A DNA stretch of 64,000 nucleotides, from assembly GCA_015228935.1 (NCBI GenBank), contig JADGCO010000001.1:84103-148102 (forward strand), in the 5' to 3' direction. The first letter of the stretch is position 1. Each line of letters opens with the position of its first letter. Source of the DNA: Magnetococcales bacterium (lineage in GTDB: Bacteria; Pseudomonadota; Magnetococcia; Magnetococcales; DC0425bin3). The position numbers and the translations under genes were made by a program. The notes below the pieces were generated by a model. It was not told where the DNA came from and searched no databases. It saw nothing but the letters and a program-made list of their open reading frames with translations. Below, piece by piece: positions 1 to 64,000 of this stretch.

Positions 1-393
1 CAACTCCTGTGGGTTGATTTTCTTCATGCTCTTCAACAATTTTATTGTCGAACGTCATGATCTGCCTCCGATCTCAGTCAAACCCGAATTACCGCGAAGG
101 GTAATCAGAAATCTGACCCATGTCAAGCAATCAAGCAACTGCGAATCACCTGTGATGCCAGTTTGGCAACCAGTCGTTTTTGCGATTAGCAGTTGGCAGG
201 AAAACACAAGCCAACATTGAAACTCAAAAATATATGGAAAATGCCGGGATAAACTGGAAGAGAACATCATGCATGCCATACCCAGCCCGCCAAAAAACCA
301 TCCACACCCGAATCCTGAATCATATCAGGAAACGGGTGTGAAAAAGTCAGGTCAGGAGTTTCAGCAGCTCCTGGAAATCGACGACCAGTGATT

Positions 394-1581
394 TTAGAAA
401 TCGACCACCAGCTCGGTCTTGCCGACACTGACGGATCTGTCGGTACCGCCGTCAGCCAAACCGTAATCTTTGTCCCGATAAAACTGGAGTTTAAGGTTGG
501 TATGGTCATAGATACCAACCGCCACACCAGCCAGATAACGTCTTTCAGGCAGGGCCAGGGCCACGGATTCCCGACTGCCCTGGAATGCGGCCGAGAGGGT
601 CGTTTCCTTGTTCATCAGATTGAGGGTATACCCCAATTCGGTATTCCAGGCACTGGGTTTGGCACCTCTGCCGTTGAAGGGCAACTCGATCAATTGGAAC
701 CCGCCTGTGGCGGAAGCAAATTCGCCAATCAGGGTGAAATTATTCCAGCCGATGGTGGCATGGGCAGCCAAGCCGGAGATACGATCCTGGACACCCGGCA
801 TCACGGTTGCGACATTGGAAATGGTATTGGCATCCTCGAAACTGTTGGTCAGACCGCCACCCACATCCAGCTTGAGAGTCTTGTTATCCACTTTGTAGCC
901 CAGATTGATACCACCCTGTCCTGCCGTATCATTTTGGCCTGTGCGGTTGACATCGCCATTGAAGACCCATCCGGAACCATAGACACCGTTGCTTTCAAAG
1001 CCAACCTGGGCAACGGTCTCCTTGGACCGGGCCAGGGTCAAGGTAAGTGGGTCTTCAATCAAGTTGGTCGTATAGGTGGTCAAGGGAGTCACCAGACGAC
1101 CAACAGTCAGGTATACAGGCAATTTTTCAGGATTTCCAAGAGTGATGCTGGCCTCTTCCAGACGCAGGGGATTCCGGTCGGCGGGTATGCCATCCACCGG
1201 GGCCTCCTCGTAGATGATCTTGACGTGGCCCGTACTCCAATCACTGATGGTCGCATCAGCAACCAGATTGGCCTCCGTGACCGTGATGTCACTGTATTTT
1301 GCCCCGGCGAAGGTTTTACCGGCGGTTGCATCCACCTTGACCAGTCCGCCTATCTTGACCCTTTCTGACCAATTCTTGTCCCCTTTTCCCGACTCCTGAG
1401 ATGCAGCAGCCGGTGCCTCTTTTTGTCCCTGGCCGATCTGGGTTTTCAGGGCATCCAGCTCGCGCTGTTGTTTTTGAATGATCTGCCACATTTCCTCGCG
1501 GGTCGGCAAGTCGGCGGCAAATGCCACGGTCGAGGCCCCCATGGCCAGAGGCAAAGCCATGGCCAGTGTTCTCATCTTCAT
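394..1581 (-). CDS. putative outer-membrane porin with signal peptide and N-terminal coiled-coil segment
   Basis: ORF 394..1629(-) trimmed to MKMRTLAMALPLAMGASTVAFA (signal peptide) preceded by a GGGAGGG RBS. Coiled-coil-like REEMWQIIQKQQRELDALKTQ is followed by alternating beta-strand-like sequence ending in an aromatic C-terminus (..LVVDF). Confidence 0.55.
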   Translation of the reverse strand: MKMRTLAMALPLAMGASTVAFAADLPTREEMWQIIQKQQRELDALKTQIGQGQKEAPAAASQESGKGDKNWSERVKIGGLVKVDATAGKTFAGAKYSDITVTEANLVADATISDWSTGHVKIIYEEAPVDGIPADRNPLRLEEASITLGNPEKLPVYLTVGRLVTPLTTYTTNLIEDPLTLTLARSKETVAQVGFESNGVYGSGWVFNGDVNRTGQNDTAGQGGINLGYKVDNKTLKLDVGGGLTNSFEDANTISNVATVMPGVQDRISGLAAHATIGWNNFTLIGEFASATGGFQLIELPFNGRGAKPSAWNTELGYTLNLMNKETTLSAAFQGSRESVALALPERRYLAGVAVGIYDHTNLKLQFYRDKDYGLADGGTDRSVSVGKTELVVDF

Positions 1582-2040
1582 TCTGTTTTCCCTCCCATTT
1601 GGACACGATATGTCGGCTTTCTGACACATACCTTGCTGTCACTTCACTGCAAAGTTGGTCATCAAACCGGGTTCTTGCCTGCTGCGCTGGCAACCCCCCT
1701 TCCCTGGGAGACTCAAAGCCCGTTCCCTGGCATCTTCCGATCAGGAGTACGTTTCATCCTGATCAGAGTTCCACGGGTCAATATGCAACATGAAGGCCAT
1801 AATGAATCAATCTTGCCATAAATTTACCTTTTCCATATTTCATCTGAGAGGCTGTCCATCAACCCTCGGATAAAATAATTGGAAAGAAAGATTTTATTGG
1901 GGCTTAAGCCCCAAACCCCGCCAAGAGGAAGGGCACACCCCTTCCTCCTGGAACTTTTTCCCAGTTTTTCATTCATTTTTTTTGAAATTAACAAGTTATT
2001 AGACAGCCTCTGAAACATGGAGATGATGAAAACAAGGCAC

Positions 2041-2078
2041 AAAAACAAAAAAAACTCCCACCAGAACAAAGTGGGAGT
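2041..2078 (-). terminator. rho-independent terminator downstream of the 2178..2966 OMP gene
   Basis: On the minus strand: stem ACTCCCAC/GTGGGAGT (2054-2061 / 2071-2078), 9-nt loop, then a long T-run (A-run 2041-2053 on the plus strand). Confidence 0.6.
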
Positions 2079-2177
2079 TTTCCAGGAACCCAGCAGACCG
2101 TAGACACCATCCGAATTTTTTTATCGCCCGAGAATTCGGCCATCCTTGCTGATACGAACGTCCAACCACTTGGAGTT

Positions 2178-2966
2178 TTAGAAATCCTTGCTGATACTCA
2201 AAACCAGACGATCCTGTGCCAGGCGGGGAATCGCATATCTTTTTCCATCATGATCTGTTCCGTACCAATTGATGCCAAAGTTCAACCCGGCCAACTCCTT
2301 GGCAACACCGAGACGATAGTCGCCGTATCCATCAGCAACACCCGGCATATCAAAATAGCTGCCAAACGAGTAACCATAGTGGGCCGAGCCTTTGATGCTT
2401 GCAGGAAATTCATAATCCACCTGGCCTTCAATGTAAGATGCTGACTGACTGCGGTTCAAATTACCGGCTGCATCGGTTGCCCCGGAAAAATCGGGAGAAT
2501 AAGAATATTTGGCACTCAGGGTGGATCCCATGAACTTGTAACCAAACCCCAGGTAAATCTCCTGAAAATCGCTCCCAACCCGAGCTGCCGATCCCGGATA
2601 TCCGTAATGGATGGCACCCAGATCCATACTCAGGTTATTTGGAAATTCCTTTGCAAACCCTGCAGAAAGATCCGCTTCCATGTGTGGCAATCCGCCATCC
2701 ACAGCCGTTCCACCACCATCAAAATCAACATTACTGCCCCAAACCCCCGCATAAAAACCCAAGGCATGAGACACTTTGAATCCACCCTGGATGGCAGGAT
2801 CCCCATCGGTTTGTGACAACCCCCTCCAGACATAATCACTTGCCAGGGATACATTGGCATTTATCGTCACATCCCCGATTTTGGTTTCGGCATTGACAGA
2901 TGTGGCCGTCACCGTCACCAGTAAAGATGCCGCCAAATTCAGTAGGATCTTCGCTGAATTTTGCAT
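2178..2966 (-). CDS. TIGR02001-type (Gcw_chp-like) outer-membrane beta-barrel protein
   Basis: ORF trimmed to MQNSAKILLNLAASLLVTVTATSVNA signal peptide with an AAGGAA RBS. SLASDYVWRGLSQTDGDPAIQGGF..GFYAGVWGSNVDF resembles this family. Aromatic C-terminus. Confidence 0.6.
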   Translation of the reverse strand: MQNSAKILLNLAASLLVTVTATSVNAETKIGDVTINANVSLASDYVWRGLSQTDGDPAIQGGFKVSHALGFYAGVWGSNVDFDGGGTAVDGGLPHMEADLSAGFAKEFPNNLSMDLGAIHYGYPGSAARVGSDFQEIYLGFGYKFMGSTLSAKYSYSPDFSGATDAAGNLNRSQSASYIEGQVDYEFPASIKGSAHYGYSFGSYFDMPGVADGYGDYRLGVAKELAGLNFGINWYGTDHDGKRYAIPRLAQDRLVLSISKDF

Positions 2967-3271
2967 GATTCCGTTCCTTTCCAGAATGGTCATGAATGTC
3001 CCTTGAGTCGCCAACCATTGGCAGTAACAACCACCCTGGTACAGAGCAACATCTACACCATTCAGCCGGAACAGAATTAAAAAACTCACATCAAGCCATG
3101 CAACTCTTTATGATGGTTGACTTTTATTTCGCAAGAGGCATCTCTGAACTTTTTTGACAAACAAACAATTTGATCAATCATGCCGTAAAATTAAGCAACA
3201 GTGCTGCTTCTCCAGGCATCCGGAAACAGTCGATGCTGCTCAATTGGACACGAACAGGTGGCAACGCTCTC

Positions 3272-5272
3272 TTACAGCCTGAAAAAGCTTATGCTTTTTT
3301 GCAAAAGGCTCGCCTGGTTGGCAAGTTCTTCAGCCGTGGCTGACATTTCTTCAGAGGAGCCGGCATTTTGCTGAATCACCTGGTCGAGTTGCTGAATGGC
3401 CTGATTGATCTGGTCTGTACCCTGATTTTGTTCCTGGCTGGACGTGGAAATTTCCTGAATCAGTTCCGCCGTTTTTTTGATATCCGGCACCAACTGTTCC
3501 AGTTGCGCACCTGCGCGAGTGGCAACATCCACGCTGCTGCTGGCCAAGGTGGTAATTTCCCCGGCGGCAGATTGGCTGCGTTCGGCCAGTTTGCGAACCT
3601 CGGCAGCCACCACGGCAAACCCCTTGCCATGTTCGCCGGCCCGCGCCGCCTCAATGGCAGCATTCAAGGCCAATAGATTGGTTTGGCGGGCAATTTCCTC
3701 AACAATGGAAATTTTTCCGGCAATTTCGCGCATGCGTTGCACGGCATCCTGGACTGCCATACCGGTTTGGGAGGCTTGCTCCGCAGCCTGCCGGGAAATC
3801 CCCTGAGTTGTTTGGGCATTTTCTGAATTTTGATGAATATTGGAAACCAACTGTTCCATGGCAGCAGAGGTTTCCTCAATCGAAGCGGCCTGCGTCACGG
3901 ACCTTTCCGACAAATCCCTGGCCGTATCCGACAATTCGGAGCTTCCTGCCGTCACGGCCTCTGAGGCACTCTTGATCTCTCTCACAATAGCGGCCTGTCT
4001 GGTGGCCATGTTTTGCATCGCCAGCATCATCTGGCCAAGCTCATCCCGGGACTGAACCTGACAACAAATGCGCAAATCTCCCTCGGCCAGAGTATTGGCA
4101 ATTTGCGAGGCTGTCTGGACGCTGCCGTTGATCACACGGGTGATGAATATGCTTAACGCAATGGCCAACGCCACTCCCACAAACAGACCCACGAGCATCT
4201 GGGTGTTGGCCCTGTTGGCCACGGCCTCGGAAGTTTTGGCAATTTTTTGATTTTCATCTGTGATATTGGTCTTGATGCCGGTAACCAGATGCATCATTTC
4301 CGTGGCTATCTTGTCCGTGTCCTGGTCGTTTTGCTCGCGCAAGGCAAGGGTATGAATCAATCTGTTGATGCTGGTCAGAAATTTATCCATGCTCTTCTGA
4401 AACACATCGTTGTGAAGCCGGTCCAAATCCTCAACAGCCGTGCGCAACGGGGCACCACTGACCTGGGCAATTTTTCCTTCGCTGGTATCGGACCCTTTCA
4501 GCAGGGCATTGATCCAGCCATCAAACTCTTCAAGCGTGGCTTTATATTCCTTGAGAATCTCTTCCTGTTTATTCTTGTCCCGGGTACCAGCAAAAGCATG
4601 CACATACAGGCCACTTTTGGTGATGGTGGTCTTGATCTCCATGGCCATGTCCGCCCAGGTATTCTGGGTGGAAAGGATCACCTGGGCTGATGTTCCGGCT
4701 GCAATCTGGCGTTCAATTTCTTCCTTGACCTTCCCCTCAAACTCTTCACTCTTTTTAATGATCTGTTCAAATGCCGAATCCGCGACGGTCACGGCCCGCT
4801 GCATCTCTGCCTGAATTTGAAAAAGATTCCCACTCAAATCGTAGGTTTTTTTCATGGCTGGCTGAAACTGATCATTGTGATAACTGTCTGCCTTGGTCAC
4901 GATGTCGCGTATGGCAGGATTTTTGGTCGCAACGAAGGATTGCTCTCCAATCTTGTTGCCTTCCAGAATGGCCTTGATGAAAGCATCGAACGTTGCAACA
5001 AACTCCTGATGTTTCAGCCAAATTTTTTGCAGATCTTCGGGATTGTCGGCCACCAGCAGTTCGGTTGCTGTTTGTTGATCTCTGGCCACAGCCAGGTTCA
5101 GTTCCATGGCCGCTTCCATGATCGGATTTGCTTGCAGAATTGCGGCATTCGATCCAGCCATGGATGCAATATTGCCCATGGCAAGCAGGCCGACAATCAC
5201 CAGAACCGATGTCACCAAAATAAATGCCATCGCCAGTTTGATGCCTATTTTCCAATCACGAAAGCCGGACAT
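3272..5272 (-). CDS. methyl-accepting chemotaxis protein
   Basis: Start [17 protein letters not shown] with an AAGGAGA RBS. Two TM segments flank a periplasmic helical domain, followed by a HAMP region. Highly conserved MCP signalling hairpin ..[40 protein letters not shown]. Confidence 0.9.
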
Positions 5273-5377
5273 GCTTGTTTTTTCTCCTTGGTGGGTCAGA
5301 CATTTTTTAATTTCAAGTAAATTAATTTCCAATCCAGACACAGATACGTATCCAGTATGGGGTTTTACACAAAGATG

Positions 5378-6379
5378 TCAATATGAATTTCCTGGTTGGA
5401 CAACTTGGCAAGAAAGTATTTTTTCCAAACGTTCCCAAGCAGATTCATTACCAGGCAACCCGAAACGCAAACTGGGAGGATGATCAAAAGCCCTGACCAG
5501 GATGGCATTTTTGGCCAAATGGTCCTGAAGGTGCCGCGCATGGGGCGTCACGACCCACTGAAACAGATCGGTGCTGCCGGATGGAGGCAGATTGTGTCTC
5601 GCCAACAGACTGGCCAGACGCCGGGAGCAGGCGGCCAAATGCAGACGGGCAGATTTTTGCCAGGCGTGATCCTGCAAGGCCAGCGTCGCCACAAACCGGC
5701 TTGGACCGGGGATGGACCACGGCCCAAGTAATCCGACTGCCTGGACAAGGAGTTCGGGCGGAGCCAACAGGAAACCACACCGAGCCCCGGCCAAACCAAA
5801 GAATTTGCCCAATGACCGCAAAATGATCAACCCGGGAACCCCGGCCCGCAAGGAGAGCGTCTGTTCCGGGGTGGTGTCCATGAAGGCCTCATCCACCACA
5901 AGCCAACGTTCGTTCCGGGCCAGATGCTTGGCCCAGGAGAGCAACATTTCTGGTGTACGGCGAAACCCGGTGGGATTGTTGGGGTTGACCACCACCAGGA
6001 GATCAACGTGATCCGGTGGCAAAGACAACGTATCATGAGGCAGGAAAATCACCTCCCGCCCGGCACCGCTCCAGGCCTGGGCATACTCGGCATAGGTAGG
6101 AGCCAGAATGCCGATTTTCCGTGCAGGAAACAAGCGCGGTAAAATCTGAATGATGGCCTGCGATCCAGCCGTGGGCAGCAGGTGGGGCGTTTGAAAATAG
6201 GCCTGTGCAGCCTCCTCCAGACCATCGGCATTTTCCGGCAGGCGGTTCCAGAAACGGATAGGGATGGAGGGAACCGGCCATGGCTCGGGATTGATGCCGG
6301 TGGAAAGATCCAACCAATTGTCCGGGGGAATGCCATAGGCGTGTGCCATCCGGCGCAGTTGACCACCATGTTCAAGCAA
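5378..6379 (-). CDS. cobD: threonine-phosphate decarboxylase (class I/II aminotransferase fold), cobalamin biosynthesis
   Basis: N-terminus MLEHGGQLRRMAHAYGIPPDNWLDLSTGINP.. is typical of CobD/CobC decarboxylases. It overlaps cbiB by 8 nt, consistent with an operon. Confidence 0.8.
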   Translation of the reverse strand: MLEHGGQLRRMAHAYGIPPDNWLDLSTGINPEPWPVPSIPIRFWNRLPENADGLEEAAQAYFQTPHLLPTAGSQAIIQILPRLFPARKIGILAPTYAEYAQAWSGAGREVIFLPHDTLSLPPDHVDLLVVVNPNNPTGFRRTPEMLLSWAKHLARNERWLVVDEAFMDTTPEQTLSLRAGVPGLIILRSLGKFFGLAGARCGFLLAPPELLVQAVGLLGPWSIPGPSRFVATLALQDHAWQKSARLHLAACSRRLASLLARHNLPPSGSTDLFQWVVTPHARHLQDHLAKNAILVRAFDHPPSLRFGLPGNESAWERLEKILSCQVVQPGNSY

Positions 6380-7307
6380 AATGTAACACCCCCCACACCA
6401 AAGCCGCCAAAACGCCCCACCCCCAAGCCCCTCGTTCGACCAGTATCAAGGCACGCAGAATATCCTCCATTTGCGGCTGGCTTCCCAAACCGAGTTGGGG
6501 ACGCACCTGAATTTGGCCATGGTAAGGTGCCGCACCTCCAAGGCGCAATCCCAGGGCACCGGCTCCGCTGGCCATGACCGTCCCGGCGTTGGGACTTTTC
6601 CATGCCGGACGATTGCGCCAGGCCTGCAAGGCCGGGCGTGTCTGGCCAACCACTCCATAGGTGATGGCGGTCAAATACGCTGGAATCCCGTTCATCACAT
6701 CATCCAGGCGGGCCGCAGCCCAGCCAAACTGGAGAAAACGGTCGGTACGATAACCCCACATGGCATCCAGGGTATTGACCAGACGATAGGCCAAGGCCCC
6801 CGCCGGGCCGGCCAGCAAAAACCAGAACAGGGCACCGAATACCGCATCACAGCCGTTTTCCAGCATGGATTCCACACCGGCCAGGGCCACACCCTGGGGA
6901 TCCAGGTTGGCCGTATCACGGCTGACCAAAAGTCGAACCCGCCCCCGTGCCCCCGGCAAGCCATCCCTCTGCCAGGCAGCCCACACGGCTCGACCATGTT
7001 CTCCCAGACTGCGCAACCCCAGCGTAAAATAGAGTGTGCCCACAGCGACCAGGGTACCAAAAAGGGTATCCAGAGGTAACGATGAGAGCCCAGCCACCGG
7101 CGGCATGACCAGCACACCAACCGCCACCACGCCATGCCAACGCCCGGAATCTGGTCGATTGAGTCGGGCTTCAAGCCAATGGGCCAAAAGACCAAACCCC
7201 ACCAGGGGATGGTGACACCGCAGCTCCCCCAACCAGCGATCCAGCACCAGCGCTGGAAGAAGAAGGAGTGCGGCAGAATATGTTGACTGAAGATCCATGG
7301 CGTGCAA
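6372..7307 (-). CDS. cbiB: adenosylcobinamide-phosphate synthase CbiB (CobD family membrane protein)
   Basis: Polytopic membrane protein with CbiB-like HPLVGFG..., RDTANLDPQG and NGCDAVFGALFWF segments. The start could be M1 or M4. Confidence 0.85.
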   Translation of the reverse strand: MHAMDLQSTYSAALLLLPALVLDRWLGELRCHHPLVGFGLLAHWLEARLNRPDSGRWHGVVAVGVLVMPPVAGLSSLPLDTLFGTLVAVGTLYFTLGLRSLGEHGRAVWAAWQRDGLPGARGRVRLLVSRDTANLDPQGVALAGVESMLENGCDAVFGALFWFLLAGPAGALAYRLVNTLDAMWGYRTDRFLQFGWAAARLDDVMNGIPAYLTAITYGVVGQTRPALQAWRNRPAWKSPNAGTVMASGAGALGLRLGGAAPYHGQIQVRPQLGLGSQPQMEDILRALILVERGAWGWGVLAALVWGVLHFA

Positions 7308-7572
7308 GCAAGATCGTGTTTTTCCACGATCACGTCAAGTCTGTACGCACAGGAAAACCATGATTCGCTGTCGTTGGGTATCCCACGTTCCAGTCAACCT
7401 GGCGTCAGGATCCATGTGCGCTTTTTTGCAGCAGATGGCAACATACCTCGAATCTGGTATGGATCCTTGCAGACTGACAGGATCGCCTTCAAACTTCTCT
7501 TCCAGGAGGTGTGGATGTTTTCTTGAAACCCCTACGGATCAGAGAGTTCAGAAAGGATGAAGAGTTCAGGAA

Positions 7573-8580
7573 ATGATCACACAGGAAAGCAACAATCAAC
7601 TCGAAAAAGATGAATTCGACACTCCTTGGAAGGAAATTCTCAGATTATATTTCAAGGACTTTCTGAATTTTTTTCTGCCCCAGGCACACAGCGGCATCGA
7701 CTGGGAACGTGGATATGAATTTCTGGACAAGGAGTTGGCCCGTATCACCCGTGAGGCAGAGACCGGTGATCGGCGCATGGATGAATTAGTCAAGGTATGG
7801 CAACGTGATGGTGTTGAACGGTGGGTGCTGATCCACATCGAGGTGCAGGGAAACAGAAAGCCGGATTTTACATCGCGAATGTATACCTATCAATACCGCT
7901 CCCACGATCTCTACCAGGTACCAGTGGTCAGTTTGGCAATTTTAGCTGATGAAGATCGCGGTTGGCGGCCATCGGAGTATGATCATGAATTATGGGGAAC
8001 GCAGATTTACTTCAAATTCACATCCGTGAAATTATTGGACTATTCTGAATCTGATCTGGAAAAGTCAAAAAACCCGTTTGCCATTGTCACACTGGCGCAC
8101 TTGTACGCCAAAAAGACCAAGGGTCAAACGGAAAATCGCTATCAAATCAAGATGCGCATGATTCGTAATTTGTACCAAAGTGGTTTCAACCGTCAGCAGA
8201 TCATTGATCTTTTTCGTTTTATCGACTGGGTATTTCACCTTCCAGAAGAAGACGACAGGCGATTATGGAAAGAAATATCTGACTTTGAGGAGATCCAGAA
8301 AATGCCTTACATATCAAGTGTGGAACGGTTTGGAATAGAAAAAGGAATAGAAAAAGGAATAGAAAAAGGAATAGAAAAAGGAATAGAAAAAGGAATAGAA
8401 AAAGGAATCCAGAAAGGGAAAGCAGAAATGCTGACACACCTGTTGCAGCACCGCTTCGGTACTGTACCTGACTGGGCCTGTGAAAGAGTTGCCAAGGCGG
8501 ACCCTCCTTCCCTGGAAAAATGGAGTTTCCGCATACTGGATGCCAAGTCACTGGATGGAGTATTCTCAGACAATGCGTGA
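7573..8580 (+). CDS. Rpn/YhgA-like PD-(D/E)XK nuclease-like protein with C-terminal DUF4351-like tail
   Basis: N-terminus ..DTPWKEILRLYFKDFLNFFLP..IDWERGYEFLDKEL..WVLIHIEVQG, and C-terminal ..LLQHRFGTVPDWACERV..., are typical of this family. Visibly lower GC than its neighbours. Confidence 0.75.
   Translation: MITQESNNQLEKDEFDTPWKEILRLYFKDFLNFFLPQAHSGIDWERGYEFLDKELARITREAETGDRRMDELVKVWQRDGVERWVLIHIEVQGNRKPDFTSRMYTYQYRSHDLYQVPVVSLAILADEDRGWRPSEYDHELWGTQIYFKFTSVKLLDYSESDLEKSKNPFAIVTLAHLYAKKTKGQTENRYQIKMRMIRNLYQSGFNRQQIIDLFRFIDWVFHLPEEDDRRLWKEISDFEEIQKMPYISSVERFGIEKGIEKGIEKGIEKGIEKGIEKGIQKGKAEMLTHLLQHRFGTVPDWACERVAKADPPSLEKWSFRILDAKSLDGVFSDNA
8333..8416. repeat. perfect 12-bp tandem repeat GGAATAGAAAAA x6 plus one degenerate unit, inside the Rpn-like CDS (encodes GIEK x6)
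   Basis: Direct reading of 8333-8404 (six identical units) and 8405-8416 (GGAATCCAGAAA). Confidence 0.95.
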
Positions 8581-8585
8581 TTCCA

Positions 8586-9962
8586 GTGTCTATTCCTGAA
8601 CCGCCCGGATTTATTGTGGCCGCTGTTCGCTCGCAAAGCGGCAAGACAACAGTCACCATGGCCCTGATGGCAGCCTTTCGGCGTCTTGGCAAGGCCGTGG
8701 CCCCATTCAAGGCAGGACCGGATTACATCGATCCGGCTTGGCATCGTACCGTTTGCGGAACCCCATCCTGGAACCTGGACACATTCATGATGGGACGCCA
8801 GACCTGTCGCTCCCTGTTTCATGAACAACGCCACAATCGGCTCGGTATTGTCGAAGGCGTCATGGGATTGTTCGACGGCAAAAGTGGCGTCGGCGGACCC
8901 GGCTCCACGGCTGATCTGGCCGCTGTTCTGGAATTGCCGGTGATTCTGGTCGTGGAAGCCCGTGGCATGGCCGGCTCACTGGCACCACTGGTGGCCGGGT
9001 TCGGTGCTGCGGCGCACGGTTTCCACTTGGCCGGTGTCATCGCCAATGGCGTCGGCAGTGAACACCATGCCCGGCTTTTGGCCGAAATTTTGGAAAATGC
9101 CGCTTTGCCTCCCCTTCTGGGATGGTTGCCACGGGATCCTGAAATTGCCCTGGCAGAACGTCATCTGGGCCTGATCCTGCCCGCCGATCAACCCCTGGCA
9201 GACCCCAATCATCCAGATCGTCTGGCCTCTGCCCTGCGTTTCGACCCTGAGCGTCTTCTGGATGCCGTGGCTCGGGTAACCCCGGTTATGGCTCACAATA
9301 AAACTGATGAGGCAAACGAGATAAACAAATTCCCCGCCCAACCCCTCCTGGCCAATCAGGTGGTGGCCGTGGCCCGGGACCAGGCCTTTTGTTTCCTCTA
9401 CGAAGCCAATCTGGCCTGGTTGACAGCCATGGGGGCCAAAACGCTCTTTTTTTCTCCCCTGGCTGGTGATTCGCTCCCGGCCACCACGACCGCCGTCTGG
9501 TTACCCGGTGGTTATCCCGAATTGCATGGGGCTGCCCTCGCCGATTCGGCAACCTGGCCCGATCTGCGACGCTTCGTGGCCCAGGGCGGCCCGGTCCTGG
9601 CCGAATGCGGAGGCATGATGGCCATGGGACGTTCCCTGAGTGACCCAGACGGCAGAATCTGGCCCATGGCCCAGATTCTGCCCATCGATACCCGCATGAC
9701 AGGACGCCTTGCCGGCCTGGGTTATCGCCAAGACAAAACAGGAGTGCGTGGTCACGAGTTTCACCACTCCGTGCTACAGGATGCCACTCAACTGGATCCG
9801 GCCTTTATCGTGGACAAGGGAGATGGCGGTGTGCGTTGGTTGAACGTGCGTGCCTCCTACATACACTGGTATTTTCCCTCGGCACCCATGGCCGTCGCCG
9901 CCTGGTTCAACCGGGTGCCGTCGGTTTGCTTCGCGCAGGAACGGTCCTTGAACAATGCTTGA
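8586..9962 (+). CDS. cbiA: cobyrinate a,c-diamide synthase
   Basis: ..GFIVAAVRSQSGKTTVTMALMAAFRRLGKAVAPFKAGPDYIDPAWH.. (P-loop-like CbiA N-domain) plus a C-terminal glutamine amidotransferase-like domain (AECGGMM). The track start 8520 overlaps the upstream gene. GTG at 8577 or 8586 is the more likely start. Confidence 0.85.
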   Translation: MSIPEPPGFIVAAVRSQSGKTTVTMALMAAFRRLGKAVAPFKAGPDYIDPAWHRTVCGTPSWNLDTFMMGRQTCRSLFHEQRHNRLGIVEGVMGLFDGKSGVGGPGSTADLAAVLELPVILVVEARGMAGSLAPLVAGFGAAAHGFHLAGVIANGVGSEHHARLLAEILENAALPPLLGWLPRDPEIALAERHLGLILPADQPLADPNHPDRLASALRFDPERLLDAVARVTPVMAHNKTDEANEINKFPAQPLLANQVVAVARDQAFCFLYEANLAWLTAMGAKTLFFSPLAGDSLPATTTAVWLPGGYPELHGAALADSATWPDLRRFVAQGGPVLAECGGMMAMGRSLSDPDGRIWPMAQILPIDTRMTGRLAGLGYRQDKTGVRGHEFHHSVLQDATQLDPAFIVDKGDGGVRWLNVRASYIHWYFPSAPMAVAAWFNRVPSVCFAQERSLNNA

Positions 9963-11130
9963 TTCCATGAACGGTGTACGAGGCTGGGCAGCCCTGGTTG
10001 TCTTTTTTTACCACAGCATCCCTTTGTTCTACCCTGTCATTGCAACCCAAAAACAGGATTTGGCCAGGGGATTTGTGGATGCATTGATTGCCAAATCTCC
10101 CCTCTATGCCCTGTTGAATGGCGCGTTTGCCGTTTTTATTTTTTTCGTGTTGAGCGGCTTCGTCCTGAGTGTGCAATTTTTTAAAAACAAGGCAAGAATC
10201 AATATCATCTCTGCCATGCTGAGAAGATATTTCAGGCTTGCCATACCCATTTTCTCCGCCAATTTGTTTATTTTATTCTGCATCTATTTTAATTTATTTC
10301 ATGAAAACGAAATGGTAAAAATTGGTATGTTGACTGACGGATTGCAAAAATACAATTTCACCTTCAATAGCTACAATATTTTTCAGGAATCTTTTGTGAA
10401 AGTTTTTACAGAGAGAAGCACAGTCATGAATCTTGTCCTGTGGACAATGCAATATGAATTGATTGGATCTTACATTGTTTTTTTAACAATCATTCTATTT
10501 GGAACATCAAAATTAAGAATTGCTTTTTATTTGTTTTTTATGATTTTTTTGGGAAAATTAGTCGGATATTATGTAATTTATTATAAATGCTTTATGTTTG
10601 GCGTCATACTGGCAGATATTTATGTTAATTTTCCAAAAGCAAAAACTCCGCCCAAGCCTTTTTTGTTTGAAATATTTTATATTTCAATCGCCATATTTGG
10701 CTTATTTCTTGGGTCCATGCCCATTGAAATTGTAGATCCTTCACAATATCAATCAATAATGCAAAAAATTACACGCGGCGTTGGCTTTGATGGTGTCTAC
10801 GCCCTGGGTGGGTGTCTTGTTGTTTCTGGTGTATTGTTTTCCAATAATTTAGAAAAAATATTTAAATCAAAAATATCTTTGTTTCTTGGAAAAATATCAT
10901 TTTGTCTCTATTTGATCCATATACCTGTCGTATTTACATTTGGATATTATATATTTTCATTTTTGCATCATAATAATTTCAGACACAATACCGCATTTTT
11001 TATTTACATTACGTTAACAATGGTTGCCATATTGATTATATCGTATTATTTTGAAAAATTAATTGACAAACCGTTCAATAGCCTTGCACGTCGCTGGGTC
11101 GGAAATATTCTGGGAATGCACAGATCGTAA
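9955..11130 (+). CDS. acyltransferase family 3 (OafA/YrhL-like) integral membrane protein
   Basis: LDSMNGVRGWAALVVFFYH motif, about 10 hydrophobic segments and LGKISFCLYLIHIPV. Most of the gene is markedly AT-rich. The start overlaps the cbiA stop; an alternative ATG lies at 9967. Confidence 0.75.
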   Translation: MLDSMNGVRGWAALVVFFYHSIPLFYPVIATQKQDLARGFVDALIAKSPLYALLNGAFAVFIFFVLSGFVLSVQFFKNKARINIISAMLRRYFRLAIPIFSANLFILFCIYFNLFHENEMVKIGMLTDGLQKYNFTFNSYNIFQESFVKVFTERSTVMNLVLWTMQYELIGSYIVFLTIILFGTSKLRIAFYLFFMIFLGKLVGYYVIYYKCFMFGVILADIYVNFPKAKTPPKPFLFEIFYISIAIFGLFLGSMPIEIVDPSQYQSIMQKITRGVGFDGVYALGGCLVVSGVLFSNNLEKIFKSKISLFLGKISFCLYLIHIPVVFTFGYYIFSFLHHNNFRHNTAFFIYITLTMVAILIISYYFEKLIDKPFNSLARRWVGNILGMHRS

Positions 11131-11335
11131 GCTTTATCAACAGTAACCACGGGTGGCAACCAAAACAGGGTCATCCACTTTCTGGGCCACTCTCCCCTCT
11201 CTGGACTCTGGTCCAGATTTTCCTGACTTTTTTCAGGTTCAGGAATTTTTTTCACGTCATCTCTGGACAAAAAGAAGGATTGCCATTATCTTGCCCAGAG
11301 TGAGGCGTTGGTCTGCGGTTTGAGACGATACGCAT

Positions 11336-11422
11336 GCCCAGATGGCGGAATTGGTAGACGCGCTAGATTCAGGGTCTAGTGACCGCAAGGTCGTGGAAGT
11401 TCGAGTCTTCTTCTGGGCACCA
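11336..11422 (+). tRNA. tRNA-Leu (anticodon CAG), class II with long variable arm, CCA encoded
   Basis: Manual fold: acceptor GCCCAGA/TCTGGGC, anticodon stem CTAGA/TCTAG with loop TTCAGGG, T-loop GTTCGAGTC. Confidence 0.9.
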
Positions 11423-11538
11423 TTCATTCAAGCTGAAGTTTCTTTATTATTTTCTTCTCAAGAAATACGTTTTGGGCTTCATCTGCCAGTCGGCGCAGTC
11501 AAGTTGGCGAGGGTTCTTGGCCCATGGTTGACTGCGGT

Positions 11539-12110
11539 ATGAACACGACTCCTGCGCTGTCACGGCTACCGCGTCCCTGGCGAAAGCATCGGCCATGCGA
11601 TCAGCCATGCGGTTTGGCTTTATGGCCGCTTCGCCTTGAATTGCAGGAATATGGAGGAAGTTCTGCGCTCTGGGGCATTGATGTCACCTTCGAAACGGTC
11701 CGCCAATGGTGTCTGACATTCGGTAAGGACTTTGCCAAGCGGGTCCGGGCAAGGTTGGGGCGGTCCGCGACACTTGGCATCTTGATAAGGTTTTCATCAA
11801 GATCAACGGAAAACAGCACTACCCATGGCAAGCAGTAGATCAGGAAGGCGTTGTCCTGGACATTCTTGTTCGGAAATGCCGGAACACCAAGGCAGCGAAT
11901 CGCCTTTTCCGAAAGCTGCTCAAAGGATTGGGATACTCTCCGACGTACATCGTGACCGATCAGCTCAAAAGCCATGGATCTGCGGTCCGGGAATTGGGAC
12001 TGACGGCAGAGCATGAAACCGGAAAATTCAAAAATAATCGGACAGAGAACTCACGCCAGCTAACGCGACAGCAAGAGCGGCTGATGCGAGGTATGGTCGA
12101 ACCGGGGTAA
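11539..12110 (+). pseudogene. IS6-family (IS26-like) transposase remnant with multiple frameshifts
   Basis: Pieces in three frames read ..GYRVPGESIGHAISHAVWLYGRFALNCRNMEEVL.., ..GIDVTFETVRQWCLTFGKDFAKRVRARL.. and ..DKVFIKINGKQHYPWQAVDQEGVVLDILVRKCRNTKAANRLFRKLLKGLGYSPTYIVTDQLKSHGSAVREL..NNRTENSRQLTRQQER. This resembles IS6 DDE transposases. Confidence 0.75.
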
Positions 12111-12121
12111 CGGAATTCACA

Positions 12122-12912
12122 GCTTGTAATGTAAGGCATTTTTTTGTTCTCCTCGAAGTGGGATAAATTTACCCAGAATTGGTTGTCCAATTCTTCTGGC
12201 AGGCTCAGCACCCAGTCGATAAAGCGAAAGAGATCAACGATCTGTTGACGATTGAAACCACGCTCGTACAGCATGCGTGTGATGCGCTTTTTTTGCTGAA
12301 ATCGCTCCGCCGGTTGGCTTTTGGTCTGTTTCCCCGTCAAGTGTACGAGGGTGACGATGGCAAACGGGTTATTGGACGACTCCAGTTCAGATAGTTTATC
12401 GAGATAATCCAATAACTTGACCGTGTTGAACCGGTAAACCAATTCAGATCCCCACTGCACCTGACGGTATTCTGAAACCCGCCAGCCTGGTTCCTCATCC
12501 GCGAGAATTGCCAAGCCAACAACAGGCTTACGGTGGAGATCATGTGCCCGATGCTGACAGGTGTACATCCGCTCCGCAAATTCCGGATCCCTGTCTCCTT
12601 GGATTTCGACATGGACCAGAACCCAGAGTTCTGCTCCATCAAGAAGCCAGACCTTGACCAGAGGAGATCCACACGGCGATTGCTGGACTTTGCCTCCCGC
12701 GTGATCCGATCCAATTCTTTATCGAGGAATTCAGGGCCACGCTGCCAATCGATACTTTCATGTGCCTCTGGAAGAAAAAATGCCAAGAAATCCTTGAAGT
12801 ACGCCTTCAGGATCTCCTTCCACGGGGAGTCGTACTCGGTCGGTTGGCTCTGTTTGTCGTGATCGGTCATCAAAAACGTCCTCAAGGGTTGGACCTTGAC
12901 AGCCTGAACCAC
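12122..12912 (-). pseudogene. second Rpn/DUF4351-family paralogue, frameshifted and 3'-truncated at the IS6 remnant
   Basis: ORFs 12337..12912 and 11960..12568 (different frames) together mirror the 7573..8580 protein (..DSPWKEILKAYFKDFLAFFLPEAHESIDWQRGPEFLDKEL.. / ..NPFAIVTLVHL..RGFNRQQIVDLFRFIDWVLSLPEE..KKMPYITS). Homology stops near 12122, about 10 nt from the IS6 ORF end. Confidence 0.7.
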
Positions 12913-13363
12913 CAGTACTTGCGGAAAGCAGCCTGAATTCGCACCCGTTTCAGTTTTCTTTCAAAGAGCCATTGGAAAAGATGGTTTCGGTGACCCATGC
13001 CCAAAATCCGCTGATGCGGCACTGGGCCATCCAGAGACGGCTTCTCCATGCCCGGATTGTCCAGGATTTTACATCCCCAGTCCATAAAAATCCGTAAGGA
13101 TGCCCTTCCACAAATACCCGGAATCAATCTGAATAAATCAATCGGAAGGGACAATACCTTTTGGCCCACGGTATAGTTGAAATGGAGAATGGGGGCAAAG
13201 AGAGAAAGAAAAGGCCACTTCCAGGATGGCGGAAGGTTCAGTCAAACGAGTGAACCAAGACCCAAACCACTTCGCAACATTTCGAATTATTCGAGATTTT
13301 TTCAGGATCGGGAGGGGATAAGCGATTTCTTGGGAAGCGTGAGAACGCCTTTTGGAAAAAGGG

Positions 13364-13456
13364 TGGCGGAGAGAGAGGGGTTCGAACCCTCGGTACCCTT
13401 TTGGAGTACACACGCTTTCCAGGCGTGCACCTTCGACCGCTCGGCCATCTCTCCGC
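13364..13456 (-). tRNA. tRNA-Ser (anticodon GGA), long variable arm, CCA encoded
   Basis: The reverse complement reads GCGGAGAGATGGCCGAGCGGTCGAAGG..CTGGAAA..GGGTTCGAACCCCTCTCTCTCCGCCA. The acceptor stem and T-arm pair correctly. Confidence 0.9.
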
Positions 13457-13485
13457 ATGTGCAGGAACCACCATTCATGATTAGA

Positions 13486-13962
13486 TCAGATGCTTCGTTT
13501 TGATTCAAAGAAAAATTTGAGCATCTGGATGATTTCCGCGCTACAGGTGGTCTCTTCAACCATGGAACGTGTTGGTAACGTTGACGTTGTGGTTTTGGTT
13601 CTGGTCATGCCATAGACGATTTTGCCGAAGCGGGCCTGGCGACTGGTTTCCAGACACATGGCACAGGGTTCCAGGGTAACCGTCAATTGGGCACCAACCA
13701 GCCGATAATTGCCGACCCGGTTGGCGGCCAGACGCATGGCCTGCATCTCCGCATGTCCGGCGGGATCCATATTGGCCACCGGTCTGTTGCCACTCTGTGC
13801 CAGATAACGACCATGAACATCCCGAACCACAGCTCCAACCGGCACCTCATCCAGCAGCGCCGACTGGGTGGCTTCGATCATGGAGAGCAACAAAGAGGCT
13901 GCATCAGGTTCCAGGTACTGAGGATTTTTTGCCGCTGGGCGTGGTGGATTTTTTGCTGTCAT
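13486..13962 (-). CDS. tadA: tRNA-specific adenosine deaminase
   Basis: VPVGAVV.., HAEMQAM and TLEPCAMC zinc-binding deaminase motifs. Start uncertain (13989, 13962 or 13881). The first two overlap the upstream gene end. Confidence 0.85.
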   Translation of the reverse strand: MTAKNPPRPAAKNPQYLEPDAASLLLSMIEATQSALLDEVPVGAVVRDVHGRYLAQSGNRPVANMDPAGHAEMQAMRLAANRVGNYRLVGAQLTVTLEPCAMCLETSRQARFGKIVYGMTRTKTTTSTLPTRSMVEETTCSAEIIQMLKFFFESKRSI

Positions 13963-14506
13963 TGTCCTCTTCCGTATTGCCTGCTGCAACCACCGGACCC
14001 AGAAAAGTCAAATCAAAACGCTGGTGATCCCAGGCAGTTTGGGCAGGATCCCGCGAAAAAAACCACCCTTCGTGCATGACCTGGTCTTTCGGATCGGTGA
14101 CCGCCACCCAGACAGCCGGATTGACATGCCCTTCCGGCCCACGCACCACCACCCCCTCATGCAGCAGAAGATCGGGCATATAGGCCACGACTTCCAACCA
14201 GCCTCCCCAGGGACCCCCCAAACGATCCCCGACCCGGATTTCCAGGCGTTTCACCACCAGGGTGCGTTTGTCCAGCAGGGAAAAGGCCATCGGCAATCCA
14301 GTGCTGTTCCGCGCCATGGCAACGGTAGGACGTGCCTTCAAGGTCAATACATGGGGGGCAAGCGGCAAACGCTCCTGCTTCTGGGCTTCAAGCACCACAA
14401 AGGTATCCGAAGTTTCCGGTTCGGAAAAACATCCCGTCAAACCAAAGGCAAGACATCCGCATCCGAATATCCACGATATTTTTCCGGCATTTTTACGGAG
14501 ACCCAT
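13904..14506 (-). CDS. lipoprotein of unknown function (possibly DUF2155-like)
   Basis: Lipobox-like ..LAFGLTGCFS after MGLRKNAGKISWIF. LDKRTLVVKRLEIRVGD.. and HEGWFFS.. resemble DUF2155 as I recall it. Low-complexity Lys/Ser tail. Confidence 0.45.
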   Translation of the reverse strand: MGLRKNAGKISWIFGCGCLAFGLTGCFSEPETSDTFVVLEAQKQERLPLAPHVLTLKARPTVAMARNSTGLPMAFSLLDKRTLVVKRLEIRVGDRLGGPWGGWLEVVAYMPDLLLHEGVVVRGPEGHVNPAVWVAVTDPKDQVMHEGWFFSRDPAQTAWDHQRFDLTFLGPVVAAGNTEEDNDSKKSTTPSGKKSSVPGT

Positions 14507-14823
14507 GACCCATTCCTGCCAACCCGTTGTGAGACCCACAATCCATTCCCGCCAACCTGTCGTGACTGACAAAGACATCTGGATACTCCCCTCATGCACT
14601 TCCACTCACCCTGGCAATTGTTTCCTGAACAGGGTGGCTCTGACCAGTGATTATTTGATTATATTTTTGTAACAATTCATCACCCGGAACGAATCGGGGT
14701 CCAGGGGGCTGGCGACCGGACAGGTCCAGGACAAAGTCCTGGCAGGGTTCAGAGCGAAGCCCTGATAAAGACTTTCATATCCAAGCTTTTCTTGAAAAAG
14801 CGCTGAATAGTTACATATTTTAT

Positions 14824-16131
14824 TCATGGTAATCTTTTCAACCCAATCACCAGATCCATGACATTGGTGCCGGTTGGCCCGGTGTGCAACAAATCCCCGC
14901 TGGCAGCCAAAAAGGTTTGTGCATCGGCCTGGGCCAGAGAAAGATCTGGATCCAGACCGGCGGCCCGACCTCTGGCAATGGTCCCCCCATCCACCAGGGC
15001 ACCAGCCCAGGAACCAGGACCATCCGAACCATCGGTGCCTGCCGCGAGAAGAAAAAGATCCTCCCGTCCCTGAATCTCCCGGGCCGCCGCCAGAGCCAAA
15101 TGTTGATTCCGGCCGCCCTTTCCAGGTGCGGGCGGCAAGACCACCGTGGTCTCACCTCCCCAGAGATATACGCCCGGCTCCCCAAGCGCCAATGCGGTCG
15201 CCAAAGTACGACCTTGTTCTGCCGCATCTCCTGTCAGGATACCGGAAGTCAAACGCACAGGATATCCCCGGGAACGCGCCCGTGCTGCCGCACCCCGCAG
15301 GGCATCCGTCAAACAGCCGACCACACGCACATCCAGGTTGGCAAACATGGGATCCCCGGGTGACGGCAAAGGTGGGGTTTGGACCAACAATGCCCTGAGC
15401 CACTCCGGCACCATATCCAGGTCAACATCTCCCTCATCCGGAACCAACAATCCAGAACCAATACTGGCCGGATCATCCCCTGGGACATCGGAAAGAAGCA
15501 AAACACTCGCGGAATGCTGTCCCAAACAGGCTGCCAAACGCCCCCCCTTGATCCGCGACAATCGTTTGCGAATCCGATTGACCTGATGAATATCCAGACC
15601 ACTGCCCAATAACCAGGCATTGACCCGGCGCAATTCTTCCAGGGTGACAAACTCCGGCAAGGATTCCACCAGGGAGGACGTACCCCCGGAAATCAGGAAG
15701 AGGAACTTTTTCCTTGCATTGTTGTCTGACCTTGATTGCATGAAATCCAGCAGGAAATTTCCAGCGCGCAGTGAGGAGGCATCGGGAATTGGATGTGCGG
15801 CTTCCAGAACACGAACAGGCAGATTATTGTCCAGGGATCCACTGTACCCGACCTTGGTGATGACCAGACCAGCCGCAATCCGGTTCCCCAATACATCCAG
15901 GGCACCTCGCGTCATGGCCACGGCGGCCTTGCCAATGGCCACCAGATGGACCAGTTTCCAGGTGCATGAAAGAGTCGCCAGGGCATGCCGCACCACTTTC
16001 TGGCCGTCAACCCTTGTCAAGGCAGCGTGGAATATATCCAATAGATGTGCGGATGGAAGCCATCGATCCATTGGGTCAGAACCGTCCGTGTTGACATCGG
16101 TGCCCGTCGTTTGCATGCGAATCGATTTCAT
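14824..16131 (-). CDS. glycerate 2-kinase / hydroxypyruvate reductase-like (DUF4147 + MOFRL)
   Basis: ..HLVAIGKAAVAM.., ..FLISGGTSSLVE.., ..GGETTVVLP..GKGGRNQHLALA.., ..LLAAGTDGSDGP and ..GPTGTNVMDL are typical of the MOFRL family. The exact start is uncertain. Confidence 0.8.
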   Translation of the reverse strand: MKSIRMQTTGTDVNTDGSDPMDRWLPSAHLLDIFHAALTRVDGQKVVRHALATLSCTWKLVHLVAIGKAAVAMTRGALDVLGNRIAAGLVITKVGYSGSLDNNLPVRVLEAAHPIPDASSLRAGNFLLDFMQSRSDNNARKKFLFLISGGTSSLVESLPEFVTLEELRRVNAWLLGSGLDIHQVNRIRKRLSRIKGGRLAACLGQHSASVLLLSDVPGDDPASIGSGLLVPDEGDVDLDMVPEWLRALLVQTPPLPSPGDPMFANLDVRVVGCLTDALRGAAARARSRGYPVRLTSGILTGDAAEQGRTLATALALGEPGVYLWGGETTVVLPPAPGKGGRNQHLALAAAREIQGREDLFLLAAGTDGSDGPGSWAGALVDGGTIARGRAAGLDPDLSLAQADAQTFLAASGDLLHTGPTGTNVMDLVIGLKRLP

Positions 16132-16166
16132 GAAGCACTCTGCCCCAGGATGGGAGATAGGACAGC

Positions 16167-17819
16167 ATGAACCGAACCGATCAGGAATCCAGCAAAAAAA
16201 ATTGGCTGATCATGGCAGAAAAATTTCGGCACATGTTGCCTGAAAAGGTTGCGGCTCTGCAACAATCCATGGACGGTCCTCTCTCCGGTGCCCATGGTCT
16301 CCGCCAATTGGAAAACCTGCCCCACCTGCTGCATCAAATCAGCAATACAGCCGCCACCTGCGGCTTTCAGGAAATCACGACCCGGGCCAGACAACTGGAA
16401 AATCTGGTCGATACGCTTCTGACCCAACCCGATACCAACGGTCCTTCGCCAGACGATATTCGCAGGGGATTTCAGCAACTCAAGGATGAAATGGACCGCG
16501 TCTATCAGAATGGCCAACCCAGCATGACAACCCCCAGGATTGCTGGCATGTCCACTCCAGATACCATCAATCCTTTGGATGAAAAATTCATTTCTGGCAA
16601 CCTTCCGCTCCCGGATACCAAAACCCTGACCGCCAAAAAGCCGATCATCCTGATCGGCGACGATGATCCCATGTTGCGAGAGATGATCGCCTGGTTCCTG
16701 GACGAATGCGGCTACCAGATCATCAAGGCTGAAAACGGCAAACAGGCCGTGGAAAAATTTTTGGAACTCCCTGTCGATCTGGTCCTGCTTGATGCCGAAA
16801 TGCCTGTCATGAACGGCTTCGAAGCCTGTATCCGCATCAAAAACACCCCTAAAGGCAAGGATGTCCCGGTCGTCATGGTCACCATTCTGGACGACAAGGC
16901 TTCCATCGAAAAAGCCTTTGAAGTCGGTGCCCACGATTTTATCCATAAACCCATCCACTGGACTGTCCTGAAGCAAAGGTTGCGGATTCTCCTCGAAGTC
17001 AGGAAAAACGAAACCCTGCTGAAACAACACCTGGAAAATCTGGGCACCCTGGTGGCCGAAAGAACTGCCGAACTCAATCTGGCAAAAGAGTCCGCCGAGG
17101 CCGGGATTCGCGCCAAGGATGAATTTTTGGCCATCATCAGTCACGAAATGCGTACCCCCTTGAACTCCATCATCGGCTTCTCCGACCTGTTGATACAAAG
17201 CATCGGCGGGGAAGAAGAAAAATCCTGGCTCCAGATGATCTCGAAATCCGGACAACTTCTGCTGGAACTGATCAATGAAACTCTTGAACTGGTGGAAGTC
17301 GATTCAGGAGAATACCGGTTTCAGAACATACCCTTTGATCTGCCGGAACTGCTTGATGACATTGTTGATACGGTCAGACCGCTCGCCCAGGAGAAAAAAT
17401 TGGCCCTGGGTCTTGCCCGTGAAGAACTCAAGGCCTGTCCGCAGCAGGTCCATGGCGATCCGAAACGCTTGCGACAGGTCTTGTTGCATCTGGTACGCAA
17501 TGCCATTAAATTCACGGATTCCGGCTCTGTGCGTCTGGGCGTCAAACCCAGTGTCAATCCCAACAATCGCACCCTGCTGCATTTCTGGGTTGAAGATACC
17601 GGTCCCGGAATTCCTGCCAACAAACAGCAGGCCATTTTTCAGGACTTCACCCAGTTGGAAGAGTACCACACGCGCAAACATGAGGGAATCGGCCTGGGAT
17701 TGACCATCTGCAAACGATTCATCCCCTGTATGGGCGGAAAAATCTGGGTGGAAAGTCGCGTGAACCATGGCTCTACGTTCCATTTTACGGCCAACCTGGG
17801 ATCTTTTCCAAACCAATAG
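16167..17819 (+). CDS. hybrid two-component protein: N-terminal HPt-like domain, receiver domain, HisKA + HATPase_c
   Basis: HPt-like LLHQISNTAATCGF. REC: ILIGDDDPMLRE..DLVLLDAEMPVMNG..KP. H-box FLAIISHEMRTPLN. N/G boxes ..NAIKFT.., ..DTGPGI.., ..GIGLGL. Confidence 0.85.
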   Translation: MNRTDQESSKKNWLIMAEKFRHMLPEKVAALQQSMDGPLSGAHGLRQLENLPHLLHQISNTAATCGFQEITTRARQLENLVDTLLTQPDTNGPSPDDIRRGFQQLKDEMDRVYQNGQPSMTTPRIAGMSTPDTINPLDEKFISGNLPLPDTKTLTAKKPIILIGDDDPMLREMIAWFLDECGYQIIKAENGKQAVEKFLELPVDLVLLDAEMPVMNGFEACIRIKNTPKGKDVPVVMVTILDDKASIEKAFEVGAHDFIHKPIHWTVLKQRLRILLEVRKNETLLKQHLENLGTLVAERTAELNLAKESAEAGIRAKDEFLAIISHEMRTPLNSIIGFSDLLIQSIGGEEEKSWLQMISKSGQLLLELINETLELVEVDSGEYRFQNIPFDLPELLDDIVDTVRPLAQEKKLALGLAREELKACPQQVHGDPKRLRQVLLHLVRNAIKFTDSGSVRLGVKPSVNPNNRTLLHFWVEDTGPGIPANKQQAIFQDFTQLEEYHTRKHEGIGLGLTICKRFIPCMGGKIWVESRVNHGSTFHFTANLGSFPNQ

Positions 17820-17820
17820 G

Positions 17821-19758
17821 ATGAGGTGTTGCCGCCTGGCAGGTTCCCTTCTTCCGGCATGGTCATCCATCCTGTTTTGTTGCAGCTTGTTGGTGGCGGG
17901 ATCCGCCATTGCCGAATCCGTCCCGGAAGTGGCGGGATCCGCCGTTGCCGAATCCGTCCCGGCAGCGGAAAATGAACCGGTCGCCTACCGGGTCTCCTTT
18001 GTTGTGACCGGGGACCCTGCCGTGCATTCCCTGCTGGAACGGGTCTCCCTCACCTACAAAGAGATGGAATCCCCCTCCCCGTCCCTGGTCTTGCTGCGCG
18101 GCCAGACCACGGCTGACCGCAAACGGTTGTTGAAAGCGTTGCGCTCCGAGGGATATTTTGCCGCCGTGGTCAATGTCCGGTTTGCAGAGGCCAAACTCCC
18201 CGACGAACCGATCCATCTCCTGTTTGAGGTCGATTCCGGTCCTTTGTATACGTTGCATAATCCCTCAATCCAGATCCACGCAGCCAATTCTGCATCCAAC
18301 ACTCCCCTCCAAAACCAGGAACAGGGGCAAGGGCAGGAACAGGAATCCACCCATGTTCCTCCGCCACCCGAAAAACTGGGGCTGATTCAGGGAGGACCAG
18401 CCCGCAGCAATCAGGTCAGGCAGAGCGACAAGGCCTTGTTGCAGCATGCCCAGGCCCAGGGCCATCCTTTTGCGACCCTGTTGCCCCGGCGCGTGATCGT
18501 TGACCATGCCACCCATACCATGCAGGTCACACTGCATCTGCGTCCAGGACCTCGCGCCCGCATGGGAACAGTATCCTGGCAAGGGTTGCAAACCGTCAAA
18601 CCGGAATTCGTGCAGCAACAACTCCTCTGGAAGGCGGGTGATCTCTATCAACCCGCTCTGTTGGAGCGTACCCGCAACGCCTTGCTGGCCACCGGTTTGT
18701 TTGCCATGGTCGATCTGCAACCCGCCGCCGCCCTGGAAACCGATGGCTCACTTCCCGTAACCATCACCGTACAGGAACGCCTGCAACGCACCCTCTCCCT
18801 GGGAGCCGGAGTCAGTTCGGACGAGGGGCCAAAAATCAACCTCGGGTGGGAACATCGCAATCTGCAAGGCGGGGGAGAACATCTGGCAACCCAGGTCGAA
18901 TATGGCCAGGTGAGAAAGCGCTTCAAAAGCAATTTCGGCAAACCGCATTTCGGACGCCGGGATCAAACCCTCCTCATGGAACTCATCACCGAAAACGAAA
19001 ATGTCGAAGCCTATCAAAAACAATCCGTCACCCTGCAAAGCGGTCTGGAGCGCACCTACGAGCAGGGATGGCGTCTGTCATTGGGTGCCTCATACCGGTT
19101 GGCGGAGCTGTTCACGGGGGATTCTCATACGCCGGATGGAACCGGCACCTTTGGACTCGTCTCCCTGCCATTCCGGGCCACCCTGGATCACAGCGATGAT
19201 CTCCTGAACCCGACCCGGGGCTGGCGGCTCAATGCCTTTTTTTCTCCCCTCCTGGACACCCTGGAAAACGGTCACTCCTTTACAAAACTTCACCTGCAAA
19301 TCACCGGTTACCGACCGGTCACGGATGCCCCGCGCCTGGTGGTCGCCGGACGCATCAAGGCCGGCATCCTGACCGGCTCCAATCGCAGCGAAGTCCCCGT
19401 TGACGAACGCTATTATGCAGGTGGCAGCGGGTCACTCCGGGGATACGCCTATCAACTTGTCGGACCTCTGGACAGCAGCGACAAACCCCTGGGAGGACGT
19501 TCCCTCCTGGAATCATCTCTCGAAGCCCGGGTGCAGGTGCGGGAGTCCCTGGAGATGGTTCTCTTCCTGGATGAAGGAGCGGTCATGAAAAGTCCCGTCC
19601 CCAATTTTTCCGAGCGTCCCTATTTCGGGCTGGGCAGTGGCATTCGCTATTTGACACCCATTGGACCCTTGCGTCTGGATGTCGCCTTTCCCCTGGATCA
19701 GCGACCCAACATTGACAAAAGTGTCCAGCTTTCCGCCAGCATCGGTCAGGCATTTTGA
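17821..19758 (+). CDS. tamA: TamA-like Omp85-family outer-membrane protein
   Basis: Signal peptide MRCCRLAGSLL..LLVAGSAIA, POTRA-like repeats, and a C-terminal Omp85 barrel (..RYYAGGSGSLRGY.., ..GIRYLTPIGPLRLDVAFPL..). Located immediately upstream of tamB. Confidence 0.8.
   Translation: MRCCRLAGSLLPAWSSILFCCSLLVAGSAIAESVPEVAGSAVAESVPAAENEPVAYRVSFVVTGDPAVHSLLERVSLTYKEMESPSPSLVLLRGQTTADRKRLLKALRSEGYFAAVVNVRFAEAKLPDEPIHLLFEVDSGPLYTLHNPSIQIHAANSASNTPLQNQEQGQGQEQESTHVPPPPEKLGLIQGGPARSNQVRQSDKALLQHAQAQGHPFATLLPRRVIVDHATHTMQVTLHLRPGPRARMGTVSWQGLQTVKPEFVQQQLLWKAGDLYQPALLERTRNALLATGLFAMVDLQPAAALETDGSLPVTITVQERLQRTLSLGAGVSSDEGPKINLGWEHRNLQGGGEHLATQVEYGQVRKRFKSNFGKPHFGRRDQTLLMELITENENVEAYQKQSVTLQSGLERTYEQGWRLSLGASYRLAELFTGDSHTPDGTGTFGLVSLPFRATLDHSDDLLNPTRGWRLNAFFSPLLDTLENGHSFTKLHLQITGYRPVTDAPRLVVAGRIKAGILTGSNRSEVPVDERYYAGGSGSLRGYAYQLVGPLDSSDKPLGGRSLLESSLEARVQVRESLEMVLFLDEGAVMKSPVPNFSERPYFGLGSGIRYLTPIGPLRLDVAFPLDQRPNIDKSVQLSASIGQAF
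17894..17965. repeat. 36-bp tandem duplication (2 copies, 2 mismatches) just after the TamA signal peptide
   Basis: GTGGCGGGATCCGCC(A/G)TTGCCGAATCCGTCCCGG(A/C)A x2. It encodes (V)AGSA(I/V)AESVP(E/A) twice. Confidence 0.9.
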
Positions 19759-22700
19759 GACGCTTCCATCCCTTTTCCGTGCGCCATCTGGCGGGACTGT
19801 TGTTCCTGATCCTGTTGTTTTGGCTCTCCGGATCACTGTTGCACCTCCTGCGCTCGCCGGCAGGCATGACCTGGCTGGAACAGCAGCTCAACCAGCTCCT
19901 GACCCGCCACAACATTCCCATTACCCTGCAAGGCTTGCAGGGTCCTGTTCCTTTCCAGATACGCCTGGACCGTCTGGAACTCACCGATTCACAAGGAGTC
20001 TGGCTCGCCGCCCACAATCTGGAACTGCACTGGTCCGGCATGCCCCTGTGGCGGGGCGTCGTGCAAATCGACCAGGCCAGAATTGCGGAGTTGTTCTGGT
20101 ATCGGCAACCGCGCCCGGAACCGCCAGACCCCCGAACTCCCCCGCAGAACACGACCAACACCCGGAAAGATGATCCCGGCATGGGACCGTTTGCCGCTCT
20201 GATCATCAAGCAATGGGCCATCGACCAGGTACACCTGCTTCAACCCATCCCGGGTCTGCCGACCGTCGCTTCCCCGAACCAACCCAACATGTTTTCGGTA
20301 CAGGGTGCCTTGCATCTGCCGTTACCTGCGGCGGATACCTCTTCCCCCCTGCCCGGTCCAAGCTGGCGTCTGACCGCGCACCAGGACCGGCTTTTTACCG
20401 TTACCGCTCACGGCACATTGAGTTCGGATTGGCTGGCCCAGACCTCCACATTCGAAATTGATCTGCCCGATCTCACCCCCTGGAGTTCCCTTGTGCAGAC
20501 CCCGCTGGCCGGTACTGCCCGGCTGGTTCTGGACAGCAAAGGCCTCTGGCAACAGACCCAGGTCGAGGCCACCCTGGATACGCACGCCCTGCACCTGGCC
20601 AACTGGCAAGCAGAAAGCGTGCAAACCCGTCTGAGCAGCAACATTTCCCTGACCAGGGAGACCGTGCTGCCCGTCACACTCGATTTGCAAGGCACCACAG
20701 GACCCTGGCATTGGGCGGCTGCTCCGGGCTTGCCGAACGATCCCCTGACCTTTGCCCTGCGCCTGCATCTGCCGGTTGGTGCCCCCCTTCAGGTGCAAAA
20801 CCTGACCCTCCAGGGATCCCCTCTCCAATTGACAGGTCATGGCCAATTGGACCCGGCAACCGGAGTCGGATCCGGCTCCCTGGTGGCCGACCTGACCGAA
20901 GTGACCGATTGGCTGGTCATCACCACCCCATCGCACAGGAAAACAACCGGTTCCGGCAAGGAAACAACCGGTTCCGGCAAAGAAACAGCCGGTTCCAGCA
21001 AGGAGACAACCGATTCCGGCAAGGAAACTGTCGTTTCCGCCAAGGGAACAACCGGTTCCAAAAACATCGCACCCAATCCCGGCACCAGGACAACCAGTTC
21101 CACCAAGGAAAAAACTCCGGGTGGCAGGGGTCAACTCCGGGTTGATTTTTCCCTGGCTGCGGAGTTGCAGAAGTTTGATATCCATGCCCGTCTCTCCCTG
21201 CGGGAGTTGCATGATTGGCCTGCCGCCATCACGGCACTGACGGGTCCAACACCCGTCGTGGCCGCCCGTCTGACCGGAGAAGGACCCCAGCCAGGCACCC
21301 TGCGTCTGTCAGAGGCACGGGTGGACGGTGCGGCCCTGGCGATCACGGGCAACGGAGACCTGCATCTGCCGACCCGCCAATTCACGATGGATTGGCAAGG
21401 GGAGTTGCCGGATCTGCGTCCCCTGGCCCGTGTGCAGGGTCATGCCGTGGCCGGACGGATGCGCGTGCATGCCACCCTGGATGGCCACCTGGACAATCCT
21501 GCCGTCCAACTCGACATCAACGGCGAAAAACTGCTCTGGAATCGCCAACCCATTGCCCGGCTTCAGGGAAAAATCCAGGGACGGCATCTGCTGCACAAGC
21601 CCGCAGGCGACATCCACTTGACAGCCCTCTCTCCCGGTGGAGAAAGCCAGGTTGCGGCTGTTTTTCAGGTGCAGGAAAACCGGCTCGATGTGTCCCATCT
21701 GACGGTTGCCGCACCGGCGGGGACCTTGCAGGGAAACCTGCTCGCCAATCTGACAAACGGCCTGACACAAGGAAAGTTGTACGGCGCAATCACCAACCTG
21801 GCCTCTCTCACACCACTCCTGGGCGTTCCCCTGACCGGCAAGGGAACGTTACAGGTCGATCTGCAACACGCGCGGGGCGAACAACACCTGACAACCCGCC
21901 TGGATGGCCAACATTTGGCCATTCCCTGGGGATCTGCCCGGCAGGTGACCCTGGATGGCCGGGGTGAGGATCTTTGGGGCAAACCCCGCTTGCAGGGCAC
22001 CCTGACCACCACGGAGGGGCGGCGGGGGGCGCATCGTCTGGAGCATTTTCAGGTCAGTGCCGAGGGAAGCCTGCAACATCTGGCCCTGAATCTCACCGCA
22101 CGGGGCGACTTCCTGCAACCCTTCACCCTGCTTGGCTCCGGGGCCGTTTCCCTGACCCCGGCATCCAGAAAAACCCCTGCCTCTCTGGCCATGACCATCC
22201 ATCAACTTTCGGGACAACTTGGCGAGGAGGCACTGCGGCTGGCGACCCCCCTGCACATGGTGCAAGGCAAGGAAACATTCGACCTTTCTCCCGTCTCTCT
22301 CTCCCTGGGCAGTGCCCGGCTGAAGGCCCATCTCCACATGGACTCTCAGGCTGTGGCTGGCGAGATGCACGTTCAGACCCCCCTGGCCATGGCAACCCGC
22401 CATCTGGACAAACCCTGGACAGGGGTTGCCGAGGGTACCTTCCATCTGGCAGGTTCTCCACAGGAACCTCACCTGCGCGGCACCATCAACCTGCAAAAAT
22501 TGCGGGCCACCCATCCGGCCTGGACCCGGATCCCCCCCCTGGATGGCCAAATCACCCTGGGTCTGGCCGAACAACTCCTGACGATGACGGCAACCACGAC
22601 CTCATTGTCCCATGGATCCCTGTCGGCGAACGGAACCCTGCCCGTGCATCTGCAACTGCTGCCGTTTCGCTGGGAAATTGCCCCGCAGGCGGAATTGACG

Positions 22701-23978
22701 GCTGCCTTGCGGACCGATTTTCGTCTGGAACATCTGGCCACCTTCCTGGACATGCCGCAACAGGAACTGGCAGGTCGTCTGCAAGGGAATTTGCAACTTG
22801 GCGGTGCTTTCTGGCAGCCGCGTCTCACCGGCACAGTCCAGGTGAGCGAAGGCCGTTATCTGCATCTGGAAAACGGCACGGAGTTGAAAAACGTGCAACT
22901 GGAAGCCCAGGCCGACCAGCAAACCCTGACCATCACCCATCTGGCAGCCACCAGCGGCCCCGAAGGCCACATACGCGGCACGGGCCATCTGGGTCTAGCC
23001 CCGGAGACACATTTTCCCCTGCACCTGGATCTGGAGCTGACCCAAATCAGACCGGTCAACAATCGGATTGTCCACACCCTGGCCGATGGACAAATCCGGC
23101 TGCGGGGTCCCCTCCTCGCCCCCCGGATTGCCGGTGCCGTCACTCTGGGTCAAACAGAAATATTTCTGGCCAATCCGGAACCAGAAGAGCTTGACAGTAT
23201 TGCCGTCGAGGAACAGATGCAGGGGGTACCCCTGGAACAAACCAGGGTTGCGGCAGAGCGGGATGCCCCAACACCGACCCTGGATTTAACCATTTTTTCT
23301 CCAGGTCGTCTTTTCACCCGTGGCCGGGGAATCGATGTGGAGTGGTCAGGCGAAATCAAGGTGACTGGCGAAGCCGCCAATCCTGAACTGCGTGGCTTGC
23401 TGGAGATGCGGCGTGGTCAGGTCGATTTGTTGGGGCAGCGTTTTCAGGTGGTACGCGGTACCCTGAATTTTACCGGCGTGCAACCCCCCAATCCCCATGC
23501 CGACATTGAAGCCACCCTGCAACGCAAGGATCTTCAGGCCACCCTGCACATTCAGGGACCGCTTCGTTCGCCGACCCTCTCTTTTGCCAGCGACCCACCG
23601 CTCTCCCAGGATGATGTCATTTCGCACATTTTATTCGGGCGCAATACGGCCGCGATCAATCCCACCCAGGCCGCCAGTCTGGCCCTGGCCCTGCGCACCC
23701 TGAAAGATGGCAGTGGGCGTGGTTTTCTCAGCCGGTTCCAGGAGGCCATCGGCATCAACAATCTGGACTTCACCCCCGGAGAACGCCCGGAAACCGGCGT
23801 GGTCAAGGTAGGCAAATATTTGAACGACAAAATATTTCTCCAAGTGGAACGCGGCCTCGCGCCCGGCACCGGCGGTGTCTCGGTGGAAATGGACATGACC
23901 CCCAGTCTCTCCCTGAAAACCGACATGCACGAGGAAAAATCCCAGGAAATCGGCGTCAACTGGAAACATCAATACTGA
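19755..23978 (+). CDS. tamB: TamB-like translocation and assembly module protein (DUF490 C-terminus)
   Basis: 1407 aa. TTG start overlaps the tamA stop. N-terminal anchor LAGLLFLILLFWLSGSLL, long beta-rich body, and DUF490-like end ..GKYLNDKIFLQVERGL..SLSLKTD... Confidence 0.8.
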   Translation: MRRFHPFSVRHLAGLLFLILLFWLSGSLLHLLRSPAGMTWLEQQLNQLLTRHNIPITLQGLQGPVPFQIRLDRLELTDSQGVWLAAHNLELHWSGMPLWRGVVQIDQARIAELFWYRQPRPEPPDPRTPPQNTTNTRKDDPGMGPFAALIIKQWAIDQVHLLQPIPGLPTVASPNQPNMFSVQGALHLPLPAADTSSPLPGPSWRLTAHQDRLFTVTAHGTLSSDWLAQTSTFEIDLPDLTPWSSLVQTPLAGTARLVLDSKGLWQQTQVEATLDTHALHLANWQAESVQTRLSSNISLTRETVLPVTLDLQGTTGPWHWAAAPGLPNDPLTFALRLHLPVGAPLQVQNLTLQGSPLQLTGHGQLDPATGVGSGSLVADLTEVTDWLVITTPSHRKTTGSGKETTGSGKETAGSSKETTDSGKETVVSAKGTTGSKNIAPNPGTRTTSSTKEKTPGGRGQLRVDFSLAAELQKFDIHARLSLRELHDWPAAITALTGPTPVVAARLTGEGPQPGTLRLSEARVDGAALAITGNGDLHLPTRQFTMDWQGELPDLRPLARVQGHAVAGRMRVHATLDGHLDNPAVQLDINGEKLLWNRQPIARLQGKIQGRHLLHKPAGDIHLTALSPGGESQVAAVFQVQENRLDVSHLTVAAPAGTLQGNLLANLTNGLTQGKLYGAITNLASLTPLLGVPLTGKGTLQVDLQHARGEQHLTTRLDGQHLAIPWGSARQVTLDGRGEDLWGKPRLQGTLTTTEGRRGAHRLEHFQVSAEGSLQHLALNLTARGDFLQPFTLLGSGAVSLTPASRKTPASLAMTIHQLSGQLGEEALRLATPLHMVQGKETFDLSPVSLSLGSARLKAHLHMDSQAVAGEMHVQTPLAMATRHLDKPWTGVAEGTFHLAGSPQEPHLRGTINLQKLRATHPAWTRIPPLDGQITLGLAEQLLTMTATTTSLSHGSLSANGTLPVHLQLLPFRWEIAPQAELTAALRTDFRLEHLATFLDMPQQELAGRLQGNLQLGGAFWQPRLTGTVQVSEGRYLHLENGTELKNVQLEAQADQQTLTITHLAATSGPEGHIRGTGHLGLAPETHFPLHLDLELTQIRPVNNRIVHTLADGQIRLRGPLLAPRIAGAVTLGQTEIFLANPEPEELDSIAVEEQMQGVPLEQTRVAAERDAPTPTLDLTIFSPGRLFTRGRGIDVEWSGEIKVTGEAANPELRGLLEMRRGQVDLLGQRFQVVRGTLNFTGVQPPNPHADIEATLQRKDLQATLHIQGPLRSPTLSFASDPPLSQDDVISHILFGRNTAAINPTQAASLALALRTLKDGSGRGFLSRFQEAIGINNLDFTPGERPETGVVKVGKYLNDKIFLQVERGLAPGTGGVSVEMDMTPSLSLKTDMHEEKSQEIGVNWKHQY
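20938..21063. repeat. about 6 imperfect 21-bp tandem units inside tamB encoding (K/R)(E/K)TTGSG heptads
   Basis: Reads RKTTGSGKETTGSGKETAGSSKETTDSGKETVVSAKGTTGSKN. The nucleotide periodicity of 21 is visible directly. Confidence 0.85.
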
Positions 23979-24251
23979 AAAGCCCATGACAAGACAAACA
24001 GATCAAAGAATCAAGCCGGCCAAACTCCGAACATTCTGGTGGAGTCACCTTTGCGGATTTTGATGGACTGCGCGGGTCAAGTATCGGACAATCCTGAATT
24101 GCAAAAAAACACCAGGAATGCTGGAAAAAAGCGCAACTGTCCCGTCATGGACAAAGTCAGGAAAAGGCAGCCATGAACTCTGTCCGTACCAGGGTGGATG
24201 TGGAAGGGAACTGCCGGTTCATGTCGGTACCCCATCTGTCCACTTGGACCT

Positions 24252-24267
24252 TGGCACGGACCGAGCA
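24252..24267 (+). promoter_or_regulatory. candidate sigma-54 (-24/-12) promoter upstream of the radical-SAM island
   Basis: TGGCACGGACCGAGCA compared with consensus TGGCACG-N4-TTGCW. GG and GC are at the correct spacing. It lies 125 nt upstream of the ATG at 24392. Confidence 0.3.
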
Positions 24268-24391
24268 AATACGGCCTTTACAGGAACGGGGAATGTGGCA
24301 TACTCCCCCAGGGTGACCGGGAGCGGAATGCAGCAGAGAAGAGACATGATTTCATGAATGATCACAGCAAGATTATTTTCTGGAAAGCGAT

Positions 24392-25468
24392 ATGACCATC
24401 CTGGATCGTCTTGGCTATTTTGTTGGTCATGCCCGCATAATCAAACCACGGCCAAAATTGGTGATCCGCATTCTGACCGGGTACGCCAGAACCTTGTTGC
24501 TGGGCCAGACTGTGTTGCGCACCATGGAACTGGCCCTCCTGACCGAATGCAACTCCAAGTGCGACATGTGCTACGCGGCCAAGGTCAAGCAACCGGAAAA
24601 AACCTATCTGACGGTCGCGGAGTATGCCGATCTCTGGCAACAAGCCAGAAAGCTCGGAACTTTTTCTGTGCTGCTCTCCGGCGGCGAACCCACGTTACGC
24701 CGCGACATTTTGGATATCATGGCCGTTTTGGATCCGAAAAACACCATTATCGGCATGACCACCAACGCCTCTCGGCTTACTCCGGACTTCCTGCAAGCCC
24801 TCCAACAGGCTGGACTGAATACCCTGCATTTGAGCCTCGATGGTTTGGACCCAGCCACCAATGACCGAATCCGGGGCATGAAAGGCCACTTTGACATGGT
24901 TATGAATGCCATCGAAGATGCCCAATCGGCAGGATTGCATGTGTTTCTCTCCACCGTCGTCCATCACGAAGGGTTGGACAAAATGCGCGCCATGGTGGAA
25001 TTTGCCCGCAAACGCAAGGTGGGCGTGGTTTTTTCCCTGGCCTGCATTTCCGGCAATTGGGACCAGCGGGATGGGGTCCTGTTGACCGGCGAGGAGTGGC
25101 AGGAAGTGCAAGCCTTCATGCGTGCCAATCCCCACATTCGTTCCGATTGGACCATCAATTTTTCTCTGCGCCAGGAGTGTCCGGGAGGACGAGAAAAGGT
25201 CAATATTTCACCCTACGGCGATGTCATGGGATGTGGCATGAACTTCATCTCTTTTGGCAATATCCGGGAGGAACCTCTGGAGAAAATCTGGCACCGCATG
25301 CAGCAGTTTCCCTATTTCAAGGAACGCTCGCCAAACTGCCTGATCGGTGCCCATCCTGAATATATCCGGAATTATATCGCACCCATCTCCGGGCAACGTG
25401 TTCCCGTCCAGATCGACCAGCATCCAAGTTACCCGATTTCGTTGGCTGATCTGGATTCCAGGACCTGA
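24392..25468 (+). CDS. radical SAM enzyme with C-terminal SPASM/twitch-like Cys region (island gene A)
   Basis: CNSKCDMCY (CxxxCxxC), LLSGGEPTL, and C-terminal ..ECPGGREKVNISPYGDVMGCG..FGNIREEPLEKIW.. Confidence 0.85.
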   Translation: MTILDRLGYFVGHARIIKPRPKLVIRILTGYARTLLLGQTVLRTMELALLTECNSKCDMCYAAKVKQPEKTYLTVAEYADLWQQARKLGTFSVLLSGGEPTLRRDILDIMAVLDPKNTIIGMTTNASRLTPDFLQALQQAGLNTLHLSLDGLDPATNDRIRGMKGHFDMVMNAIEDAQSAGLHVFLSTVVHHEGLDKMRAMVEFARKRKVGVVFSLACISGNWDQRDGVLLTGEEWQEVQAFMRANPHIRSDWTINFSLRQECPGGREKVNISPYGDVMGCGMNFISFGNIREEPLEKIWHRMQQFPYFKERSPNCLIGAHPEYIRNYIAPISGQRVPVQIDQHPSYPISLADLDSRT

Positions 25469-25472
25469 TGCC

Positions 25473-26990
25473 ATGGCACACATTGTCATGGTACAGCCCA
25501 GCACATCCCTGACGGGATCGTTCATCCGCATGATTCCGCTGGGAATCCTCTATGCCGCCAGCCGGGTCATCCGCGATTTGCAGCTTGATGTGGCTCTGCT
25601 CGATGCACGCATCAACCCGGATCGCTGGCAACAGGACCTGGAAACGTGTCTGACCCCAGAAACCCGGATCGTCGGCTTCAGCGTGATGAGCGGTTTTTCC
25701 ATCCTCGAAAGCCTGAAGATCACCCGCTGGATTAAACAGCACCATCAAGAAATTATCGTCGTCTGGGGTGGTCCGCACCCGACCTTCAGTCCGGAAGACA
25801 CCCTGGCCGAACCCACAATAGATTTCGTCATTCGTGGCTATGGTCGTGATGCTTTCCACGATCTTGTTGCCCACGTCTGGCAACGTCCCGAAGCACCGCA
25901 AAAGGAAGATATTCAAGGGCTTGGTTGGCGCAACGAGTGGGGAGAAACCAGACTGAATCCGGAAAGCGATCAATTTGAATTCATGGATTACCAGGAAATT
26001 CCCTACCACCTCATTGCCGATTTTTCGGTCTATCGGCATATCGACGGCGACGCGATGGTCTTTCCGCTCTACAGTGTCATGGGGTGTCCCTATAAATGCG
26101 CTTTTTGCAGTACCCCGGCCCAACTGGCCGGCTTCCGGAAAAAATGGGTTCCCTATGCTACGACGGATGTTGTCAACCACATTCGTATGGTAAAGGAGCG
26201 TTTCGGGGCCAGTTATATTTATTTCATCGACGAGGACTCCTTTGTCAACCTGGCCCACGTTGAAGCCATCGTCCGGGGAGTGCGGGAGGCTGGCTTGCAA
26301 CTCAAGCTGGGTTTCAGGGGGGCCCGGGTCAATGAAATCAAGCGCATGAGCGACGATTTCCTGGAAATGCTCGTGAATGCGGGTACGAGTACCATGCATG
26401 TGGGGGTCGAATGCGGCTCAGATCGCATTCTGAACCTCATGGGAAAGCATATCACGGTGGCGGATATCCTTGAGATCAATCGCAAACTGGCACGGCATCC
26501 GCAACTGCGGATCTTTTACAATTTCATCGTCGGCTACCCCACGGAAACCTTTGAGGAGACCCGCCAGACCCGTGACCTTGTGCTGCGTCTCATGGCCGAC
26601 AACCCCTCCTGTTTCATCATTCCGCTCAACAAACCCCGACCCCTGCCACGCACCCGCCTTTATGAGCTTGCCCTCAATCATGGCTACCGACCCCCACAGA
26701 CGTTGCTGGAGTGGGGCAGTTACGATGTGGAATCATCGGATTACAATCCGGAATGGCTTTCTGCCAGCCATAACCGCTGTATCCGTATGATGTTTCTGGC
26801 CATGTATTTCATCGATAATAAAATTCACCGTCTGCACCCGCGTAACACTTTGTTTTTCAAGATTCTGCGTCTGCTCGCCCGAATCTATCGCCCCATCGCC
26901 ATGCTGCGGTTTCGTTACGGCATTCACCAGTTTCTGGTGGAAGATTGGGTGTTCCGTCTGCTCAACCGGCTCTTGCCATCCCATTATTGA
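25473..26990 (+). CDS. B12-binding (class B) radical SAM enzyme (island gene B)
   Basis: Track ORF trimmed to MAHIVMVQPS.. N-terminal Rossmann-like B12-binding domain (..IVGFSVMSGFS..IIVVWGGPHPTF..), then YSVMGCPYKCAFCSTP. Confidence 0.85.
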   Translation: MAHIVMVQPSTSLTGSFIRMIPLGILYAASRVIRDLQLDVALLDARINPDRWQQDLETCLTPETRIVGFSVMSGFSILESLKITRWIKQHHQEIIVVWGGPHPTFSPEDTLAEPTIDFVIRGYGRDAFHDLVAHVWQRPEAPQKEDIQGLGWRNEWGETRLNPESDQFEFMDYQEIPYHLIADFSVYRHIDGDAMVFPLYSVMGCPYKCAFCSTPAQLAGFRKKWVPYATTDVVNHIRMVKERFGASYIYFIDEDSFVNLAHVEAIVRGVREAGLQLKLGFRGARVNEIKRMSDDFLEMLVNAGTSTMHVGVECGSDRILNLMGKHITVADILEINRKLARHPQLRIFYNFIVGYPTETFEETRQTRDLVLRLMADNPSCFIIPLNKPRPLPRTRLYELALNHGYRPPQTLLEWGSYDVESSDYNPEWLSASHNRCIRMMFLAMYFIDNKIHRLHPRNTLFFKILRLLARIYRPIAMLRFRYGIHQFLVEDWVFRLLNRLLPSHY

Positions 26991-27040
26991 ACGAATAAGA
27001 CCTGCATGTTTCCCTCGTCACCGCCCAATCTGGAATATCG

Positions 27041-28162
27041 ATGCACCTGTGGTCGTTGAAAAGTCTTTCCGACTCCCTGTTGCACCACTATGGCCGTGCC
27101 AGGTCTGCCATGCCTGCTTTGTTGACCCGGCCACTGGGATTTTTTTTCTACATTACTGGCCGGTGCAATCTCGATTGCAACTATTGCTGGCAGCGGGAAG
27201 ATGAACAGGTTGCGGATCGCAAGAGTGGCTGGGTGAATTCCGCTGCCCGGGAGCTTCCTCCCGCTGCCTGGGTCGCTGCGGTGGAGAAGCTGCCGCGCCC
27301 CTGTTTTCTTGGCCTCTCAGGTGGGGAAGCAACCCTGGCGAAGAGTTTTCCGGATATCATGGCCGCTGCAACCCGGCGGGGCATCCCCACAACGGTCAAC
27401 ACCAATGCGGCCGCCCTGCGCCCACGACAGTTGGAACAAATGCTTGCCGGATCTTTGCGCAATCTCTCCATCTCTTTGGATGGTTTTGCCGAGGTACACG
27501 ATAGCGGTCGCCGCATTCCTGGCTTGTTTCAGCGCATTGTACAGACTATAGAAACATACAACCGCCTGCGACAGGGTCGTTCCGGGGTTCATCTGACCAT
27601 CAAAAGCGTTCTGACCGATGCCAATGTGGAACAGATGCTCGCATTCCGGCAGTATTGCGCCACGACCCTGCACGCTGAGACCCTCAACATTTCCCTGGCC
27701 AAAACGGGAAATCACGCCCAGTTTACTCTCATGCACCACGAAGATGCCCGCCGGGTGATCCAGGAAAAACCTGCCAGCTTGTATCCCTACAGCAACCCGG
27801 AAAAAGTGGCCATGCTCCTTGAACGCCTGCTGCATGACAACCGTTCCAGTCCTTGTCGCGTCACCCTTTATCCCTGGATGCCACATCCAGACCGTATCCG
27901 GTACTTTTTGAAGCAGTCCGGAGAGAGTGTCTACCAACCCTGTTACCTGGCGCGGGCGATGGTGTCCGTGTTGCCGGATGGTACGGTCATTCCCTGTCTT
28001 TCCCTGGGGTTGGGAAATCTCGGGAATTATCACTACGACATCGTGGAGCTGCTGCGTGACAATCAACCTTACCGGCAGTTTCTGGAAAAGATGCGCCAGG
28101 CTGAAAGGACACTGCCCGCCGCCTGCAATGTTTGCTGTTTTTCCCGTGTCCGCAGGGAGTGA
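27041..28162 (+). CDS. radical SAM/SPASM-like enzyme (island gene C)
   Basis: YITGRCNLDCNYCW, LSGGEATL, and C-terminal Cys cluster ..QPCYLARAMVSVLPDGTVIPC..LGN....LPAACNVCCF. Confidence 0.85.
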   Translation: MHLWSLKSLSDSLLHHYGRARSAMPALLTRPLGFFFYITGRCNLDCNYCWQREDEQVADRKSGWVNSAARELPPAAWVAAVEKLPRPCFLGLSGGEATLAKSFPDIMAAATRRGIPTTVNTNAAALRPRQLEQMLAGSLRNLSISLDGFAEVHDSGRRIPGLFQRIVQTIETYNRLRQGRSGVHLTIKSVLTDANVEQMLAFRQYCATTLHAETLNISLAKTGNHAQFTLMHHEDARRVIQEKPASLYPYSNPEKVAMLLERLLHDNRSSPCRVTLYPWMPHPDRIRYFLKQSGESVYQPCYLARAMVSVLPDGTVIPCLSLGLGNLGNYHYDIVELLRDNQPYRQFLEKMRQAERTLPAACNVCCFSRVRRE

Positions 28163-28330
28163 CGTGGTATGCTCGGCTCTGGACCGGGTTTCCGGGTTTT
28201 TCGATGTATGTGGAGTGTGGGGTATGGTTGTGCGCCGAACAGAATGCCAACAAAGCACTGACAAACCTCGGTGTACACTGGATTGACATGAATTTATTGG
28301 TTCGGGTCGGGTTTTCGGTTCTTCCGCCGT

Positions 28331-29575
28331 TTGTGGAGTATGATTGTGCGCCAACAAACCATGCGCTTGATCGATGAGTGGGTCGGTCAACCCTTGTGCC
28401 TTGTTTTGCGGCTTGTTCTGACAGGACATCATGTTCTTGGCAAATTGTGGCACAGACCCGCAGCAACATTACAAAAAGAGAAGGCTGTCAAAACCATCCT
28501 GTTGCAAAAATATTTTGGCATCGGCAGCATCCTGCACGCCATACCGCTGATTCGTGCCCTGCGTCGGCGTTATCCTGATGCCCGTATCGTCTTTGTCACC
28601 TTCCAGCCCATGGTGGAAACGATCCGACTTTGCAGCATCGCCGATGAAATCATCACCCTGCCGACGCACTCTCCAACAGCCTTTGTTGCAGCACTTTTCG
28701 GTACCCTGTGGCGCTTGCGCAGACTGCCGGTGGACATTTCCATTGACCTTGAATTTTTTGCCCGGTTTACCTTGTTGTTTTCCCTGCTGAGTGGTGCCCC
28801 TGTCCGCATGGGGTTTTTTTTACGGCATATCCGACCCGCCGCCTTGCTTTCTCATCCAATTTATTATAATACTTATCATCACTTGCGGTACATTTACTTT
28901 GCCTTTGGACAGGAGCTGGGGTTGACTCCCAACGCCGAATTTTTCCGGGATGTGCTGCCCACTCCCTCCAGTCTGGTAGAATCCCGATGGCGTGACCGCC
29001 TGGGACTGGATGCCCAACTGCCCATTATCGTCGTCAATCCCAACACCTCCGAACTGGTTTATCAGCGACGTTGGCCAGCCGGTCATTTTCAGAAATTGAT
29101 CGGACGCATGGCCGAACGCTGGCCGAGGTACCAATATGTCCTGGTGGGAACGCGAAGCGAAAAAAAATATGTGGACTCCATCGTCGCTGGTCTGCACGCA
29201 ACGGCAAACAAGGTCATCAATCTGGCAGGGGTCACCACCCTGGCAGAGCTTTTCAGCTTGCTGGGGTCCGCCAGCCTGGTGATCACAAGCGACTCGGGTC
29301 CCATGCATGTTGCTGCCCTCTACCAAACCAACCTTGTTGCATTTTTCGGCCCGGAGACACCGGTCGTGTACGGACCGGTGAATACCAATGCCATTGTGTT
29401 CCACGCAAGCCACCTCTACTGCTCGCCCTGTCTGAATGTGTATGACGCCAAAAAAAGTGTCCATTACCATCCTTGCGAGAATCCCCTTTGCCTTCAGGCC
29501 ATCGATCCTGACATGGTTCTGAACATGATTGAAGAAAGATTTCTTGCATGTCCGACACAGCCTTCCCACCCCTGA
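28331..29575 (+). CDS. glycosyltransferase family 9 (heptosyltransferase-like) (island gene D)
   Basis: ..ILLQKYFGIGSILHAIPLIRALRRRYPDARIVFVT.. and ..VINLAGVTTLAELFSLLGSASLVITSDSGPMHVAAAL.. are typical GT9 N- and C-domain motifs. TTG start at 28331; alternatives at 28340 and 28361. Confidence 0.8.
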   Translation: MWSMIVRQQTMRLIDEWVGQPLCLVLRLVLTGHHVLGKLWHRPAATLQKEKAVKTILLQKYFGIGSILHAIPLIRALRRRYPDARIVFVTFQPMVETIRLCSIADEIITLPTHSPTAFVAALFGTLWRLRRLPVDISIDLEFFARFTLLFSLLSGAPVRMGFFLRHIRPAALLSHPIYYNTYHHLRYIYFAFGQELGLTPNAEFFRDVLPTPSSLVESRWRDRLGLDAQLPIIVVNPNTSELVYQRRWPAGHFQKLIGRMAERWPRYQYVLVGTRSEKKYVDSIVAGLHATANKVINLAGVTTLAELFSLLGSASLVITSDSGPMHVAALYQTNLVAFFGPETPVVYGPVNTNAIVFHASHLYCSPCLNVYDAKKSVHYHPCENPLCLQAIDPDMVLNMIEERFLACPTQPSHP

Positions 29576-30462
29576 TCAGTCCGCTGACGCGCTCCAGACT
29601 GGTGGAACGGGTCGGGGAAAAACTTGTCGCCACGGATGGAGACGAATCTTTCTTCATACGGGACGGCATAGCCGAACTTCTCGTTTCTGCGGAGCTGGTT
29701 GCGCATCAACGTCATACACAGGAAGCCTTCGATACCCTGCCGCTTGCCGGACTTCCCTATTTTCGACCTGCGTTCTTCATCGACGCCGCCCGTTCCCTTC
29801 TTCTCCACGCGGAAACCCCGCCCCGAACCTTCGCCGAACTTGGGGGCGGAGAGGGTCATCTGGCCAGGCATCTGCACGACCTCTGGCCGGGACTGCAAAG
29901 TTGTGTGTGCGATTTGAGTCGTTCCTCCCTGGCCCGTGCCCCGCACCAACTGTGCCGGATCTGGTGTGATGTCACCCGACCGGTATTTGCTCCCGATACC
30001 CTGGACGCGGCTGCCTTCTGGGTATCACTGCATCATCTGTGTGTTCAGGAGCAGACCCAGGCCATGACGGAAATAGCCCGTGCGCTCCGTCCGGGTGGCC
30101 TGCTCCTGGTATGTGAACCCAATGCCGATTTTTACCTGCGCAAGGTGGTCTACAGCACATGCCTGGCGCAGGATGTATATTTCGACCAGGAAGCTGCCGT
30201 GGATTTTTCCCGTTTGGTCGAAGCAGCCACTTCCATCGGTCTGGAACTGGTCAGGTGGCGTTTCAGAAATCCGCCCTACAATCCTGTTTTTGTTCGTAAA
30301 CTGGCGAAATGGCCAGTCTATCTTGCCGCCGTGGAGTTGTTGCATGGGCTGGATCGACTCCTGCTCCGCCCTTTGACCACACGACTGGCCGAGCCTTCCG
30401 CCAGCAACCTTTCCCGGCATCTGACTCTTTACGGCGAAGCCATTTTCAGGAAACGTCCATGA
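29548..30462 (+). CDS. class I SAM-dependent methyltransferase with Cys-less Trm112-like N-terminal segment (island gene E)
   Basis: N-terminus ..LVATDGDESFFIRDGIAELLV (Trm112-like strand motif). MT motif I AELGGGEGHLA, and post-I ..LRPGGLLLVCEP. Confidence 0.7.
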   Translation: MSDTAFPPLISPLTRSRLVERVGEKLVATDGDESFFIRDGIAELLVSAELVAHQRHTQEAFDTLPLAGLPYFRPAFFIDAARSLLLHAETPPRTFAELGGGEGHLARHLHDLWPGLQSCVCDLSRSSLARAPHQLCRIWCDVTRPVFAPDTLDAAAFWVSLHHLCVQEQTQAMTEIARALRPGGLLLVCEPNADFYLRKVVYSTCLAQDVYFDQEAAVDFSRLVEAATSIGLELVRWRFRNPPYNPVFVRKLAKWPVYLAAVELLHGLDRLLLRPLTTRLAEPSASNLSRHLTLYGEAIFRKRP

Positions 30463-31412
30463 TGTGTCCAACGTCGGCGGAATCAACCATCGCCAACTCT
30501 GCGTCTTCTGTCTGGGGTTGTCCTGTTTGTGGTGACGCACGGCATCAGCGAATTGGTTCGGTGCAACACCACCCTTTACATGTCTGTGTCGCATGCCGAT
30601 TGCAGTTTTTGCATCCCCAACCGACGCCGACAGAGCTTGCCGCCATCTATCGGGACTACTATCAGGCGTGGGGAAAACTCGACGAGCCTGCCGTACAGGC
30701 TCAGGTGTCTGCCATGAAGCAACAGACCTTTCATGGCTACCTGGATATATTGGAACACTACGGGACCAAAGGGGGATCGCTCCTGGATATCGGTTGCGCG
30801 ACAGGCGATTTCCTGTTGGCCGCTCGACAAAGGGGATTTGCTGTTCATGGCGTGGAAATCTCGCCGGAGGGAATCCGCCGCAGCCGGATGTTGTTTGGTT
30901 CCGCACACATCCATGCCGGTTCCCTGGATGACACGGCCTTTGCCGACCATCTTTTCGACATCATCATCCTGAGCGATGTTCTGGAACACATTTCCGATCT
31001 GAAGGGATTGCGTCGGCACATTCTGCGCCTGATGCAGCCCCGGGGCATGCTGCTTGTCGTCACGCCCGACGCCGGCAGCCTCAGTTGCCGTCTCATGGGC
31101 ACCCGCTGGCCACATTACAAACCTGAACACCTGTTTTATTTTCAACGCGGGACGATCCGTGCGTGGTTGCAGGACTCCTTCCAGCTCCTGGTCTGTCAGC
31201 GCGCCGTCAAGACCCTGACGCCCATATATTGCGGGCAGGTTCTGAAACAATATGGTCAATTCCCCCTGGCCAGAATGACGGGGCGGTTTTTTTCGTCGCT
31301 GCCCGACTTTTTGGGCAACAGGCATGTTGCGGTCAGCCTTGGCGAAATGCTCGTCGTGGCCAAACGGGCGTCAGCCCCCCTCGGACTCGAACATTCCCAG
31401 CCACAGACATAA
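30459..31412 (+). CDS. class I SAM-dependent methyltransferase with N-terminal zinc-ribbon (island gene F)
   Basis: Track ORF trimmed to MMCPTS.. (ATGA overlap with gene E). CPVCG..17..CVACRLQF, motif I LLDIGCATGDFL, and ..ILSDVLEHI.. Confidence 0.75.
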   Translation: MMCPTSAESTIANSASSVWGCPVCGDARHQRIGSVQHHPLHVCVACRLQFLHPQPTPTELAAIYRDYYQAWGKLDEPAVQAQVSAMKQQTFHGYLDILEHYGTKGGSLLDIGCATGDFLLAARQRGFAVHGVEISPEGIRRSRMLFGSAHIHAGSLDDTAFADHLFDIIILSDVLEHISDLKGLRRHILRLMQPRGMLLVVTPDAGSLSCRLMGTRWPHYKPEHLFYFQRGTIRAWLQDSFQLLVCQRAVKTLTPIYCGQVLKQYGQFPLARMTGRFFSSLPDFLGNRHVAVSLGEMLVVAKRASAPLGLEHSQPQT

Positions 31413-31477
31413 ACGTCCCATCGGTTCAGATCCCCTCTGACCGAACATTCCCAGCCACAGACATAAACGTCCCATCG
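31388..31477. repeat. 36-bp perfect direct repeat x2 (31388-31423 and 31442-31477), spaced 54 bp
   Basis: CGAACATTCCCAGCCACAGACATAAACGTCCCATCG occurs twice. Copy 1 contains the last codons and the stop of gene F. Confidence 0.9.
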
Positions 31478-31506
31478 ATCCGGCACTCCGGCACTCTGTC
31501 ACTTCG

Positions 31507-33870
31507 TCACAAAATGAACCTGAAGAGTCTCCAGACAGCGTATGGCGGGAGGTAGGTCAGGCGGACCTCATGCCGGCCTGGGGGCAGCGGAACTCCCTGA
31601 AAGGCAAGATCGACCGGAAAGAGATGTGCGGGCTGATTATCGATGGTTGCCTGCCAGTAACTGCTGTAGCTGTTGGTAACGACCAGCATGGCATCTCCTG
31701 TGGATTCGGTCACAAAGGCATAGTGATCAGGTCCGGTTGCCTGAATCGAGACCGAATCCACGACCCCTTCAAGCCGGGATTGTATGCCGGAGGGAGGGGT
31801 GTATGTTCCGGCATCTGCCGCTGTCATGTACGCCGTGGAACGGAGTTGTTCGATTCCGGCCTTGCCCATGGCGGCCATGACATCTTCCTTGGTGGGAAGG
31901 ATTTGCGTGCGTTCCGTCAGGAAAGCCCGGGGCAATACCTGGCTGTTTTCATAAATGTGTACCGGCAATGGACCGGGATAGGATTGCTGCCCCAGACAAG
32001 CAAACAGTCGGTAAAGTGCCGTAAATAAAGTGTCTGTCGTTATGGCAGGATCGCACCAGGTTTGAGCCGGGTTGGTCAGCCGGGGAAAATGTGCCTGGGT
32101 TGGAACAGGATGCAAGCGGAAATCGTCCAGGGGCTGCCGGGAAACGATATATCGAACATTGGCCAGGGAAAGAAGATTCATATCATAAAGTGATCCCACG
32201 TTCAGGGGCAGGGAAGACTCTGCCAGATTATCCCGAAATGTTGGCTTGCGGGATGGAGCATTCTGCCGCATGTTGGCAGGGGTATATAAATAGGCGCGAT
32301 GCCCCCATTTCAAAAAGTAATCCCGGATAAACTCGGAATAGCGTGAATCGTGCATGGCCGGGTCCAGGATGAGTGACCAGAAATCATGATAACGTTTCGG
32401 GTAGACGTTCATGTACCCGTCTGCGGTTTCAAACCCGTAGCTCCCCAGAATGGCCGTATGAAGATTCGATGCCCCATCGCTTACCATGACGGCACGGTAA
32501 CGCTTTTTGATCGCAACGGGCACATCTTTTGCCCACGCCAAAAGTTGCGGGTGCTTATAATAGGCGGCAAAATGGTTTTCTTCGAACACGATGGCAGAGA
32601 TTTCGTTGCGTGTTTTTCTCGCCAGGAGATAGGTCAACAATACCACAAGAATGGCCAGGGCAACCCGACCTGCCAGCCGGGGCAGGGATTGACCCTTGCA
32701 GCTTTCCCAACGTTCCGCAAGATGATGAATGGCCAGCGCACTGGTGATGGCAGCGAAAAAGAATGTGTAAAATACCCAGCGCCACCATCCGAATTTGAAG
32801 AGAATCCAAGGTTTTGCGGTGGTCAAATGGGTGACGATGACAAGCAGCATGGGAAAGAGATATAACCCGGAGAAAGTCAGGATCGAGATGACAAGATAGG
32901 TGCCAATCCTGGTTCTTTTCCAGTTTGCATCGGCCAGCATGATGCCAAGAATGCTGAGCAGCCAGGGAATGACCATTTTGGGAAACACGTACAGAAACAT
33001 GTCCGGATCAAACCGGATCTCCCCCGACATGTCCGCCGAGTTGGCCCGATGCGAGAGGGGGGCGTTCAGCAATTCGGACAGAAGGTGGGGAATTTCGGGC
33101 AAAACCATGCCTGCCAACATGCCCATCGCGACCTGAATGAAGGATCGGTTCCAGCGTTGCGGGTGTACCCAGAAAAACACCCCAAGGAGAGGAGCCGTCG
33201 TGATACTGATGAAAAACGGGGCATTGAGCGCATAAACCACACCACAAACAAAGCCGGTCAGCACGGCAAAGGTGCGTTTCGGCCAGTTGGTCAGGCGTAT
33301 GGCTGTCCAGGCCATCCAGGGAAACAGTTCCAGAGCAAGCCCAAGTTGGGGATAGGGCGGGTCGTTGACCAATGTGCAAATGATTCCCCCCAGCAGGGCA
33401 CTGAAACGCTTGACGGAAAAATCATCCACAAGCAGGCGATACGTGAAATACCCGGACAGAAACAACTGGATAAAATGAAACAATCCGTTGACCAGCCATG
33501 CTGGCATGACAAAAAACAGGTACTGGTCGATGTTGTGAATGTACGACGAGGCGTAATCTGTCCCTGATAATTGCAAGGGAGACCACAGATGGGCAGACAA
33601 TCCCTGGGCGGCAGTGGCTGCATAGTTGGAAAAGAATGAATCTGCATGGTCACCCATCGGTATGTATGCATGCTCACCGAAGGCCCAGCGCGGGAAGGAT
33701 CGCAAAAGCGCCCAGAGAATGAAAAAGAGGAGCGGCCAGAGCGATGAAAAAACAGAAGAAGAGGAAGCAGGTGGGGGAGAAGAACTGTTCGCATCCTGGG
33801 GTGGCGGGGCAGGCCAGGAGGAATTCCGGGAACAACTTTCCTGGGCTTGACACATGCGCGTGTGAGACAT
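31507..33870 (-). CDS. large polytopic membrane protein, YfhO/DUF6044-like (putative GT-C-type glycosyltransferase) (island gene G)
   Basis: The 997-aa track ORF is trimmed to MSHTRMCQ.. (33870), because the upstream 630 nt are antisense to gene H. More than 12 hydrophobic segments. The C-terminal soluble part ends ..LVVTNSYSSYWQATIDNQPAHLFPVDLAFQGVPLPPGRHEVRLTYLPP, which resembles the YfhO-family C-terminus. Confidence 0.65.
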   Translation of the reverse strand: MSHTRMCQAQESCSRNSSWPAPPPQDANSSSPPPASSSSVFSSLWPLLFFILWALLRSFPRWAFGEHAYIPMGDHADSFFSNYAATAAQGLSAHLWSPLQLSGTDYASSYIHNIDQYLFFVMPAWLVNGLFHFIQLFLSGYFTYRLLVDDFSVKRFSALLGGIICTLVNDPPYPQLGLALELFPWMAWTAIRLTNWPKRTFAVLTGFVCGVVYALNAPFFISITTAPLLGVFFWVHPQRWNRSFIQVAMGMLAGMVLPEIPHLLSELLNAPLSHRANSADMSGEIRFDPDMFLYVFPKMVIPWLLSILGIMLADANWKRTRIGTYLVISILTFSGLYLFPMLLVIVTHLTTAKPWILFKFGWWRWVFYTFFFAAITSALAIHHLAERWESCKGQSLPRLAGRVALAILVVLLTYLLARKTRNEISAIVFEENHFAAYYKHPQLLAWAKDVPVAIKKRYRAVMVSDGASNLHTAILGSYGFETADGYMNVYPKRYHDFWSLILDPAMHDSRYSEFIRDYFLKWGHRAYLYTPANMRQNAPSRKPTFRDNLAESSLPLNVGSLYDMNLLSLANVRYIVSRQPLDDFRLHPVPTQAHFPRLTNPAQTWCDPAITTDTLFTALYRLFACLGQQSYPGPLPVHIYENSQVLPRAFLTERTQILPTKEDVMAAMGKAGIEQLRSTAYMTAADAGTYTPPSGIQSRLEGVVDSVSIQATGPDHYAFVTESTGDAMLVVTNSYSSYWQATIDNQPAHLFPVDLAFQGVPLPPGRHEVRLTYLPPYAVWRLFRFIL

Positions 33871-33987
33871 GCAGATATGACCTCGCAGACTACCTGGAAA
33901 ATTGGTATTCTCCGCTGAATCAAATCGGTCGGTCAAGGGTGGTTGCCACCCATTGCTTGCGAAGTGTTCGGGAGAAACGGATTCACC

Positions 33988-35073
33988 ATGGGACTCTTTC
34001 GCCAAAGGGCGCGGCTTTACACCCGGATCGTCATGGCCGACAGGCTCGGTCTGGTACAGCCTGTGGTGACGGCCTTCTTCATTACCACCCGTTGTAATGC
34101 CCACTGCAACTATTGCTACACCGACAAGGGTATTGCCAAACGCGATGAGATGACCACCCGCCAAATCTGCGATACCGTGGACGGGTTGGTCGGAATGGGC
34201 ACACGCATCATCAACCTGATGGGCGGCGAACCCTTGTTGCGGGATGATTTTCCTGAAATTCTGCGACACATTCGCGCCAGGAACATTGTTTGTGATGTCA
34301 ATACAAACTGTTTCCTGATCGAAAAGCACCTGGATCTGTTGCGCACACACGCCACGCAACTGTTCACCAGCCTCGATGGTGACGAACAAGCCCACGATTT
34401 GAATCGCGGTGCAGGCACGTTCAACAAGACGGTGCATGGCATTCGTCTGGCCCGGCAAGCCGGTATCCCGGTACGCATCAATTGCACGGTGACACGACAC
34501 AATGCGGACAAAATCGATTTTTTAATTGATTTTTCAGAACGTTACAACCTGTTTCTCACCTTCACCCCTCTGGTGCGCGCCCATACCGGAACTCTGGCAA
34601 GCACGGCAGCCCTGACCCCCGACGACCAGGAAGCCAAAAATATTTTTCAACGCATCAAGGCTGCCAAGGCTCGCTCGACGCGCATCATGAATTCCGATGC
34701 CGCCCTCGATTATTACATCCATTATCCGGTTCCTTTCGGCACCATTGTGGGACGTGATGAAACCGGCCTCCATCGCAACTACTACACACGGACCTGTCCC
34801 TACGGACGGTTGCAGTTTTTTGTGACCAGCAATGGCAACGTGTACAGTTGCCACAACATGTGGAACGAACCAACCTATCAGCCGGGCAACGTGTTGCGTC
34901 AGGGAGTGCGGGATGCCATCATGCAGGCTCATGCAGGCCTGACCTGTAAATATTGCTGGCTGGCCAATCTGGTGGAGTGGAACGAGTTCACGACCCTCCC
35001 CTGGCTGTTCAAGGGGATCCGTATGACACTCAGGCAGATGTTCGAACGTTCGCAGCCGGGATCCGGCATATGA
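33988..35073 (+). CDS. radical SAM/SPASM-like enzyme (island gene H)
   Basis: Trimmed to MGLFRQRARL.. ITTRCNAHCNYCY, LMGGEPLL, and C-terminal ..TCPYGRLQFFVTSNGNVYSCHN.....CKYCW. Confidence 0.85.
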   Translation: MGLFRQRARLYTRIVMADRLGLVQPVVTAFFITTRCNAHCNYCYTDKGIAKRDEMTTRQICDTVDGLVGMGTRIINLMGGEPLLRDDFPEILRHIRARNIVCDVNTNCFLIEKHLDLLRTHATQLFTSLDGDEQAHDLNRGAGTFNKTVHGIRLARQAGIPVRINCTVTRHNADKIDFLIDFSERYNLFLTFTPLVRAHTGTLASTAALTPDDQEAKNIFQRIKAAKARSTRIMNSDAALDYYIHYPVPFGTIVGRDETGLHRNYYTRTCPYGRLQFFVTSNGNVYSCHNMWNEPTYQPGNVLRQGVRDAIMQAHAGLTCKYCWLANLVEWNEFTTLPWLFKGIRMTLRQMFERSQPGSGI

Positions 35074-35221
35074 CCTCTGTTTCCGCTCCGAATGACCTTA
35101 CGTCAATCGCGCACCGGAAACACCGGAACGGTGTGAGTCCTCTGCCACGCAGAGCAAACGCAGCGGACCACAACGTGGATTTCCGATCCGGCATGGGCAT
35201 GATGGAACATTCCAGGAAAAG

Positions 35222-36343
35222 ATGGTAATCCAGATGAACATGGCGCGCACCATACGGGACCTGATCGTTCTGATACGCATCATCATCCAGGTGTTGCGAG
35301 TCAAGATTACTCGGCGGGCGCGGCCAGTGTCGGTAAATCTCCAGGTGACCAAACACTGCAATCTGGCGTGTTCCTACTGTTTTGCCGACCTGGAATCCCT
35401 GGCCACAGTCAAGGATCCCGACACATCGGAAATGATGGAAACCATTGACGAACTGTATCGCCATGGTTGCCGACACATCATCCTGATGGGAGGAGAACCC
35501 CTGATCCGAAAGGATATCGGTACCATCATTCGCCATATCAAAAACAGGTGGATGCGTTGCGAGATCGTCACCAACGGCTATTATGTCGCGCAACATCTGG
35601 AGGATTTGCAGGCATGTGATTCGGTCTGCGTCAGCCTGGATGGCCTTCGGGAAAGCAACGATGTCGTGCGCGGCAAGGGATGCCACGACACTGTGGTCAA
35701 AGCCATGGATTTTCTCCACGCAAAGGGAATCAAAACCCGGATTCATGCCATCATCACCCGGGAAAATCTGCACAGCGGCAGCATGCGCTACATCGCCGAA
35801 TTGGCAGCCAGATACGGATTTGCTTTCAATTTTTCCATGGCCATGCTGCGGCCTGAACTGCGGGATGATTCCATCCATTTCACCGAAGAGGAGATCCAGG
35901 AGATCATTGCCGAGTATCGGCAGTTGCGCATGGACGGATTCCCGGTCTTCACCTCGGAGAGATGTCTGAAATATGTCGCCAAATGGCCCAAGAAAGGCTC
36001 CTATACAATTTTTGAGGCGGACTCATTGACCCCGGAAGAAAAGCGTTGGGTCATGCCCTGCAACTATGGCCGTTACAATGCCTTCCTCGATGTGGATGGC
36101 AGTGTCTACAAATGTTGCCTGACCTGGAAAAACGGCCTCAAATGGCGCGAACATGGCATGCAGGCCTGCATCGATCATGTGGGCCGGAATCTGCTCCATT
36201 GCGTTTCCTGCCGCAGCATTGGGGACATCGATCGGGCCATGTTGCTGGAATTTGCCAGTCTGGGCAACTTGAGGATGGTGTGGAACTATTTGTTCAAGCG
36301 TTCCGGACGGCAAAAGGCAAAAGCAGTGCGCACATCATCATGA
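35222..36343 (+). CDS. radical SAM/SPASM-like enzyme, paralogue of gene H (island gene I)
   Basis: VTKHCNLACSYCF, LMGGEPLI, and C-terminal ..PCNYGRYNAFLDVDGSVYKCC....CVSCRS. Alternative starts at 35234 and 35240. Confidence 0.85.
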   Translation: MVIQMNMARTIRDLIVLIRIIIQVLRVKITRRARPVSVNLQVTKHCNLACSYCFADLESLATVKDPDTSEMMETIDELYRHGCRHIILMGGEPLIRKDIGTIIRHIKNRWMRCEIVTNGYYVAQHLEDLQACDSVCVSLDGLRESNDVVRGKGCHDTVVKAMDFLHAKGIKTRIHAIITRENLHSGSMRYIAELAARYGFAFNFSMAMLRPELRDDSIHFTEEEIQEIIAEYRQLRMDGFPVFTSERCLKYVAKWPKKGSYTIFEADSLTPEEKRWVMPCNYGRYNAFLDVDGSVYKCCLTWKNGLKWREHGMQACIDHVGRNLLHCVSCRSIGDIDRAMLLEFASLGNLRMVWNYLFKRSGRQKAKAVRTSS

Positions 36344-36362
36344 AAACCAGGCAGCGAAACCC

Positions 36363-38333
36363 ATGAATGGACGGAATGGCATGCAGGATCAGGTGGTGGT
36401 ACTCACCGGGGCATCCCGGGGCGTGGGCCGCTGTCTGGCGAAACGCCTGCTGGCCCGGGGTGCCGTGGTCATTGGAGTGGCCCGGGACGGTGCTGCCCTT
36501 GACAGCCTGGTCTGTGCGCATGCAGCTTCCCGGCGGGATGGAACGACACATGGGAGTGGCCGTTTTATCCCAGTGGCCTGTGACGTGGCGGATGCTGAGG
36601 CGGTGCGCCGCCAGGTCGGCGCGGCAGTGGCAGCACTGGGTCGGGTGGACCTGCTCATCAACAATGCCGGCGTGGGCTTGACAGCCAGCGCCCTCGCCAC
36701 CCGCCGCGAGTGGAGCGAACGCGCCATGGCCGTCAATTTTTACGGCGCGGTGAATCTGACCGAAACCATCGCGCCCATGATGATCCAGGCACGTGCGGGT
36801 GTCATCGTCAACGTTGCTTCGGTCGTGGCCCGGCTGGGCATGCCGACGGTTGCCCATTATGCGGCGGCCAAGGCCGCACTCACGGCCTGGTCACAGGCTC
36901 TGGAATCTGAACTGGCCCCGGCAGGCATTCGCGTGTTGACGGTGCATCCGGGTAATACGGATACCGGTTTTCACACCAGCCAGTTGCAACCGGGAGGCTC
37001 GCCAGCATGGGTGACCCGTGGCAACAGGCTCGATCCGGAAATGGTGGCCGACACGATTCTCGGATTGACTGCCGGCCCATCTGCGGAGAAGGTGATCGGA
37101 CGCCCGGCACAGATGTTGCTTTTGTTGCGCTTTTTGGCACCACGGTGGCTGCGCAACCTGTTCATCTCCTTGTTCCGCCTGGATGTCTGGTATGACTCGG
37201 ACGCACCATTGGATCCGGGAACCAGCTCCCCATTCTCGCCAGAGGTCACGTTCCCCGGTGCGCAACCGCCGCCGGTCATGCCGGCGCTGACCGGGGTTAC
37301 CCTGGCACATGCAGATCGTTTCTGCGGTTACCATCGGCAAAAAGGTCCCCTGACCGGGCACCAGGTACTGACCCCTGGACTCGATCCTCTGCTGTTTTAC
37401 ACGCTTTATCCTTACCTTCTGGCCACCGTATACACCCGCACATCCCCTTCCCGGCAGCGTTTCCGGCATCCCTGGCTGCCAAATGCCGGCTGGATACCCA
37501 TGGTCCACAGGCCGGTTGGTGCCGTGGCTGCGGTGAAAAATGTCATCAAAACCCTGTTGGTGCCCGTGCGCCCTCTTGGTCGTAGCTGGCACGGTGTCGA
37601 ACTGCGCGTGGCTGGACATCCATATGCTTTCGACCTGGGCGAAGGCGGGACGGTGTGTCCGGCAGCCTTTCGTGCTTTTTTTCCCGTGCAACTGCGCAGC
37701 CAACTGGAAGCCAAAGACGGTGGGACCTGGAGCGGGTGTTGTCCCGATCACCTGAAAAATCTGACATTTGCAGCCGGGAATAATACCCTTGCGTCCGTAC
37801 CCCTGCCCGGTGCCGATCCTGTATGCCATTGGGGAGCGCAGGCCGTACTCAAAGCAGGAAACCCCTGCCACAGGCAACCAGTACCGGAGAAGGATGGCAG
37901 AGGTTCAACCATGACCCTGGAGGAATTGGCCACGCAACTCGGTGTGCCCTGTCCGACCCTCCTGCAAACCGCTCTGGGCTATTATCTGACGCTGAGCATG
38001 GGTGGAGAGTTGGCCTTCTACAGCACAACCTTTGATGCTGCCATGTTTCAATGTCCCAGCGTGCGTTCCCGGGTGGCTGCAGAAATCGTTCGCCACCGGG
38101 AAACGGGCATGGTGACACTCGTCGTTTTGGCCATCAATGGCACCGCCTGCGCTCGGGGATTTGTTGCCGGTGACCGGTGGCAGTTGCCTTTGGATCTGGA
38201 ACGGACCCGGGGGTGTCTGCACGCTTTCAATGCCCTCTATCTTGCCGCCGGAGTGGCGGATTTATTGCCGGAACCGATCACTGTGGCCTGTCCCCGGGAG
38301 GGGTGCCAGGCAACCTGGCAGGTGGCAGCATGA
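36363..38333 (+). CDS. short-chain dehydrogenase/reductase fused to a ~390-aa Cys-containing domain of unknown function (island gene J)
   Basis: SDR: VVVLTGASRGVGR (TGxxxGxG), NNAG and YAAAKAAL (YxxxK). The C-terminal half has no family I can name with confidence. It may hold two TIGR04076-like modules (..CPAAFRAFFP..GCCPDHLKNLTF.. and ..CLHAFNALYL..VACPREGCQATWQV). Confidence 0.8.
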   Translation: MNGRNGMQDQVVVLTGASRGVGRCLAKRLLARGAVVIGVARDGAALDSLVCAHAASRRDGTTHGSGRFIPVACDVADAEAVRRQVGAAVAALGRVDLLINNAGVGLTASALATRREWSERAMAVNFYGAVNLTETIAPMMIQARAGVIVNVASVVARLGMPTVAHYAAAKAALTAWSQALESELAPAGIRVLTVHPGNTDTGFHTSQLQPGGSPAWVTRGNRLDPEMVADTILGLTAGPSAEKVIGRPAQMLLLLRFLAPRWLRNLFISLFRLDVWYDSDAPLDPGTSSPFSPEVTFPGAQPPPVMPALTGVTLAHADRFCGYHRQKGPLTGHQVLTPGLDPLLFYTLYPYLLATVYTRTSPSRQRFRHPWLPNAGWIPMVHRPVGAVAAVKNVIKTLLVPVRPLGRSWHGVELRVAGHPYAFDLGEGGTVCPAAFRAFFPVQLRSQLEAKDGGTWSGCCPDHLKNLTFAAGNNTLASVPLPGADPVCHWGAQAVLKAGNPCHRQPVPEKDGRGSTMTLEELATQLGVPCPTLLQTALGYYLTLSMGGELAFYSTTFDAAMFQCPSVRSRVAAEIVRHRETGMVTLVVLAINGTACARGFVAGDRWQLPLDLERTRGCLHAFNALYLAAGVADLLPEPITVACPREGCQATWQVAA

Positions 38334-39916
38334 TTTCCCGATCCCGGCAGGGTTATGCCCTGTTCTCCGTTGCCGAGACACATCGGATTGTGGAATTTGC
38401 CCATGCCTGCATGCAGGTCGGCTGGACTATCGTGGCCAGTGAACCGCCGTTGTCAACCTTGCGCGCAGCCGGTATCCCTGCGGTGGATGTGGCGGATTTT
38501 GTCGGTGTGGATGCTTCCCGCTACCCGTTCCCACCCACCTTGCACCCGAAAATCGAGTGGGCATTGACCGACGCCTCGGCTGACATACGGCTGGAACTGG
38601 TCTACGACATTCCCTATGGCCCGGCCCTGGGCAACGATGTGGGCGGCCACACATTGTTGGGACTGGCTGCCAAAGGAAATCGGCTGCCGGTAGCCACGGT
38701 GACGGATATGGAGCAGGTGGCACGGGCGCTGGGGACAACCGGTACCGTGCCCGCCGACCTCCGCCAAGCCCTGATTGATGCCGCCAACCTGCGTGTGATG
38801 CGCCATTATGCCTCCCTGGTGCCGAACGGGCCTGATCATCAGGTCATTGTGGCACATACACCCCGAACCCTGCTGAATGGCGAAAATCCTTACCAGGTAC
38901 CGGCGGTGTTGCTGGACGACGGCAGCGGCGACCCGCTCGGTCTGGTCGCCTGTCGGCAGGTGCTGGGCAACCCTCCCTGCCTGACAAATCTGGCGGACGC
39001 GGATTCTCTCATCTCCACTCTGGTACGGTTGAGCGCCGGCTTTCGGTGCCTGCAGGATGGAGTCCCCTTTCTGGCCATTGCTGCCAAGCATGGTAATCCC
39101 TGTGGGATCGGTTGGCACCGGAAGGATCCCCTGACAGCCATCCGACGCGCCTTGTGGGCCAACCCGGGTGCTATCTGGGGAGGTGAAGTGGCTGTCAATT
39201 TTCCCCTGGACACCGCCTGTGCCGAAGCCCTGTTTGCCGATCCTCGGCGAGCGAAATCATTTGGCTCGGAACGTTGGATGCTGGATGTTGTCCTGGCCCC
39301 GGATGCCGACGCAGGAGCCTGCAACCAGTTGGGGCAACGCCGCCTGACCAAACTGTTTCTGAATGACCGTCTGGCAGACCCGGACAAGGTGCCACATCCC
39401 TCCTGGCAGGGGCGACTGGTGCGGGGGGGATTATTGCGGCAACCCCCAGCGGACTATGTTCTTGACCTCGCCACGGCGGAAGTGGATGGCTCCTGGCCCG
39501 ATACTCCGACCCAGGAGGCAATGGTGATCGCCTGGGCAGCCGCCTTCTCCTCCAATCAGGGCGGCAATGAGGTGGCCCTGGCGTGTCCCGGTGCCCTGCT
39601 GGCCGTTGGCGGAGGCCCCGCAACAGTTGAGGCGGCAGAATTGGCCGTCCTGCGGGCGCGGCGAGCCGTTGCCAATCTGAACATCGCGGAAAACACCGCC
39701 GACATCCACGCCCTGGATGCCACGGGCATGGTCTTCGCAGCAGATGCCTTCTTTCCCTTTACCGATGGCCCGGAGATTTTGACCCGGGCCGGTTGCCGGC
39801 ATGGGGTGGTTCCGAGTGGTGGCATGCGCTTCGATGTCGTTCGCACCTTTCTGCGTGACCAGAGTGTCGGCATGGTGTATCTGGACGAGCGTTACCGGGG
39901 ATTCTGCCGGCACTGA
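38330..39916 (+). CDS. PurH-like protein (MGS-like/IMPCH + AICARFT architecture) with diverged substrate motifs (island gene K)
   Basis: Trimmed to MISRSRQGY.. (ATGA overlap with gene J). Collinear with PurH: ALFSVAETHRIVEFA.., ..TLHPKIE.., ..AAKHGNPCGIG.., ..ADAFFPFTDGPE.., ..ERYRGFCRH. Confidence 0.75.
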   Translation: MISRSRQGYALFSVAETHRIVEFAHACMQVGWTIVASEPPLSTLRAAGIPAVDVADFVGVDASRYPFPPTLHPKIEWALTDASADIRLELVYDIPYGPALGNDVGGHTLLGLAAKGNRLPVATVTDMEQVARALGTTGTVPADLRQALIDAANLRVMRHYASLVPNGPDHQVIVAHTPRTLLNGENPYQVPAVLLDDGSGDPLGLVACRQVLGNPPCLTNLADADSLISTLVRLSAGFRCLQDGVPFLAIAAKHGNPCGIGWHRKDPLTAIRRALWANPGAIWGGEVAVNFPLDTACAEALFADPRRAKSFGSERWMLDVVLAPDADAGACNQLGQRRLTKLFLNDRLADPDKVPHPSWQGRLVRGGLLRQPPADYVLDLATAEVDGSWPDTPTQEAMVIAWAAAFSSNQGGNEVALACPGALLAVGGGPATVEAAELAVLRARRAVANLNIAENTADIHALDATGMVFAADAFFPFTDGPEILTRAGCRHGVVPSGGMRFDVVRTFLRDQSVGMVYLDERYRGFCRH

Positions 39917-39934
39917 CCGGAATGAGGATTTCGG

Positions 39935-40960
39935 ATGGCAGCATTCAATACTTTGCATAATCGCTTCAAAATCATGCGTAACTATTACACCGCCACAGAT
40001 CGCCCCGCCTACCCCCAGGAGGTGGTGATCGAGCTGACCAACCATTGCAACCTGGCTTGCATCATGTGTCCGCACCAGACCATGCAACGGCCCAAAGGAC
40101 GAATGTCGGCAGGGTTGTTCCAGAAAATAATCGACGAGATTGCCGGTCACACCGACCTTGTCTATTTGTATGGAACCGGCGAAACGCTGCTGCACAAACA
40201 GTTTCCGGAATTGACCCACTATGCCCATGCCCGGGGAATAGCCACCTGCATATCCACCAACGGCATGATCATGAACGAAACCATGGCCCTTAACCTGTTG
40301 ACCTGCGGTCTTGATTTTCTGACGGTAGCCTTGGACGGGGGGATCAGGGAGACCTACGAACGGATTCGGGTCAAGGGCGACTTTGCCTTGCTGGTGCAGA
40401 ACATTCACACCCTGCTGCGGGTCAAAAAAGAAACCGGATCCACCACGCGCATCACCCTGCAAATGATCTGCATGCCGGAAAATCTGCACGAGATTGCCTT
40501 GTTCAAAGCGTTGTTCACGAAGGAGGAACATGCCCTGCTGCATCAGTTCCGTTTCAAGCCGTTACATAAAACTTATTTACTCGAACGACAGGATATCCGG
40601 CATACCCGGCCTTGTTTCTGGCTGTGGAACATGATGTCCATCTACTGGGATGGAACCGTACCCCTTTGTTGCACCGATGCCGATGGTGCCGTCCGGCTGG
40701 GCAGAGTAACGGAACAGACCATACACGACATATGGCATGCCGAACCTTTGCGGGCCATACGCCGTGCCCACCAACTGATCAACTACGATACCATGCCACT
40801 TTGCCGAAGCTGCAACATCCCCGAGCAGGGATATTTTAACAACCTGACTATTCCCGGCTCGCTGCTGGTGGGATCAGCCTGGTTGCGCAAACTGGTACCT
40901 CTGTACGAAAGGTTGATCATGCTGCCCTTTCAGCGGATGAAGGGTGTCCCTTCCGATTGA
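39935..40960 (+). CDS. radical SAM/SPASM enzyme (island gene L)
   Basis: LTNHCNLACIMCP, and C-terminal ..RPCFWLWNMMSIYWDGTVPLCCTD..LGRV..IHDIW....PLCRSCN. Confidence 0.85.
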   Translation: MAAFNTLHNRFKIMRNYYTATDRPAYPQEVVIELTNHCNLACIMCPHQTMQRPKGRMSAGLFQKIIDEIAGHTDLVYLYGTGETLLHKQFPELTHYAHARGIATCISTNGMIMNETMALNLLTCGLDFLTVALDGGIRETYERIRVKGDFALLVQNIHTLLRVKKETGSTTRITLQMICMPENLHEIALFKALFTKEEHALLHQFRFKPLHKTYLLERQDIRHTRPCFWLWNMMSIYWDGTVPLCCTDADGAVRLGRVTEQTIHDIWHAEPLRAIRRAHQLINYDTMPLCRSCNIPEQGYFNNLTIPGSLLVGSAWLRKLVPLYERLIMLPFQRMKGVPSD

Positions 40961-41075
40961 CAGGTAAACTTCTGGAAAATCCTGGCATGAGAGAGCCGTA
41001 CAGGCCCACTTGCCCGCCTGTCGGTGTCAACAAGATATGAACCGCAAGAGCCTTGCCAAACGGAACCAGGAGATA

Positions 41076-41104
41076 TTGACCAGGACGTTCATTTTTGGTA
41101 GGGT
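41076..41104 (+). promoter_or_regulatory. candidate sigma-70 promoter for infA
   Basis: TTGACC (41076-81), a 17-nt spacer, then TAGGGT (41099-104). It lies about 85 nt upstream of the infA start. Confidence 0.35.
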
Positions 41105-41190
41105 GACGCCTTGGTGAAAATCATGGAGGATTGGACGTACCCTTTCGGGTCGTCCGCAACAGACGGATCTGGACCCCTGGAGGGAAAACG

Positions 41191-41409
41191 TTGAGTAAAG
41201 AAGATGTGATTGAAATGGAAGGAACAGTCCTGGAAAACCTTCCAAATGCCATGTTCCGGGTGGAACTGGAAAATGAACACAAGCTGTTGTGTCATATCTC
41301 GGGGCGGATGCGCAAGCACTACATCCGAATCCTGCCCGGAGACAAGGTTACCGTGCAACTGACCCCTTATGATCTGACCAAGGGACGCATTTCCTACCGC
41401 CATAAGTAG
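41191..41409 (+). CDS. infA: translation initiation factor IF-1
   Basis: (M)[71 protein letters not shown], 72 aa. TTG start with a GGAGGG RBS. The track ORF starts further upstream. Confidence 0.9.
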
Positions 41410-41435
41410 CCCTCTCGGCCCTGGCAGGATGCTGA

Positions 41436-43364
41436 ATGACCGGGTCCATGGAATATAACGCAGCCGATATCGAGGTACTTGAAGGTCTGGAAGGGGTCCG
41501 CCGGCGGCCAGGAATGTATATCGGCGGCACGGACTCCCGCGCCCTGCATCACCTGGTGGTCGAACTCCTCGACAACGCCATGGATGAGGCCGTCGCCGGC
41601 TTTGCCGATAAAATCCAGATGAAGCTGGGGACGGATGGCTCCATCACCCTCCGTGACAACGGACGCGGCATTCCCGTCGATCCCCATCCACGCTATCCCG
41701 ATAAATCAGCCCTGGAAGTGGTCATGACCACCCTCCATTCGGGCGGCAAATTCAACAACAATGTCTACGCCACCGCCGGGGGTCTGCACGGGGTCGGCGT
41801 CTCGGTGGTCAATGCCCTCTCCCTCTGGACCGAAGTCCGGGTGGAACGCGATGGCTTCCTGTGGCGGCAACGGTATGTGCGCGGTCTGACGGAAGGTCCC
41901 CTGGAGCAAATGGGACCCACCCGCCGGCGCGGTACCCAGGTCGCTTTCCTCCCCGATCCCGAAGTGTTTCCCGACCCGCACTTCCAGCCGGGAATACTCG
42001 TGGAAATGTGTCGCGCCCGCGCCTACCTCAATCGCGGCGTGGCCATCCGGGTCCAGATCGAAACGACCGGCGAAGAACACGAATTCCACTTTCCCAATGG
42101 CGTGGCGGATTATGTGCGCGACCGGGTGACAGGCAAGGACCTGGTGGTCCCGGAACCGTTCGCCGGCCGCATCGAAAAGTTCGGCGACAATGAACGGGGT
42201 CGCCTGGAATGGGCCATGGCCTGGACCACGGAAGACGATGCCCACATCCTGACCTATTGCAATACCGTCCCCACCCCGCAGGGCGGAACCCACGAAACCG
42301 GCATGCGCTCGGCCCTGGTCAAGGGTTTTCGGGAATATGCCGAGTCACGCAATCTGCTCCCCAGAGGAATCACCATCACCACGGAAGATGTCCTCGGCGG
42401 GGGGGTGATGGTCATGTCCCTGTTCATGACCCATCCCCAGTTTGCCGGTCAAACCAAGGAAAGATTGACCAACACCGGTCTGGATCGTCAGGTTGAAGCC
42501 ACCCTCAAGGATCATCTGGACCACTGGCTGCACGGCAATCCGGACCAGGCAACCCCGTTGCTGGAATCAGTCGTCGAACGGGCCAGGGAACGCATCAACC
42601 GCAAAGGCAACGATGCCCGCATCAAACGCAAAAGTGCCACCACCCGCCTGACCTTGCCAGGCAAACTGACCGATTGTGTCACTACAAATCCAGCCCTGTC
42701 GGAACTGTTCATCGTCGAGGGAGACTCCGCCGGCGGCTCCGCCAAACAGGCCCGCAACCGCCATACCCAGGCAGTCCTCCCCCTGCGCGGCAAAATCTTG
42801 AACGTCGAACAGGCCAATCTGGAAAAATTTGAAAAAAATGCCGAAGTTCAAAGCCTGATCACCGCCATCGGCACCGGTTGTGGTCGCCATTTCGATCTGG
42901 CCGGGTTGCGGTATGGTCGCGTCATCATCATGACCGATGCCGATGTCGATGGTGCCCACATTGCCAGTCTGCTCCTGACCTTTTTCTACCGGTTCATGCC
43001 CGCCCTGATCACCCGGGGTCATCTGTACCTGGCCCAACCGCCCCTGTTCCGGATCACCCGGGGAGCCGACAGTTTCTATGCCCTGGACGAGGCCGAAAAA
43101 GAGACCATAATCCAACAACTGTCCCGAAAAAAATCTGCGACCAAGATTGACATTTCCCGCTTCAAAGGTCTGGGCGAAATGATGCCGGCCCAGTTGCGGG
43201 AAACCACCATGAACCCGGATACCCGGCATCTGCTGAAAATCATGGTGGACGATGAAGCCCTGACGGACAATACCTTCGACCGCCTGATGGGAAAACGCCC
43301 CCTGGAACGGTTTTTGTTCATCAGCGAACGGGCACCCTTTGCCCGCAATGCCCTGGATATTTGA
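41436..43364 (+). CDS. parE: DNA topoisomerase IV subunit B (type IIA topoisomerase ATPase subunit lacking the GyrB insertion)
   Basis: ..LEGLEGVRRRPGMYIGGT..HHLVVELLDNAMDE.., ..GGLHGVG.., Toprim ..ELFIVEGDSAGGSAKQ.. and ..IMTDADVDGAHI.. The 642-aa length fits ParE rather than GyrB. Confidence 0.8.
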   Translation: MTGSMEYNAADIEVLEGLEGVRRRPGMYIGGTDSRALHHLVVELLDNAMDEAVAGFADKIQMKLGTDGSITLRDNGRGIPVDPHPRYPDKSALEVVMTTLHSGGKFNNNVYATAGGLHGVGVSVVNALSLWTEVRVERDGFLWRQRYVRGLTEGPLEQMGPTRRRGTQVAFLPDPEVFPDPHFQPGILVEMCRARAYLNRGVAIRVQIETTGEEHEFHFPNGVADYVRDRVTGKDLVVPEPFAGRIEKFGDNERGRLEWAMAWTTEDDAHILTYCNTVPTPQGGTHETGMRSALVKGFREYAESRNLLPRGITITTEDVLGGGVMVMSLFMTHPQFAGQTKERLTNTGLDRQVEATLKDHLDHWLHGNPDQATPLLESVVERARERINRKGNDARIKRKSATTRLTLPGKLTDCVTTNPALSELFIVEGDSAGGSAKQARNRHTQAVLPLRGKILNVEQANLEKFEKNAEVQSLITAIGTGCGRHFDLAGLRYGRVIIMTDADVDGAHIASLLLTFFYRFMPALITRGHLYLAQPPLFRITRGADSFYALDEAEKETIIQQLSRKKSATKIDISRFKGLGEMMPAQLRETTMNPDTRHLLKIMVDDEALTDNTFDRLMGKRPLERFLFISERAPFARNALDI

Positions 43365-43375
43365 CGAGGCTGGAG

Positions 43376-43524
43376 GTTGGAAACTTTGGATGCCGAAGGC
43401 TGCGGAGGCTGGAGGCCGGTTTTCAGGTTGACGGGTCGGTATCGCCAGGGAAGTTGGAAACTTTGAATGCCGAAGGCTGCGGAGGCTGGAGGCCGGTTTT
43501 CAGGTTGACGGGTCAGTATCGCCA
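43376..43524. repeat. 77-bp-period tandem repeat, two 72-nt copies with 2 mismatches, in the parE-tolC intergenic region
   Basis: GTTGGAAACTTTG(G/A)ATGCCGAAGGCTGCGGAGGCTGGAGGCCGGTTTTCAGGTTGACGGGTC(G/A)GTATCGCCA at 43376-43447 and 43453-43524. Confidence 0.9.
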
Positions 43525-43544
43525 AATTGTGAGAGACGGAAACG

Positions 43545-44846
43545 ATGAAAAAATCATGGAAGATGGTGCTGGTCGTTGCGGGGTGTCTCCTGTCAGGAGA
43601 GTCGCGGGCGGATGGCGGGGATGCCTTCTGGTCGCTTGTCCAACAGACCATGACGGAAAACCCCCGAATCCGCTCTGCCCAGGCCACCCTGGATGCGGCC
43701 CGTGAACGCCTGAATCAGGCCCGCAGCGGCCTGCTGCCCGATCTCTCGCTGGGACTCTCCCAGACACACAATCGGACGGATTGGAACAGCGGTCACAACA
43801 GCATGGATCCGCAGATGGTCGGCATCAACCTCTCCCAACCCGTGTTCGACAAACGGGCACTCGTGGCAGTCCGGCAGGCAACGCCCTATGTGGCCGCCTT
43901 CGAACAATCCCTGGAAGCGGAAAAACAGGGGGTGTTTTTGCAGGTGGCCGATGTGGCTCTGAATTATCTCAAGGCCCGGGAAGTCTCAGAACTGGCACGC
44001 AACAATCGCCAGTTGACGGAAAGCAATCTTGAAACCACCCGGGCACGCTTCCGGGTCGGTGAAATCACCCAGACCGATGTCAGTCAGGCCAGTTCCCGTC
44101 TGGCCTCCGCCGAGGCCGAAGTGTTGCGGGCCGAAAATGCCGTCGCCGTGGGCAAAGCCAGATACGAGGAGGTTGTGGGAACGCCACCCCCCCCGGAGTT
44201 GTTCGTGCCGGCGCTGGAGGTGCCGATTCTGGGGGAGTCCCTGGAGGTCCTGGTCCGGGAGGCCCAGCAACGCCCGGATCTTCAGGCCGTGCGCCACCGG
44301 TTGCAGGTGGCAGCCCTCAACGTGGATCAGGAACGCTCGGGCTTTTTCCCCACCATGGCCCTGACATCCTCCGTCAATCGCTCCTGGCGACAGGAAGTGG
44401 CGGGACGGATGGATCCAGTGGATCAGATGTCCTTGACTCTGGCGATGAACGTCCCCCTCTACTCGGGTGGGGAGACCGTCTCGCGCATCGCCCAGGCGAA
44501 GTCCGAACAACAGGGGCAGGAGATCGAGGAGGAACGTCTGCTGCGGCAGATCGCCCGGGAAGTGGAACAGGCCCAACTCGATTACAAGAACGCCCAGGCC
44601 ATGGTGCGCGCCTACCAGGCAGCGGAGAAGGCCGCCATGGAAGCCAAAACCGGGATCGAGCAGGAATACCGGGTGGGTTCGCGGACCGCATTGGACCTTC
44701 TGGTGGCCCAGAACGTCTTGTTCACCTCGCAAACCGATCTGGCCCGGAGTCGTTTCGATTTGATCCTGGCCCGGTTCCAGTTGCTGCGGGCCGTGGGACA
44801 TCTGGATCTGAAAAAACTGGAGCTGACGAAAAAACCCTCTTCCTGA
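43545..44846 (+). CDS. tolC: TolC-family outer-membrane efflux protein
   Basis: Signal peptide MKKSWKMVLVVAGCLLSGESRA. Two OEP repeats (..A.LD.AR..L..AR..LLPDLSL.. / ..A..NV.QERSGFFPT..). Confidence 0.85.
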   Translation: MKKSWKMVLVVAGCLLSGESRADGGDAFWSLVQQTMTENPRIRSAQATLDAARERLNQARSGLLPDLSLGLSQTHNRTDWNSGHNSMDPQMVGINLSQPVFDKRALVAVRQATPYVAAFEQSLEAEKQGVFLQVADVALNYLKAREVSELARNNRQLTESNLETTRARFRVGEITQTDVSQASSRLASAEAEVLRAENAVAVGKARYEEVVGTPPPPELFVPALEVPILGESLEVLVREAQQRPDLQAVRHRLQVAALNVDQERSGFFPTMALTSSVNRSWRQEVAGRMDPVDQMSLTLAMNVPLYSGGETVSRIAQAKSEQQGQEIEEERLLRQIAREVEQAQLDYKNAQAMVRAYQAAEKAAMEAKTGIEQEYRVGSRTALDLLVAQNVLFTSQTDLARSRFDLILARFQLLRAVGHLDLKKLELTKKPSS

Positions 44847-45026
44847 CCGGCGTGGCGGAAGGTATCCTGACGGCAGATGTTCCGGCTGCGCAGGAAAAAA
44901 ACAAAACCGGCGTCCAGGTCCAGATCAAGGTCAATACCAAGGCAAAGCCCGGAGCCGGCATCACCGTCAAGGCCAAAATCAAAAAGAAAACCAATAAAAA
45001 AAACAAGGTAAAAGGGAGTAAAACCC

Positions 45027-45251
45027 ATGCTGGAAAAAGTGCAGGCAGTCCTGAACGAAGTCCGTCCCATGCTGCAACGCGACGGGGGGGACGTGGAGCT
45101 GGTGGAAGTGACTCCCAACAAAGTGGTCAAAGTGCGTCTGCGCGGGGCGTGCGGAACCTGCCCCGGTGCCATAATGACCTTGAAAGGTGGCATCGAACGG
45201 ATCATGAAACAGCGCATCCCGGAAGTGGTCTCCGTCGAGAGCGTGCCCTGA
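45027..45251 (+). CDS. NifU C-terminal-domain-like Fe-S cluster protein
   Basis: 74 aa: ..VRPMLQRDGGDVELVEV..VKVRLRGACGTCPGAIMTLKGGIE.. (CxxC motif), with an AAGGGAG RBS. Confidence 0.8.
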   Translation: MLEKVQAVLNEVRPMLQRDGGDVELVEVTPNKVVKVRLRGACGTCPGAIMTLKGGIERIMKQRIPEVVSVESVP

Positions 45252-45388
45252 GCGATACGCATTCCGCTCCCACAACCGGTTTCGGGGATGTTCCTGTGCC
45301 TTCCGAGGGAAAACCCGCCACGGAGGAGGATCGCCGGGAAGATTCCCTGCCAGTCGTCACTGGATCCACATCCAGGTTTATACCGTTC

Positions 45389-45961
45389 ATGGATGTTCCC
45401 TGGGCTTTCGGGCGCTATCTGCCGTCGCCACACGTCGATCAACGGCCACCGGGCACCGAAATCGACCTGCTCGTCGTTCACGCCATCAGTCTCCCGCCGG
45501 GTCAGTTTGGTGGGTCCTCCGTGGACGACCTGTTTCTGGGGCGTTTGGATACCTGGAAACATCCGTATTTTGAGAGCCTTGCGGGCTTGCGGGTCTCGGC
45601 GCACTTTTTCATAGACCGCAAGGGCGTGGTAACCCAGTATGTCCCGGTGATGAAACGCGCCTGGCATGCTGGGGTCAGTCAATGGCGCAACCGCAAAGCG
45701 TGCAACAACAACTCAATCGGCGTGGAACTGGAAGGGGCGGAAGGCGTGCCGTTCGAACCACTCCAATATTTGCGCCTGGCGATCATTTTGCGCACCCTGC
45801 AACAGCGCCTGCCCTTCCTGTGTGATGAAAACGTCGCTGGCCACCAGGAAATTGCCCCGGACAGAAAATGGGATCCGGGTTCGGGCTTCGAGTGGGACCG
45901 GTTTGCCGATGTGCTGTATCGAACCGGTCCGCATCCATCCTGGCAACCGGTCTGGGAATGA
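45389..45961 (+). CDS. ampD: 1,6-anhydro-N-acetylmuramyl-L-alanine amidase
   Basis: ..SPHVDQRPPGTEIDLLVVHAISLPPGQFGG.., ..SAHFFIDRKGVVTQYV....AWHAGVS.. and ..NNSIGVELEG.. The 369-aa track ORF is trimmed to MDVPWAF. The start is uncertain. Confidence 0.8.
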   Translation: MDVPWAFGRYLPSPHVDQRPPGTEIDLLVVHAISLPPGQFGGSSVDDLFLGRLDTWKHPYFESLAGLRVSAHFFIDRKGVVTQYVPVMKRAWHAGVSQWRNRKACNNNSIGVELEGAEGVPFEPLQYLRLAIILRTLQQRLPFLCDENVAGHQEIAPDRKWDPGSGFEWDRFADVLYRTGPHPSWQPVWE

Positions 45962-46058
45962 ATAACAAAAAATGTGCGCAAGAGATCGTCCCCAATGATT
46001 TCGCCCGCAATATTTTCCTGGAAATTCCATTTTCGATCCCTTATGCTCAAGCCAACAT

Positions 46059-46105
46059 AGCCACCACGCCTCTCGACGATGCGTTACCACGGTGGCTTTT
46101 TTTTT
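46059..46105 (+). terminator. rho-independent terminator after ampD
   Basis: AGCCACC (46059-65) pairs with GGTGGCT (46091-97), with an inner ACGC/GCGT pairing, followed by nine T residues. Confidence 0.6.
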
Positions 46106-46127
46106 GTCCTCCAGCCAAGATGGCAAA

Positions 46128-46772
46128 ATGCTTAAGCCCTACCTCAAACAGCCCCTTTCCTTCGACGAACAAATCGACAAGCTCACCGCTGCCTACGGAA
46201 CCTTTGCGCACACTGATCTGACCAATTTCAAGTCCGGATTTTATCATAAAGAGTAGCTTGAAAGCATTGAAAATGAATCAGTTAAATCCAAAGATCAATT
46301 CATTCAACATTATCGAAACACCTATCAAGGCTTTCCCTCCCTGCCAATCTGGATGGCCACCGAAATCATGAGCATGGGGAGGATTTCTCTCCTCTTCGAG
46401 TGGATGTGCAATACGGATCGTAAAGCCGTCTCCCGGCATTTCAATACCCATCACATGCGGTTTGGAGATGAACTACACGCACTGACATACGTCCGCAATA
46501 TATGCGCCCATCACGGTCGATTATGGAATCGTGGGTTCGCCATCAAGCCCCACCGCAGCAGCAACGCATCGTGGCAACCTCCGATGACTCCACGGCACGA
46601 CCGGCTGTTTTTTGTGTTGCTTATTCTCCGTCAACTCCTGTCTGCTATGGGAACCGGGACGCTATGGCAACAACACTGTACGAATCTCATTGCGCCGATT
46701 GCAGTTCACGAACACTGGCGCGATGCCATGGGCATGCCGGAAGGCTGGGAAGAACATCCGCTTTGGAGGTGA
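46128..46772 (+). pseudogene. Abi-like (Abi_2 / AbiD-AbiF type) abortive-infection gene remnant
   Basis: Single frame with an in-frame TAG at 46254. The N-terminal MLKPYLKQPLSFDEQIDKL.. is joined directly to ..AYGTFAHTD.. (apparent internal deletion). It then reads ..QFIQHYRNTYQGFPSLPIWMATEIMSMG.. and VRNICAHHGRLWNR. Confidence 0.65.
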
Positions 46773-46834
46773 TGTCATGACTGCCACCCCCGAAACCAGG
46801 TTCCAAAGTGGTCGCCCGCTCAGACGGTCCACGG

Positions 46835-47314
46835 TCACACCCCGAACACCTTCATCACCTCGTCGCCCAGGTGGTTGATGACTTTGACGGCAATGCGGCC
46901 TGATTTGGGCTTGTCGAAGGGGCGGGAGATGTCGCTGCGGAGGGATTCCCAGGCCTCCCGGTCAATCTCCGCCTTGAGGGTGGTCTGCAATGCCCTGTAG
47001 GGATCGTTGGCTCCCAGAAAATAGGCATGGCGGACGAAAAAACTTTCTTCATTGTAATCGGTGTCGATAAACCAGCAGGCGATGTCATCCGGGCCACTGG
47101 ATTCCACCTCTCCAGTCTGGGGTTTGAAGAGATCCACGCCGTTGATTTTTACCCGGAGTTGGCCGTTGCCGACCTTTTGGATCTCGATGTCCGGCTCGCC
47201 GAAGATGACGAATAGGTTGCCCTTGCCGGTGTTTTTGAGGTCATTAGCCATGTGCAGGTCAGCATTCATGCTTCCAGCACTGGGCATGGAGGCATTATGC
47301 CTTGGCAAACCAGA
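46835..47314 (-). pseudogene. C-terminal fragment of a DNA methyltransferase, 5'-truncated at the IS element
   Basis: ..FVIFGEPDIEIQK..DIACWFIDTDYNEESFFVRHAYFLGANDPYRALQTTLKAEIDREAWESLRSDISRPFDKPKSGRIAVKVINHLGDEVMKVF matches the conserved tail of N6/N4 DNA methylases as I recall it. No catalytic N-terminal part is present. Confidence 0.55.
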
Positions 47315-48375
47315 AAGGCTCAACATGGATTCCGGGGGCGTGGCCCATAGAGCTGAATTGAGGTAACATTTGCGGTGACAGTTAACCTCTACCGGACGGG
47401 CGATCAAGGATGATTCCTCAACCAGTCGTCAAAATCCAAAACTTGGTCAGTGACGAGCAATGTTACGAGACTGTTCGAAATTTGAGATGGCCAGATGGAA
47501 CACGATGTCCTTGGTGCGGGTCTGCGACGATCATCAAGAGGGGAAGGGATGAGATTCACACGGCGCGGTGCAGGTACGAGTGCAAAACTTGCCAGAAACG
47601 GTTCGATGATCTGACGGAGACAATATTTTCTGGGCATCATCAACCTCTTAAAATTTGGATTTTATGTTTATATTTCATGGGATTGAACTTATCTAACCTG
47701 CAAATTTCCAAAGAGTTGGACCTTAACCAAGACGATGTCCAGCAGATGACGACGCAACTCAGAGAAGGTGTTGAGAAAAAAAAGCCTGTGAAATTGTCCG
47801 GTCAGGTGGAGTGCGATGAAGTTTACGTTATCGCAGGTCACAAAGGTCGTCCCGACAAGGTTCTGGAAACAGGACGTAAAGGGCGTCGCAATCGGCTGAA
47901 AGGAGCGCGTGGACGCGGCACGTTGGAAAAGGAGAAGCCGCCTATTTTCGGAATGATCCAACGTTCTGGTGAAGTGGTCATCAGAATGTTGGCAAATGTG
48001 CAACAAAGACCATTGCGCCATTGATACAGTCCACGTTTTCCCTTGGAAGCATTGTTTTTACTGACGAATATTCTATTTATGATCGATTGACAGAATGGGG
48101 ATATGGACACAAAACGGTTAACCATAGCCTGGGAGAATTTGCCCGTGATGAAGACGGAGATGGATTTCATGAGGTACATGTCAACACCATGGAAGGTTTT
48201 TGGTCTTTACTGCGATCCTGGCTCAGGCCACATCGAGGTATTTCGCAAGAGAAGTTGCCAATATATTTGGGATTTTTCGAATTTATTCACAACGTGAGAA
48301 TGCGTGGAAAGAAGCTACTGCACTCCTTGCTGGAACTCTTGGTTCGGTAAGACCCCGGAATCCATATTGAGCCTT
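47315..48375 (+). mobile_element. IS1595-family (ISXO2-like) insertion sequence
   Basis: 23-bp terminal inverted repeats AAGGCTCAACATGGATTCCGGGG (47315-47337) and CCCCGGAATCCATATTGAGCCTT (48353-48375), 22/23 complementary. They enclose the transposase ORFs. No obvious target-site duplication. Confidence 0.75.
47410..48350 (+). pseudogene. IS1595-family DDE transposase split into two frames (47410..48024 and 48021..48350)
   Basis: N-terminal zinc-ribbon ..RWPDGTRCPWCGS..YECKTCQKRF... The DDE part ..VECDEVYV.. continues in the -1 frame as ..TDEYSIYDRL..GYGHKTVNHS..HVNTMEGFWSLLRSWLRPHRGISQEKLPIYLGFFEF. The frame break is at the A-run CAACAAAGACC near 48005. Confidence 0.75.
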
Positions 48376-48495
48376 ATTTTTTTGGGCAACTTATTTTCAA
48401 AGCATGCTTTTTTCCAGCATTACAACATAAATTATCAAAAATTGCACAAAACTATCCGGGAACAACCCCGACACTCTTTTTTCAAATCTGATTTT

Positions 48496-48571
48496 TGGCT
48501 CCCCGGGCCGGACTCGAACCAGCGACCCAGTGGTTAACAGCCACTTGCTCTGCCAACTGAGCTACCGGGGA
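48496..48571 (-). tRNA. tRNA-Asn (anticodon GTT), CCA encoded
   Basis: The reverse complement reads TCCCCGGTAGCTCAGTTGGCAGAGCAAGTGGCTGTTAACCACTGGGTCGCTGGTTCGAGTCCGGCCCGGGGAGCCA and folds as a canonical cloverleaf. Confidence 0.9.
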
Positions 48572-48673
48572 ACACGTCTTGCGCCTTGCGATGGTGGGCA
48601 AGGTACCGTCTTTTTCGAACCGGGTCAAGTCTCTGGTCAAACGAAACACAAAAAAACCTGGCTGGCCTTTTTT

Positions 48674-49456
48674 TTATGCAACGCTGAGCTTGAGGGTGAC
48701 CTTGGTACCGATCCCGGTTTGGAAGCGGGCGGCGGCACTGCCCTGGTTGACGACGACCTCCATGGTGCCGAAGCCACCGGCCAGCAAACCCACCTCCCCC
48801 ACTTTCAGGTCGGAGAAGGTGGCGACCTGTTCGCCACAGGGCTGGCCATCGAGCCACCCCACAACCGGGATGCCGGCAATTTCGCTGGCGGGCAACCCGG
48901 TCACGAGGTTGCCATAGCGATCCACGAGCATGACGCGGGTTTCCCACTGATTCTGGGCAGTCTGCTCCCAATCCCGCCCGACCAGACGCACCGGATCGCT
49001 GATGAGTTGCCCCAAATGCCGGGGTTCACGGCCATTGAGGAGTTGGCCGACCACGGGGGCCATGATATCGCGCCCCTGGAAGGTGGCGCTGGCCCCGGAG
49101 AAAACAGAAAGATCGACGGCATAAACCAGGGAGTCCTCGCGCAGCAGGAATGGCTCCAGGAGGCCATTGTCCGGACCGACAGCGATCATGCCGCCGGAAT
49201 GCACCAGGAGAATCCGGCGCTGCCCTCCCACACCGGGATCCACGACACAGAGCCAGATGGCCGGATAGGGCATGAAGCGCATGGTCCGCCCGATCAACCA
49301 TGCGCCCACCCGAATGGCAAACGGGGGGACATCATGGTAGAGGTCGATGCAACGCAGATTGGGACAGTTTCGATACAAGACACCCTTGATTTGACCAACG
49401 TAGGGATCGGTACTGCCGAAATCTGTCATCAGGACAACCGGTGCTGGACCTGCCAT
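48674..49456 (-). CDS. SAM hydrolase / SAM-dependent halogenase-family protein (DUF62)
   Basis: ..VVLMTDFGSTDPYVGQIKGVL.. and ..VVDPGVGGQRR.. are typical DUF62 motifs. GGAGAA RBS. Confidence 0.8.
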   Translation of the reverse strand: MAGPAPVVLMTDFGSTDPYVGQIKGVLYRNCPNLRCIDLYHDVPPFAIRVGAWLIGRTMRFMPYPAIWLCVVDPGVGGQRRILLVHSGGMIAVGPDNGLLEPFLLREDSLVYAVDLSVFSGASATFQGRDIMAPVVGQLLNGREPRHLGQLISDPVRLVGRDWEQTAQNQWETRVMLVDRYGNLVTGLPASEIAGIPVVGWLDGQPCGEQVATFSDLKVGEVGLLAGGFGTMEVVVNQGSAAARFQTGIGTKVTLKLSVA

Positions 49457-49470
49457 CTCAGTTCTCCATG

Positions 49471-49500
49471 AAAAAAGGGGCGGGGCTATTGCCCCACCCC
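49471..49500 (-). terminator. rho-independent terminator ending the alpha operon (after rplQ)
   Basis: Minus strand: GGGGTGGGGC-AATA-GCCCCGCCCC followed by TTTTTT. Confidence 0.65.
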
Positions 49501-49540
49501 TGTCTGTTGCATCGTTTTCAGAATATTGACTGGTCCAATC

Positions 49541-49942
49541 TTATTTTTCGGCTGTGACGGACTTCTGACTCTCTGGTGGGACGCTGGTCCGTTCAACAAG
49601 TTCGATGAGGGACATGGAAGCACAGTCACCGTAGCGATAGCGGGTTTTGAGAACCCGCGTATATCCACCTGGCCGGTTGCGATTCCGGTCGGCGATATCT
49701 GCGAAAAGTTTGTGGACCGCTTCCTGATTTTTGATCGTACTCAGGGCGACGCGCCGGGCGTGGAGGTCACCGCGTTTGCCGAGGGTGATCATGCGATCAG
49801 CGAACCTTTTGAGGACCTTGGCCTTGGTATCGGTGGTCTCGATTTTTTCATGGATGAAAAGGCTACCCAGCATATTTGAGATCAGGGATTTGCGATGAGC
49901 GGAATCCCGATTCAATTTCCGGACACATTTGCGATGTCTCAT
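49541..49942 (-). CDS. rplQ: 50S ribosomal protein L17
   Basis: MRHRKCVRKLNRDSAHRKSL.. is a conserved L17 N-terminus. Last gene after rpoA. Confidence 0.95.
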   Translation of the reverse strand: MRHRKCVRKLNRDSAHRKSLISNMLGSLFIHEKIETTDTKAKVLKRFADRMITLGKRGDLHARRVALSTIKNQEAVHKLFADIADRNRNRPGGYTRVLKTRYRYGDCASMSLIELVERTSVPPESQKSVTAEK

Positions 49943-49955
49943 GTGTGGAACCTTC

Positions 49956-50975
49956 CTAGAAGTTATCTTCCTCGAATTGCCGGGAGAGGTCTTCGATATT
50001 CTCTGGCGGCCAGTTTTCCAGGGTCATCCCCAGGTGGAGGTCCATTTCTTCCAGGACTTCCTTTATTTCATTCAAGGATTTACGGCCAAAGTTGGGTGTT
50101 TTCAACATTTCCGCTTCGGTTTTTTGCACCAGGTCGCCGATGTAGACGATGTCGTCATTTTTCAGGCAGTTGGCTGACCGAACCGACAATTCGAGTTCAT
50201 CCACCTTGCGGAAGAGATTGGGGTTCCAGCGCGGGCCTTTATCATCTTCCTTGCTTTCCTTGATGGGTACCTCTTCAAAATTGATGAAGGGGTTCAACTG
50301 GTTTTGCAGGATTTTCGCAGCCAGGGCCAGGGCATCTTCCGGGGAGACGACGCCATTGGTTTCGATTTCCATGACGAGTTTGTCATGGTCGGTCTGGTGC
50401 CCGACGCGGGCATTTTCGACCCGGTAGGCCACCCGTTTGACCGGGTTGAAGCTGGCATCGACGGGTATTTCGCCGATGGCGGTTGGTTCGTCGTCCCGAC
50501 CCTGGGTGGCGCGGACATATCCTTTGCCGGTATTGACGGTCATTTCAATATCGAGTTTGCCACTTTTATTCAGGGTGGCAATGTGGTGACCCGGGTTCAG
50601 GATGGTGATATCGGAGCCGCACTGGATGTTGGCGGCGGTGACCACGCCTTCGGTTTCCGATTTCAGGGACATGGTTTTGGGACCGGTCCCTGACATGCTG
50701 ATTGCCAGACCTTTGATATTGAGAATGATTTCAGTTACATCTTCCAGGACTCCCGAGATGCTGGAAAATTCGTGCAGCACGCCTTCGATCCGGACTGTGG
50801 TGACGGCGGCACCTTGCAGCGATGACAGGAGGACGCGCCGCAGGGCGTTTCCCAGGGTTGTTCCGAAGCCTCTTTCCAGAGGTTCGGCGATCAACGTGGC
50901 CCGCCGGGTGATATCACCATCTCCAAGGAGTTCGATGGTCCGGGGTTTTATCAGTTCTGTCCAATTCCTATGCAT
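49956..50975 (-). CDS. rpoA: DNA-directed RNA polymerase subunit alpha
   Basis: 339 aa with conserved NTD (..[18 protein letters not shown]..) and CTD (..[12 protein letters not shown]..). Confidence 0.95.
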
Positions 50976-51000
50976 CTAAGCTCCCCTGAACCTTATTCAA

Positions 51001-51627
51001 TTATTTGGAGTACAACTCAACGATCAGATTTTCGTTGATATCAGCAGGGAGGTCGCTGCGGTCTGGAACTGACCGGAAGACACCGGACAATTTTGCTGGA
51101 TCCAGTTCCAGCCAGGAGGGAACACCCCGGGAGGAGGCTTTTTCCATAGCCGCCTTGATTCGCAGATGTTCCTGGCACTTGGGAGCGATGGTTATTTTAT
51201 CGCCTGGTTTCACCAGCAGGGAGGGGATATCGACTTTGCGGTCGTTGACGAGGACCTGTCGATGCCGCACGATTTGCCTGGCTTCACTGCGGGAGATGGA
51301 GAATCCGAGGCGAAAGACCACGTTATCCAGGCGGCGTTCCAGGAGGGTCAGCAGATTGTTACCGGTGACACCCCGCATGTTGGCGGCTTTTTTGAACAGG
51401 TTGTGAAACTGCCGTTCCAGCAAGCCGTAGGTACGTTTGATTTTTTGTTTTTCGCGCAGGTGGATGCCGTAGTCAGAAACTTTTCGCCGTCTCTGACCAT
51501 GCTGTCCGGGGATGTAACTGCGGCGCTCGATGGCGCATTTGTCGGAGAAGCATTTATCACCTTTCAGGAAAAGCTTGGTGGCTTCTCGCCGACAGATTCG
51601 GCATTTGGATCCAAGGTAACGAGCCAT
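51001..51627 (-). CDS. rpsD: 30S ribosomal protein S4
   Basis: [26 protein letters not shown]..; conserved operon position. Confidence 0.95.
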
Positions 51628-51659
51628 TTGTCAGTCGTACTCCCGAAAACAGTGTCAGT

Positions 51660-52055
51660 TCAGACGCGCCGACGCTTGGGCGGGCGGCACCCGTTGTGGG
51701 GGATCGGCGTCACATCTTGTACTGTGCCGATATTGAAGCCGATGGCGGCCAGGGCACGCAGGGCGGATTCGCGTCCGGAGCCTGGGCCTTTGAGGCGGAC
51801 TTCGAGGTTGCGCATGCCATGTTCCATGGCTTTTTTGCCGGCGGCTTCGGCGGCCATTTGTGCGGCGAAGGGGGTTGACTTGCGTGAGCCTTTGAACCCT
51901 TGTGCGCCGGCGGAACCCCAGGCCAGCACGTTCCCGGAGGGATCGGTGATGGTGATCAGGGTATTGTTGAAGGTGGATTGGATGTGGACGACGCCGCTGG
52001 CGATATTTTTTCGTTCACGTCGCCGGACGCGCACGCCTTTTTGGACCTTGTTCAT
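51660..52055 (-). CDS. rpsK: 30S ribosomal protein S11
   Basis: ..[45 protein letters not shown]. Confidence 0.95.
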
Positions 52056-52057
52056 GG

Positions 52058-52429
52058 TCAGGCTCCTTTCTTCCCGGCGATGGGCTTACGCGGGCCTTTC
52101 CGGGTCCGGGCGTTGGTATGGGTTCTTTGACCGCGCACGGGCAAGCCACGGCGATGACGCAAACCCCGGTAGGTTCCCAGATCCATCAAGCGTTTGGTAT
52201 TCATGGCGACCTGGCGACGCAGGTCCCCTTCGACCGAGTGTTTGCTGTCGATGATGTTCCGGAGCTTGGCGACATCGCCATCCGAGAGCTGATGGACTCT
52301 CGTATCTGGCGAGATTCCGGCTTCTTCAATGATTTGTCGTGATAAATGACGCCCGACCCCATAAATGTAGGTCAGGGCAATCTCTAGTCGCTTGTTGACG
52401 GGAATATTGACTCCAGCAATTCGGGCCAC
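52058..52429 (-). CDS. rpsM: 30S ribosomal protein S13
   Basis: [26 protein letters not shown]... Confidence 0.95.
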
Positions 52430-52461
52430 TTCTCAACCTCCGGGGTACGGACCTTAATCAA

Positions 52462-52578
52462 TCAGCCTTGCTTTTGTTTGTGCTTGGGATGCTTGCTGCA
52501 TATGACCCGCACCACACCTTTCCTGCGGATCACCTTGCAATCCTTGCACATGACTTTGACCGATGCGCGGACTTTCAT
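52462..52578 (-). CDS. rpmJ: 50S ribosomal protein L36
   Basis: Not in the track (38 aa). Hand translation gives [38 protein letters not shown], with an AGGAG RBS. Confidence 0.85.
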
Positions 52579-52759
52579 GTTACCACTCCTGCATTGTCTT
52601 TCCGGAACTGGCGATTGCCACTCCCAGCCATTCCATCCAGGCCTCCGTCTGAATTTTTGTTCATTTGCACTCTTGGCGAAGGGTCCTGTTCGTTTACACC
52701 ATCTGACCGTGATGGATCAATTGAATTATCGATTACAAGGGGCCAACCGAGAATATGGA

Positions 52760-54091
52760 TCAATTGCGCCCTTTGATTTTGGCCTTCTTCATGAGTCCTT
52801 CGTACTGACGACTGATCAGGAAGGATTGGATCTGTGCCACGGTATCCATGGTGACCCCCACCACGATCAGCATGGACGTCCCTCCGAAGTAGAACGGAAC
52901 ATGATAGTTGGTAATCAGGATCTCTGGCAACAGACAGACCGCAACGACATACATGGCACCGATGAGGGTCAGCCGGGTCAGGATTTTGTCAAAGTGTTCG
53001 GCGGTGCGTTGGCCGGGACGAATCCCGGGAACAAACCCCCCATACTTGCGCAGATTGTCCGCCGTCTCTTCCGGGTTGAAGACGATGGCCGTGTAAAAAA
53101 AACAAAAAAAGATAATTGCCGCCGAGTAGAACACCATATACATCAGGTGCCCGGGTGAGAGCATGGTTGACAGGTCCTTCAGCCATTCCCAGGGGGCAAA
53201 GTTGGCGATGGTAACCGGAAAGAGGATGATGGCGCTGGCAAAAATGGGCGGAATCACCCCGGCGGTATTCACCTTGAGGGGCAGATGTGTCTGTTCACCG
53301 CCAACCATGCGCCGCCCGCTCACCTGGCGTTTGGCGTATTGGACGGATATGCGTCGTTGCGCTCGTTCCATGAAAATGATGAAGCTGGTCACCAGGATGG
53401 ACATGATCACCAGGAACAGCACGAACAAGGGTTGCAAATCGCCAGTACGGGTCAGTTGCAGGGTGTTGACCATGGCCACGGGCAGATTGGCCACGATGCC
53501 GGCAAAGATGATCAGGGAGATGCCGTTGCCAATGCCGCGACTGGTGATTTGTTCGCCGACCCACATGATGAATGCGGTCCCGGCAGTCAGGGTCACCACC
53601 GTAATGAGCCGGAAATGCCAGCCGGGCTGCACCACGACATTCATGCCACCTGCCTGCATGCTCTCCATGCCGTAGGCAATGCCAAAGCCCTGGAATATGG
53701 AGAGGGCAATGGTTCCATAACGGGTATACTGGTTGATCTTGCGGCGTCCCGACTCCCCCTCTTTCTTCAGGGATTCCAGCTTGGGAACGACGGTCGTCAT
53801 CAATTGCAGAATGATGGACGAGGAGATGTACGGCATGATTCCCAGGGCGAACACGGTCAGGCGCGACAAGGCACCACCGGAAAACATGTTGAACATGCCC
53901 AGCAGGGTCCCCTGTTGCTGCTTGAAAAACTCTGCCAGTGCCGCCGGATCGATGCCCGGGATTGGCACATGGGCACCAATCCGGTAGACGATCAGCATAC
54001 CGAGAGTAAAAAAAAGCCTCCTGCGCAGCTCAGGAATCTTCCCAAGGTTGCCGAAACCGGCCAAAGGCGATTGCTGGGTGCTGATGGCCAT
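52760..54091 (-). CDS. secY: preprotein translocase subunit SecY
   Basis: 443 aa, 10 TM segments, conserved ..[14 protein letters not shown].. and ..[10 protein letters not shown].. Confidence 0.95.
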
Positions 54092-54094
54092 GGG

Positions 54095-54589
54095 TTACTC
54101 AGCCGACGCCGCAGAGGTCTCCGAGTCAGCCGGATCTGCTGCGGCAACGGGTGGAAGAATCACTTCCCCGCCGGCGGCAACAACTTTTTCCACGGCCACC
54201 CGCGAGGCTTTGTCCACATGAATCTTCAAAGGCTTGTTGATTGCACCATCTCCGAGGAGCTTGATGCCATCCTTGTGGCGTTTGCACAGATTATTGGCCT
54301 GCAACAGGGCGGCAGTCACTTCGGTATGGGCTTCGAAGCGATCGAGGTCATCCAGGTTCAGGACGTTGTACTCTTTGCGGAAGGGATTGGTGAATCCGCG
54401 TTTGGGGAGCCGGCGTTGCAGGGGCATCTGGCCGCCCTCAAAGCCGACCTTGTGGTATCCTCCAGACCGCGCTCTCTGGCCTTTGATGCCACGGCCACCG
54501 GTTTTGCCATTACCACTTCCCGGACCGCGCCCCTTGCGCTTTCCTTCCTGACTGTTTCCCGGAATGCCCGGCAATTCGTTCAATTTCAT
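54095..54589 (-). CDS. rplO: 50S ribosomal protein L15
   Basis: MKLNEL..GRGPGSGNGKTGGRG.KGQ.ARSG.. Confidence 0.95.
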   Translation of the reverse strand: MKLNELPGIPGNSQEGKRKGRGPGSGNGKTGGRGIKGQRARSGGYHKVGFEGGQMPLQRRLPKRGFTNPFRKEYNVLNLDDLDRFEAHTEVTAALLQANNLCKRHKDGIKLLGDGAINKPLKIHVDKASRVAVEKVVAAGGEVILPPVAAADPADSETSAASAE

Positions 54590-54600
54590 CGTTCAAGTCC

Positions 54601-54780
54601 TCAATCGACGATCTGCACCATGTGGCTGACCAGGAATATCATGCCGCGCACGGAGGCATTATCCGGAAGTTCACGGACACGGTGCATCCGGGTCATTCCC
54701 AGGCTTTTCAGGATCCGCCGATGTTTTTCAGGACGCCCGATGTGGGAGCGCACCAATTTGATTTTCAAGGTTTTGGACAT
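54601..54780 (-). CDS. rpmD: 50S ribosomal protein L30
   Basis: Trimmed to MSKTLKIKLVRSHIGRPEKHRRILKSLGM.. (59 aa). Confidence 0.9.
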   Translation of the reverse strand: MSKTLKIKLVRSHIGRPEKHRRILKSLGMTRMHRVRELPDNASVRGMIFLVSHMVQIVD

Positions 54781-54971
54781 TGTATTGTCTCTTTTTGCGC
54801 GACAATTTCGCGACACTTTGTGACGCCTGCTTCAGTGACGCCTGCTCAACTCTGGCCATGGCTGCCGGCAATTTCCGGATGCGGATGCTGCCTGTCCATC
54901 GGGCTGCCTGCTTTCCTGGCCGGAGTTGTTCCAGACAGGGGGCACAGGGCAACCGGCCAAAACCGTCCGGG

Positions 54972-55502
54972 TCAGACCCATACCTGTTTGACGGCCATTC
55001 CCCGTTTGGCGGCCACTTCTTCGGGGGCACGAATATCCTGCAAGGCGCGGAAGGTGGCCTTGATCAGGTTATGGGGATTGGACGTTCCGGTTGATTTGGC
55101 CAGAATATCACGAATACCCAGGGCTTCGAAGATGGGACGCATGGAGCCACCGGCGATGATGCCTGTACCGTCGGCTGCCGGTCGCAGGACGACCGAGCCT
55201 GAGCCAAACTTGCCGACCATTTCGTGGTGCAGGGTGCGTCCATCGCGTATGGGGATGGTGACCATGGACTTTTTGGCCTGTTCGGTGGCTTTACGGATAC
55301 TCTCGGGGACCTCTTTGGCCTTGCCGAGTCCGTAGCCCACCATGCCGTGTCCATTACCCACCACGACAATGGCGGAAAAATTGAATCGGCTCCCACCCTT
55401 GACGACCTTGGCCGTCCGTTTGATGACAACCAATTTTTCGATGAGGTCTTCGTTTTGCCAATTTTCCGCGTTTCGGCGCGCATTTGTCATGACAGCATCC
55501 AC
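54972..55502 (-). CDS. rpsE: 30S ribosomal protein S5
   Basis: ..[42 protein letters not shown]. The start may be M1 or M5. Confidence 0.9.
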
Positions 55503-55546
55503 TTCTTCAAAACCGGTCCTCCAGGCTTACTCGCATCGGTGTCCGA

Positions 55547-55912
55547 CTAGAACTCCAGACCACCTTCCCGGGCCGCATCAGCCAGAGCTTTGGTCCGGCC
55601 ATGGTAGCGGAAGCCACCCCGGTCAAAGACCACCCGGGTGATATTGGCTTCCTTGGCTTTTTCGGCCAATCGACGCCCGACATGGGCAGCGGCGTTGATA
55701 TTGCCGCCATATTTGATCTGCTCCCGGACTTCGCGTTCCAGGGTTGAGGCCGACACGACGGTCTCTCCCTTGCTGTCGTCGATAATCTGGGCGTAGATCT
55801 GTTTTGTACTCCGGAAAACCGAGAGGCGCAGCCTGTCACCGGTGACTTGCCGGATTTTGTAGCGCACCCGGTTTGCGCGGGTATGTTTTGTTTTTTGCCG
55901 ATCCTTTGCCAT
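55547..55912 (-). CDS. rplR: 50S ribosomal protein L18
   Basis: ..[46 protein letters not shown]. Confidence 0.95.
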
Positions 55913-55926
55913 GGACCGTTCCTCTC

Positions 55927-56460
55927 TTACTTCTTCTTACCTTCTTTGCGCAAGACCGTCTCTTCCAGATAACGGATACCTTTACCCTTATATGGTTCTG
56001 GCGGCCGGTAGTCCCGGATTTCGGCACAGGTTTGACCGAGTCTCTCCCGGTCTGCTCCTGTCAGGGTCAACAGGGTATTTTTTTCGACTTCGACGTTGAC
56101 CCCTTCTGGCAGGGCATAATCGATGGGATGTGAGTATCCCAGGGTCAGCTTGAGGACCCGTCCGCTGACGGCAGCCCGGTAACCGACACCGACGATTTCC
56201 ATCTTGCGGGTGAACCCTTCCGAGACGCCATGCACCATATTGTTCAGCAGGCTTCTGGTCAAGCCCCACAGGGCTTTTCCTTCACGATCATCCCGGCGGG
56301 GCGAAACCCTGATTGTACCACTCTCGACATGAATTTCCACGTCCTGATGAAAGGTTCGGGTCAATGTACCACGTTTTCCTTTGATCGACACGGTCTGGTG
56401 ATCCACCTTCACATCCACTCCAGAGGGTACGGGAATGGGTTTTTTGCCAATTCTCGACAT
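55927..56460 (-). CDS. rplF: 50S ribosomal protein L6
   Basis: [19 protein letters not shown]... Confidence 0.95.
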
Positions 56461-56472
56461 CGTTTTTCCCCG

Positions 56473-56871
56473 TTAAAAAACGGTACAGATCAATTCGCCA
56501 CCCACGCCCATTTCCCGTGCCTGGCGGGTTGAGACCACGCCTTTGCTTGTCGAGAGAATGGAGATGCCCAGTCCACGGTTGACCCGGGGAATGTCATCCT
56601 TGCCGAAGTAGAGACGCCGCCCTGGCGTCGAGCAACGGCGAATTTTTTCAATCACCGGTCGGCTGTTGTGATATTTCAGCTTGATGCGCAGGGCTGGCCA
56701 ACCATCGGCCCCGTCGAATCTTTCGACACTGGCCACATACCCTTCCGTGACCAGGATCTGGCAAATGCGTTCCTTGATCTTGGAAAAGGGGAGTTCCACC
56801 ATCCCTTTGCGTATGGCCTGGGCGTTGCGAATGCGGGTCAGCATATCGCTGATTGGATCGGTCATTCCCAT
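56473..56871 (-). CDS. rpsH: 30S ribosomal protein S8
   Basis: Trimmed to MGMTDPISDMLTRIRNAQ... Confidence 0.9.
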   Translation of the reverse strand: MGMTDPISDMLTRIRNAQAIRKGMVELPFSKIKERICQILVTEGYVASVERFDGADGWPALRIKLKYHNSRPVIEKIRRCSTPGRRLYFGKDDIPRVNRGLGISILSTSKGVVSTRQAREMGVGGELICTVF

Positions 56872-56897
56872 GAAACAACTCCGAAATGCTCCAAATG

Positions 56898-57083
56898 TTA
56901 CCAGGATGCCTTGATGATACCGGGAATTTCTCCGCGGAGCGCCAACTGGCGCACGCAGATCCGGCACATCGTGAACTTGCGCAAGTAGCCGCGTGGACGT
57001 GAGCAACGCTGACACCGGTTATAGGTCCGCACTTTGAATTTGGGCTTGCGCTTCGCTTTCGCGATCAACGATTTTTTGGCCAT
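56898..57083 (-). CDS. rpsN: 30S ribosomal protein S14, short zinc-binding (type Z) form
   Basis: 61 aa with CQRC..(13)..CRIC, ending ..GIIKASW. Confidence 0.9.
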
Positions 57084-57101
57084 GAACAGATTCCCTGACG
57101 A

Positions 57102-57644
57102 TCAATTCCTGAAGGGCATTCTGAAGCCACGCAACAGGGCCTTTGCTTCCTGATCGGTCCTGGCGGTGGTGACGATGATGATATCCATGCCGCGCACGGC
57201 ATCCACCTTGTCATAGTTGATTTCCGGAAAAATGATCTGTTCCTTGATGCCCAGGGCATAGTTGCCGCGGCCATCGAAGGAGGTTCCGGAAACGCCGCGA
57301 AAGTCGCGGACACGGGGCAAGGCGGCATTGACCAACCTGTCGAGAAACTCGTACATGCGATCCCGACGCAGGGTGACCCGGCAGCCGATGGGCATTCCTT
57401 CGCGAATCTTGAATCCGGCGATGGATTTTCTGGCCTTGGTCATGACGGCTTTTTGTCCGGAGACGGCGGTCATGTCGTCGATTGCTCCCTGAAGGTGGCT
57501 TTTATCGACTGCGGCCTCCCCTACCCCCATGTTCAGGACGATTTTTTCCAGACGCGGGACCTGCATGATGTTGGTGTATTTAAACTCCTGCATCAGGGCG
57601 GGAACGATCTCCGACACATATATATCTTTCAACCTGCTGGACAT
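57102..57644 (-). CDS. rplE: 50S ribosomal protein L5
   Basis: Trimmed to [21 protein letters not shown]... Confidence 0.9.
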
Positions 57645-57664
57645 CTTCTGTTCCTCATCCCTCA

Positions 57665-58006
57665 TCAGCTATCGAGTACATCCCCGGAGCGGCAGGCGAT
57701 ACGAACTTTCCGGCCATCTTCCAGGATTTTTTTACCGATGCGCACCCCTTTACCCGTATCCGGATCCACGATCATGACGTTGGAGATATGGATGGGGGCC
57801 TCTTTTTCGATGATGCCACCCTCTTTGCCGGCGGCGGGTTTGGTATGGCGCTTGACCATGTTGAGTTTGGTTACCAGGACAGCGTGAGAATCGGGCAGCA
57901 TTTGCAGGATTTCACCACGCTTGCCACTTTCCTTCCCGGCGATGACGACCACCTGGTCGCCTTTCTTCAGGTTGGTCCGGAAATTTCCTTTTTTCATGGC
58001 CTGCAC
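57665..58006 (-). CDS. rplX: 50S ribosomal protein L24
   Basis: ..[21 protein letters not shown].. KOW motif. Confidence 0.9.
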
Positions 58007-58375
58007 CTACAACACTTCTGGAGCCAGGGAGACAATTTTCATGAAGTTGCGACTCCGCAACTCACGGGTCACCGGTCCGAATATACGGGTCCCGATCGGC
58101 TCGCCCTGGGCATTGATCAGCACGGCGGCATTGGAATCGAACCGGATATAGGAGCCATCGGGGCGACCCATCTCTTTCCGGGTCCGCACGACCACGGCGC
58201 GGGCCACTTCCCCTTTTTGCACTTTGCCACGGGGCATGGCGGACTTGATCGAGACGATGATCACGTCGCCGATGCGGGCATAGCGCCGTCTGGAACCGCC
58301 GAGTACCTTGATGCACTGCACTTTCTTGGCACCGGAATTGTCGGCCACATCCATAATGGTTTGTACTTGTATCAT
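58007..58375 (-). CDS. rplN: 50S ribosomal protein L14
   Basis: Trimmed to [27 protein letters not shown].. (122 aa). Confidence 0.95.
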
Positions 58376-58647
58376 GGGACACCTGCCGCATCGTCCGGGG
58401 TGACTTTGGCTCCGGCAACCTGCTCGATCACTTTCCAGCACTTGGTCTTGCTGATCGGACGACACTCTTCGATGCGCACCACATCGCCGATTTTACAAGC
58501 ATTTTCGGCATCGTGGGCGTGATATTTCTTGTTGCGTCGGACAATTTTTCCATAGAGCGGATGCCGGATTTTCCGTTCCACCTGGACCACAACGGTTTGT
58601 TGCATTTTGTCGCTGACTACTTTTCCCTGCATCACCCGCCTGGCCAT
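58372..58647 (-). CDS. rpsQ: 30S ribosomal protein S17
   Basis: Trimmed to [34 protein letters not shown]... The stop overlaps the rplN ATG. Confidence 0.9.
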
Positions 58648-58651
58648 GACT

Positions 58652-58867
58652 CTATGACTCCTGTTCCTTGCGGACCCGCGCACCAAGAACGGTCTTGATG
58701 CGGGCGATCTCTTTGCGGACCTGGCCGATCCGTGACGTTTTTTCGAGCCGCATTGTGGCTTTCTGGAAGCGGAGGTTGAACGACTCCTGGCTCAAGGTAC
58801 GGAGTTTTTCTTCCAGGGCTGCGTCCGACAGGCCGCGCAAATCGGCTGCTGTTGTTGCTGTCATCAC
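58652..58867 (-). CDS. rpmC: 50S ribosomal protein L29
   Basis: ..[26 protein letters not shown]... Confidence 0.9.
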
Positions 58868-59283
58868 ACACCTCCGCCACGCATGACGAACTTGGTTGGT
58901 ATCGCCAGTTTGGCACCGGCCAGTCCCATGGCTTCACGGGCCAGATCCTCGGTCACACCTTCCATTTCATACAGGATGCGCCCGGCCTTGACGCGGGCAA
59001 TCCAGAACTCCGGGTTGCCTTTGCCTTTGCCTTGCCGCACTTCGGGCGGTTTTTTGGAGACTGGTATATCCGGAAAAATGCGAATCCAGATGCGTCCACC
59101 ACGGCGGATCTTGCGGGTCATCGCCCGGCGTCCGGCCTCGATCTGCCGGGCTGTGATGCGTCCGGCGGTCATGGCTTTCAGACCGTACTGTCCGAATGCC
59201 AACTCCGCGCCTCGATAGGCCAAGCCGTGTATCCGACCTTTGAAGGCCTTGCGGAATTTCCGTTTTTTGGGTTGCAACAGCAT
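58864..59283 (-). CDS. rplP: 50S ribosomal protein L16
   Basis: [20 protein letters not shown]... Confidence 0.95.
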
Positions 59284-59302
59284 GGGTTTCGGCCCTCAAC
59301 CA

Positions 59303-59941
59303 CTATTTCTGGTCCTTGTCGATGATCTCGCCTTTGAACACCCACACCTTGACCCCGATGATCCCGTAGGTAGTCAAGGCTTCGGAGAAGCCGAAATCAA
59401 TGTCTGCCCGCAAGGTATGCAGGGGGACGCGACCTTCACGATACCATTCGGTGCGGGCGATTTCGCCGCCGCCGAGTCTGCCGGCACAATTGATGCGGAT
59501 TCCCTGGGCACCGAGGCGCATGGCCGAGGTGACCGCCCGTTTCATGCCACGGCGAAACGCGACGCGCCGTACCAGTTGCTGGGCGACATTTTCCGCAATC
59601 AGTTGGGCATCCATCTCCGGTTTGCGCACTTCCACAATGTTGAGCTGCACATCGGTGCTGGCAACCTTGCGGATGTCTTCCTTCAACTTTTCAATATCGG
59701 TGCCTTTTTTCCCGATGATGATGCCGGGACGGGCCGAGTGGATATTGATGCGCGCTTTTTTGGCTGGTCTTTCAATCACGATCTTGGAGACACTGGCGTG
59801 TTCCAAGCGCTTTTTCAACCAAGCCCGCAGCTTGACGTCTTCGATGAGCAGTGCGGCATACTCTTTATCCGCATACCACCGGGTATCCCAGGTTTTGGTA
59901 TTGCCCAGCCTAAACCCGGTCGGATGTACCTTTTGCCCCAT
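59303..59941 (-). CDS. rpsC: 30S ribosomal protein S3
   Basis: [13 protein letters not shown]..; KH domain. Confidence 0.95.
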
Positions 59942-59983
59942 TTAATCGTCCTCTCTCGTCTTGCGCCTTGCGTCAAGCCACGG

Positions 59984-60325
59984 TCATTCCTTGGACCCCA
60001 CCGCGATGGTGATGTGGGATGTCCGTTTGAGAATCCGGCACGCCCGGCCTCGGGCACGTGGCCGAAATCTTTTCATCTTGGTTCCTTCATCCACGAAGGC
60101 ACGCAGTACGTACAGTGTGTCCACATCCAGGCCAAAATTGTTCTCGGCATTGGCGATGGCGGAACCCAGGGTCGTCTTGATCGTCCTGGCCACGCGCTTC
60201 TTGGAAAAAGTCAGCAATTCAAGCGCCTTGTCCACACCGAGGCCGCGTATCTGGTCGATGACCAGGCGAACCTTGGTGGGGGATACCCGAATATTACGGG
60301 TCAGTGCTACGGCTTCGCTTCCCAT
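59984..60325 (-). CDS. rplV: 50S ribosomal protein L22
   Basis: ..[19 protein letters not shown]... Confidence 0.95.
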
Positions 60326-60340
60326 GCTTCTGTCCTCGTC

Positions 60341-60616
60341 TTATCGGCGGCTGGTCTTTTCGCCACCGTGACCGTGGTAGGTGCGCGTGGGGGAAAACTC
60401 CCCGAGCTTGTGCCCCACCATGTTCTCCGTCACCAGAACGGGAATAAACTTCCGGCCGTTGTGAACCCCAAAGGTATACCCCACAAACTCGGGTATGATG
60501 GTCGAACGCCGCGACCAGGTTTTTATCAGTTCTTTGCGCCCATCGCCACGGAGTTTCTCCACTTTCTTCAGGAGAAAGGCATCAAAGAAGGGGCCTTTCT
60601 TGATTGACCGTCCCAC
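60341..60616 (-). CDS. rpsS: 30S ribosomal protein S19
   Basis: [27 protein letters not shown]. Confidence 0.95.
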
Positions 60617-60648
60617 AAGCCACCTCTTACCTTACGTGTTTTCCCGGT

Positions 60649-61479
60649 TTACCGGCGCCGCATGATCATGCGGTCGGACGGTTTACCTTTCTTCCGGGTC
60701 TTCTTACCTTTGGTCGGAAGGCCCCACGGACTTACCGGGTGACGCCCACCGGATGTCTTTCCCTCGCCACCGCCATGCGGATGGTCAACAGGATTCATGG
60801 CCACGCCACGAACCGAGGGTCGAATACCCATCCAACGTTTCCTGCCTGCCTTGCCAATCTTGATGTTGCCATGGTCCGCATTGGAGACCATGCCAACCGT
60901 ACCCATGCAATCCAGGAGGACCAACCGCATCTCACCGGATGGCAACTTCAACTGTGCATACTTTCCTTCTTTGCCCATCATCTGGACGGAGCTGCCTGCC
61001 GACCGGGCCATTTGTCCGCCTTTGAAGGGTTTCATCTCCACGTTATGCAGGATCGTCCCAATCGGCATGATCCGCAAGGGCATGGCATTCCCTGGTTTGA
61101 TATCCACGACGCCGGGTTTGACATCCGACAGGATGGTATCGCCGACTTCCAGCCTTTGCGGGGCCAGGATATACCTTTTTTCTCCATCCGCATACGTCAG
61201 AAGAGCAATGAACGCTGTCCGATTCGGATCATACTCAATCCGGGCAACCTTGGCAGGAATCCCATGCTTGTCCCGTTTGAAGTCAACAATCCGATAGCGT
61301 CGTTTATGCCCGCCCCCCTGGTGCCGCACGGTCAAGCGACCGTAATTGTTTCTTCCACCCCGACTCGGCAGGGGTCTCAGAAGGCTTTTTTCTGGTCCCT
61401 CCTTCGACAGCCCGGAATAATCGACGGTGATTAACTGGCGTCGCCCGGGGGAGGTGGGCTTGTAATTCCTGAGTGCCAT
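60649..61479 (-). CDS. rplB: 50S ribosomal protein L2
   Basis: ..GRNN.GR.T.RH.GGGHKR.YR..DF... Confidence 0.95.
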
Positions 61480-61500
61480 GCGCGGCCTCCCGAATTCGGG

Positions 61501-61800
61501 TTATCCCTTTTCAAAGAAATCGATGGACTGGCCCTCGACCAGACGGACGACAGCCTTTTTCCAATCTTTCCGGCGACCCACGGTCTTGCCGAAGCGCTTC
61601 TCTTTTCCACCCATGTTCAAAGTCTGAACTTCAAGGACTTTCACCTTGAACAGCGTCTCGACGGCGGCTTTGATCTGCGGCTTGTTGGCCCAGGTTGCGA
61701 CTTTGAACACCACCTGGTTGCCTCTTGCCATGACCATCGTCGATTTTTCAGTCACCACGGGAGCCTGCAAGACCCCAAACAAGGTCAATGCGTCGCTCAT
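61501..61800 (-). CDS. rplW: 50S ribosomal protein L23
   Basis: ..VVTEKSTMVMARGNQVVFKV... Confidence 0.95.
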   Translation of the reverse strand: MSDALTLFGVLQAPVVTEKSTMVMARGNQVVFKVATWANKPQIKAAVETLFKVKVLEVQTLNMGGKEKRFGKTVGRRKDWKKAVVRLVEGQSIDFFEKG

Positions 61801-62420
61801 GCCAGCCTCTCCTCAAGCTTGTCCAGCGCGGCTTCGGTGATGATCACTTTTTCATGCCGCAACAGATCGTAGACGTTGACTCCCTCCACCCGGATGACCG
61901 ATATCCCGGGCAGATTGCGCGCCGATACCTGCACCTGCACATCTTCGGCAGGAATGACGATCAGGGCCGAGCGTTCCGCACCTAGGTTGCTCAGAATGGT
62001 GCGCATGGCCTTTGTCTTGATTTCGGCCATTTCCAACTTGTCCAACAGGATCAGGTCGCCATCGATCCGTTTGACGGAAAGAGCTGTCTGCAAGGCCAGC
62101 CGCCGGACTTTCTTGGGCAAACTGGTTGCGTAGCTCCGCGGATGCGGTCCGAAGACCACGCCTCCTGTCCGAAACTGGGGGGCACGAATGGTCCCCTGGC
62201 GGGCATTCCCGGTCCCTTTTTGCCGGTAGGGTTTTCTGCCGCCCCCCCGGACATCGGAGCGGGTCTTGGTCGATGCACAACCCGAGCGCCGTTTGGCGAG
62301 TTGATATTGCACCATACGCGCCAGGAGGTCTTCACGCACCGGCCTGCCGAAGGTTTCATCCTTCAAGGCGATTTGGCGCAAATCCTGGTTGTTGGCATCT
62401 TTGAGCGGATGTTCAATCAT
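61797..62420 (-). CDS. rplD: 50S ribosomal protein L4
   Basis: ..[30 protein letters not shown]. Confidence 0.95.
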
Positions 62421-62431
62421 GGCTAGGTCCT

Positions 62432-63082
62432 TCAGCTCTGGTCACCTTTTTTGACGGCGTCCCGGACCAGGACCACCGAACCTTCCGCGCCGGGAACACT
62501 GCCAAAAACAATCAGCAGATTTTTCTCGGCATCCACAGCCGTCACGCGCAGGCTTTGGGCTGTCACATTTCTGTCTCCCATGTGGCCGGCCATTTTCTTG
62601 CCCGGCGGGACACGCCCGGGGGTTTGGCGTTGGCCGATGGAACCGGGAGAGCGATGCACCTTGTGTGCGCCGTGTGATGCCTTGCCGCCTTTGAAACCCC
62701 AGCGTTTCATCACGCCGGCATAACCCTTGCCGATGCTGCGTCCGGTCACATCCACCAACTGTCCGACCTTGAACAGCTCGACCGAGAGCTTCTGTCCGAC
62801 CTCGTACTGATCCGGATTGTCTACCCGAAACTCTTTCAGCACCCGTTGCGGGGGAATGTTCACTTTGGCGAAGTAGCCTTTTTCCGGCTTGTTCACCCGG
62901 CTGGGTTTTTTCTCTTCGAAGCCGACCTGAATGGCACTGTAACCATCCTTGTCCTGGCTCCGTTTGGCCACCACCGGACACGGCCCCAACTGCAACACGG
63001 TCACGGGTAGCCGTTCACCTTGTTCGGAAAAGGTCTGGGTCATTCCCAGCTTCCGGCCGATCAGTCCTGCGCGCATCCCCAA
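62432..63082 (-). CDS. rplC: 50S ribosomal protein L3
   Basis: ..GLIGRKLGMTQTF.. and ..GKGYAGVMKRWGFKGG..SHG... Confidence 0.95.
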   Translation of the reverse strand: MGMRAGLIGRKLGMTQTFSEQGERLPVTVLQLGPCPVVAKRSQDKDGYSAIQVGFEEKKPSRVNKPEKGYFAKVNIPPQRVLKEFRVDNPDQYEVGQKLSVELFKVGQLVDVTGRSIGKGYAGVMKRWGFKGGKASHGAHKVHRSPGSIGQRQTPGRVPPGKKMAGHMGDRNVTAQSLRVTAVDAEKNLLIVFGSVPGAEGSVVLVRDAVKKGDQS

Positions 63083-63149
63083 ATCCTTCCTTCAAAAACC
63101 TTCTTTCAATCCCAATACGGCCCGTGACTCAAAAGCCCATCCAGGCACA

Positions 63150-63458
63150 TCAGAGCTTGATTTCCACATTCACGCCGGCGGCCAGATCGAGCTTCATCAG
63201 GGCATCGACGGTCTGAGGCGTCGGATTGACGATATCGATCAATCTCTTATGCGTCCGGATCTCAAACTGCTCCCGGGACTTTTTGTCCACATGCGGCGAC
63301 CGCAGCACGGTATACCGGTTGATTTTGGTGGGCAGGGGTATTGGCCCACGAATCTCGGCCCCGGTACGCCGGGCTGTTTGTACGATTTCACCGGTAGACT
63401 GGTCAAGTATACGATGATCGAATGCTTTCAACCGAATACGGATCTTCTGGTTTTCCAT
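63150..63458 (-). CDS. rpsJ: 30S ribosomal protein S10
   Basis: [21 protein letters not shown]... Confidence 0.95.
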
Positions 63459-63702
63459 CCAAATTCACTCCGCCTGGCAGCCCCGTGGTTTGGCCTTGTG
63501 GCTTCCCGCCGTGGACCAACCGAACGTTTATTGCTTCTTCGCTGTCGCCAAGACACGCCGCGCTGCCTGTTGCCAGACCGGTAAGCGCATCATAAACCAC
63601 AATTATTTCTGTCTCATACTCCCGAACACACCGGCCTTGCCGACCCCCTGACCCGGAGTCGGACCGCCGCATATCCAGGCTTCCGCACCTGCTGATTCGC
63701 TG

Positions 63703-64000
63703 TCAACCCTTCACTTTGGCAATAATCTCTTGTGCGACGTTTTCCGGTACCTGTTCATAATGATCAAACTGCATGGTGAAGGTGGCGCGCCCCTGGGACA
63801 TGGAGCGAATGTCGGTCGCATAACCAAACATGCCCGCCAGAGGTGCCATGGCCTTGACAATCTGCGCACCACCGACGGAATCCATACCCTGGATCTGCCC
63901 GCGCCGTGAATTGAGGTCGCCGATGATGTCGCCCATGTACTCTTCCGGCATTTCAACCTCAACAGACATCACCGGCTCCAGAAGAACGGGCTTGGCTTTC
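63703..64000 (-). CDS. fusA: elongation factor G, 3' end only (the gene continues beyond the window)
   Basis: ..[57 protein letters not shown] is the EF-G domain IV/V C-terminus. Confidence 0.9.

Follow-up and report, generated by a model that had tools for sequence, protein, structure and literature searches.

A co-inherited radical-SAM gene cassette in a Magnetococcales genome, with a possible role in cell-surface sugar tailoring

The island and its genes

A 16.6-kb island of twelve genes was found in a Magnetococcales MAG (an uncultured magnetotactic bacterium), within the 64-kb stretch of DNA analysed here, the window. A TamA-like Omp85 gene and tamB lie upstream; infA (within 41131-41409) and a ParE/GyrB-like gene lie downstream. 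Pfam profile searches recovered all twelve genes listed in an initial annotation of this DNA:

A, 24392-25468, plus strand: radical-SAM/SPASM protein (Radical_SAM and SPASM, Pfam)
B, 25473-26990, plus strand: class B cobalamin-binding radical-SAM protein (B12-binding and Radical_SAM, Pfam)
C, 27041-28162, plus strand: radical-SAM/SPASM protein (Pfam)
D, 28340-29575, plus strand: GT9, heptosyltransferase-family glycosyltransferase, GT-B (Pfam)
E, 29548-30462, plus strand: class-I SAM methyltransferase
F, 30459-31412, plus strand: class-I SAM methyltransferase with N-terminal CPVCG motif
G, 31507-33870, minus strand: DUF6044/YfhO-like polytopic membrane protein, GT-C-like, 787 aa
H, 33988-35073, plus strand: radical-SAM/SPASM protein (Pfam)
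I, 35222-36343, plus strand: radical-SAM protein with twitch-like four-Cys C-terminal domain
J, 36363-38333, plus strand: classical SDR fused to a Cys-rich domain, Jc
K, 38330-39916, plus strand: PurH paralogue, MGS-like and AICARFT domains (PF01808)
L, 39935-40960, plus strand: radical-SAM/SPASM protein (Pfam)

The close packing described earlier was verified: A and B are separated by a 4-nt gap, D and E overlap by 28 nt, and ATGA overlaps join E to F and J to K. (For D, the start at ATG 28340, preceded by GGAG, is preferred.) GC content is 0.52-0.62 in the island and 0.56-0.62 in its flanks, a likeness from which the island had been judged not recently acquired. The likeness holds, and is compatible with old horizontal transfer, for which the patchy distribution of these genes (Magnetococcales, SAR324, Oligoflexia) argues.

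An eleven-gene cassette

Orthologues of eleven of the twelve genes, 31-63% identical and differently ordered, were found in SAR324, in a MAG from Oligoflexia, and on three more metagenomic contigs. The recurring set comprises the six radical-SAM genes, the GT9 gene, the two methyltransferase genes, the SDR fusion, and the PurH-like gene. Orthologues of every gene but G are present in SAR324 (loci L004/L047) and in L008; most are present in L006; the Oligoflexia locus, L091, has all conserved genes but K; and in L092, which has K, I, J, and L as well as an orthologue of C, the only B12 radical-SAM gene is a distant one. Gene order never varies within the sub-block I-J-(K)-L. Moreover, E/F and SDR/Jc occur in both fused and split forms (Rosetta-stone fusions). 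Judging by these orthologues, genes A, B, C, D, E, F, H, I, J, K, and L are inherited together across phyla.

The initial annotation took the twelve genes to be a functional unit, and proposed a neighbourhood search anchored on the PurH-like and SDR-fusion proteins. The comparison of loci upheld the unit for eleven genes, co-conserved in at least five contigs of other lineages, and placed the YfhO/DUF6044 gene, G, outside it. Are the twelve genes unrelated neighbours brought together by chance? G lies on the opposite strand and is not conserved, and promoter and terminator scans gave no operon signal above shuffled background. Yet the eleven others are co-conserved, with local synteny, in at least five unrelated contigs, some of their stop and start codons overlap, and certain members are fused to each other at some loci. 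Recurrence in unrelated lineages means that the juxtaposition is not fortuitous; co-conservation with synteny refutes that reading, which is almost certainly wrong.

G matches DUF6044 (PF19510) at 75.8 bits and, over its C-terminus, YfhO (PF09586) at 32.6 bits, and has seven TM-like segments at a strict threshold. No G homologue was found in any other cassette locus. Every cassette nevertheless has a large polytopic membrane protein, a different one each time: those elsewhere are unrelated proteins of 576-851 aa with no Pfam family. By these comparisons, G is lineage-specific and lies outside the conserved cassette. The earlier argument from a cytoplasmic GT-B paired with a periplasmic GT-C is therefore weaker than stated, since its second member has no homologue in other cassettes; the first, the GT9 protein D, was confirmed.

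Six radical-SAM enzymes

All six cysteine motifs quoted in the initial annotation were located: CNSKCDMC at residue 53 of A, CPYKCAFC at residue 205 of B, CNLDCNYC at residue 42 of C, CNAHCNYC at residue 36 of H, CNLACSYC at residue 46 of I, and CNLACIMC at residue 38 of L. The C-terminal Cys clusters of SPASM or twitch type are likewise present. Four proteins match both the radical-SAM (PF04055) and SPASM (PF13186) families: A (92.6 and 35.5 bits), C (60.5 and 23.5), H (80.7 and 22.4), and L (57.6 and 57.6). I matches PF04055 (81.4 bits) and has no SPASM match in Pfam; its four cysteines, C280, C298, C327, and C330, are invariant, also in distant homologues from loci L090 and L001. B has the N-terminal B12-binding domain ascribed to it (PF02310, 65 bits) together with PF04055 (68.8 bits).

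I is the most conserved cassette member, with 59-63% identity in five of five other cassettes, and always lies immediately upstream of J. A has orthologues in L004 (58% identity), L091 (57%), and L008 (41%), with B always adjacent (55%, 32%, and 31%, respectively). Orthologues of C (37-47%) are found in L004, L008, L091, and L092, and those of H (38-42%) in L004, L006, L008, and L091. L (38-54%) always follows J/K.

Named families give little guidance to substrates: no curated NCBIfam model reaches its cutoff for any island protein. The best matches for A, AhbD (112 bits) and MoaA (109), fall far below cutoffs; those for B are BzaD (100), HpnJ (97), and BchE (95), against cutoffs of at least 450; and that for L is a tungsten-cofactor oxidoreductase maturase (110 bits, cutoff 380). 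The nearest solved structures to I are viperin, SkfB, BlsE, and MoaA (E of about 1e-9 to 1e-7). Substrates for all six enzymes would be assigned from weak family resemblance.

Some of these resemblances would suit the tailoring of a membrane lipid, of hopanoid, ether, or ladderane type, followed by GT9 glycosylation. Besides HpnJ, B matches a ladderane-type lipid B12 radical-SAM family (80 bits) and HpnR (59); A matches the tetraether synthase Tes (73 bits), and H matches HpnH (70 bits). The island also adjoins the outer-membrane lipid-transport genes tamA and tamB, and the membrane protein in every cassette would fit. However, the curated cutoffs are 4-10 times higher than these scores, and unrelated radical-SAM families score at least as well; squalene, hopene, isoprenoid, and fatty-acid genes occur in no cassette; adjacency to tamB is not conserved in the others; and such a pathway offers no obvious place for a PurH paralogue. 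A lipid product is decidedly unlikely.

Maturation of a RiPP or a protein is very improbable. Here, SPASM enzymes would cross-link or epimerise a peptide or protein before methylation and glycosylation. The top NCBIfam matches of H and I are indeed StsB (sactipeptide), MftC (mycofactocin), and other peptide maturases (84-98 bits), and GT9-family enzymes, namely the autotransporter heptosyltransferases, can glycosylate proteins. But those scores too are far below cutoffs, no protease or leader-peptide exporter occurs in any cassette, and the surrounding genes are glycan genes. The earlier rejection of a RiPP cluster is borne out: the radical-SAM cores begin at residues 36-53, leaving no room for a recognition element, and the four cassettes compared share no conserved small ORF between their genes.

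An SDR fusion and a PurH paralogue

J is a fusion, as annotated. Its SDR portion (residues ~1-270) matches adh_short at 157.7 bits; the remaining ~380 aa match no Pfam family. This remainder had been described as an unknown Cys-rich domain, but it can be placed: Jc (residues ~320-656) belongs to a definable, rare family of TIGR04076-like repeats, with 14 close clusters among 5.8e9 and 210 profile matches among 1.84e9 representatives. TIGR04076 itself scores 25.8 bits on J, below its cutoff of 33, and 48-54 bits on stand-alone homologues. TIGR04076 proteins are uncharacterised Cys/Pro-motif proteins of ~91 aa, with no function reported in the literature found, whereas Jc is a ~350-aa protein with two or three such repeats and, unlike them, is fused to an SDR or encoded beside a PurH paralogue. 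(In L006 and L090, the SDR and Jc are encoded by two neighbouring genes.) An AF2 model of Jc (pLDDT 74.5, pTM 0.79) has no PDB fold match at E<0.1. The Jc family adjoins the PurH paralogue far beyond this cassette.

K shares the two-domain architecture of PurH/ATIC, the bifunctional AICAR transformylase/IMP cyclohydrolase, and solved structures of PurH (4ehi, E=4e-51; 3zzm; 1zcz) align with it over its whole length. K matches PF01808 at 79 bits; with the NCBIfam purH models, it reaches 129 bits (cutoff 402) and 92 bits (cutoff 528). Still present in K are the catalytic Lys-His (AKHGNxCG), DAFFPFxD at the C-terminus, and residues equivalent to Tyr104, Asp125, and Lys137. Absent are the STGGT phosphate loop, Lys66 (Pro in K), and the Tyr209 equivalent, and RYGENPHQ has become LNGENPYQ. 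As aligned, K is without the IMP-cyclohydrolase and AICAR-binding residues, and is predicted to transfer a formyl or one-carbon group to a substrate other than AICAR.

The PurH paralogues to which K belongs form a widespread clade of their own, separate from the canonical-like PurH proteins of Patescibacteria. Jc-like genes were seen at 29 of 43 testable K-clade loci and radical-SAM genes at 31 of 46; both counts are 0 of 36 for canonical-like loci. In contrast to PurH/ATIC, then, K is often found beside Jc-like, radical-SAM, and glycan genes, not purine genes. About one third of K-clade loci have neither Jc nor radical-SAM genes within 10 kb, and the Oligoflexia cassette lacks K, so K is neither universal in the cassette nor restricted to it. 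The three K-clade copies in one Nitrospinaceae MAG speak against a housekeeping PurH.

Homology to PurH throughout K, with the catalytic residues retained, could instead point to a small molecule made from a nucleotide: a nucleoside metabolite, for instance, or a new cofactor resembling a purine or pterin. I and K would then act on the base or ribose of a purine nucleotide, with the methyltransferases and GT9 enzyme in late tailoring. Viperin and MoaA, near relatives of I, act on nucleoside triphosphates; A, H, and I all have MoaA among their top NCBIfam matches; the SAR324 cassette is flanked by NUDIX and HAD phosphatase genes; and the window's cassette has no sugar-nucleotide synthesis genes. 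Nevertheless, the residues replaced in K are those for AICAR binding and IMP cyclisation, the radical-SAM matches are all generic and fall far short of cutoffs, no riboswitch (ZTP, cobalamin, or other) is present, and the great majority of K-clade neighbours are glycan genes, a Wzm/Wzt exporter, GT2, and GT-C among them. A nucleotide product is unlikely.

Glycan genes at related loci

D matches PF01075 at 95.8 bits and the heptosyltransferase II model TIGR02195 at 97 bits (cutoff 134.6). Its orthologues in L004, L008, and L091 are 33-42% identical, and GT9-like genes also occur in the looser modules L023, L031, L036, and L039. E matches Methyltransf_11/25/12/23, and F matches Methyltransf_23 at 87 bits, with F orthologues in L004, L006, L008, and L091; in L004 and L091, E and F form one fused protein of 573-595 aa.

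Homologous modules lie among glycan genes. L001 contains GT2, GT87, PMT_2, UDP-glucose dehydrogenase, and epimerase genes; L089 contains a GT1/GT4-type transferase, an epimerase, and Polysacc_synt_2; L092 adjoins Wzm/Wzt, with a Wzt_C domain; and PMT_2 is present in L031 and L036. In L090 (Omnitrophota), GT2, DegT aminotransferase, and Polysacc_synt_2 genes directly precede HddA-, HddC-, GmhA-, and GmhB-like genes and a transaldolase gene; the heptose-like genes mostly score below curated cutoffs. Among 126 neighbour ORFs counted by Pfam family, the commonest are methyltransferases (11), NAD-epimerase/dehydratases (7), GT2 (6), and Polysacc_synt_2 (5). Such neighbours favour the glycoconjugate product proposed initially; the cyclitol alternative offered with it gained no support. 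Sugar-nucleotide synthesis (including heptose synthesis of the L090 kind), aminotransferase, GT2, flippase, and exporter genes occur neither in the window's cassette nor in the rest of the 64 kb, in keeping with the absence of the usual companions remarked on before.

Three known systems invite comparison. The Arn (UDP-Ara4N/Ara4FN) lipid A pathway combines a 10-formyl-THF-type formyltransferase with SDR chemistry on a nucleotide sugar, and L001 and L090 show similar logic, with GT2, DegT aminotransferase, UDP-glucose dehydrogenase, and PMT_2/ArnT-like GT-C companions. In the cassette, however, the putative formyltransferase is PurH-like, not FMT/ArnA-like, and the window's copy has a GT9 transferase, six radical-SAM enzymes, and no aminotransferase, GT2, or deformylase: it resembles the Arn pathway and is not a member of it.

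NDP-heptose tailoring (capsule and S-layer; Campylobacter jejuni) shares with the cassette a heptosyltransferase-family glycosyltransferase, an SDR, and two methyltransferases, and the contiguity of module and heptose-like genes in L090 adds to the likeness. The GDP-D-glycero-alpha-D-manno-heptose route uses GmhA, HddA, GmhB, and HddC, SDR epimerases and reductases, and O-methyltransferases. To our knowledge, heptose tailoring employs only SDR or cupin epimerases, dehydratases, and reductases; we know of no radical-SAM, PurH-like, or TIGR04076-like protein in it, and the literature yielded no paper describing one.

Finally, I resembles sugar and cyclitol enzymes with one auxiliary cluster (BtrN dehydrogenase, DesII, BlsE, AprD4) in joining a radical-SAM core to a four-Cys twitch-like domain, BlsE being one of its nearest solved relatives; B resembles class B C-methyltransferases (GenK) in its cobalamin and radical-SAM domains. 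The cassette enzymes nevertheless score below the cutoffs of such families (BlsE model, 38 bits against 400; AprD4, 50 against 500), and we know of no sugar pathway that combines six radical-SAM enzymes.

A model for the cassette

These comparisons suggest, with a probability of roughly one half, that the island is a horizontally mobile eleven-gene cassette plus one lineage-specific membrane protein, and that it tailors a nucleotide-activated sugar (most probably a heptose or some other higher or deoxy sugar) and links this sugar to a glycoconjugate of the envelope. The probable link to heptose comes from the GT9 family membership of D, which scores below equivalog cutoffs, and from a small number of distant loci, where most heptose-like genes miss the curated cutoffs.

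In this model, I, likened to BtrN, MoaA, and viperin through its single auxiliary-cluster (twitch-like) domain, would remove a hydrogen atom from the ring of the sugar or ribose, leaving a keto or ene intermediate for the SDR half of J to reduce or re-oxidise; the net result would be epimerisation or deoxygenation. K and the Jc half of J may transfer a formyl group from 10-formyl-tetrahydrofolate to a nucleophile on the intermediate; this step is suggested by the retention in K of the Lys-His dyad and FFPFxD, together with the loss of AICAR- and IMP-specific residues. (No amine acceptor for the formyl group is evident.) Further changes (C-methylation, O-methylation, epimerisation, or dehydration) would fall to the four SPASM enzymes (A, C, H, L), the cobalamin enzyme (B), and the two methyltransferases (E, F). 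D would transfer the finished sugar on the cytoplasmic side, and the polytopic membrane protein, here G, would act in a membrane or periplasmic step.

No described pathway had been recognised in this gene combination, and none is recognised now: curated NCBIfam cutoffs go unreached, and the literature yielded no paper on the cassette. Most likely, the cassette builds and attaches a heavily modified cell-surface sugar by chemistry so far undescribed.

The island and its surroundings

The Magnetococcales island at positions 24392-40960 is flanked upstream by a TamA-like Omp85 gene and TamB, and downstream by infA and a ParE/GyrB-like gene. ORF listing and Pfam scans bear out all twelve genes of the initial annotation at their coordinates, together with the six CxxxCxxC motifs that it quoted and its gene junctions: a 4-nt gap between A and B; ATGA overlaps at E/F and J/K; and a 28-nt overlap at D/E. 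The genes and their Pfam content are as follows:

A, 24392-25468: Radical_SAM and SPASM (CNSKCDMC)
B, 25473-26990: B12-binding and Radical_SAM, class B (CPYKCAFC)
C, 27041-28162: Radical_SAM and SPASM (CNLDCNYC)
D, refined start ATG 28340 with GGAG ahead of it: GT9 glycosyltransferase
E and F: class-I methyltransferases
G, 31507-33870, minus strand: 787-residue membrane protein with a DUF6044 match from residue 41 and a YfhO C-terminus
H, 33988-35073: Radical_SAM and SPASM (CNAHCNYC)
I, 35222-36343: Radical_SAM, with no Pfam SPASM match (CNLACSYC)
J: SDR, then about 380 residues without a Pfam family (the Cys-rich domain Jc)
K: PurH paralogue, PF01808 being its sole Pfam match
L, 39935-40960: Radical_SAM and SPASM (CNLACIMC)

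The GC content of the island is unremarkable. A Magnetococcales MAG encodes a protein 100% identical to K. Promoter and terminator scans gave operon signals no better than those in shuffled sequence. An Rfam search at gathering thresholds matched only three tRNAs and no riboswitch.

Elsewhere in the window, positions 9955-13454 have a low GC content (0.41, against about 0.55 elsewhere) and hold an Acyl_transf_3 membrane acyltransferase gene (9955-11130), tRNA-Leu(CAG) (11336-11422), and tRNA-Ser(GGA) (13364-13454, minus strand). This stretch may be a small acquired islet. The window also contains a 21-nt/63-nt tandem repeat within tamB (20941-21115), which gives the 1407-residue TamB a low-complexity insert of the Lys-Glu-Thr-Thr-Gly-Ser-Gly type; a nearly perfect 77-nt direct duplication (43372-43524; 2.0 copies, 96% match), which begins just past the ParE/GyrB-like gene and whose 3' end reaches the start of an OEP outer-membrane efflux gene (43545); and a perfect 12-nt tandem repeat, GGAATAGAAAAA (8332-8417; 6.4 copies), near the 3' end of an ORF without a Pfam family (7573-8580), upstream of a CobB/CobQ-like amidotransferase gene.

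A cassette shared by distant lineages

The initial annotation allowed that the twelve genes might be neighbors by chance, and proposed co-conservation as the test. Chance juxtaposition is refuted, because the same cassette occurs in other genomes. These were found by fetching the contigs of close Jc clusters, of which there are only 14 among 5.8 billion. Their gene content is:

SAR324 (L004/L047): GT9, E-F fusion, I, J, K, L, H, C, ..., A, B
L008: D, E, F, A, B, I, J, K, L, H, C
L006: methyltransferases, H, I, SDR, stand-alone Jc, K, L
L091, an Oligoflexia MAG: A, B, H, D, C, E-F fusion, I, J, L, with K absent
L092: K, I, J, L, an orthologue of C, and a distant B12 radical-SAM gene, adjoining a Wzm/Wzt exporter

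Best-hit assignment of the ORFs in these loci gave identities to the window proteins of 59-63% for I, 41-58% for A, 31-55% for B, 38-54% for L, 44-46% for K, 37-47% for C, 38-42% for H, 33-42% for D, and 32-41% for Jc. The gene order I-J-(K)-L is invariant between cassettes; A and B are kept together, as are D, E, and F. E and F form one polypeptide in two lineages, and the SDR and Jc are separate genes in some. Old horizontal transfer has spread the 11-gene cassette among distant lineages. The cassette is nested in a far larger set of glycan-associated modules whose core is the PurH paralogue with its rare Cys-rich partner.

Two cassettes have distinctive features. That of L006 (GCA_054474455.1) encloses a short fragment of a Y1_Tnp (IS200-type) transposase at L006:956-1153, which would fit a mobile or rearranged cassette. 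L091 (JADFZY010000005) carries an otherwise complete cassette, with no PurH paralogue within 10 kb, a shortened Jc, and a J protein of 522 residues; this natural K-minus variant could be useful for comparative chemistry.

The eleven genes exclude G. This protein has seven or more TM-like segments and belongs with the YfhO/DUF6044 proteins, as initially annotated: PF19510 scores 75.8 bits (cutoff 27), and PF09586 scores 32.6 bits (cutoff 28.5) over the C-terminal 60 residues only. No G homologue was found in the other cassettes, so G lies outside the conserved unit. Each of them instead has a different polytopic membrane protein of 576-851 residues, for which Pfam assigned no family. The cassette seems to need a membrane partner, albeit a non-orthologous one.

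A PurH paralogue and its Cys-rich partner

Homologues of K, at about 45% identity, form more than 850 clusters (90% identity clustering). A scan of GTDB species representatives found 79 loci, in hosts that include Nitrospinaceae, Omnitrophota, Elusimicrobiota, Patescibacteria, Altiarchaeota, Syntrophaceae, Planctomycetia, Anaerolineaceae, Rhodocyclaceae, Geobacter, SAR324, and another Magnetococcales MAG. In a neighbor-joining tree, a long branch parts the K clade from a group at about 30% identity, which comes only from Patescibacteria and resembles canonical PurH.

The K-clade profile matches solved PurH structures over its full length (4ehi, E=4e-51). K itself stays below the NCBIfam purH cutoffs (PRK00881, 129 versus 402 bits; TIGR00355, 92 versus 528). 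Like PurH, K retains the transformylase Lys-His (AKHGNxCG), the C-terminal DAFFPFxD (the FFPF(R/T)D motif), and equivalents of Tyr104, Asp125, and Lys137. Residues K253/H254 and F474-F475-P476...D479, which align with PurH, are invariant in 27 clade members. Unlike PurH, however, K has ASxxx in place of the STGGT phosphate loop; PPTLHP in place of VKTLHP, which includes the IMP cyclohydrolase residue Lys66; and LNGENPYQ in place of (R/K)YGENPHQ, which includes the AICAR-contacting residues Arg208 and Tyr209 (functional residues from PMC3261824). From these residues we infer that K probably catalyses folate-dependent transfer of a one-carbon unit to a new acceptor, and that its cyclohydrolase site is altered or inactive. 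A role as the housekeeping PurH was rejected in view of the active-site substitutions, the separate clade, the multiple copies per genome, and the linkage to Jc and radical-SAM genes.

The partner, Jc, follows a classical SDR in J (residues 10-206; adh_short, 157.7 bits versus a cutoff of 26.6). Jc is built of TIGR04076-like repeats, with about ten conserved Cys residues in CP-type motifs. Against the TIGR04076 model (NCBIfam cutoff, 33 bits) the window Jc scores 25.8 bits, and the homologues P0130 and P0132, with 2-3 repeats, score 54.3 and 48.2. An AlphaFold model of Jc (pLDDT 74.5, pTM 0.79) found no Foldseek match in the PDB better than E=0.15. The Jc profile matches only 210 representatives among 1.84 billion proteins.

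Despite this rarity, a Jc-like ORF is present in 29 of the 43 K-clade loci that have enough upstream sequence for the comparison, versus none of 36 loci from the canonical-like group. It occurs as one gene or as two genes for proteins of about 180 residues, mostly immediately upstream of K. Radical-SAM homologues are similarly distributed (31/46 versus 0/36). Moreover, Jc is short and degenerate in L091, the sole cassette without K. Because rare Jc recurs beside the K clade and degenerates where K is missing, K and Jc look like functional partners. The smallest module that recurs consists of an I-like radical-SAM protein, an SDR, Jc, and K.

One Nitrospinaceae MAG (JAPYPM01) has three separate modules of PurH paralogue, Jc-like, radical-SAM, and SDR genes (L013, L022, L024), which suggests several distinct products per organism. 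About one-third of K-clade members lie in non-cassette contexts. For example, an Omnitrophota K homologue (L003/L032, JAZDOJ010000052) has no Jc or radical-SAM neighbors and lies beside HMGL-like and KDPG-aldolase-like genes.

Six radical-SAM enzymes

All six radical-SAM proteins match PF04055 (57.6-92.6 bits; cutoff 29.5), with the motif located in each. The SPASM/twitch assignment holds for A, C, H, and L (PF13186, 22.4-57.6 bits; cutoff 21.5). I has no PF13186 match; its four C-terminal Cys residues are invariant and twitch-like, a pattern suggestive of a single auxiliary cluster. The solved relatives nearest to I include viperin, MoaA, and BlsE. B is of class B, with PF02310 at residues 20-131 (65 bits; cutoff 32.1) and PF04055 at residues 204-369.

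None of the six reaches a named radical-SAM equivalog in NCBIfam. Their top scores of 54-112 bits fall short of cutoffs of 170-750 for models that include BzaD, HpnJ, BchE, AhbD, MoaA, PqqE, MftC, StsB, tungsten-cofactor oxidoreductase maturase, and viperin. Indeed, an NCBIfam search with all twelve proteins returned nothing above cutoff, in keeping with the earlier impression that the island matches no described pathway. A literature search found no account of the cassette, the PurH paralogue, or TIGR04076 function.

Such generic, sub-threshold similarities are also what would favor lipid tailoring or a RiPP cluster. Genes that would support lipid tailoring are absent. For a RiPP cluster, an all-against-all comparison of 20-110-residue ORFs from four cassettes found only shadow ORFs inside conserved genes, with no precursor and no conserved intergenic small ORF; peptidase and exporter are absent from every cassette; and the radical-SAM motif lies at residues 36-53, too near the N-terminus for a recognition element to fit. 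Tetrapyrrole (Ahb/NirJ) and hopanoid readings were rejected, their scores being generic and sub-threshold and their supporting pathway genes absent.

Glycan context and candidate substrate

D is a GT9 protein (Glyco_transf_9, 95.8 bits versus a cutoff of 22), and GT9-like genes also occur in four looser modules, one of them a Uhrbacteria locus. Tested against the LPS heptosyltransferase I/II/III equivalogs (WaaC/WaaF/WaaQ), D does not reach the cutoffs: TIGR02195 (heptosyltransferase II), 97.1 versus 134.6 bits; TIGR02201, 72 versus 170; and TIGR02193, 50 versus 185.

The neighbors of K homologues point to glycans. Among 126 other ORFs lying no more than 5 kb from these homologues, the commonest Pfam assignments were methyltransferases (11), NAD-dependent epimerase/dehydratases (7), GT2 (6), Polysacc_synt_2 (5), further radical-SAM proteins (5), Fe-ADH (4), and PMT_2 (4). 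The L001 module lies amid genes for GT2, GT87, a 1208-residue PMT_2 protein, UDP-glucose dehydrogenase, and epimerases; in the Geobacter locus L089, genes for an epimerase, a GT1/GT4-type transferase, and Polysacc_synt_2 come after the module; and the Wzm/Wzt exporter adjoining the L092 cassette carries a Wzt_C domain. The Omnitrophota locus L090 runs GT2, radical SAM, SDR, Jc-like, K, Polysacc_synt_2, methyltransferase, SDR, GFO_IDH, and continues with:

GHMP kinase, directly after GFO_IDH: best match HddA
Nucleotidyltransferase: matches include HddC
SIS protein: best match GmhA
HAD phosphatase: GmhB a near-best match
Transaldolase: above its cutoff

Most of these heptose-like genes score below curated cutoffs. 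The GHMP kinase has a 78% identical copy in L001, and L041 has a 42% homologue together with a nucleotidyltransferase. Just upstream of the SAR324 GT9 gene are genes for an FSA/transaldolase-type aldolase, an HpcH aldolase, HAD, and NUDIX proteins.

On contextual evidence, a nucleotide-activated heptose is the leading candidate substrate, because of the glycan and heptose-like neighbors and because GT9 is the heptosyltransferase family. The backing for a putative ADP-heptose donor for D is contextual, from the L090 genes; the 64-kb window contains no NDP-heptose genes elsewhere and no sugar-nucleotide synthesis genes. The main alternative is that the cassette makes a nucleotide-derived cofactor or metabolite, as the PurH-like K, the MoaA/viperin-like I, and the nearby NUDIX and HAD genes might suggest; the loss of nucleotide-binding residues in K and the glycan gene context argue against it.

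The cassette also differs from the Arn-type formyl-aminosugar pathway: the window cassette lacks the aminotransferase, FMT-type formyltransferase, GT2, deformylase, and ArnT, and its GT-C-like protein is of a different family. Phosphatase-type genes occur in some loci. In L036, the gene immediately upstream of the PurH paralogue encodes an alkaline-phosphatase-superfamily protein (Phosphodiest/Sulfatase/Metalloenzyme; 8500-9927); another, fused with a methyltransferase, lies about 1.5 kb upstream in the Uhrbacteria locus (L039:3903-6260), with a B12 radical-SAM gene between; and a PhoD gene ends L006. These hint at a phospho-substituent or phosphodiester step.

A proposed pathway and its implications

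The island is best read as a sugar-tailoring and glycan cluster with unprecedented enzyme content. In the proposed pathway, I would abstract hydrogen from a sugar or ribose ring to form a keto or ene intermediate, a role that fits its four-Cys domain and its viperin, MoaA, and BlsE relatives. This intermediate would be processed by the SDR half of J, and a one-carbon unit would come from K acting with Jc. The enzymes A, C, H, L, B, E, and F would contribute additional epimerisation, dehydration, C-methylation, and O-methylation. Finally, D would transfer the sugar, and the membrane protein would complete export or attachment.

A bolder reading is tentative, with a probability of roughly three in ten: the PurH paralogue and its TIGR04076-repeat partner may be a hitherto unrecognised enzyme pair that turns purine-biosynthesis chemistry, namely folate-dependent one-carbon transfer and perhaps a subsequent ring closure, to the decoration of a radical-SAM-activated sugar. 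It would yield an unprecedented hyper-modified surface monosaccharide in many uncultured lineages (Magnetococcales, SAR324, Nitrospinaceae, Omnitrophota, Patescibacteria, and Elusimicrobiota). The invariant I-J-K-L block is small enough for in vitro reconstitution.

Should the reading hold, the cassette would be a glycan-tailoring route built on six radical-SAM enzymes plus one enzyme recruited from purine biosynthesis. It would imply so far unseen sugar chemistry, for example C-methylation, epimerisation or dehydration by radical steps, and addition of a one-carbon unit. The PurH paralogue clade and the TIGR04076-like Jc proteins, both orphan families, would gain their first functional context. 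Moreover, hard-to-culture lineages would share a surface structure that bears on envelope biology, phage/host recognition, and biomarker chemistry.

What the first reader, a model, noticed from the sequence alone, without database searches (positions are those of the whole stretch)
38330..39916. Full-length PurH paralogue with degenerate cyclohydrolase motifs embedded in the radical-SAM island
The protein is collinear with bifunctional PurH (IMP cyclohydrolase + AICAR transformylase) from end to end.

Several motifs that I recall as substrate-binding in canonical PurH are replaced:
- SVSDK becomes SVAET.
- STGGT becomes ASEPP.
- RVKTLHPKVHGGIL becomes PPTLHPKIEWALT (the Lys is lost).
- GAGQMSRV becomes GGGPATVE.

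The transformylase Lys-His in KH.NPCG (AAKHGNPCGIG) and the ADAFFPF..G and C-terminal ..FRH-like motifs are retained.

The gene's ATG overlaps the stop of the SDR-fusion gene, and it is followed 18 nt later by a radical-SAM gene.

Inference: this is not the housekeeping purH. It is more likely a neofunctionalised folate-dependent formyl/acyl transferase acting on a non-AICAR amine made by the island. Formylation in glycan pathways normally uses Fmt-fold enzymes, so this would be an unusual use of the fold.
Basis: partly seen in the sequence, partly recalled or inferred. Interest (0 to 1): 0.65.

Follow-up and report, generated by a model that had tools for sequence, protein, structure and literature searches.

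The report
Retooled PurH paralogue in sugar-tailoring island
This gene is an intact, full-length relative of the purine enzyme PurH, but it belongs to a separate, uncharacterised family that keeps the formyl-transfer machinery, has lost the residues that hold the purine precursor, and sits in radical-SAM-rich sugar-modification gene clusters, so it probably does a new job with an old fold.

Summary
Window 38330-39916 (+) encodes an intact 528-aa protein that is collinear with bifunctional PurH in sequence and in predicted fold.

It is not a decaying copy. It belongs to a sharply defined PurH-like clade found patchily across more than 10 phyla. All members share the same replacement motifs, and the N-domain is as conserved as the C-domain (49% vs 51% pairwise identity).

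- **Kept:** the transformylase Lys-His dyad, the DAFFPF.D pterin-contact motif, and Asp340, Asn432 and Arg589 equivalents.
- **Lost:** AICAR contacts Arg208, Tyr209 and Arg452; cyclohydrolase Arg64 and Lys66; and the SGGT and SVSDK loops.

It scores far below NCBI's PurH cut-offs (130 vs 402 bits).

In about two thirds of loci the gene directly follows a Cys-rich TIGR04076-like protein, which here is fused to the SDR. These loci lie in radical-SAM-rich islands that also carry dehydrogenase, NDP-sugar, methyltransferase and glycosyltransferase genes. The rSAM/SPASM + TIGR04076 pair also occurs without the PurH-like gene, so that gene is an optional tailoring module.

Best reading: a folate-dependent one-carbon (formyl) transferase acting on a non-AICAR, sugar- or nucleotide-linked acceptor. 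The "amine" acceptor is not supported, because aminotransferases are not enriched nearby. Whether the genome has a canonical purH could not be checked.

The parts
38330..39916 (+). PurH-like protein (528 aa), member of a distinct PurH-like clade. The N-terminal MGS/IMPCH-like domain is about residues 1-165 (38330-38824). The AICARFT-like domain is about residues 166-528 (38825-39913). Lys253-His254 lie at 39086-39091. A window-specific 14-aa loop insertion lies at about residues 447-460.
   Evidence: Translation. Pfam and NCBIfam. PDB profile alignment. AF2 model and Foldseek. Family alignment and motif census.
36363..38333 (+). Fusion protein (656 aa). It has a classical SDR ketoreductase domain (about residues 1-280) followed by two Cys-rich TIGR04076-like modules (residues about 290-656, nt 37230-38330). 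Its stop codon overlaps the PurH-like start codon.
   Evidence: Pfam adh_short E 3e-46. The C-terminal part hits TIGR04076 weakly: E 9.5e-06, 26 bits against a cut-off of 33. Local HMM built from stand-alone partners, E 4.5e-13. There are 7 invariant Cys in a 12-sequence alignment. No PDB fold match was found.
35222..36343 (+). Radical-SAM enzyme ('rSAM2', 373 aa). It is the best-conserved rSAM partner: 63-65% identity in the two syntenic islands and 32-34% in many other loci.
   Evidence: Pfam Radical_SAM and Fer4_12. tblastn across loci. The nearest PDB hits are viperin, SkfB, BlsE and MoaA, over the core only.
33988..35073 (+). Radical-SAM/SPASM enzyme ('rSAM1'). The likely start is the ATG at 33988, preceded by GGAGA; the mechanical ORF begins at 33943.
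   Evidence: Pfam Radical_SAM and SPASM. Start-codon survey. PDB neighbours are SkfB, BlsE and PqqE.
39935..40960 (+). Radical-SAM/SPASM enzyme ('rSAM3', 341 aa), 18 nt downstream of the PurH-like gene.
   Evidence: Pfam Radical_SAM and SPASM. The nearest PDB hits are the sugar-modifying rSAMs BtrN, BlsE and DesII, weakly. The same position is occupied in L044 and L087.
31507..33870 (-). Large membrane protein of the DUF6044/YfhO type (GT-C-like glycosyltransferase), transcribed divergently from the rSAM1 operon. The likely start is the ATG at 33870 or 33855, not the mechanical GTG at 34500.
   Evidence: Pfam DUF6044 E 6e-21 and YfhO E 5e-08. Start-codon survey.
24392..31412 (+). Upstream half of the island, in order:
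- rSAM/SPASM (24392-25468)
- B12-binding rSAM (about 25347-26990)
- rSAM/SPASM (27041-28162)
- GT9 heptosyltransferase-like (28331-29575)
- two class-I methyltransferases (29548-30462 and 30309-31412)
   Evidence: Pfam. Near-complete synteny with L044 (SAR324 MAG) and L003 at 37-60% identity.

Best explanation
The gene encodes a neofunctionalised member of a discrete PurH-like clade, not the purine-pathway enzyme.

**Shown**
- The two-domain PurH fold is intact.
- The transformylase half keeps the catalytic Lys-His pair, the pterin-contacting DAFFPF.D segment, an aromatic residue at the pterin-stacking position, and four of the AICAR-contact positions.
- The residues that contact AICAR in canonical PurH (Arg208, Tyr209, Arg452) are replaced by clade-invariant residues: L/x-N in L.NGENPYQ, and Thr in GGGPST.
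- The cyclohydrolase-like half has lost Arg64, Lys66 and both nucleotide loops, yet stays as conserved as the rest of the protein.

**Inferred**
- The enzyme still takes a one-carbon (formyl) unit from 10-formyl-tetrahydrofolate and puts it on a different acceptor. The most likely acceptor is a nucleotide-linked or sugar-like intermediate.
- That intermediate would be produced by the co-transcribed radical-SAM enzymes and the ketoreductase, as one optional tailoring step in making an unusual envelope glycan. The glycan would then be transferred by the island's GT9 and GT-C enzymes.
- The Cys-rich TIGR04076-like modules encoded just upstream are primarily partners of the radical-SAM/SPASM enzymes. 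They are probably metal or Fe-S proteins, rather than obligate partners of the PurH-like protein.
- The retooled N-domain probably binds a new ligand or serves dimerisation or regulation. Some clade members lack it altogether.
For: **Fold and collinearity:**

**Below the PurH equivalog cut-offs:**

**Crisp clade signature:** 147 sequences carry it, against 85 other PurH variants. About 40 full-length 50%-identity clusters fall in the clade.

**Residue mapping:**, using residue lists from PMC3261824, PMC9525906, PMC3239186 and PMC10186366.
- Kept: Lys253/His254, Asp319, Asn413, Phe474/Phe477, Asp479, Arg523, Phe525, and Trp283 at the Phe315 position.
- Replaced: Arg208 to Leu182, Tyr209 to Asn183, Arg452 to Thr432, Arg64 to Phe67, Lys66 to Pro69, and SGGT to SEPP.

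**Equal constraint on both domains:**

**Cassette**
- A TIGR04076-like gene lies within 6 kb in 34 of 49 loci, usually abutting the start codon.
- rSAM genes make up 44 of 144 neighbours when the partner is present and 3 of 100 when it is absent (Fisher p 1e-8).
- A dehydrogenase is present, but its type varies: SDR, extended SDR or Fe-ADH.
- NDP-sugar and GT genes occur in both sets of loci.
- The rSAM/SPASM + TIGR04076 pair occurs with or without the PurH-like gene inserted in otherwise similar islands: L090 has it, while L088 (Terasakiella), L089 (Methanospirillum), L091 and L092 do not.
- N-truncated, AICARFT-only members exist: L042, L043, L047 and P0161-P0164.

**Patchy distribution:** the clade occurs in Proteobacteria, Nitrospinota, Omnitrophota, Planctomycetota, Elusimicrobiota, Patescibacteria and DPANN archaea.
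Against: - No activity, ligand or product is known for any clade member, and no paper mentions the clade.
- Aminotransferases are not enriched near the gene, so the usual acceptor for formyl transfer, an amine, is not evident.
- About a third of loci lack the rSAM/TIGR04076 cassette. Some sit in unrelated contexts: an HMGL-like enzyme with a KDPG aldolase, and an MtnA-like isomerase with a CN-hydrolase and a Bmp nucleoside ABC transporter. The clade may therefore not have a single substrate.
- Retention of a Lys-His pair and an aromatic-rich motif does not prove folate use.
- Two of the five folate contacts taken from human ATIC (Asn489, Lys483) lie in a eukaryote-specific insertion and cannot be mapped.
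- The window member departs from clade consensus at 9 positions that are otherwise at least 90% conserved, for example H410Q and S431A.
Confidence: 0.5

Rival explanations
1. It is simply the organism's housekeeping PurH, fast-evolving but still making FAICAR and IMP.
For: It has full-length collinearity with PurH and the PurH fold. The Lys-His dyad and three of four IMPCH catalytic residues are kept. JGI pipelines name clade members PurH. I could not check whether the rest of the genome has another purH.
Against: - It scores 130 and 93 bits against curated cut-offs of 402 and 528, and NCBI calls clade members 'hypothetical protein'.
- It has lost Lys66, Arg64, both nucleotide loops, and Arg208, Tyr209 and Arg452.
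- It is only 24.6% identical to E. coli PurH.
- It is translationally coupled to SDR/TIGR04076 and rSAM genes, with no pur genes nearby in any locus.
- The same clade occurs in MAGs labelled Zoogloea, Geobacter, Rhodocyclaceae and 'Enterobacteriaceae', which I would expect (inference, not checked in those genomes) to carry a canonical purH as well.
- No ZTP, THF or purine riboswitch was found in the window or in 12 loci.
Confidence: 0.04
2. The PurH fold has been repurposed for chemistry that does not use folate. It could be a nucleotide- or NDP-sugar-binding hydrolase, cyclase or dehydratase that uses Lys-His as general acid and base. Alternatively it could be a non-catalytic scaffold that holds the rSAM product or docks the TIGR04076-like metalloprotein.
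For: - The deaminase-like fold generally binds nucleotides or bases (PMC3239186).
- There is tight translational coupling to the TIGR04076-like gene.
- No amine source is evident.
- One member sits beside a nucleoside ABC transporter and an amidohydrolase.
Against: The segments that contact the pterin in ATIC (DAFFPF.D with invariant Asp479, and an aromatic residue at the Phe315 position) are among the most conserved parts of the clade. A non-catalytic scaffold would not be expected to keep an invariant Lys-His-Gly-Asn-x-Cys-Gly motif. The TIGR04076 and rSAM pair functions without the PurH-like gene in other islands.
Confidence: 0.25
3. The island matures a peptide or protein (RiPP-like), and the PurH-like enzyme modifies that peptide or the Cys-rich TIGR04076-like protein itself.
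For: SPASM-type rSAMs are typical peptide maturases. The best NCBIfam hits of rSAM1 and rSAM2 include sactipeptide, mycofactocin and PQQ maturases. The Cys-rich partner is always adjacent.
Against: - All those hits are far below their cut-offs.
- No plausible precursor ORF was found in the gaps of the island.
- The nearest solved relatives of rSAM3 are the sugar-modifying BtrN, BlsE and DesII.
- Related islands are full of NDP-sugar enzymes (RmlC-like, TylF, C-methyltransferase domains, YerE-like TPP enzymes, an HldE-like enzyme) and glycosyltransferases.
Confidence: 0.1
4. It is a decaying pseudo-enzyme, a relic duplicate of purH with no function.
For: It has lost canonical motifs in both active sites. 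The window copy has a 14-aa low-confidence loop insertion and 9 departures from clade consensus.
Against: - The ORF is intact.
- 69 columns are invariant across 30 sequences drawn from many phyla.
- The replaced motifs are themselves invariant.
- The N-domain is as conserved as the C-domain.
- Operon position is conserved, with overlapping stop and start codons.
Confidence: 0.02

Closest known systems
Canonical bifunctional PurH / ATIC (AICAR transformylase + IMP cyclohydrolase; TIGR00355, PDB 1g8m, 1p4r, 3zzm, 4ehi, 1zcz)
   Same: It has the same two-domain architecture and fold (TM 0.75-0.78). It keeps the Lys-His catalytic dyad, the DAFFPF.D motif, the Asp340, Asn432 and Arg589 equivalents, and the IMPCH residues Tyr104, Asp125 and Lys137.
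   Different: - Identity is about 22-25%, and it scores far below the equivalog cut-offs.
- Arg64, Lys66, the SGGT and SVSDK loops, and Arg208, Tyr209 and Arg452 are replaced by clade-invariant residues.
- It has a 3-residue insertion before the conserved Asn (xHGGNE).
- It is never next to pur genes, and it sits in rSAM and glycan islands.
ForH (PDB 6nko), an IMP-cyclohydrolase-like PurH paralogue
   Same: It is a PurH-derived protein. The N-domain of the clade matches it (E 8e-07 by profile; Foldseek E 2e-09).
   Different: ForH is a stand-alone chain of about 200 aa and matches only the N-terminal domain of the clade. Its role in formycin (C-nucleoside) biosynthesis is recalled from memory and was not checked here. 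The window protein is full length, keeps the transformylase half, and lies in a glycan-type island.
Fmt-fold sugar N-formyltransferases (ArnA N-domain, WlaRD, FdtF, VioF, WbkC)
   Same: This is what the protein may work like: 10-formyl-THF-dependent formylation of a nucleotide-linked sugar within an O-antigen- or LPS-type cluster. Some related loci even resemble the Arn logic, with Ugd, an epimerase or decarboxylase-type SDR, a GT2 and a PMT_2 GT-C.
   Different: The fold is entirely different (PurH deaminase-like versus Fmt). The known enzymes act on amines made by DegT-type aminotransferases, and those are not enriched here. The comparison rests on established knowledge of those enzymes, not on a test here.
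Divergent PurH variants of Patescibacteria (loci L049-L083; P0169-P0278)
   Same: They are about 30% identical both to the clade and to E. coli PurH. They share AKHGN.CG, RGF..H and a Leu-Asp at the Asp340 position.
   Different: They keep S.xxK, SGGT, xYGEN, SNT and GGQQ[DS]R, that is, the nucleotide loops and the Tyr209 and Arg452 equivalents, so they are a different group. Lys66 is Val in the eight that I translated.

Membership tests
Canonical bifunctional PurH (NCBIfam TIGR00355 / NF002049) | Whole-protein score at or above the curated equivalog cut-off | tested here: not met
   NF002049 scores 129.7 bits against a cut-off of 402. TIGR00355 scores 92.6 bits against a cut-off of 528.
Canonical bifunctional PurH (NCBIfam TIGR00355 / NF002049) | Two-domain MGS-like IMPCH + AICARFT architecture and fold | tested here: met
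   The family profile aligns end to end with 4ehi, 3zzm and 1zcz. Foldseek gives TM 0.75-0.78 and E 1e-35 to Mtb PurH.
Canonical bifunctional PurH (NCBIfam TIGR00355 / NF002049) | IMP cyclohydrolase residues Lys66, Tyr104, Asp125, Lys137 (PMC3261824), plus Arg64, Thr67 and the nucleotide loops (PMC9525906) | tested here: not met
   Lys66 is Pro69 and Arg64 is Phe67. SGGT is SEPP (clade S.ET) and SVSDK is SVAET. Tyr96, Asp103, Lys115 and Thr70 are kept.
Canonical bifunctional PurH (NCBIfam TIGR00355 / NF002049) | AICAR transformylase catalytic Lys-His dyad | tested here: met
   Lys253-His254 in AAKHGNPCG are invariant in the clade.
Canonical bifunctional PurH (NCBIfam TIGR00355 / NF002049) | AICAR-contact residues Arg208, Tyr209, Asp340, Asn432, Arg452, Phe542, Arg589 (PMC3261824) | tested here: not met
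   Arg208 is Leu182, Tyr209 is Asn183 and Arg452 is Thr432. Asp319, Asn413, Phe474 and Arg523 are kept.
Canonical bifunctional PurH (NCBIfam TIGR00355 / NF002049) | Pterin contacts of the folate site (Asp546, Phe315; also Asn547, Asn489, Lys483; PMC10186366) | tested here: inconclusive
   The Asp546 equivalent, Asp479, is invariant. Phe315 is replaced by the invariant Trp283. The Asn547 position is Ala or Gly, as it also is in E. coli. Asn489 and Lys483 lie in a eukaryote-specific insertion and cannot be mapped.
Canonical bifunctional PurH (NCBIfam TIGR00355 / NF002049) | AICARFT and IMPCH activity, and being the only or essential purH of the genome | not testable with these tools
   Only 64 kb of the genome is visible and it holds no other purH. 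The genome is not among the GTDB representatives returned, and no sequencing runs were found.
PurH-like clade defined here (FPPT / L.NGENPYQ / PCFTN / IWGGE / xHGGNE / GGGPST / RGFCRH) | All signature motifs present | tested here: met
   The window protein has FPPT, LLNGENPYQ, PCLTN, IWGGE, NQGGNE, GGGPATVE and RGFCRH. It is 44-50% identical to 29 members.
PurH-like clade defined here (FPPT / L.NGENPYQ / PCFTN / IWGGE / xHGGNE / GGGPST / RGFCRH) | Adjacent upstream TIGR04076-like gene and radical-SAM neighbours (majority context) | tested here: met
   The SDR-TIGR04076x2 fusion ends in an ATGA overlap with the PurH-like start codon. rSAM genes lie on both sides. The same gene order is seen in L044 and L087.
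Fmt-fold sugar N-formyltransferases (ArnA/WlaRD type) | Formyl_trans_N (Fmt) fold | tested here: not met
   Pfam finds only AICARFT_IMPCHas. All structure matches are PurH.
TIGR04076 family (partner domain, 37230-38330) | NCBIfam score at or above the cut-off of 33 bits | tested here: not met
   The window C-terminal region scores 26.1 bits (E 9.5e-06). Stand-alone partners from other loci score 35-60 bits and pass. The window domain matches an HMM of those partners at E 4.5e-13.

The most novel reading that the evidence does not exclude
The clade would be the first non-purine use of the complete PurH fold. In this reading it is a folate-dependent enzyme that installs a one-carbon unit on a radical-SAM-generated, nucleotide-linked sugar intermediate that is not an aminotransferase-derived amine. 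One option is a formyl or hydroxymethyl branch that is then reduced by the adjacent SDR or Fe-ADH. Another is formylation followed by ring closure in the retooled N-domain. Either would yield a previously unknown sugar modification in envelope glycans of many uncultured phyla.
Probability: 0.15. Interest if true: 0.8.

Novelty: new variant of a known kind. Interest (0 to 1): 0.6.

Why it matters
**New enzymology.** PurH/ATIC is a textbook, drug-targeted enzyme known essentially only from purine synthesis. Here is a coherent, widely distributed clade that keeps the formyl-transfer core but has a rebuilt acceptor pocket and a new genomic home. That is a clean entry point to new folate-dependent chemistry and to the unknown products of radical-SAM-rich glycan islands in Omnitrophota, Nitrospinota, SAR324, Planctomycetota, CPR and DPANN.

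**Annotation risk.** JGI-type pipelines label these proteins 'PurH'. That can falsely complete the purine pathway in metabolic reconstructions of reduced-genome lineages.

**A second lead.** The work also flags the TIGR04076-like Cys-rich proteins as regular partners of SPASM radical-SAM enzymes. These proteins have no solved structure and no known function.

Tried and rejected
- **Second purH in the genome.** The window has none. The genome is not among the returned GTDB representative loci. No public sequencing run holds the stretch. The question stays open.
- **Pur-operon context.** No purD lies near any of 83 loci.
- **Riboswitches (ZTP, THF, purine, cobalamin, SAM).** None was found in the window or in 12 family loci; only 3 tRNAs were found in the window.
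- **Fold of the TIGR04076-like modules.** The AF2 model has pLDDT 76, and Foldseek finds nothing in the PDB (best E 0.25).
- **Pfam on the TIGR04076-like modules.** No hit.
- **Literature.** Nothing was found on TIGR04076 function, on PurH paralogues with radical-SAM enzymes, or on 'PurH-like' proteins of this kind.
- **RiPP precursor search.** The island's intergenic gaps hold nothing convincing. One gap ORF is infA.
- **Promoter and terminator scan of the island.** Counts equal those from shuffled sequence, so it is uninformative.
- **Aminotransferase as source of an amine acceptor.** None is in the window island, and none is among the enriched neighbour families. The class I/II aminotransferase at 5378-6379 belongs to the cob cluster.
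- **PurH-like and TIGR04076-like proteins as obligate partners.** Rejected, because the rSAM/SPASM + TIGR04076 pair occurs without the PurH-like gene in 4 of 5 independently sampled islands, and the PurH-like gene occurs without the pair in at least 6 loci with full flanks.

Full report
**1. The observation**

Window 38330-39916 (+) is an uninterrupted ORF of 528 codons.
- Its ATG shares bases with the TGA of the preceding 656-aa ORF (ATGA at 38330-38333).
- It is followed, after 18 nt that contain GAGGA, by the ATG of a radical-SAM/SPASM gene at 39935.
- The upstream in-frame GTG at 38177 is not the start. Relatives begin about 9 residues before the conserved ALFS, which matches the ATG.

The protein resembles PurH throughout.
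- Pfam finds AICARFT_IMPCHas (E 4e-22).
- phmmer against the PDB finds only PurH/ATIC chains.
- A profile of the family aligns from profile position 3 to 496 of 507 with C. jejuni PurH 4ehi (E 4e-51). It also aligns with the M. tuberculosis, T. maritima and Methanosarcina enzymes.
- An AlphaFold2 model built on 30 relatives has mean pLDDT 88. It superposes on M. tuberculosis PurH with TM 0.75-0.78 (Foldseek E 1e-35).

**2. It is a member of a discrete clade, not a drifting copy**

The nearest non-self proteins are only 47-49% identical, but there are hundreds of them. All are 505-515 aa, nearly all come from metagenomes, and the few that NCBI names are called 'hypothetical protein', while JGI calls them 'PurH' where it names them.

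An exhaustive HMMER scan of 1.84 billion cluster representatives gives about 40 full-length 50%-identity clusters above about 225 bits. Below that come other kinds of PurH variant.

I aligned 232 sequences of at least 440 aa and read off 15 motif positions. The split is clean.
- 147 sequences carry FPPT, [AG][ST]xE[TS], L.NGENPYQ, PCFTN, AKHGN, IWGGE, LDV, xHGGNE, GGGPST, DAFFPF.D and RGFCRH.
- The other 85 keep the canonical S.xxK, SGGT, xYGEN, SNT and GGQQ[DS]R.

In a 30-sequence alignment, 69 columns are invariant. Mean pairwise identity is 49% in the N-terminal domain (residues 8-165) and 51% in the C-terminal domain. The cyclohydrolase-like half is therefore not degenerate. It has been rebuilt and is held under the same constraint as the rest of the protein.

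The window copy is a slightly atypical member. It departs from clade consensus at 9 positions that are at least 90% conserved (for example H410Q and S431A), and it has a 14-residue low-confidence loop insertion. It is clearly intact.

**3. Residue by residue**

Published residue lists are as follows.
- IMP cyclohydrolase: Lys66, Tyr104, Asp125, Lys137 (PMC3261824), plus Arg64, Thr67, Ile126, Gly127 and Ser12 (PMC9525906).
- AICAR contacts: Arg208, Tyr209, Lys267, His268, Asp340, Asn432, Arg452, Phe542, Arg589 (PMC3261824; Asn432, Arg452 and Phe542 are my corrected reading of what it prints as 'Asn 342, Arg 352, Phe 342'). The same Asn and Arg are noted in PMC3239186.
- Pterin contacts in human ATIC 1P4R: Asp546, Asn547, Asn489, Phe315 and Lys483 (PMC10186366).

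I mapped these through E. coli PurH (fetched) and the alignments.

| Canonical residue or motif | Window / clade equivalent | Status |
|---|---|---|
| Lys267-His268 | Lys253-His254 | kept |
| Asp340 | Asp319 | kept |
| Asn432 | Asn413 (after a 3-residue insertion) | kept |
| Phe542 and neighbouring Phe | Phe474, Phe477 | kept |
| Asp546 | Asp479 (invariant) | kept |
| Arg589 and neighbouring Phe | Arg523, Phe525 | kept |
| Phe315 | Trp283 (invariant) | aromatic kept |
| Tyr104, Asp125, Lys137, Thr67 | Tyr96, Asp103, Lys115, Thr70 | kept |
| Arg208 | Leu182 | replaced |
| Tyr209 | Asn183 | replaced |
| Arg452 | Thr432 | replaced |
| Arg64 | Phe67 | replaced |
| Lys66 | Pro69 | replaced |
| SGGT loop | SEPP (clade S.ET) | replaced |
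| SVSDK | SVAET | replaced |

In short, the catalytic and pterin-side elements of the transformylase site survive. Three AICAR contacts and the nucleotide-holding loops of the cyclohydrolase site are exchanged for new, clade-invariant residues. Against NCBI's curated PurH equivalogs the protein scores 129.7 and 92.6 bits, where 402 and 528 are required.

**4. The neighbourhood in the window**

Between tamA/tamB (17767-23978) and infA-parE-tolC-ampD (41131 onward) lies an island, 24392-40960.
- Plus strand: rSAM/SPASM, B12-binding rSAM, rSAM/SPASM, a GT9 heptosyltransferase-like enzyme and two methyltransferases.
- Minus strand: a DUF6044/YfhO GT-C-like membrane protein.
- Then a tightly packed plus-strand operon: rSAM1/SPASM (33988), rSAM2 (35222), an SDR fused to a 370-residue Cys-rich region (36363), the PurH-like gene (38330) and rSAM3/SPASM (39935).

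There is no aminotransferase, no nucleotidyltransferase, no pur gene and no riboswitch in the island. The solved structures nearest to the three rSAMs match only the rSAM core.
- rSAM2: viperin, SkfB, BlsE and MoaA.
- rSAM1: SkfB, BlsE and PqqE.
- rSAM3: BtrN, BlsE and DesII, all of which are sugar-modifying enzymes.

**5. The neighbourhood elsewhere**

A scan of GTDB representative genomes returned 45 clade loci. They come from Elusimicrobiota, Patescibacteria, Nitrospinota, Omnitrophota, Altiarchaeota and other DPANN, Syntrophia, Planctomycetota, Lentisphaerota, SAR324, Magnetococcales, Rhodocyclaceae, Thalassospiraceae and Geobacter. This patchy spread is typical of a mobile cassette. L044 (SAR324) and L003 share nearly the whole window island at 37-65% identity.

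Clustering of neighbour ORFs showed small Cys-rich proteins of about 170 and 180-210 aa just upstream of the PurH-like gene.
- They hit NCBIfam TIGR04076 (35-60 bits, cut-off 33).
- The C-terminal region of the window's SDR fusion is two such modules. It scores 26 bits to TIGR04076 and E 4.5e-13 to an HMM of the stand-alone partners, with seven invariant Cys.
- This fold has no match in the PDB.
- A TIGR04076-like gene lies within 6 kb in 34 of 49 loci. It usually ends within a few bases of the PurH-like start.

A Pfam census of neighbours within 4.5 kb gave the following.

| Neighbour family | Partner present (21 loci, 144 proteins) | Partner absent (15 loci, 100 proteins) |
|---|---|---|
| Radical_SAM | 44 | 3 |
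| SDR | 13 | not counted |
| Methyltransferases | 11 | 3 |
| B12-binding | 10 | 3 |
| SPASM | 10 | not among the 25 families shown |
| NDP-sugar epimerases | 7 | 5 (epimerase/dehydratase type) |
| GT2 | 7 | 4 |
| PMT_2 | 4 | not among the 25 families shown |
| Fe-ADH | 3 | not among the 25 families shown |

The rSAM difference gives Fisher p 1e-8. The dehydrogenase type varies between SDR, extended SDR and Fe-ADH, which suggests that a redox step is needed but that its enzyme is interchangeable. Aminotransferases are not among the enriched families.

**6. Who is partner of whom**

I searched from the TIGR04076-like side and looked at five contexts chosen without regard to PurH. All five show a 366-372-aa rSAM/SPASM gene next to the TIGR04076-like gene, with overlapping stop and start codons in three of them (L088, L089, L090). 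All lie in islands rich in NDP-sugar tailoring genes: NeuB, YerE-like TPP enzymes, dTDP-sugar isomerase, TylF, C-methyltransferase domains, an HldE-like kinase/adenylyltransferase, and GT1 or GT2.
- With the PurH-like gene: L090 only. There the order is Fe-ADH, rSAM/SPASM, TIGR04076, PurH-like.
- Without it: Terasakiella sp. SH-1 (rSAM/SPASM, TIGR04076, Fe-ADH), Methanospirillum sp., L091 and L092.

Conversely, at least six loci with full flanks have the PurH-like gene but neither the partner nor rSAMs. Two examples:
- One sits beside an HMGL-like enzyme and a KDPG aldolase.
- One sits beside an MtnA-like isomerase, a CN-hydrolase and a Bmp nucleoside ABC transporter.

Some members lack the N-domain altogether (L042, L043, L047, P0161-P0164).

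So the rSAM/SPASM + TIGR04076 pair is the core of the cassette, the PurH-like enzyme is an optional tailoring module, and its transformylase-like half is the indispensable part.

**7. Most likely mechanism**

Shown:
- an intact PurH fold;
- a conserved Lys-His dyad;
- a conserved pterin-side motif;
- a rebuilt acceptor side;
- a rebuilt but constrained N-domain;
- operonic coupling with rSAM, ketoreductase and TIGR04076-like genes in glycan-type islands.

Inferred:
- The enzyme still draws a formyl (one-carbon) unit from 10-formyl-THF and transfers it to a non-AICAR acceptor.
- The acceptor is probably nucleotide-linked. This fits the general ligand preference of the deaminase-like fold (PMC3239186) and the NDP-sugar context.
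- The reaction would be one optional decoration step on an unusual sugar that the island's GT9 and GT-C enzymes place on the envelope.

I put this at about 0.5. That it is a non-housekeeping paralogue of a distinct clade I put above 0.9.

The nature of the acceptor is open. A weakly nucleophilic nitrogen, a carbon nucleophile followed by reduction, or formylation plus ring closure in the N-domain all remain possible.

Rivals:

| Rival | Confidence |
|---|---|
| Non-folate chemistry or a scaffold role | 0.25 |
| Peptide or protein modification | 0.1 |
| Housekeeping PurH | 0.04 |
| Pseudo-enzyme | 0.02 |

**8. Comparison with what is known**

- **Canonical PurH/ATIC.** It shares the fold and the dyad with canonical PurH/ATIC but fails the family's curated score, the IMPCH residue set and the AICAR-contact set. 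It should not be filed as PurH.
- **ForH.** ForH (6nko) is a PurH-derived paralogue that I recall as part of formycin biosynthesis (not checked here), but it corresponds to the N-domain alone.
- **Sugar N-formyltransferases.** It may work like the Fmt-fold sugar N-formyltransferases (ArnA, WlaRD, FdtF, VioF; established knowledge). It has a different fold and lacks their aminotransferase partners.
- **Patescibacterial PurH variants.** The variants in L049-L083 are a separate group that keeps the nucleotide loops and Arg452.
- **Literature.** I found no paper on this clade or on TIGR04076 function.

**9. Limits**

- No biochemical data exist.
- I could not inspect model coordinates, dock ligands, or see the rest of the genome.
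- Two human folate contacts cannot be mapped.
- Gene calls in the foreign loci are simple longest-ORF calls.
- The five TIGR04076 contexts are a small sample.

**10. Verdict**

The finding is real and is a credible lead to new chemistry on a classical fold. Its interest is moderate to high (0.6). It is best classed as a new variant of a known kind.

Noticed in passing
window 37230-38330 (C-terminal part of ORF 36363-38333); also L001:8912-10004, L011:9454-9984, L088:10001-10549: Cys-rich TIGR04076-like modules (7 invariant Cys) have no Pfam model and no PDB fold match. They are consistently encoded next to a 366-372-aa rSAM/SPASM enzyme, often with overlapping stop and start codons, including in the cultured Terasakiella sp. 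SH-1 and Methanospirillum sp. J.3.6.1-F.2.7.3. They are probably a dedicated metal or Fe-S partner of these rSAMs. Their function is unknown.
   Followed up: partly
L049-L083 (e.g. L049:10001-11662, L066:10001-11587): A separate group of 520-600-aa PurH variants occurs in Patescibacteria (Nomurabacteria, Saccharibacteria, Paceibacterota). They are about 30% identical both to E. coli PurH and to the clade. They keep SGGT, xYGEN, SNT and GGQQDR, but Lys66 is Val (HRVVTL) and the C-terminus is RGF..H. No purD lies nearby. It is unclear whether they are functional PurH enzymes.
   Followed up: partly
P0014, P0025, P0027, P0033 and others: JGI/IMG annotation names clade members 'phosphoribosylaminoimidazolecarboxamide formyltransferase / IMP cyclohydrolase', whereas the members that NCBI names are called 'hypothetical protein'. 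This is a likely source of false-positive purH calls in MAG metabolic reconstructions.
   Followed up: no
L042:10001-10999, L043:10001-11002, L047:10001-11008; P0161-P0164: N-terminally truncated clade members of about 340-370 aa consist of the AICARFT-like half only. In L042 one sits directly after a double TIGR04076-like ORF. The N-domain is therefore dispensable in some lineages.
   Followed up: partly
locus of P0104 (JGI sample 3300072015, no DNA held) and L085:6140-9239: Some clade members lie outside any rSAM island. One sits between an MtnA/IF-2B-like isomerase plus a CN-hydrolase and a Bmp-type nucleoside ABC transporter plus an amidohydrolase. Another follows an HMGL-like enzyme and a KDPG/KHG aldolase. 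This hints at nucleoside- or keto-acid-linked roles for part of the clade.
   Followed up: no
window 31507-34500 (-) versus 33943-35073 (+): The mechanical 997-aa minus-strand ORF overlaps the rSAM1 ORF by about 550 nt. The DUF6044 match begins at residue 251. The real starts are probably the ATG at 33870 or 33855 (minus strand) and the ATG at 33988 (plus strand), which leaves a divergent intergenic region of about 117 nt.
   Followed up: yes
window 41131-41409 (+): A short ORF between the island and parE encodes translation initiation factor IF-1 (infA-like sequence ...[53 protein letters not shown]). I recognised it by eye and did not run it through a family search.
   Followed up: no
window 9955-12000: A low-GC segment (41% against about 55% for the window) holds an Acyl_transf_3 membrane acyltransferase (9955-11130) directly after the cobQ-like gene. 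It ends at tRNA-Leu(CAG) at 11336-11422. It is possibly a small acquired insertion.
   Followed up: no
window 47410-48571: An ORF with an IS1595-type transposase zinc-ribbon domain only (47410-48024) lies next to tRNA-Asn(GTT) at 48496-48571. It is likely an IS remnant between ampD and the rpoA-rpsD-secY ribosomal protein operon (49956 onward, minus strand).
   Followed up: no
window 19755-23978 (+): The TamB-like protein (1407 aa) contains a short tandem peptide repeat (KETTGSGKETTGSGKETAGSSKETTDSGKET...) in its N-terminal third.
   Followed up: no
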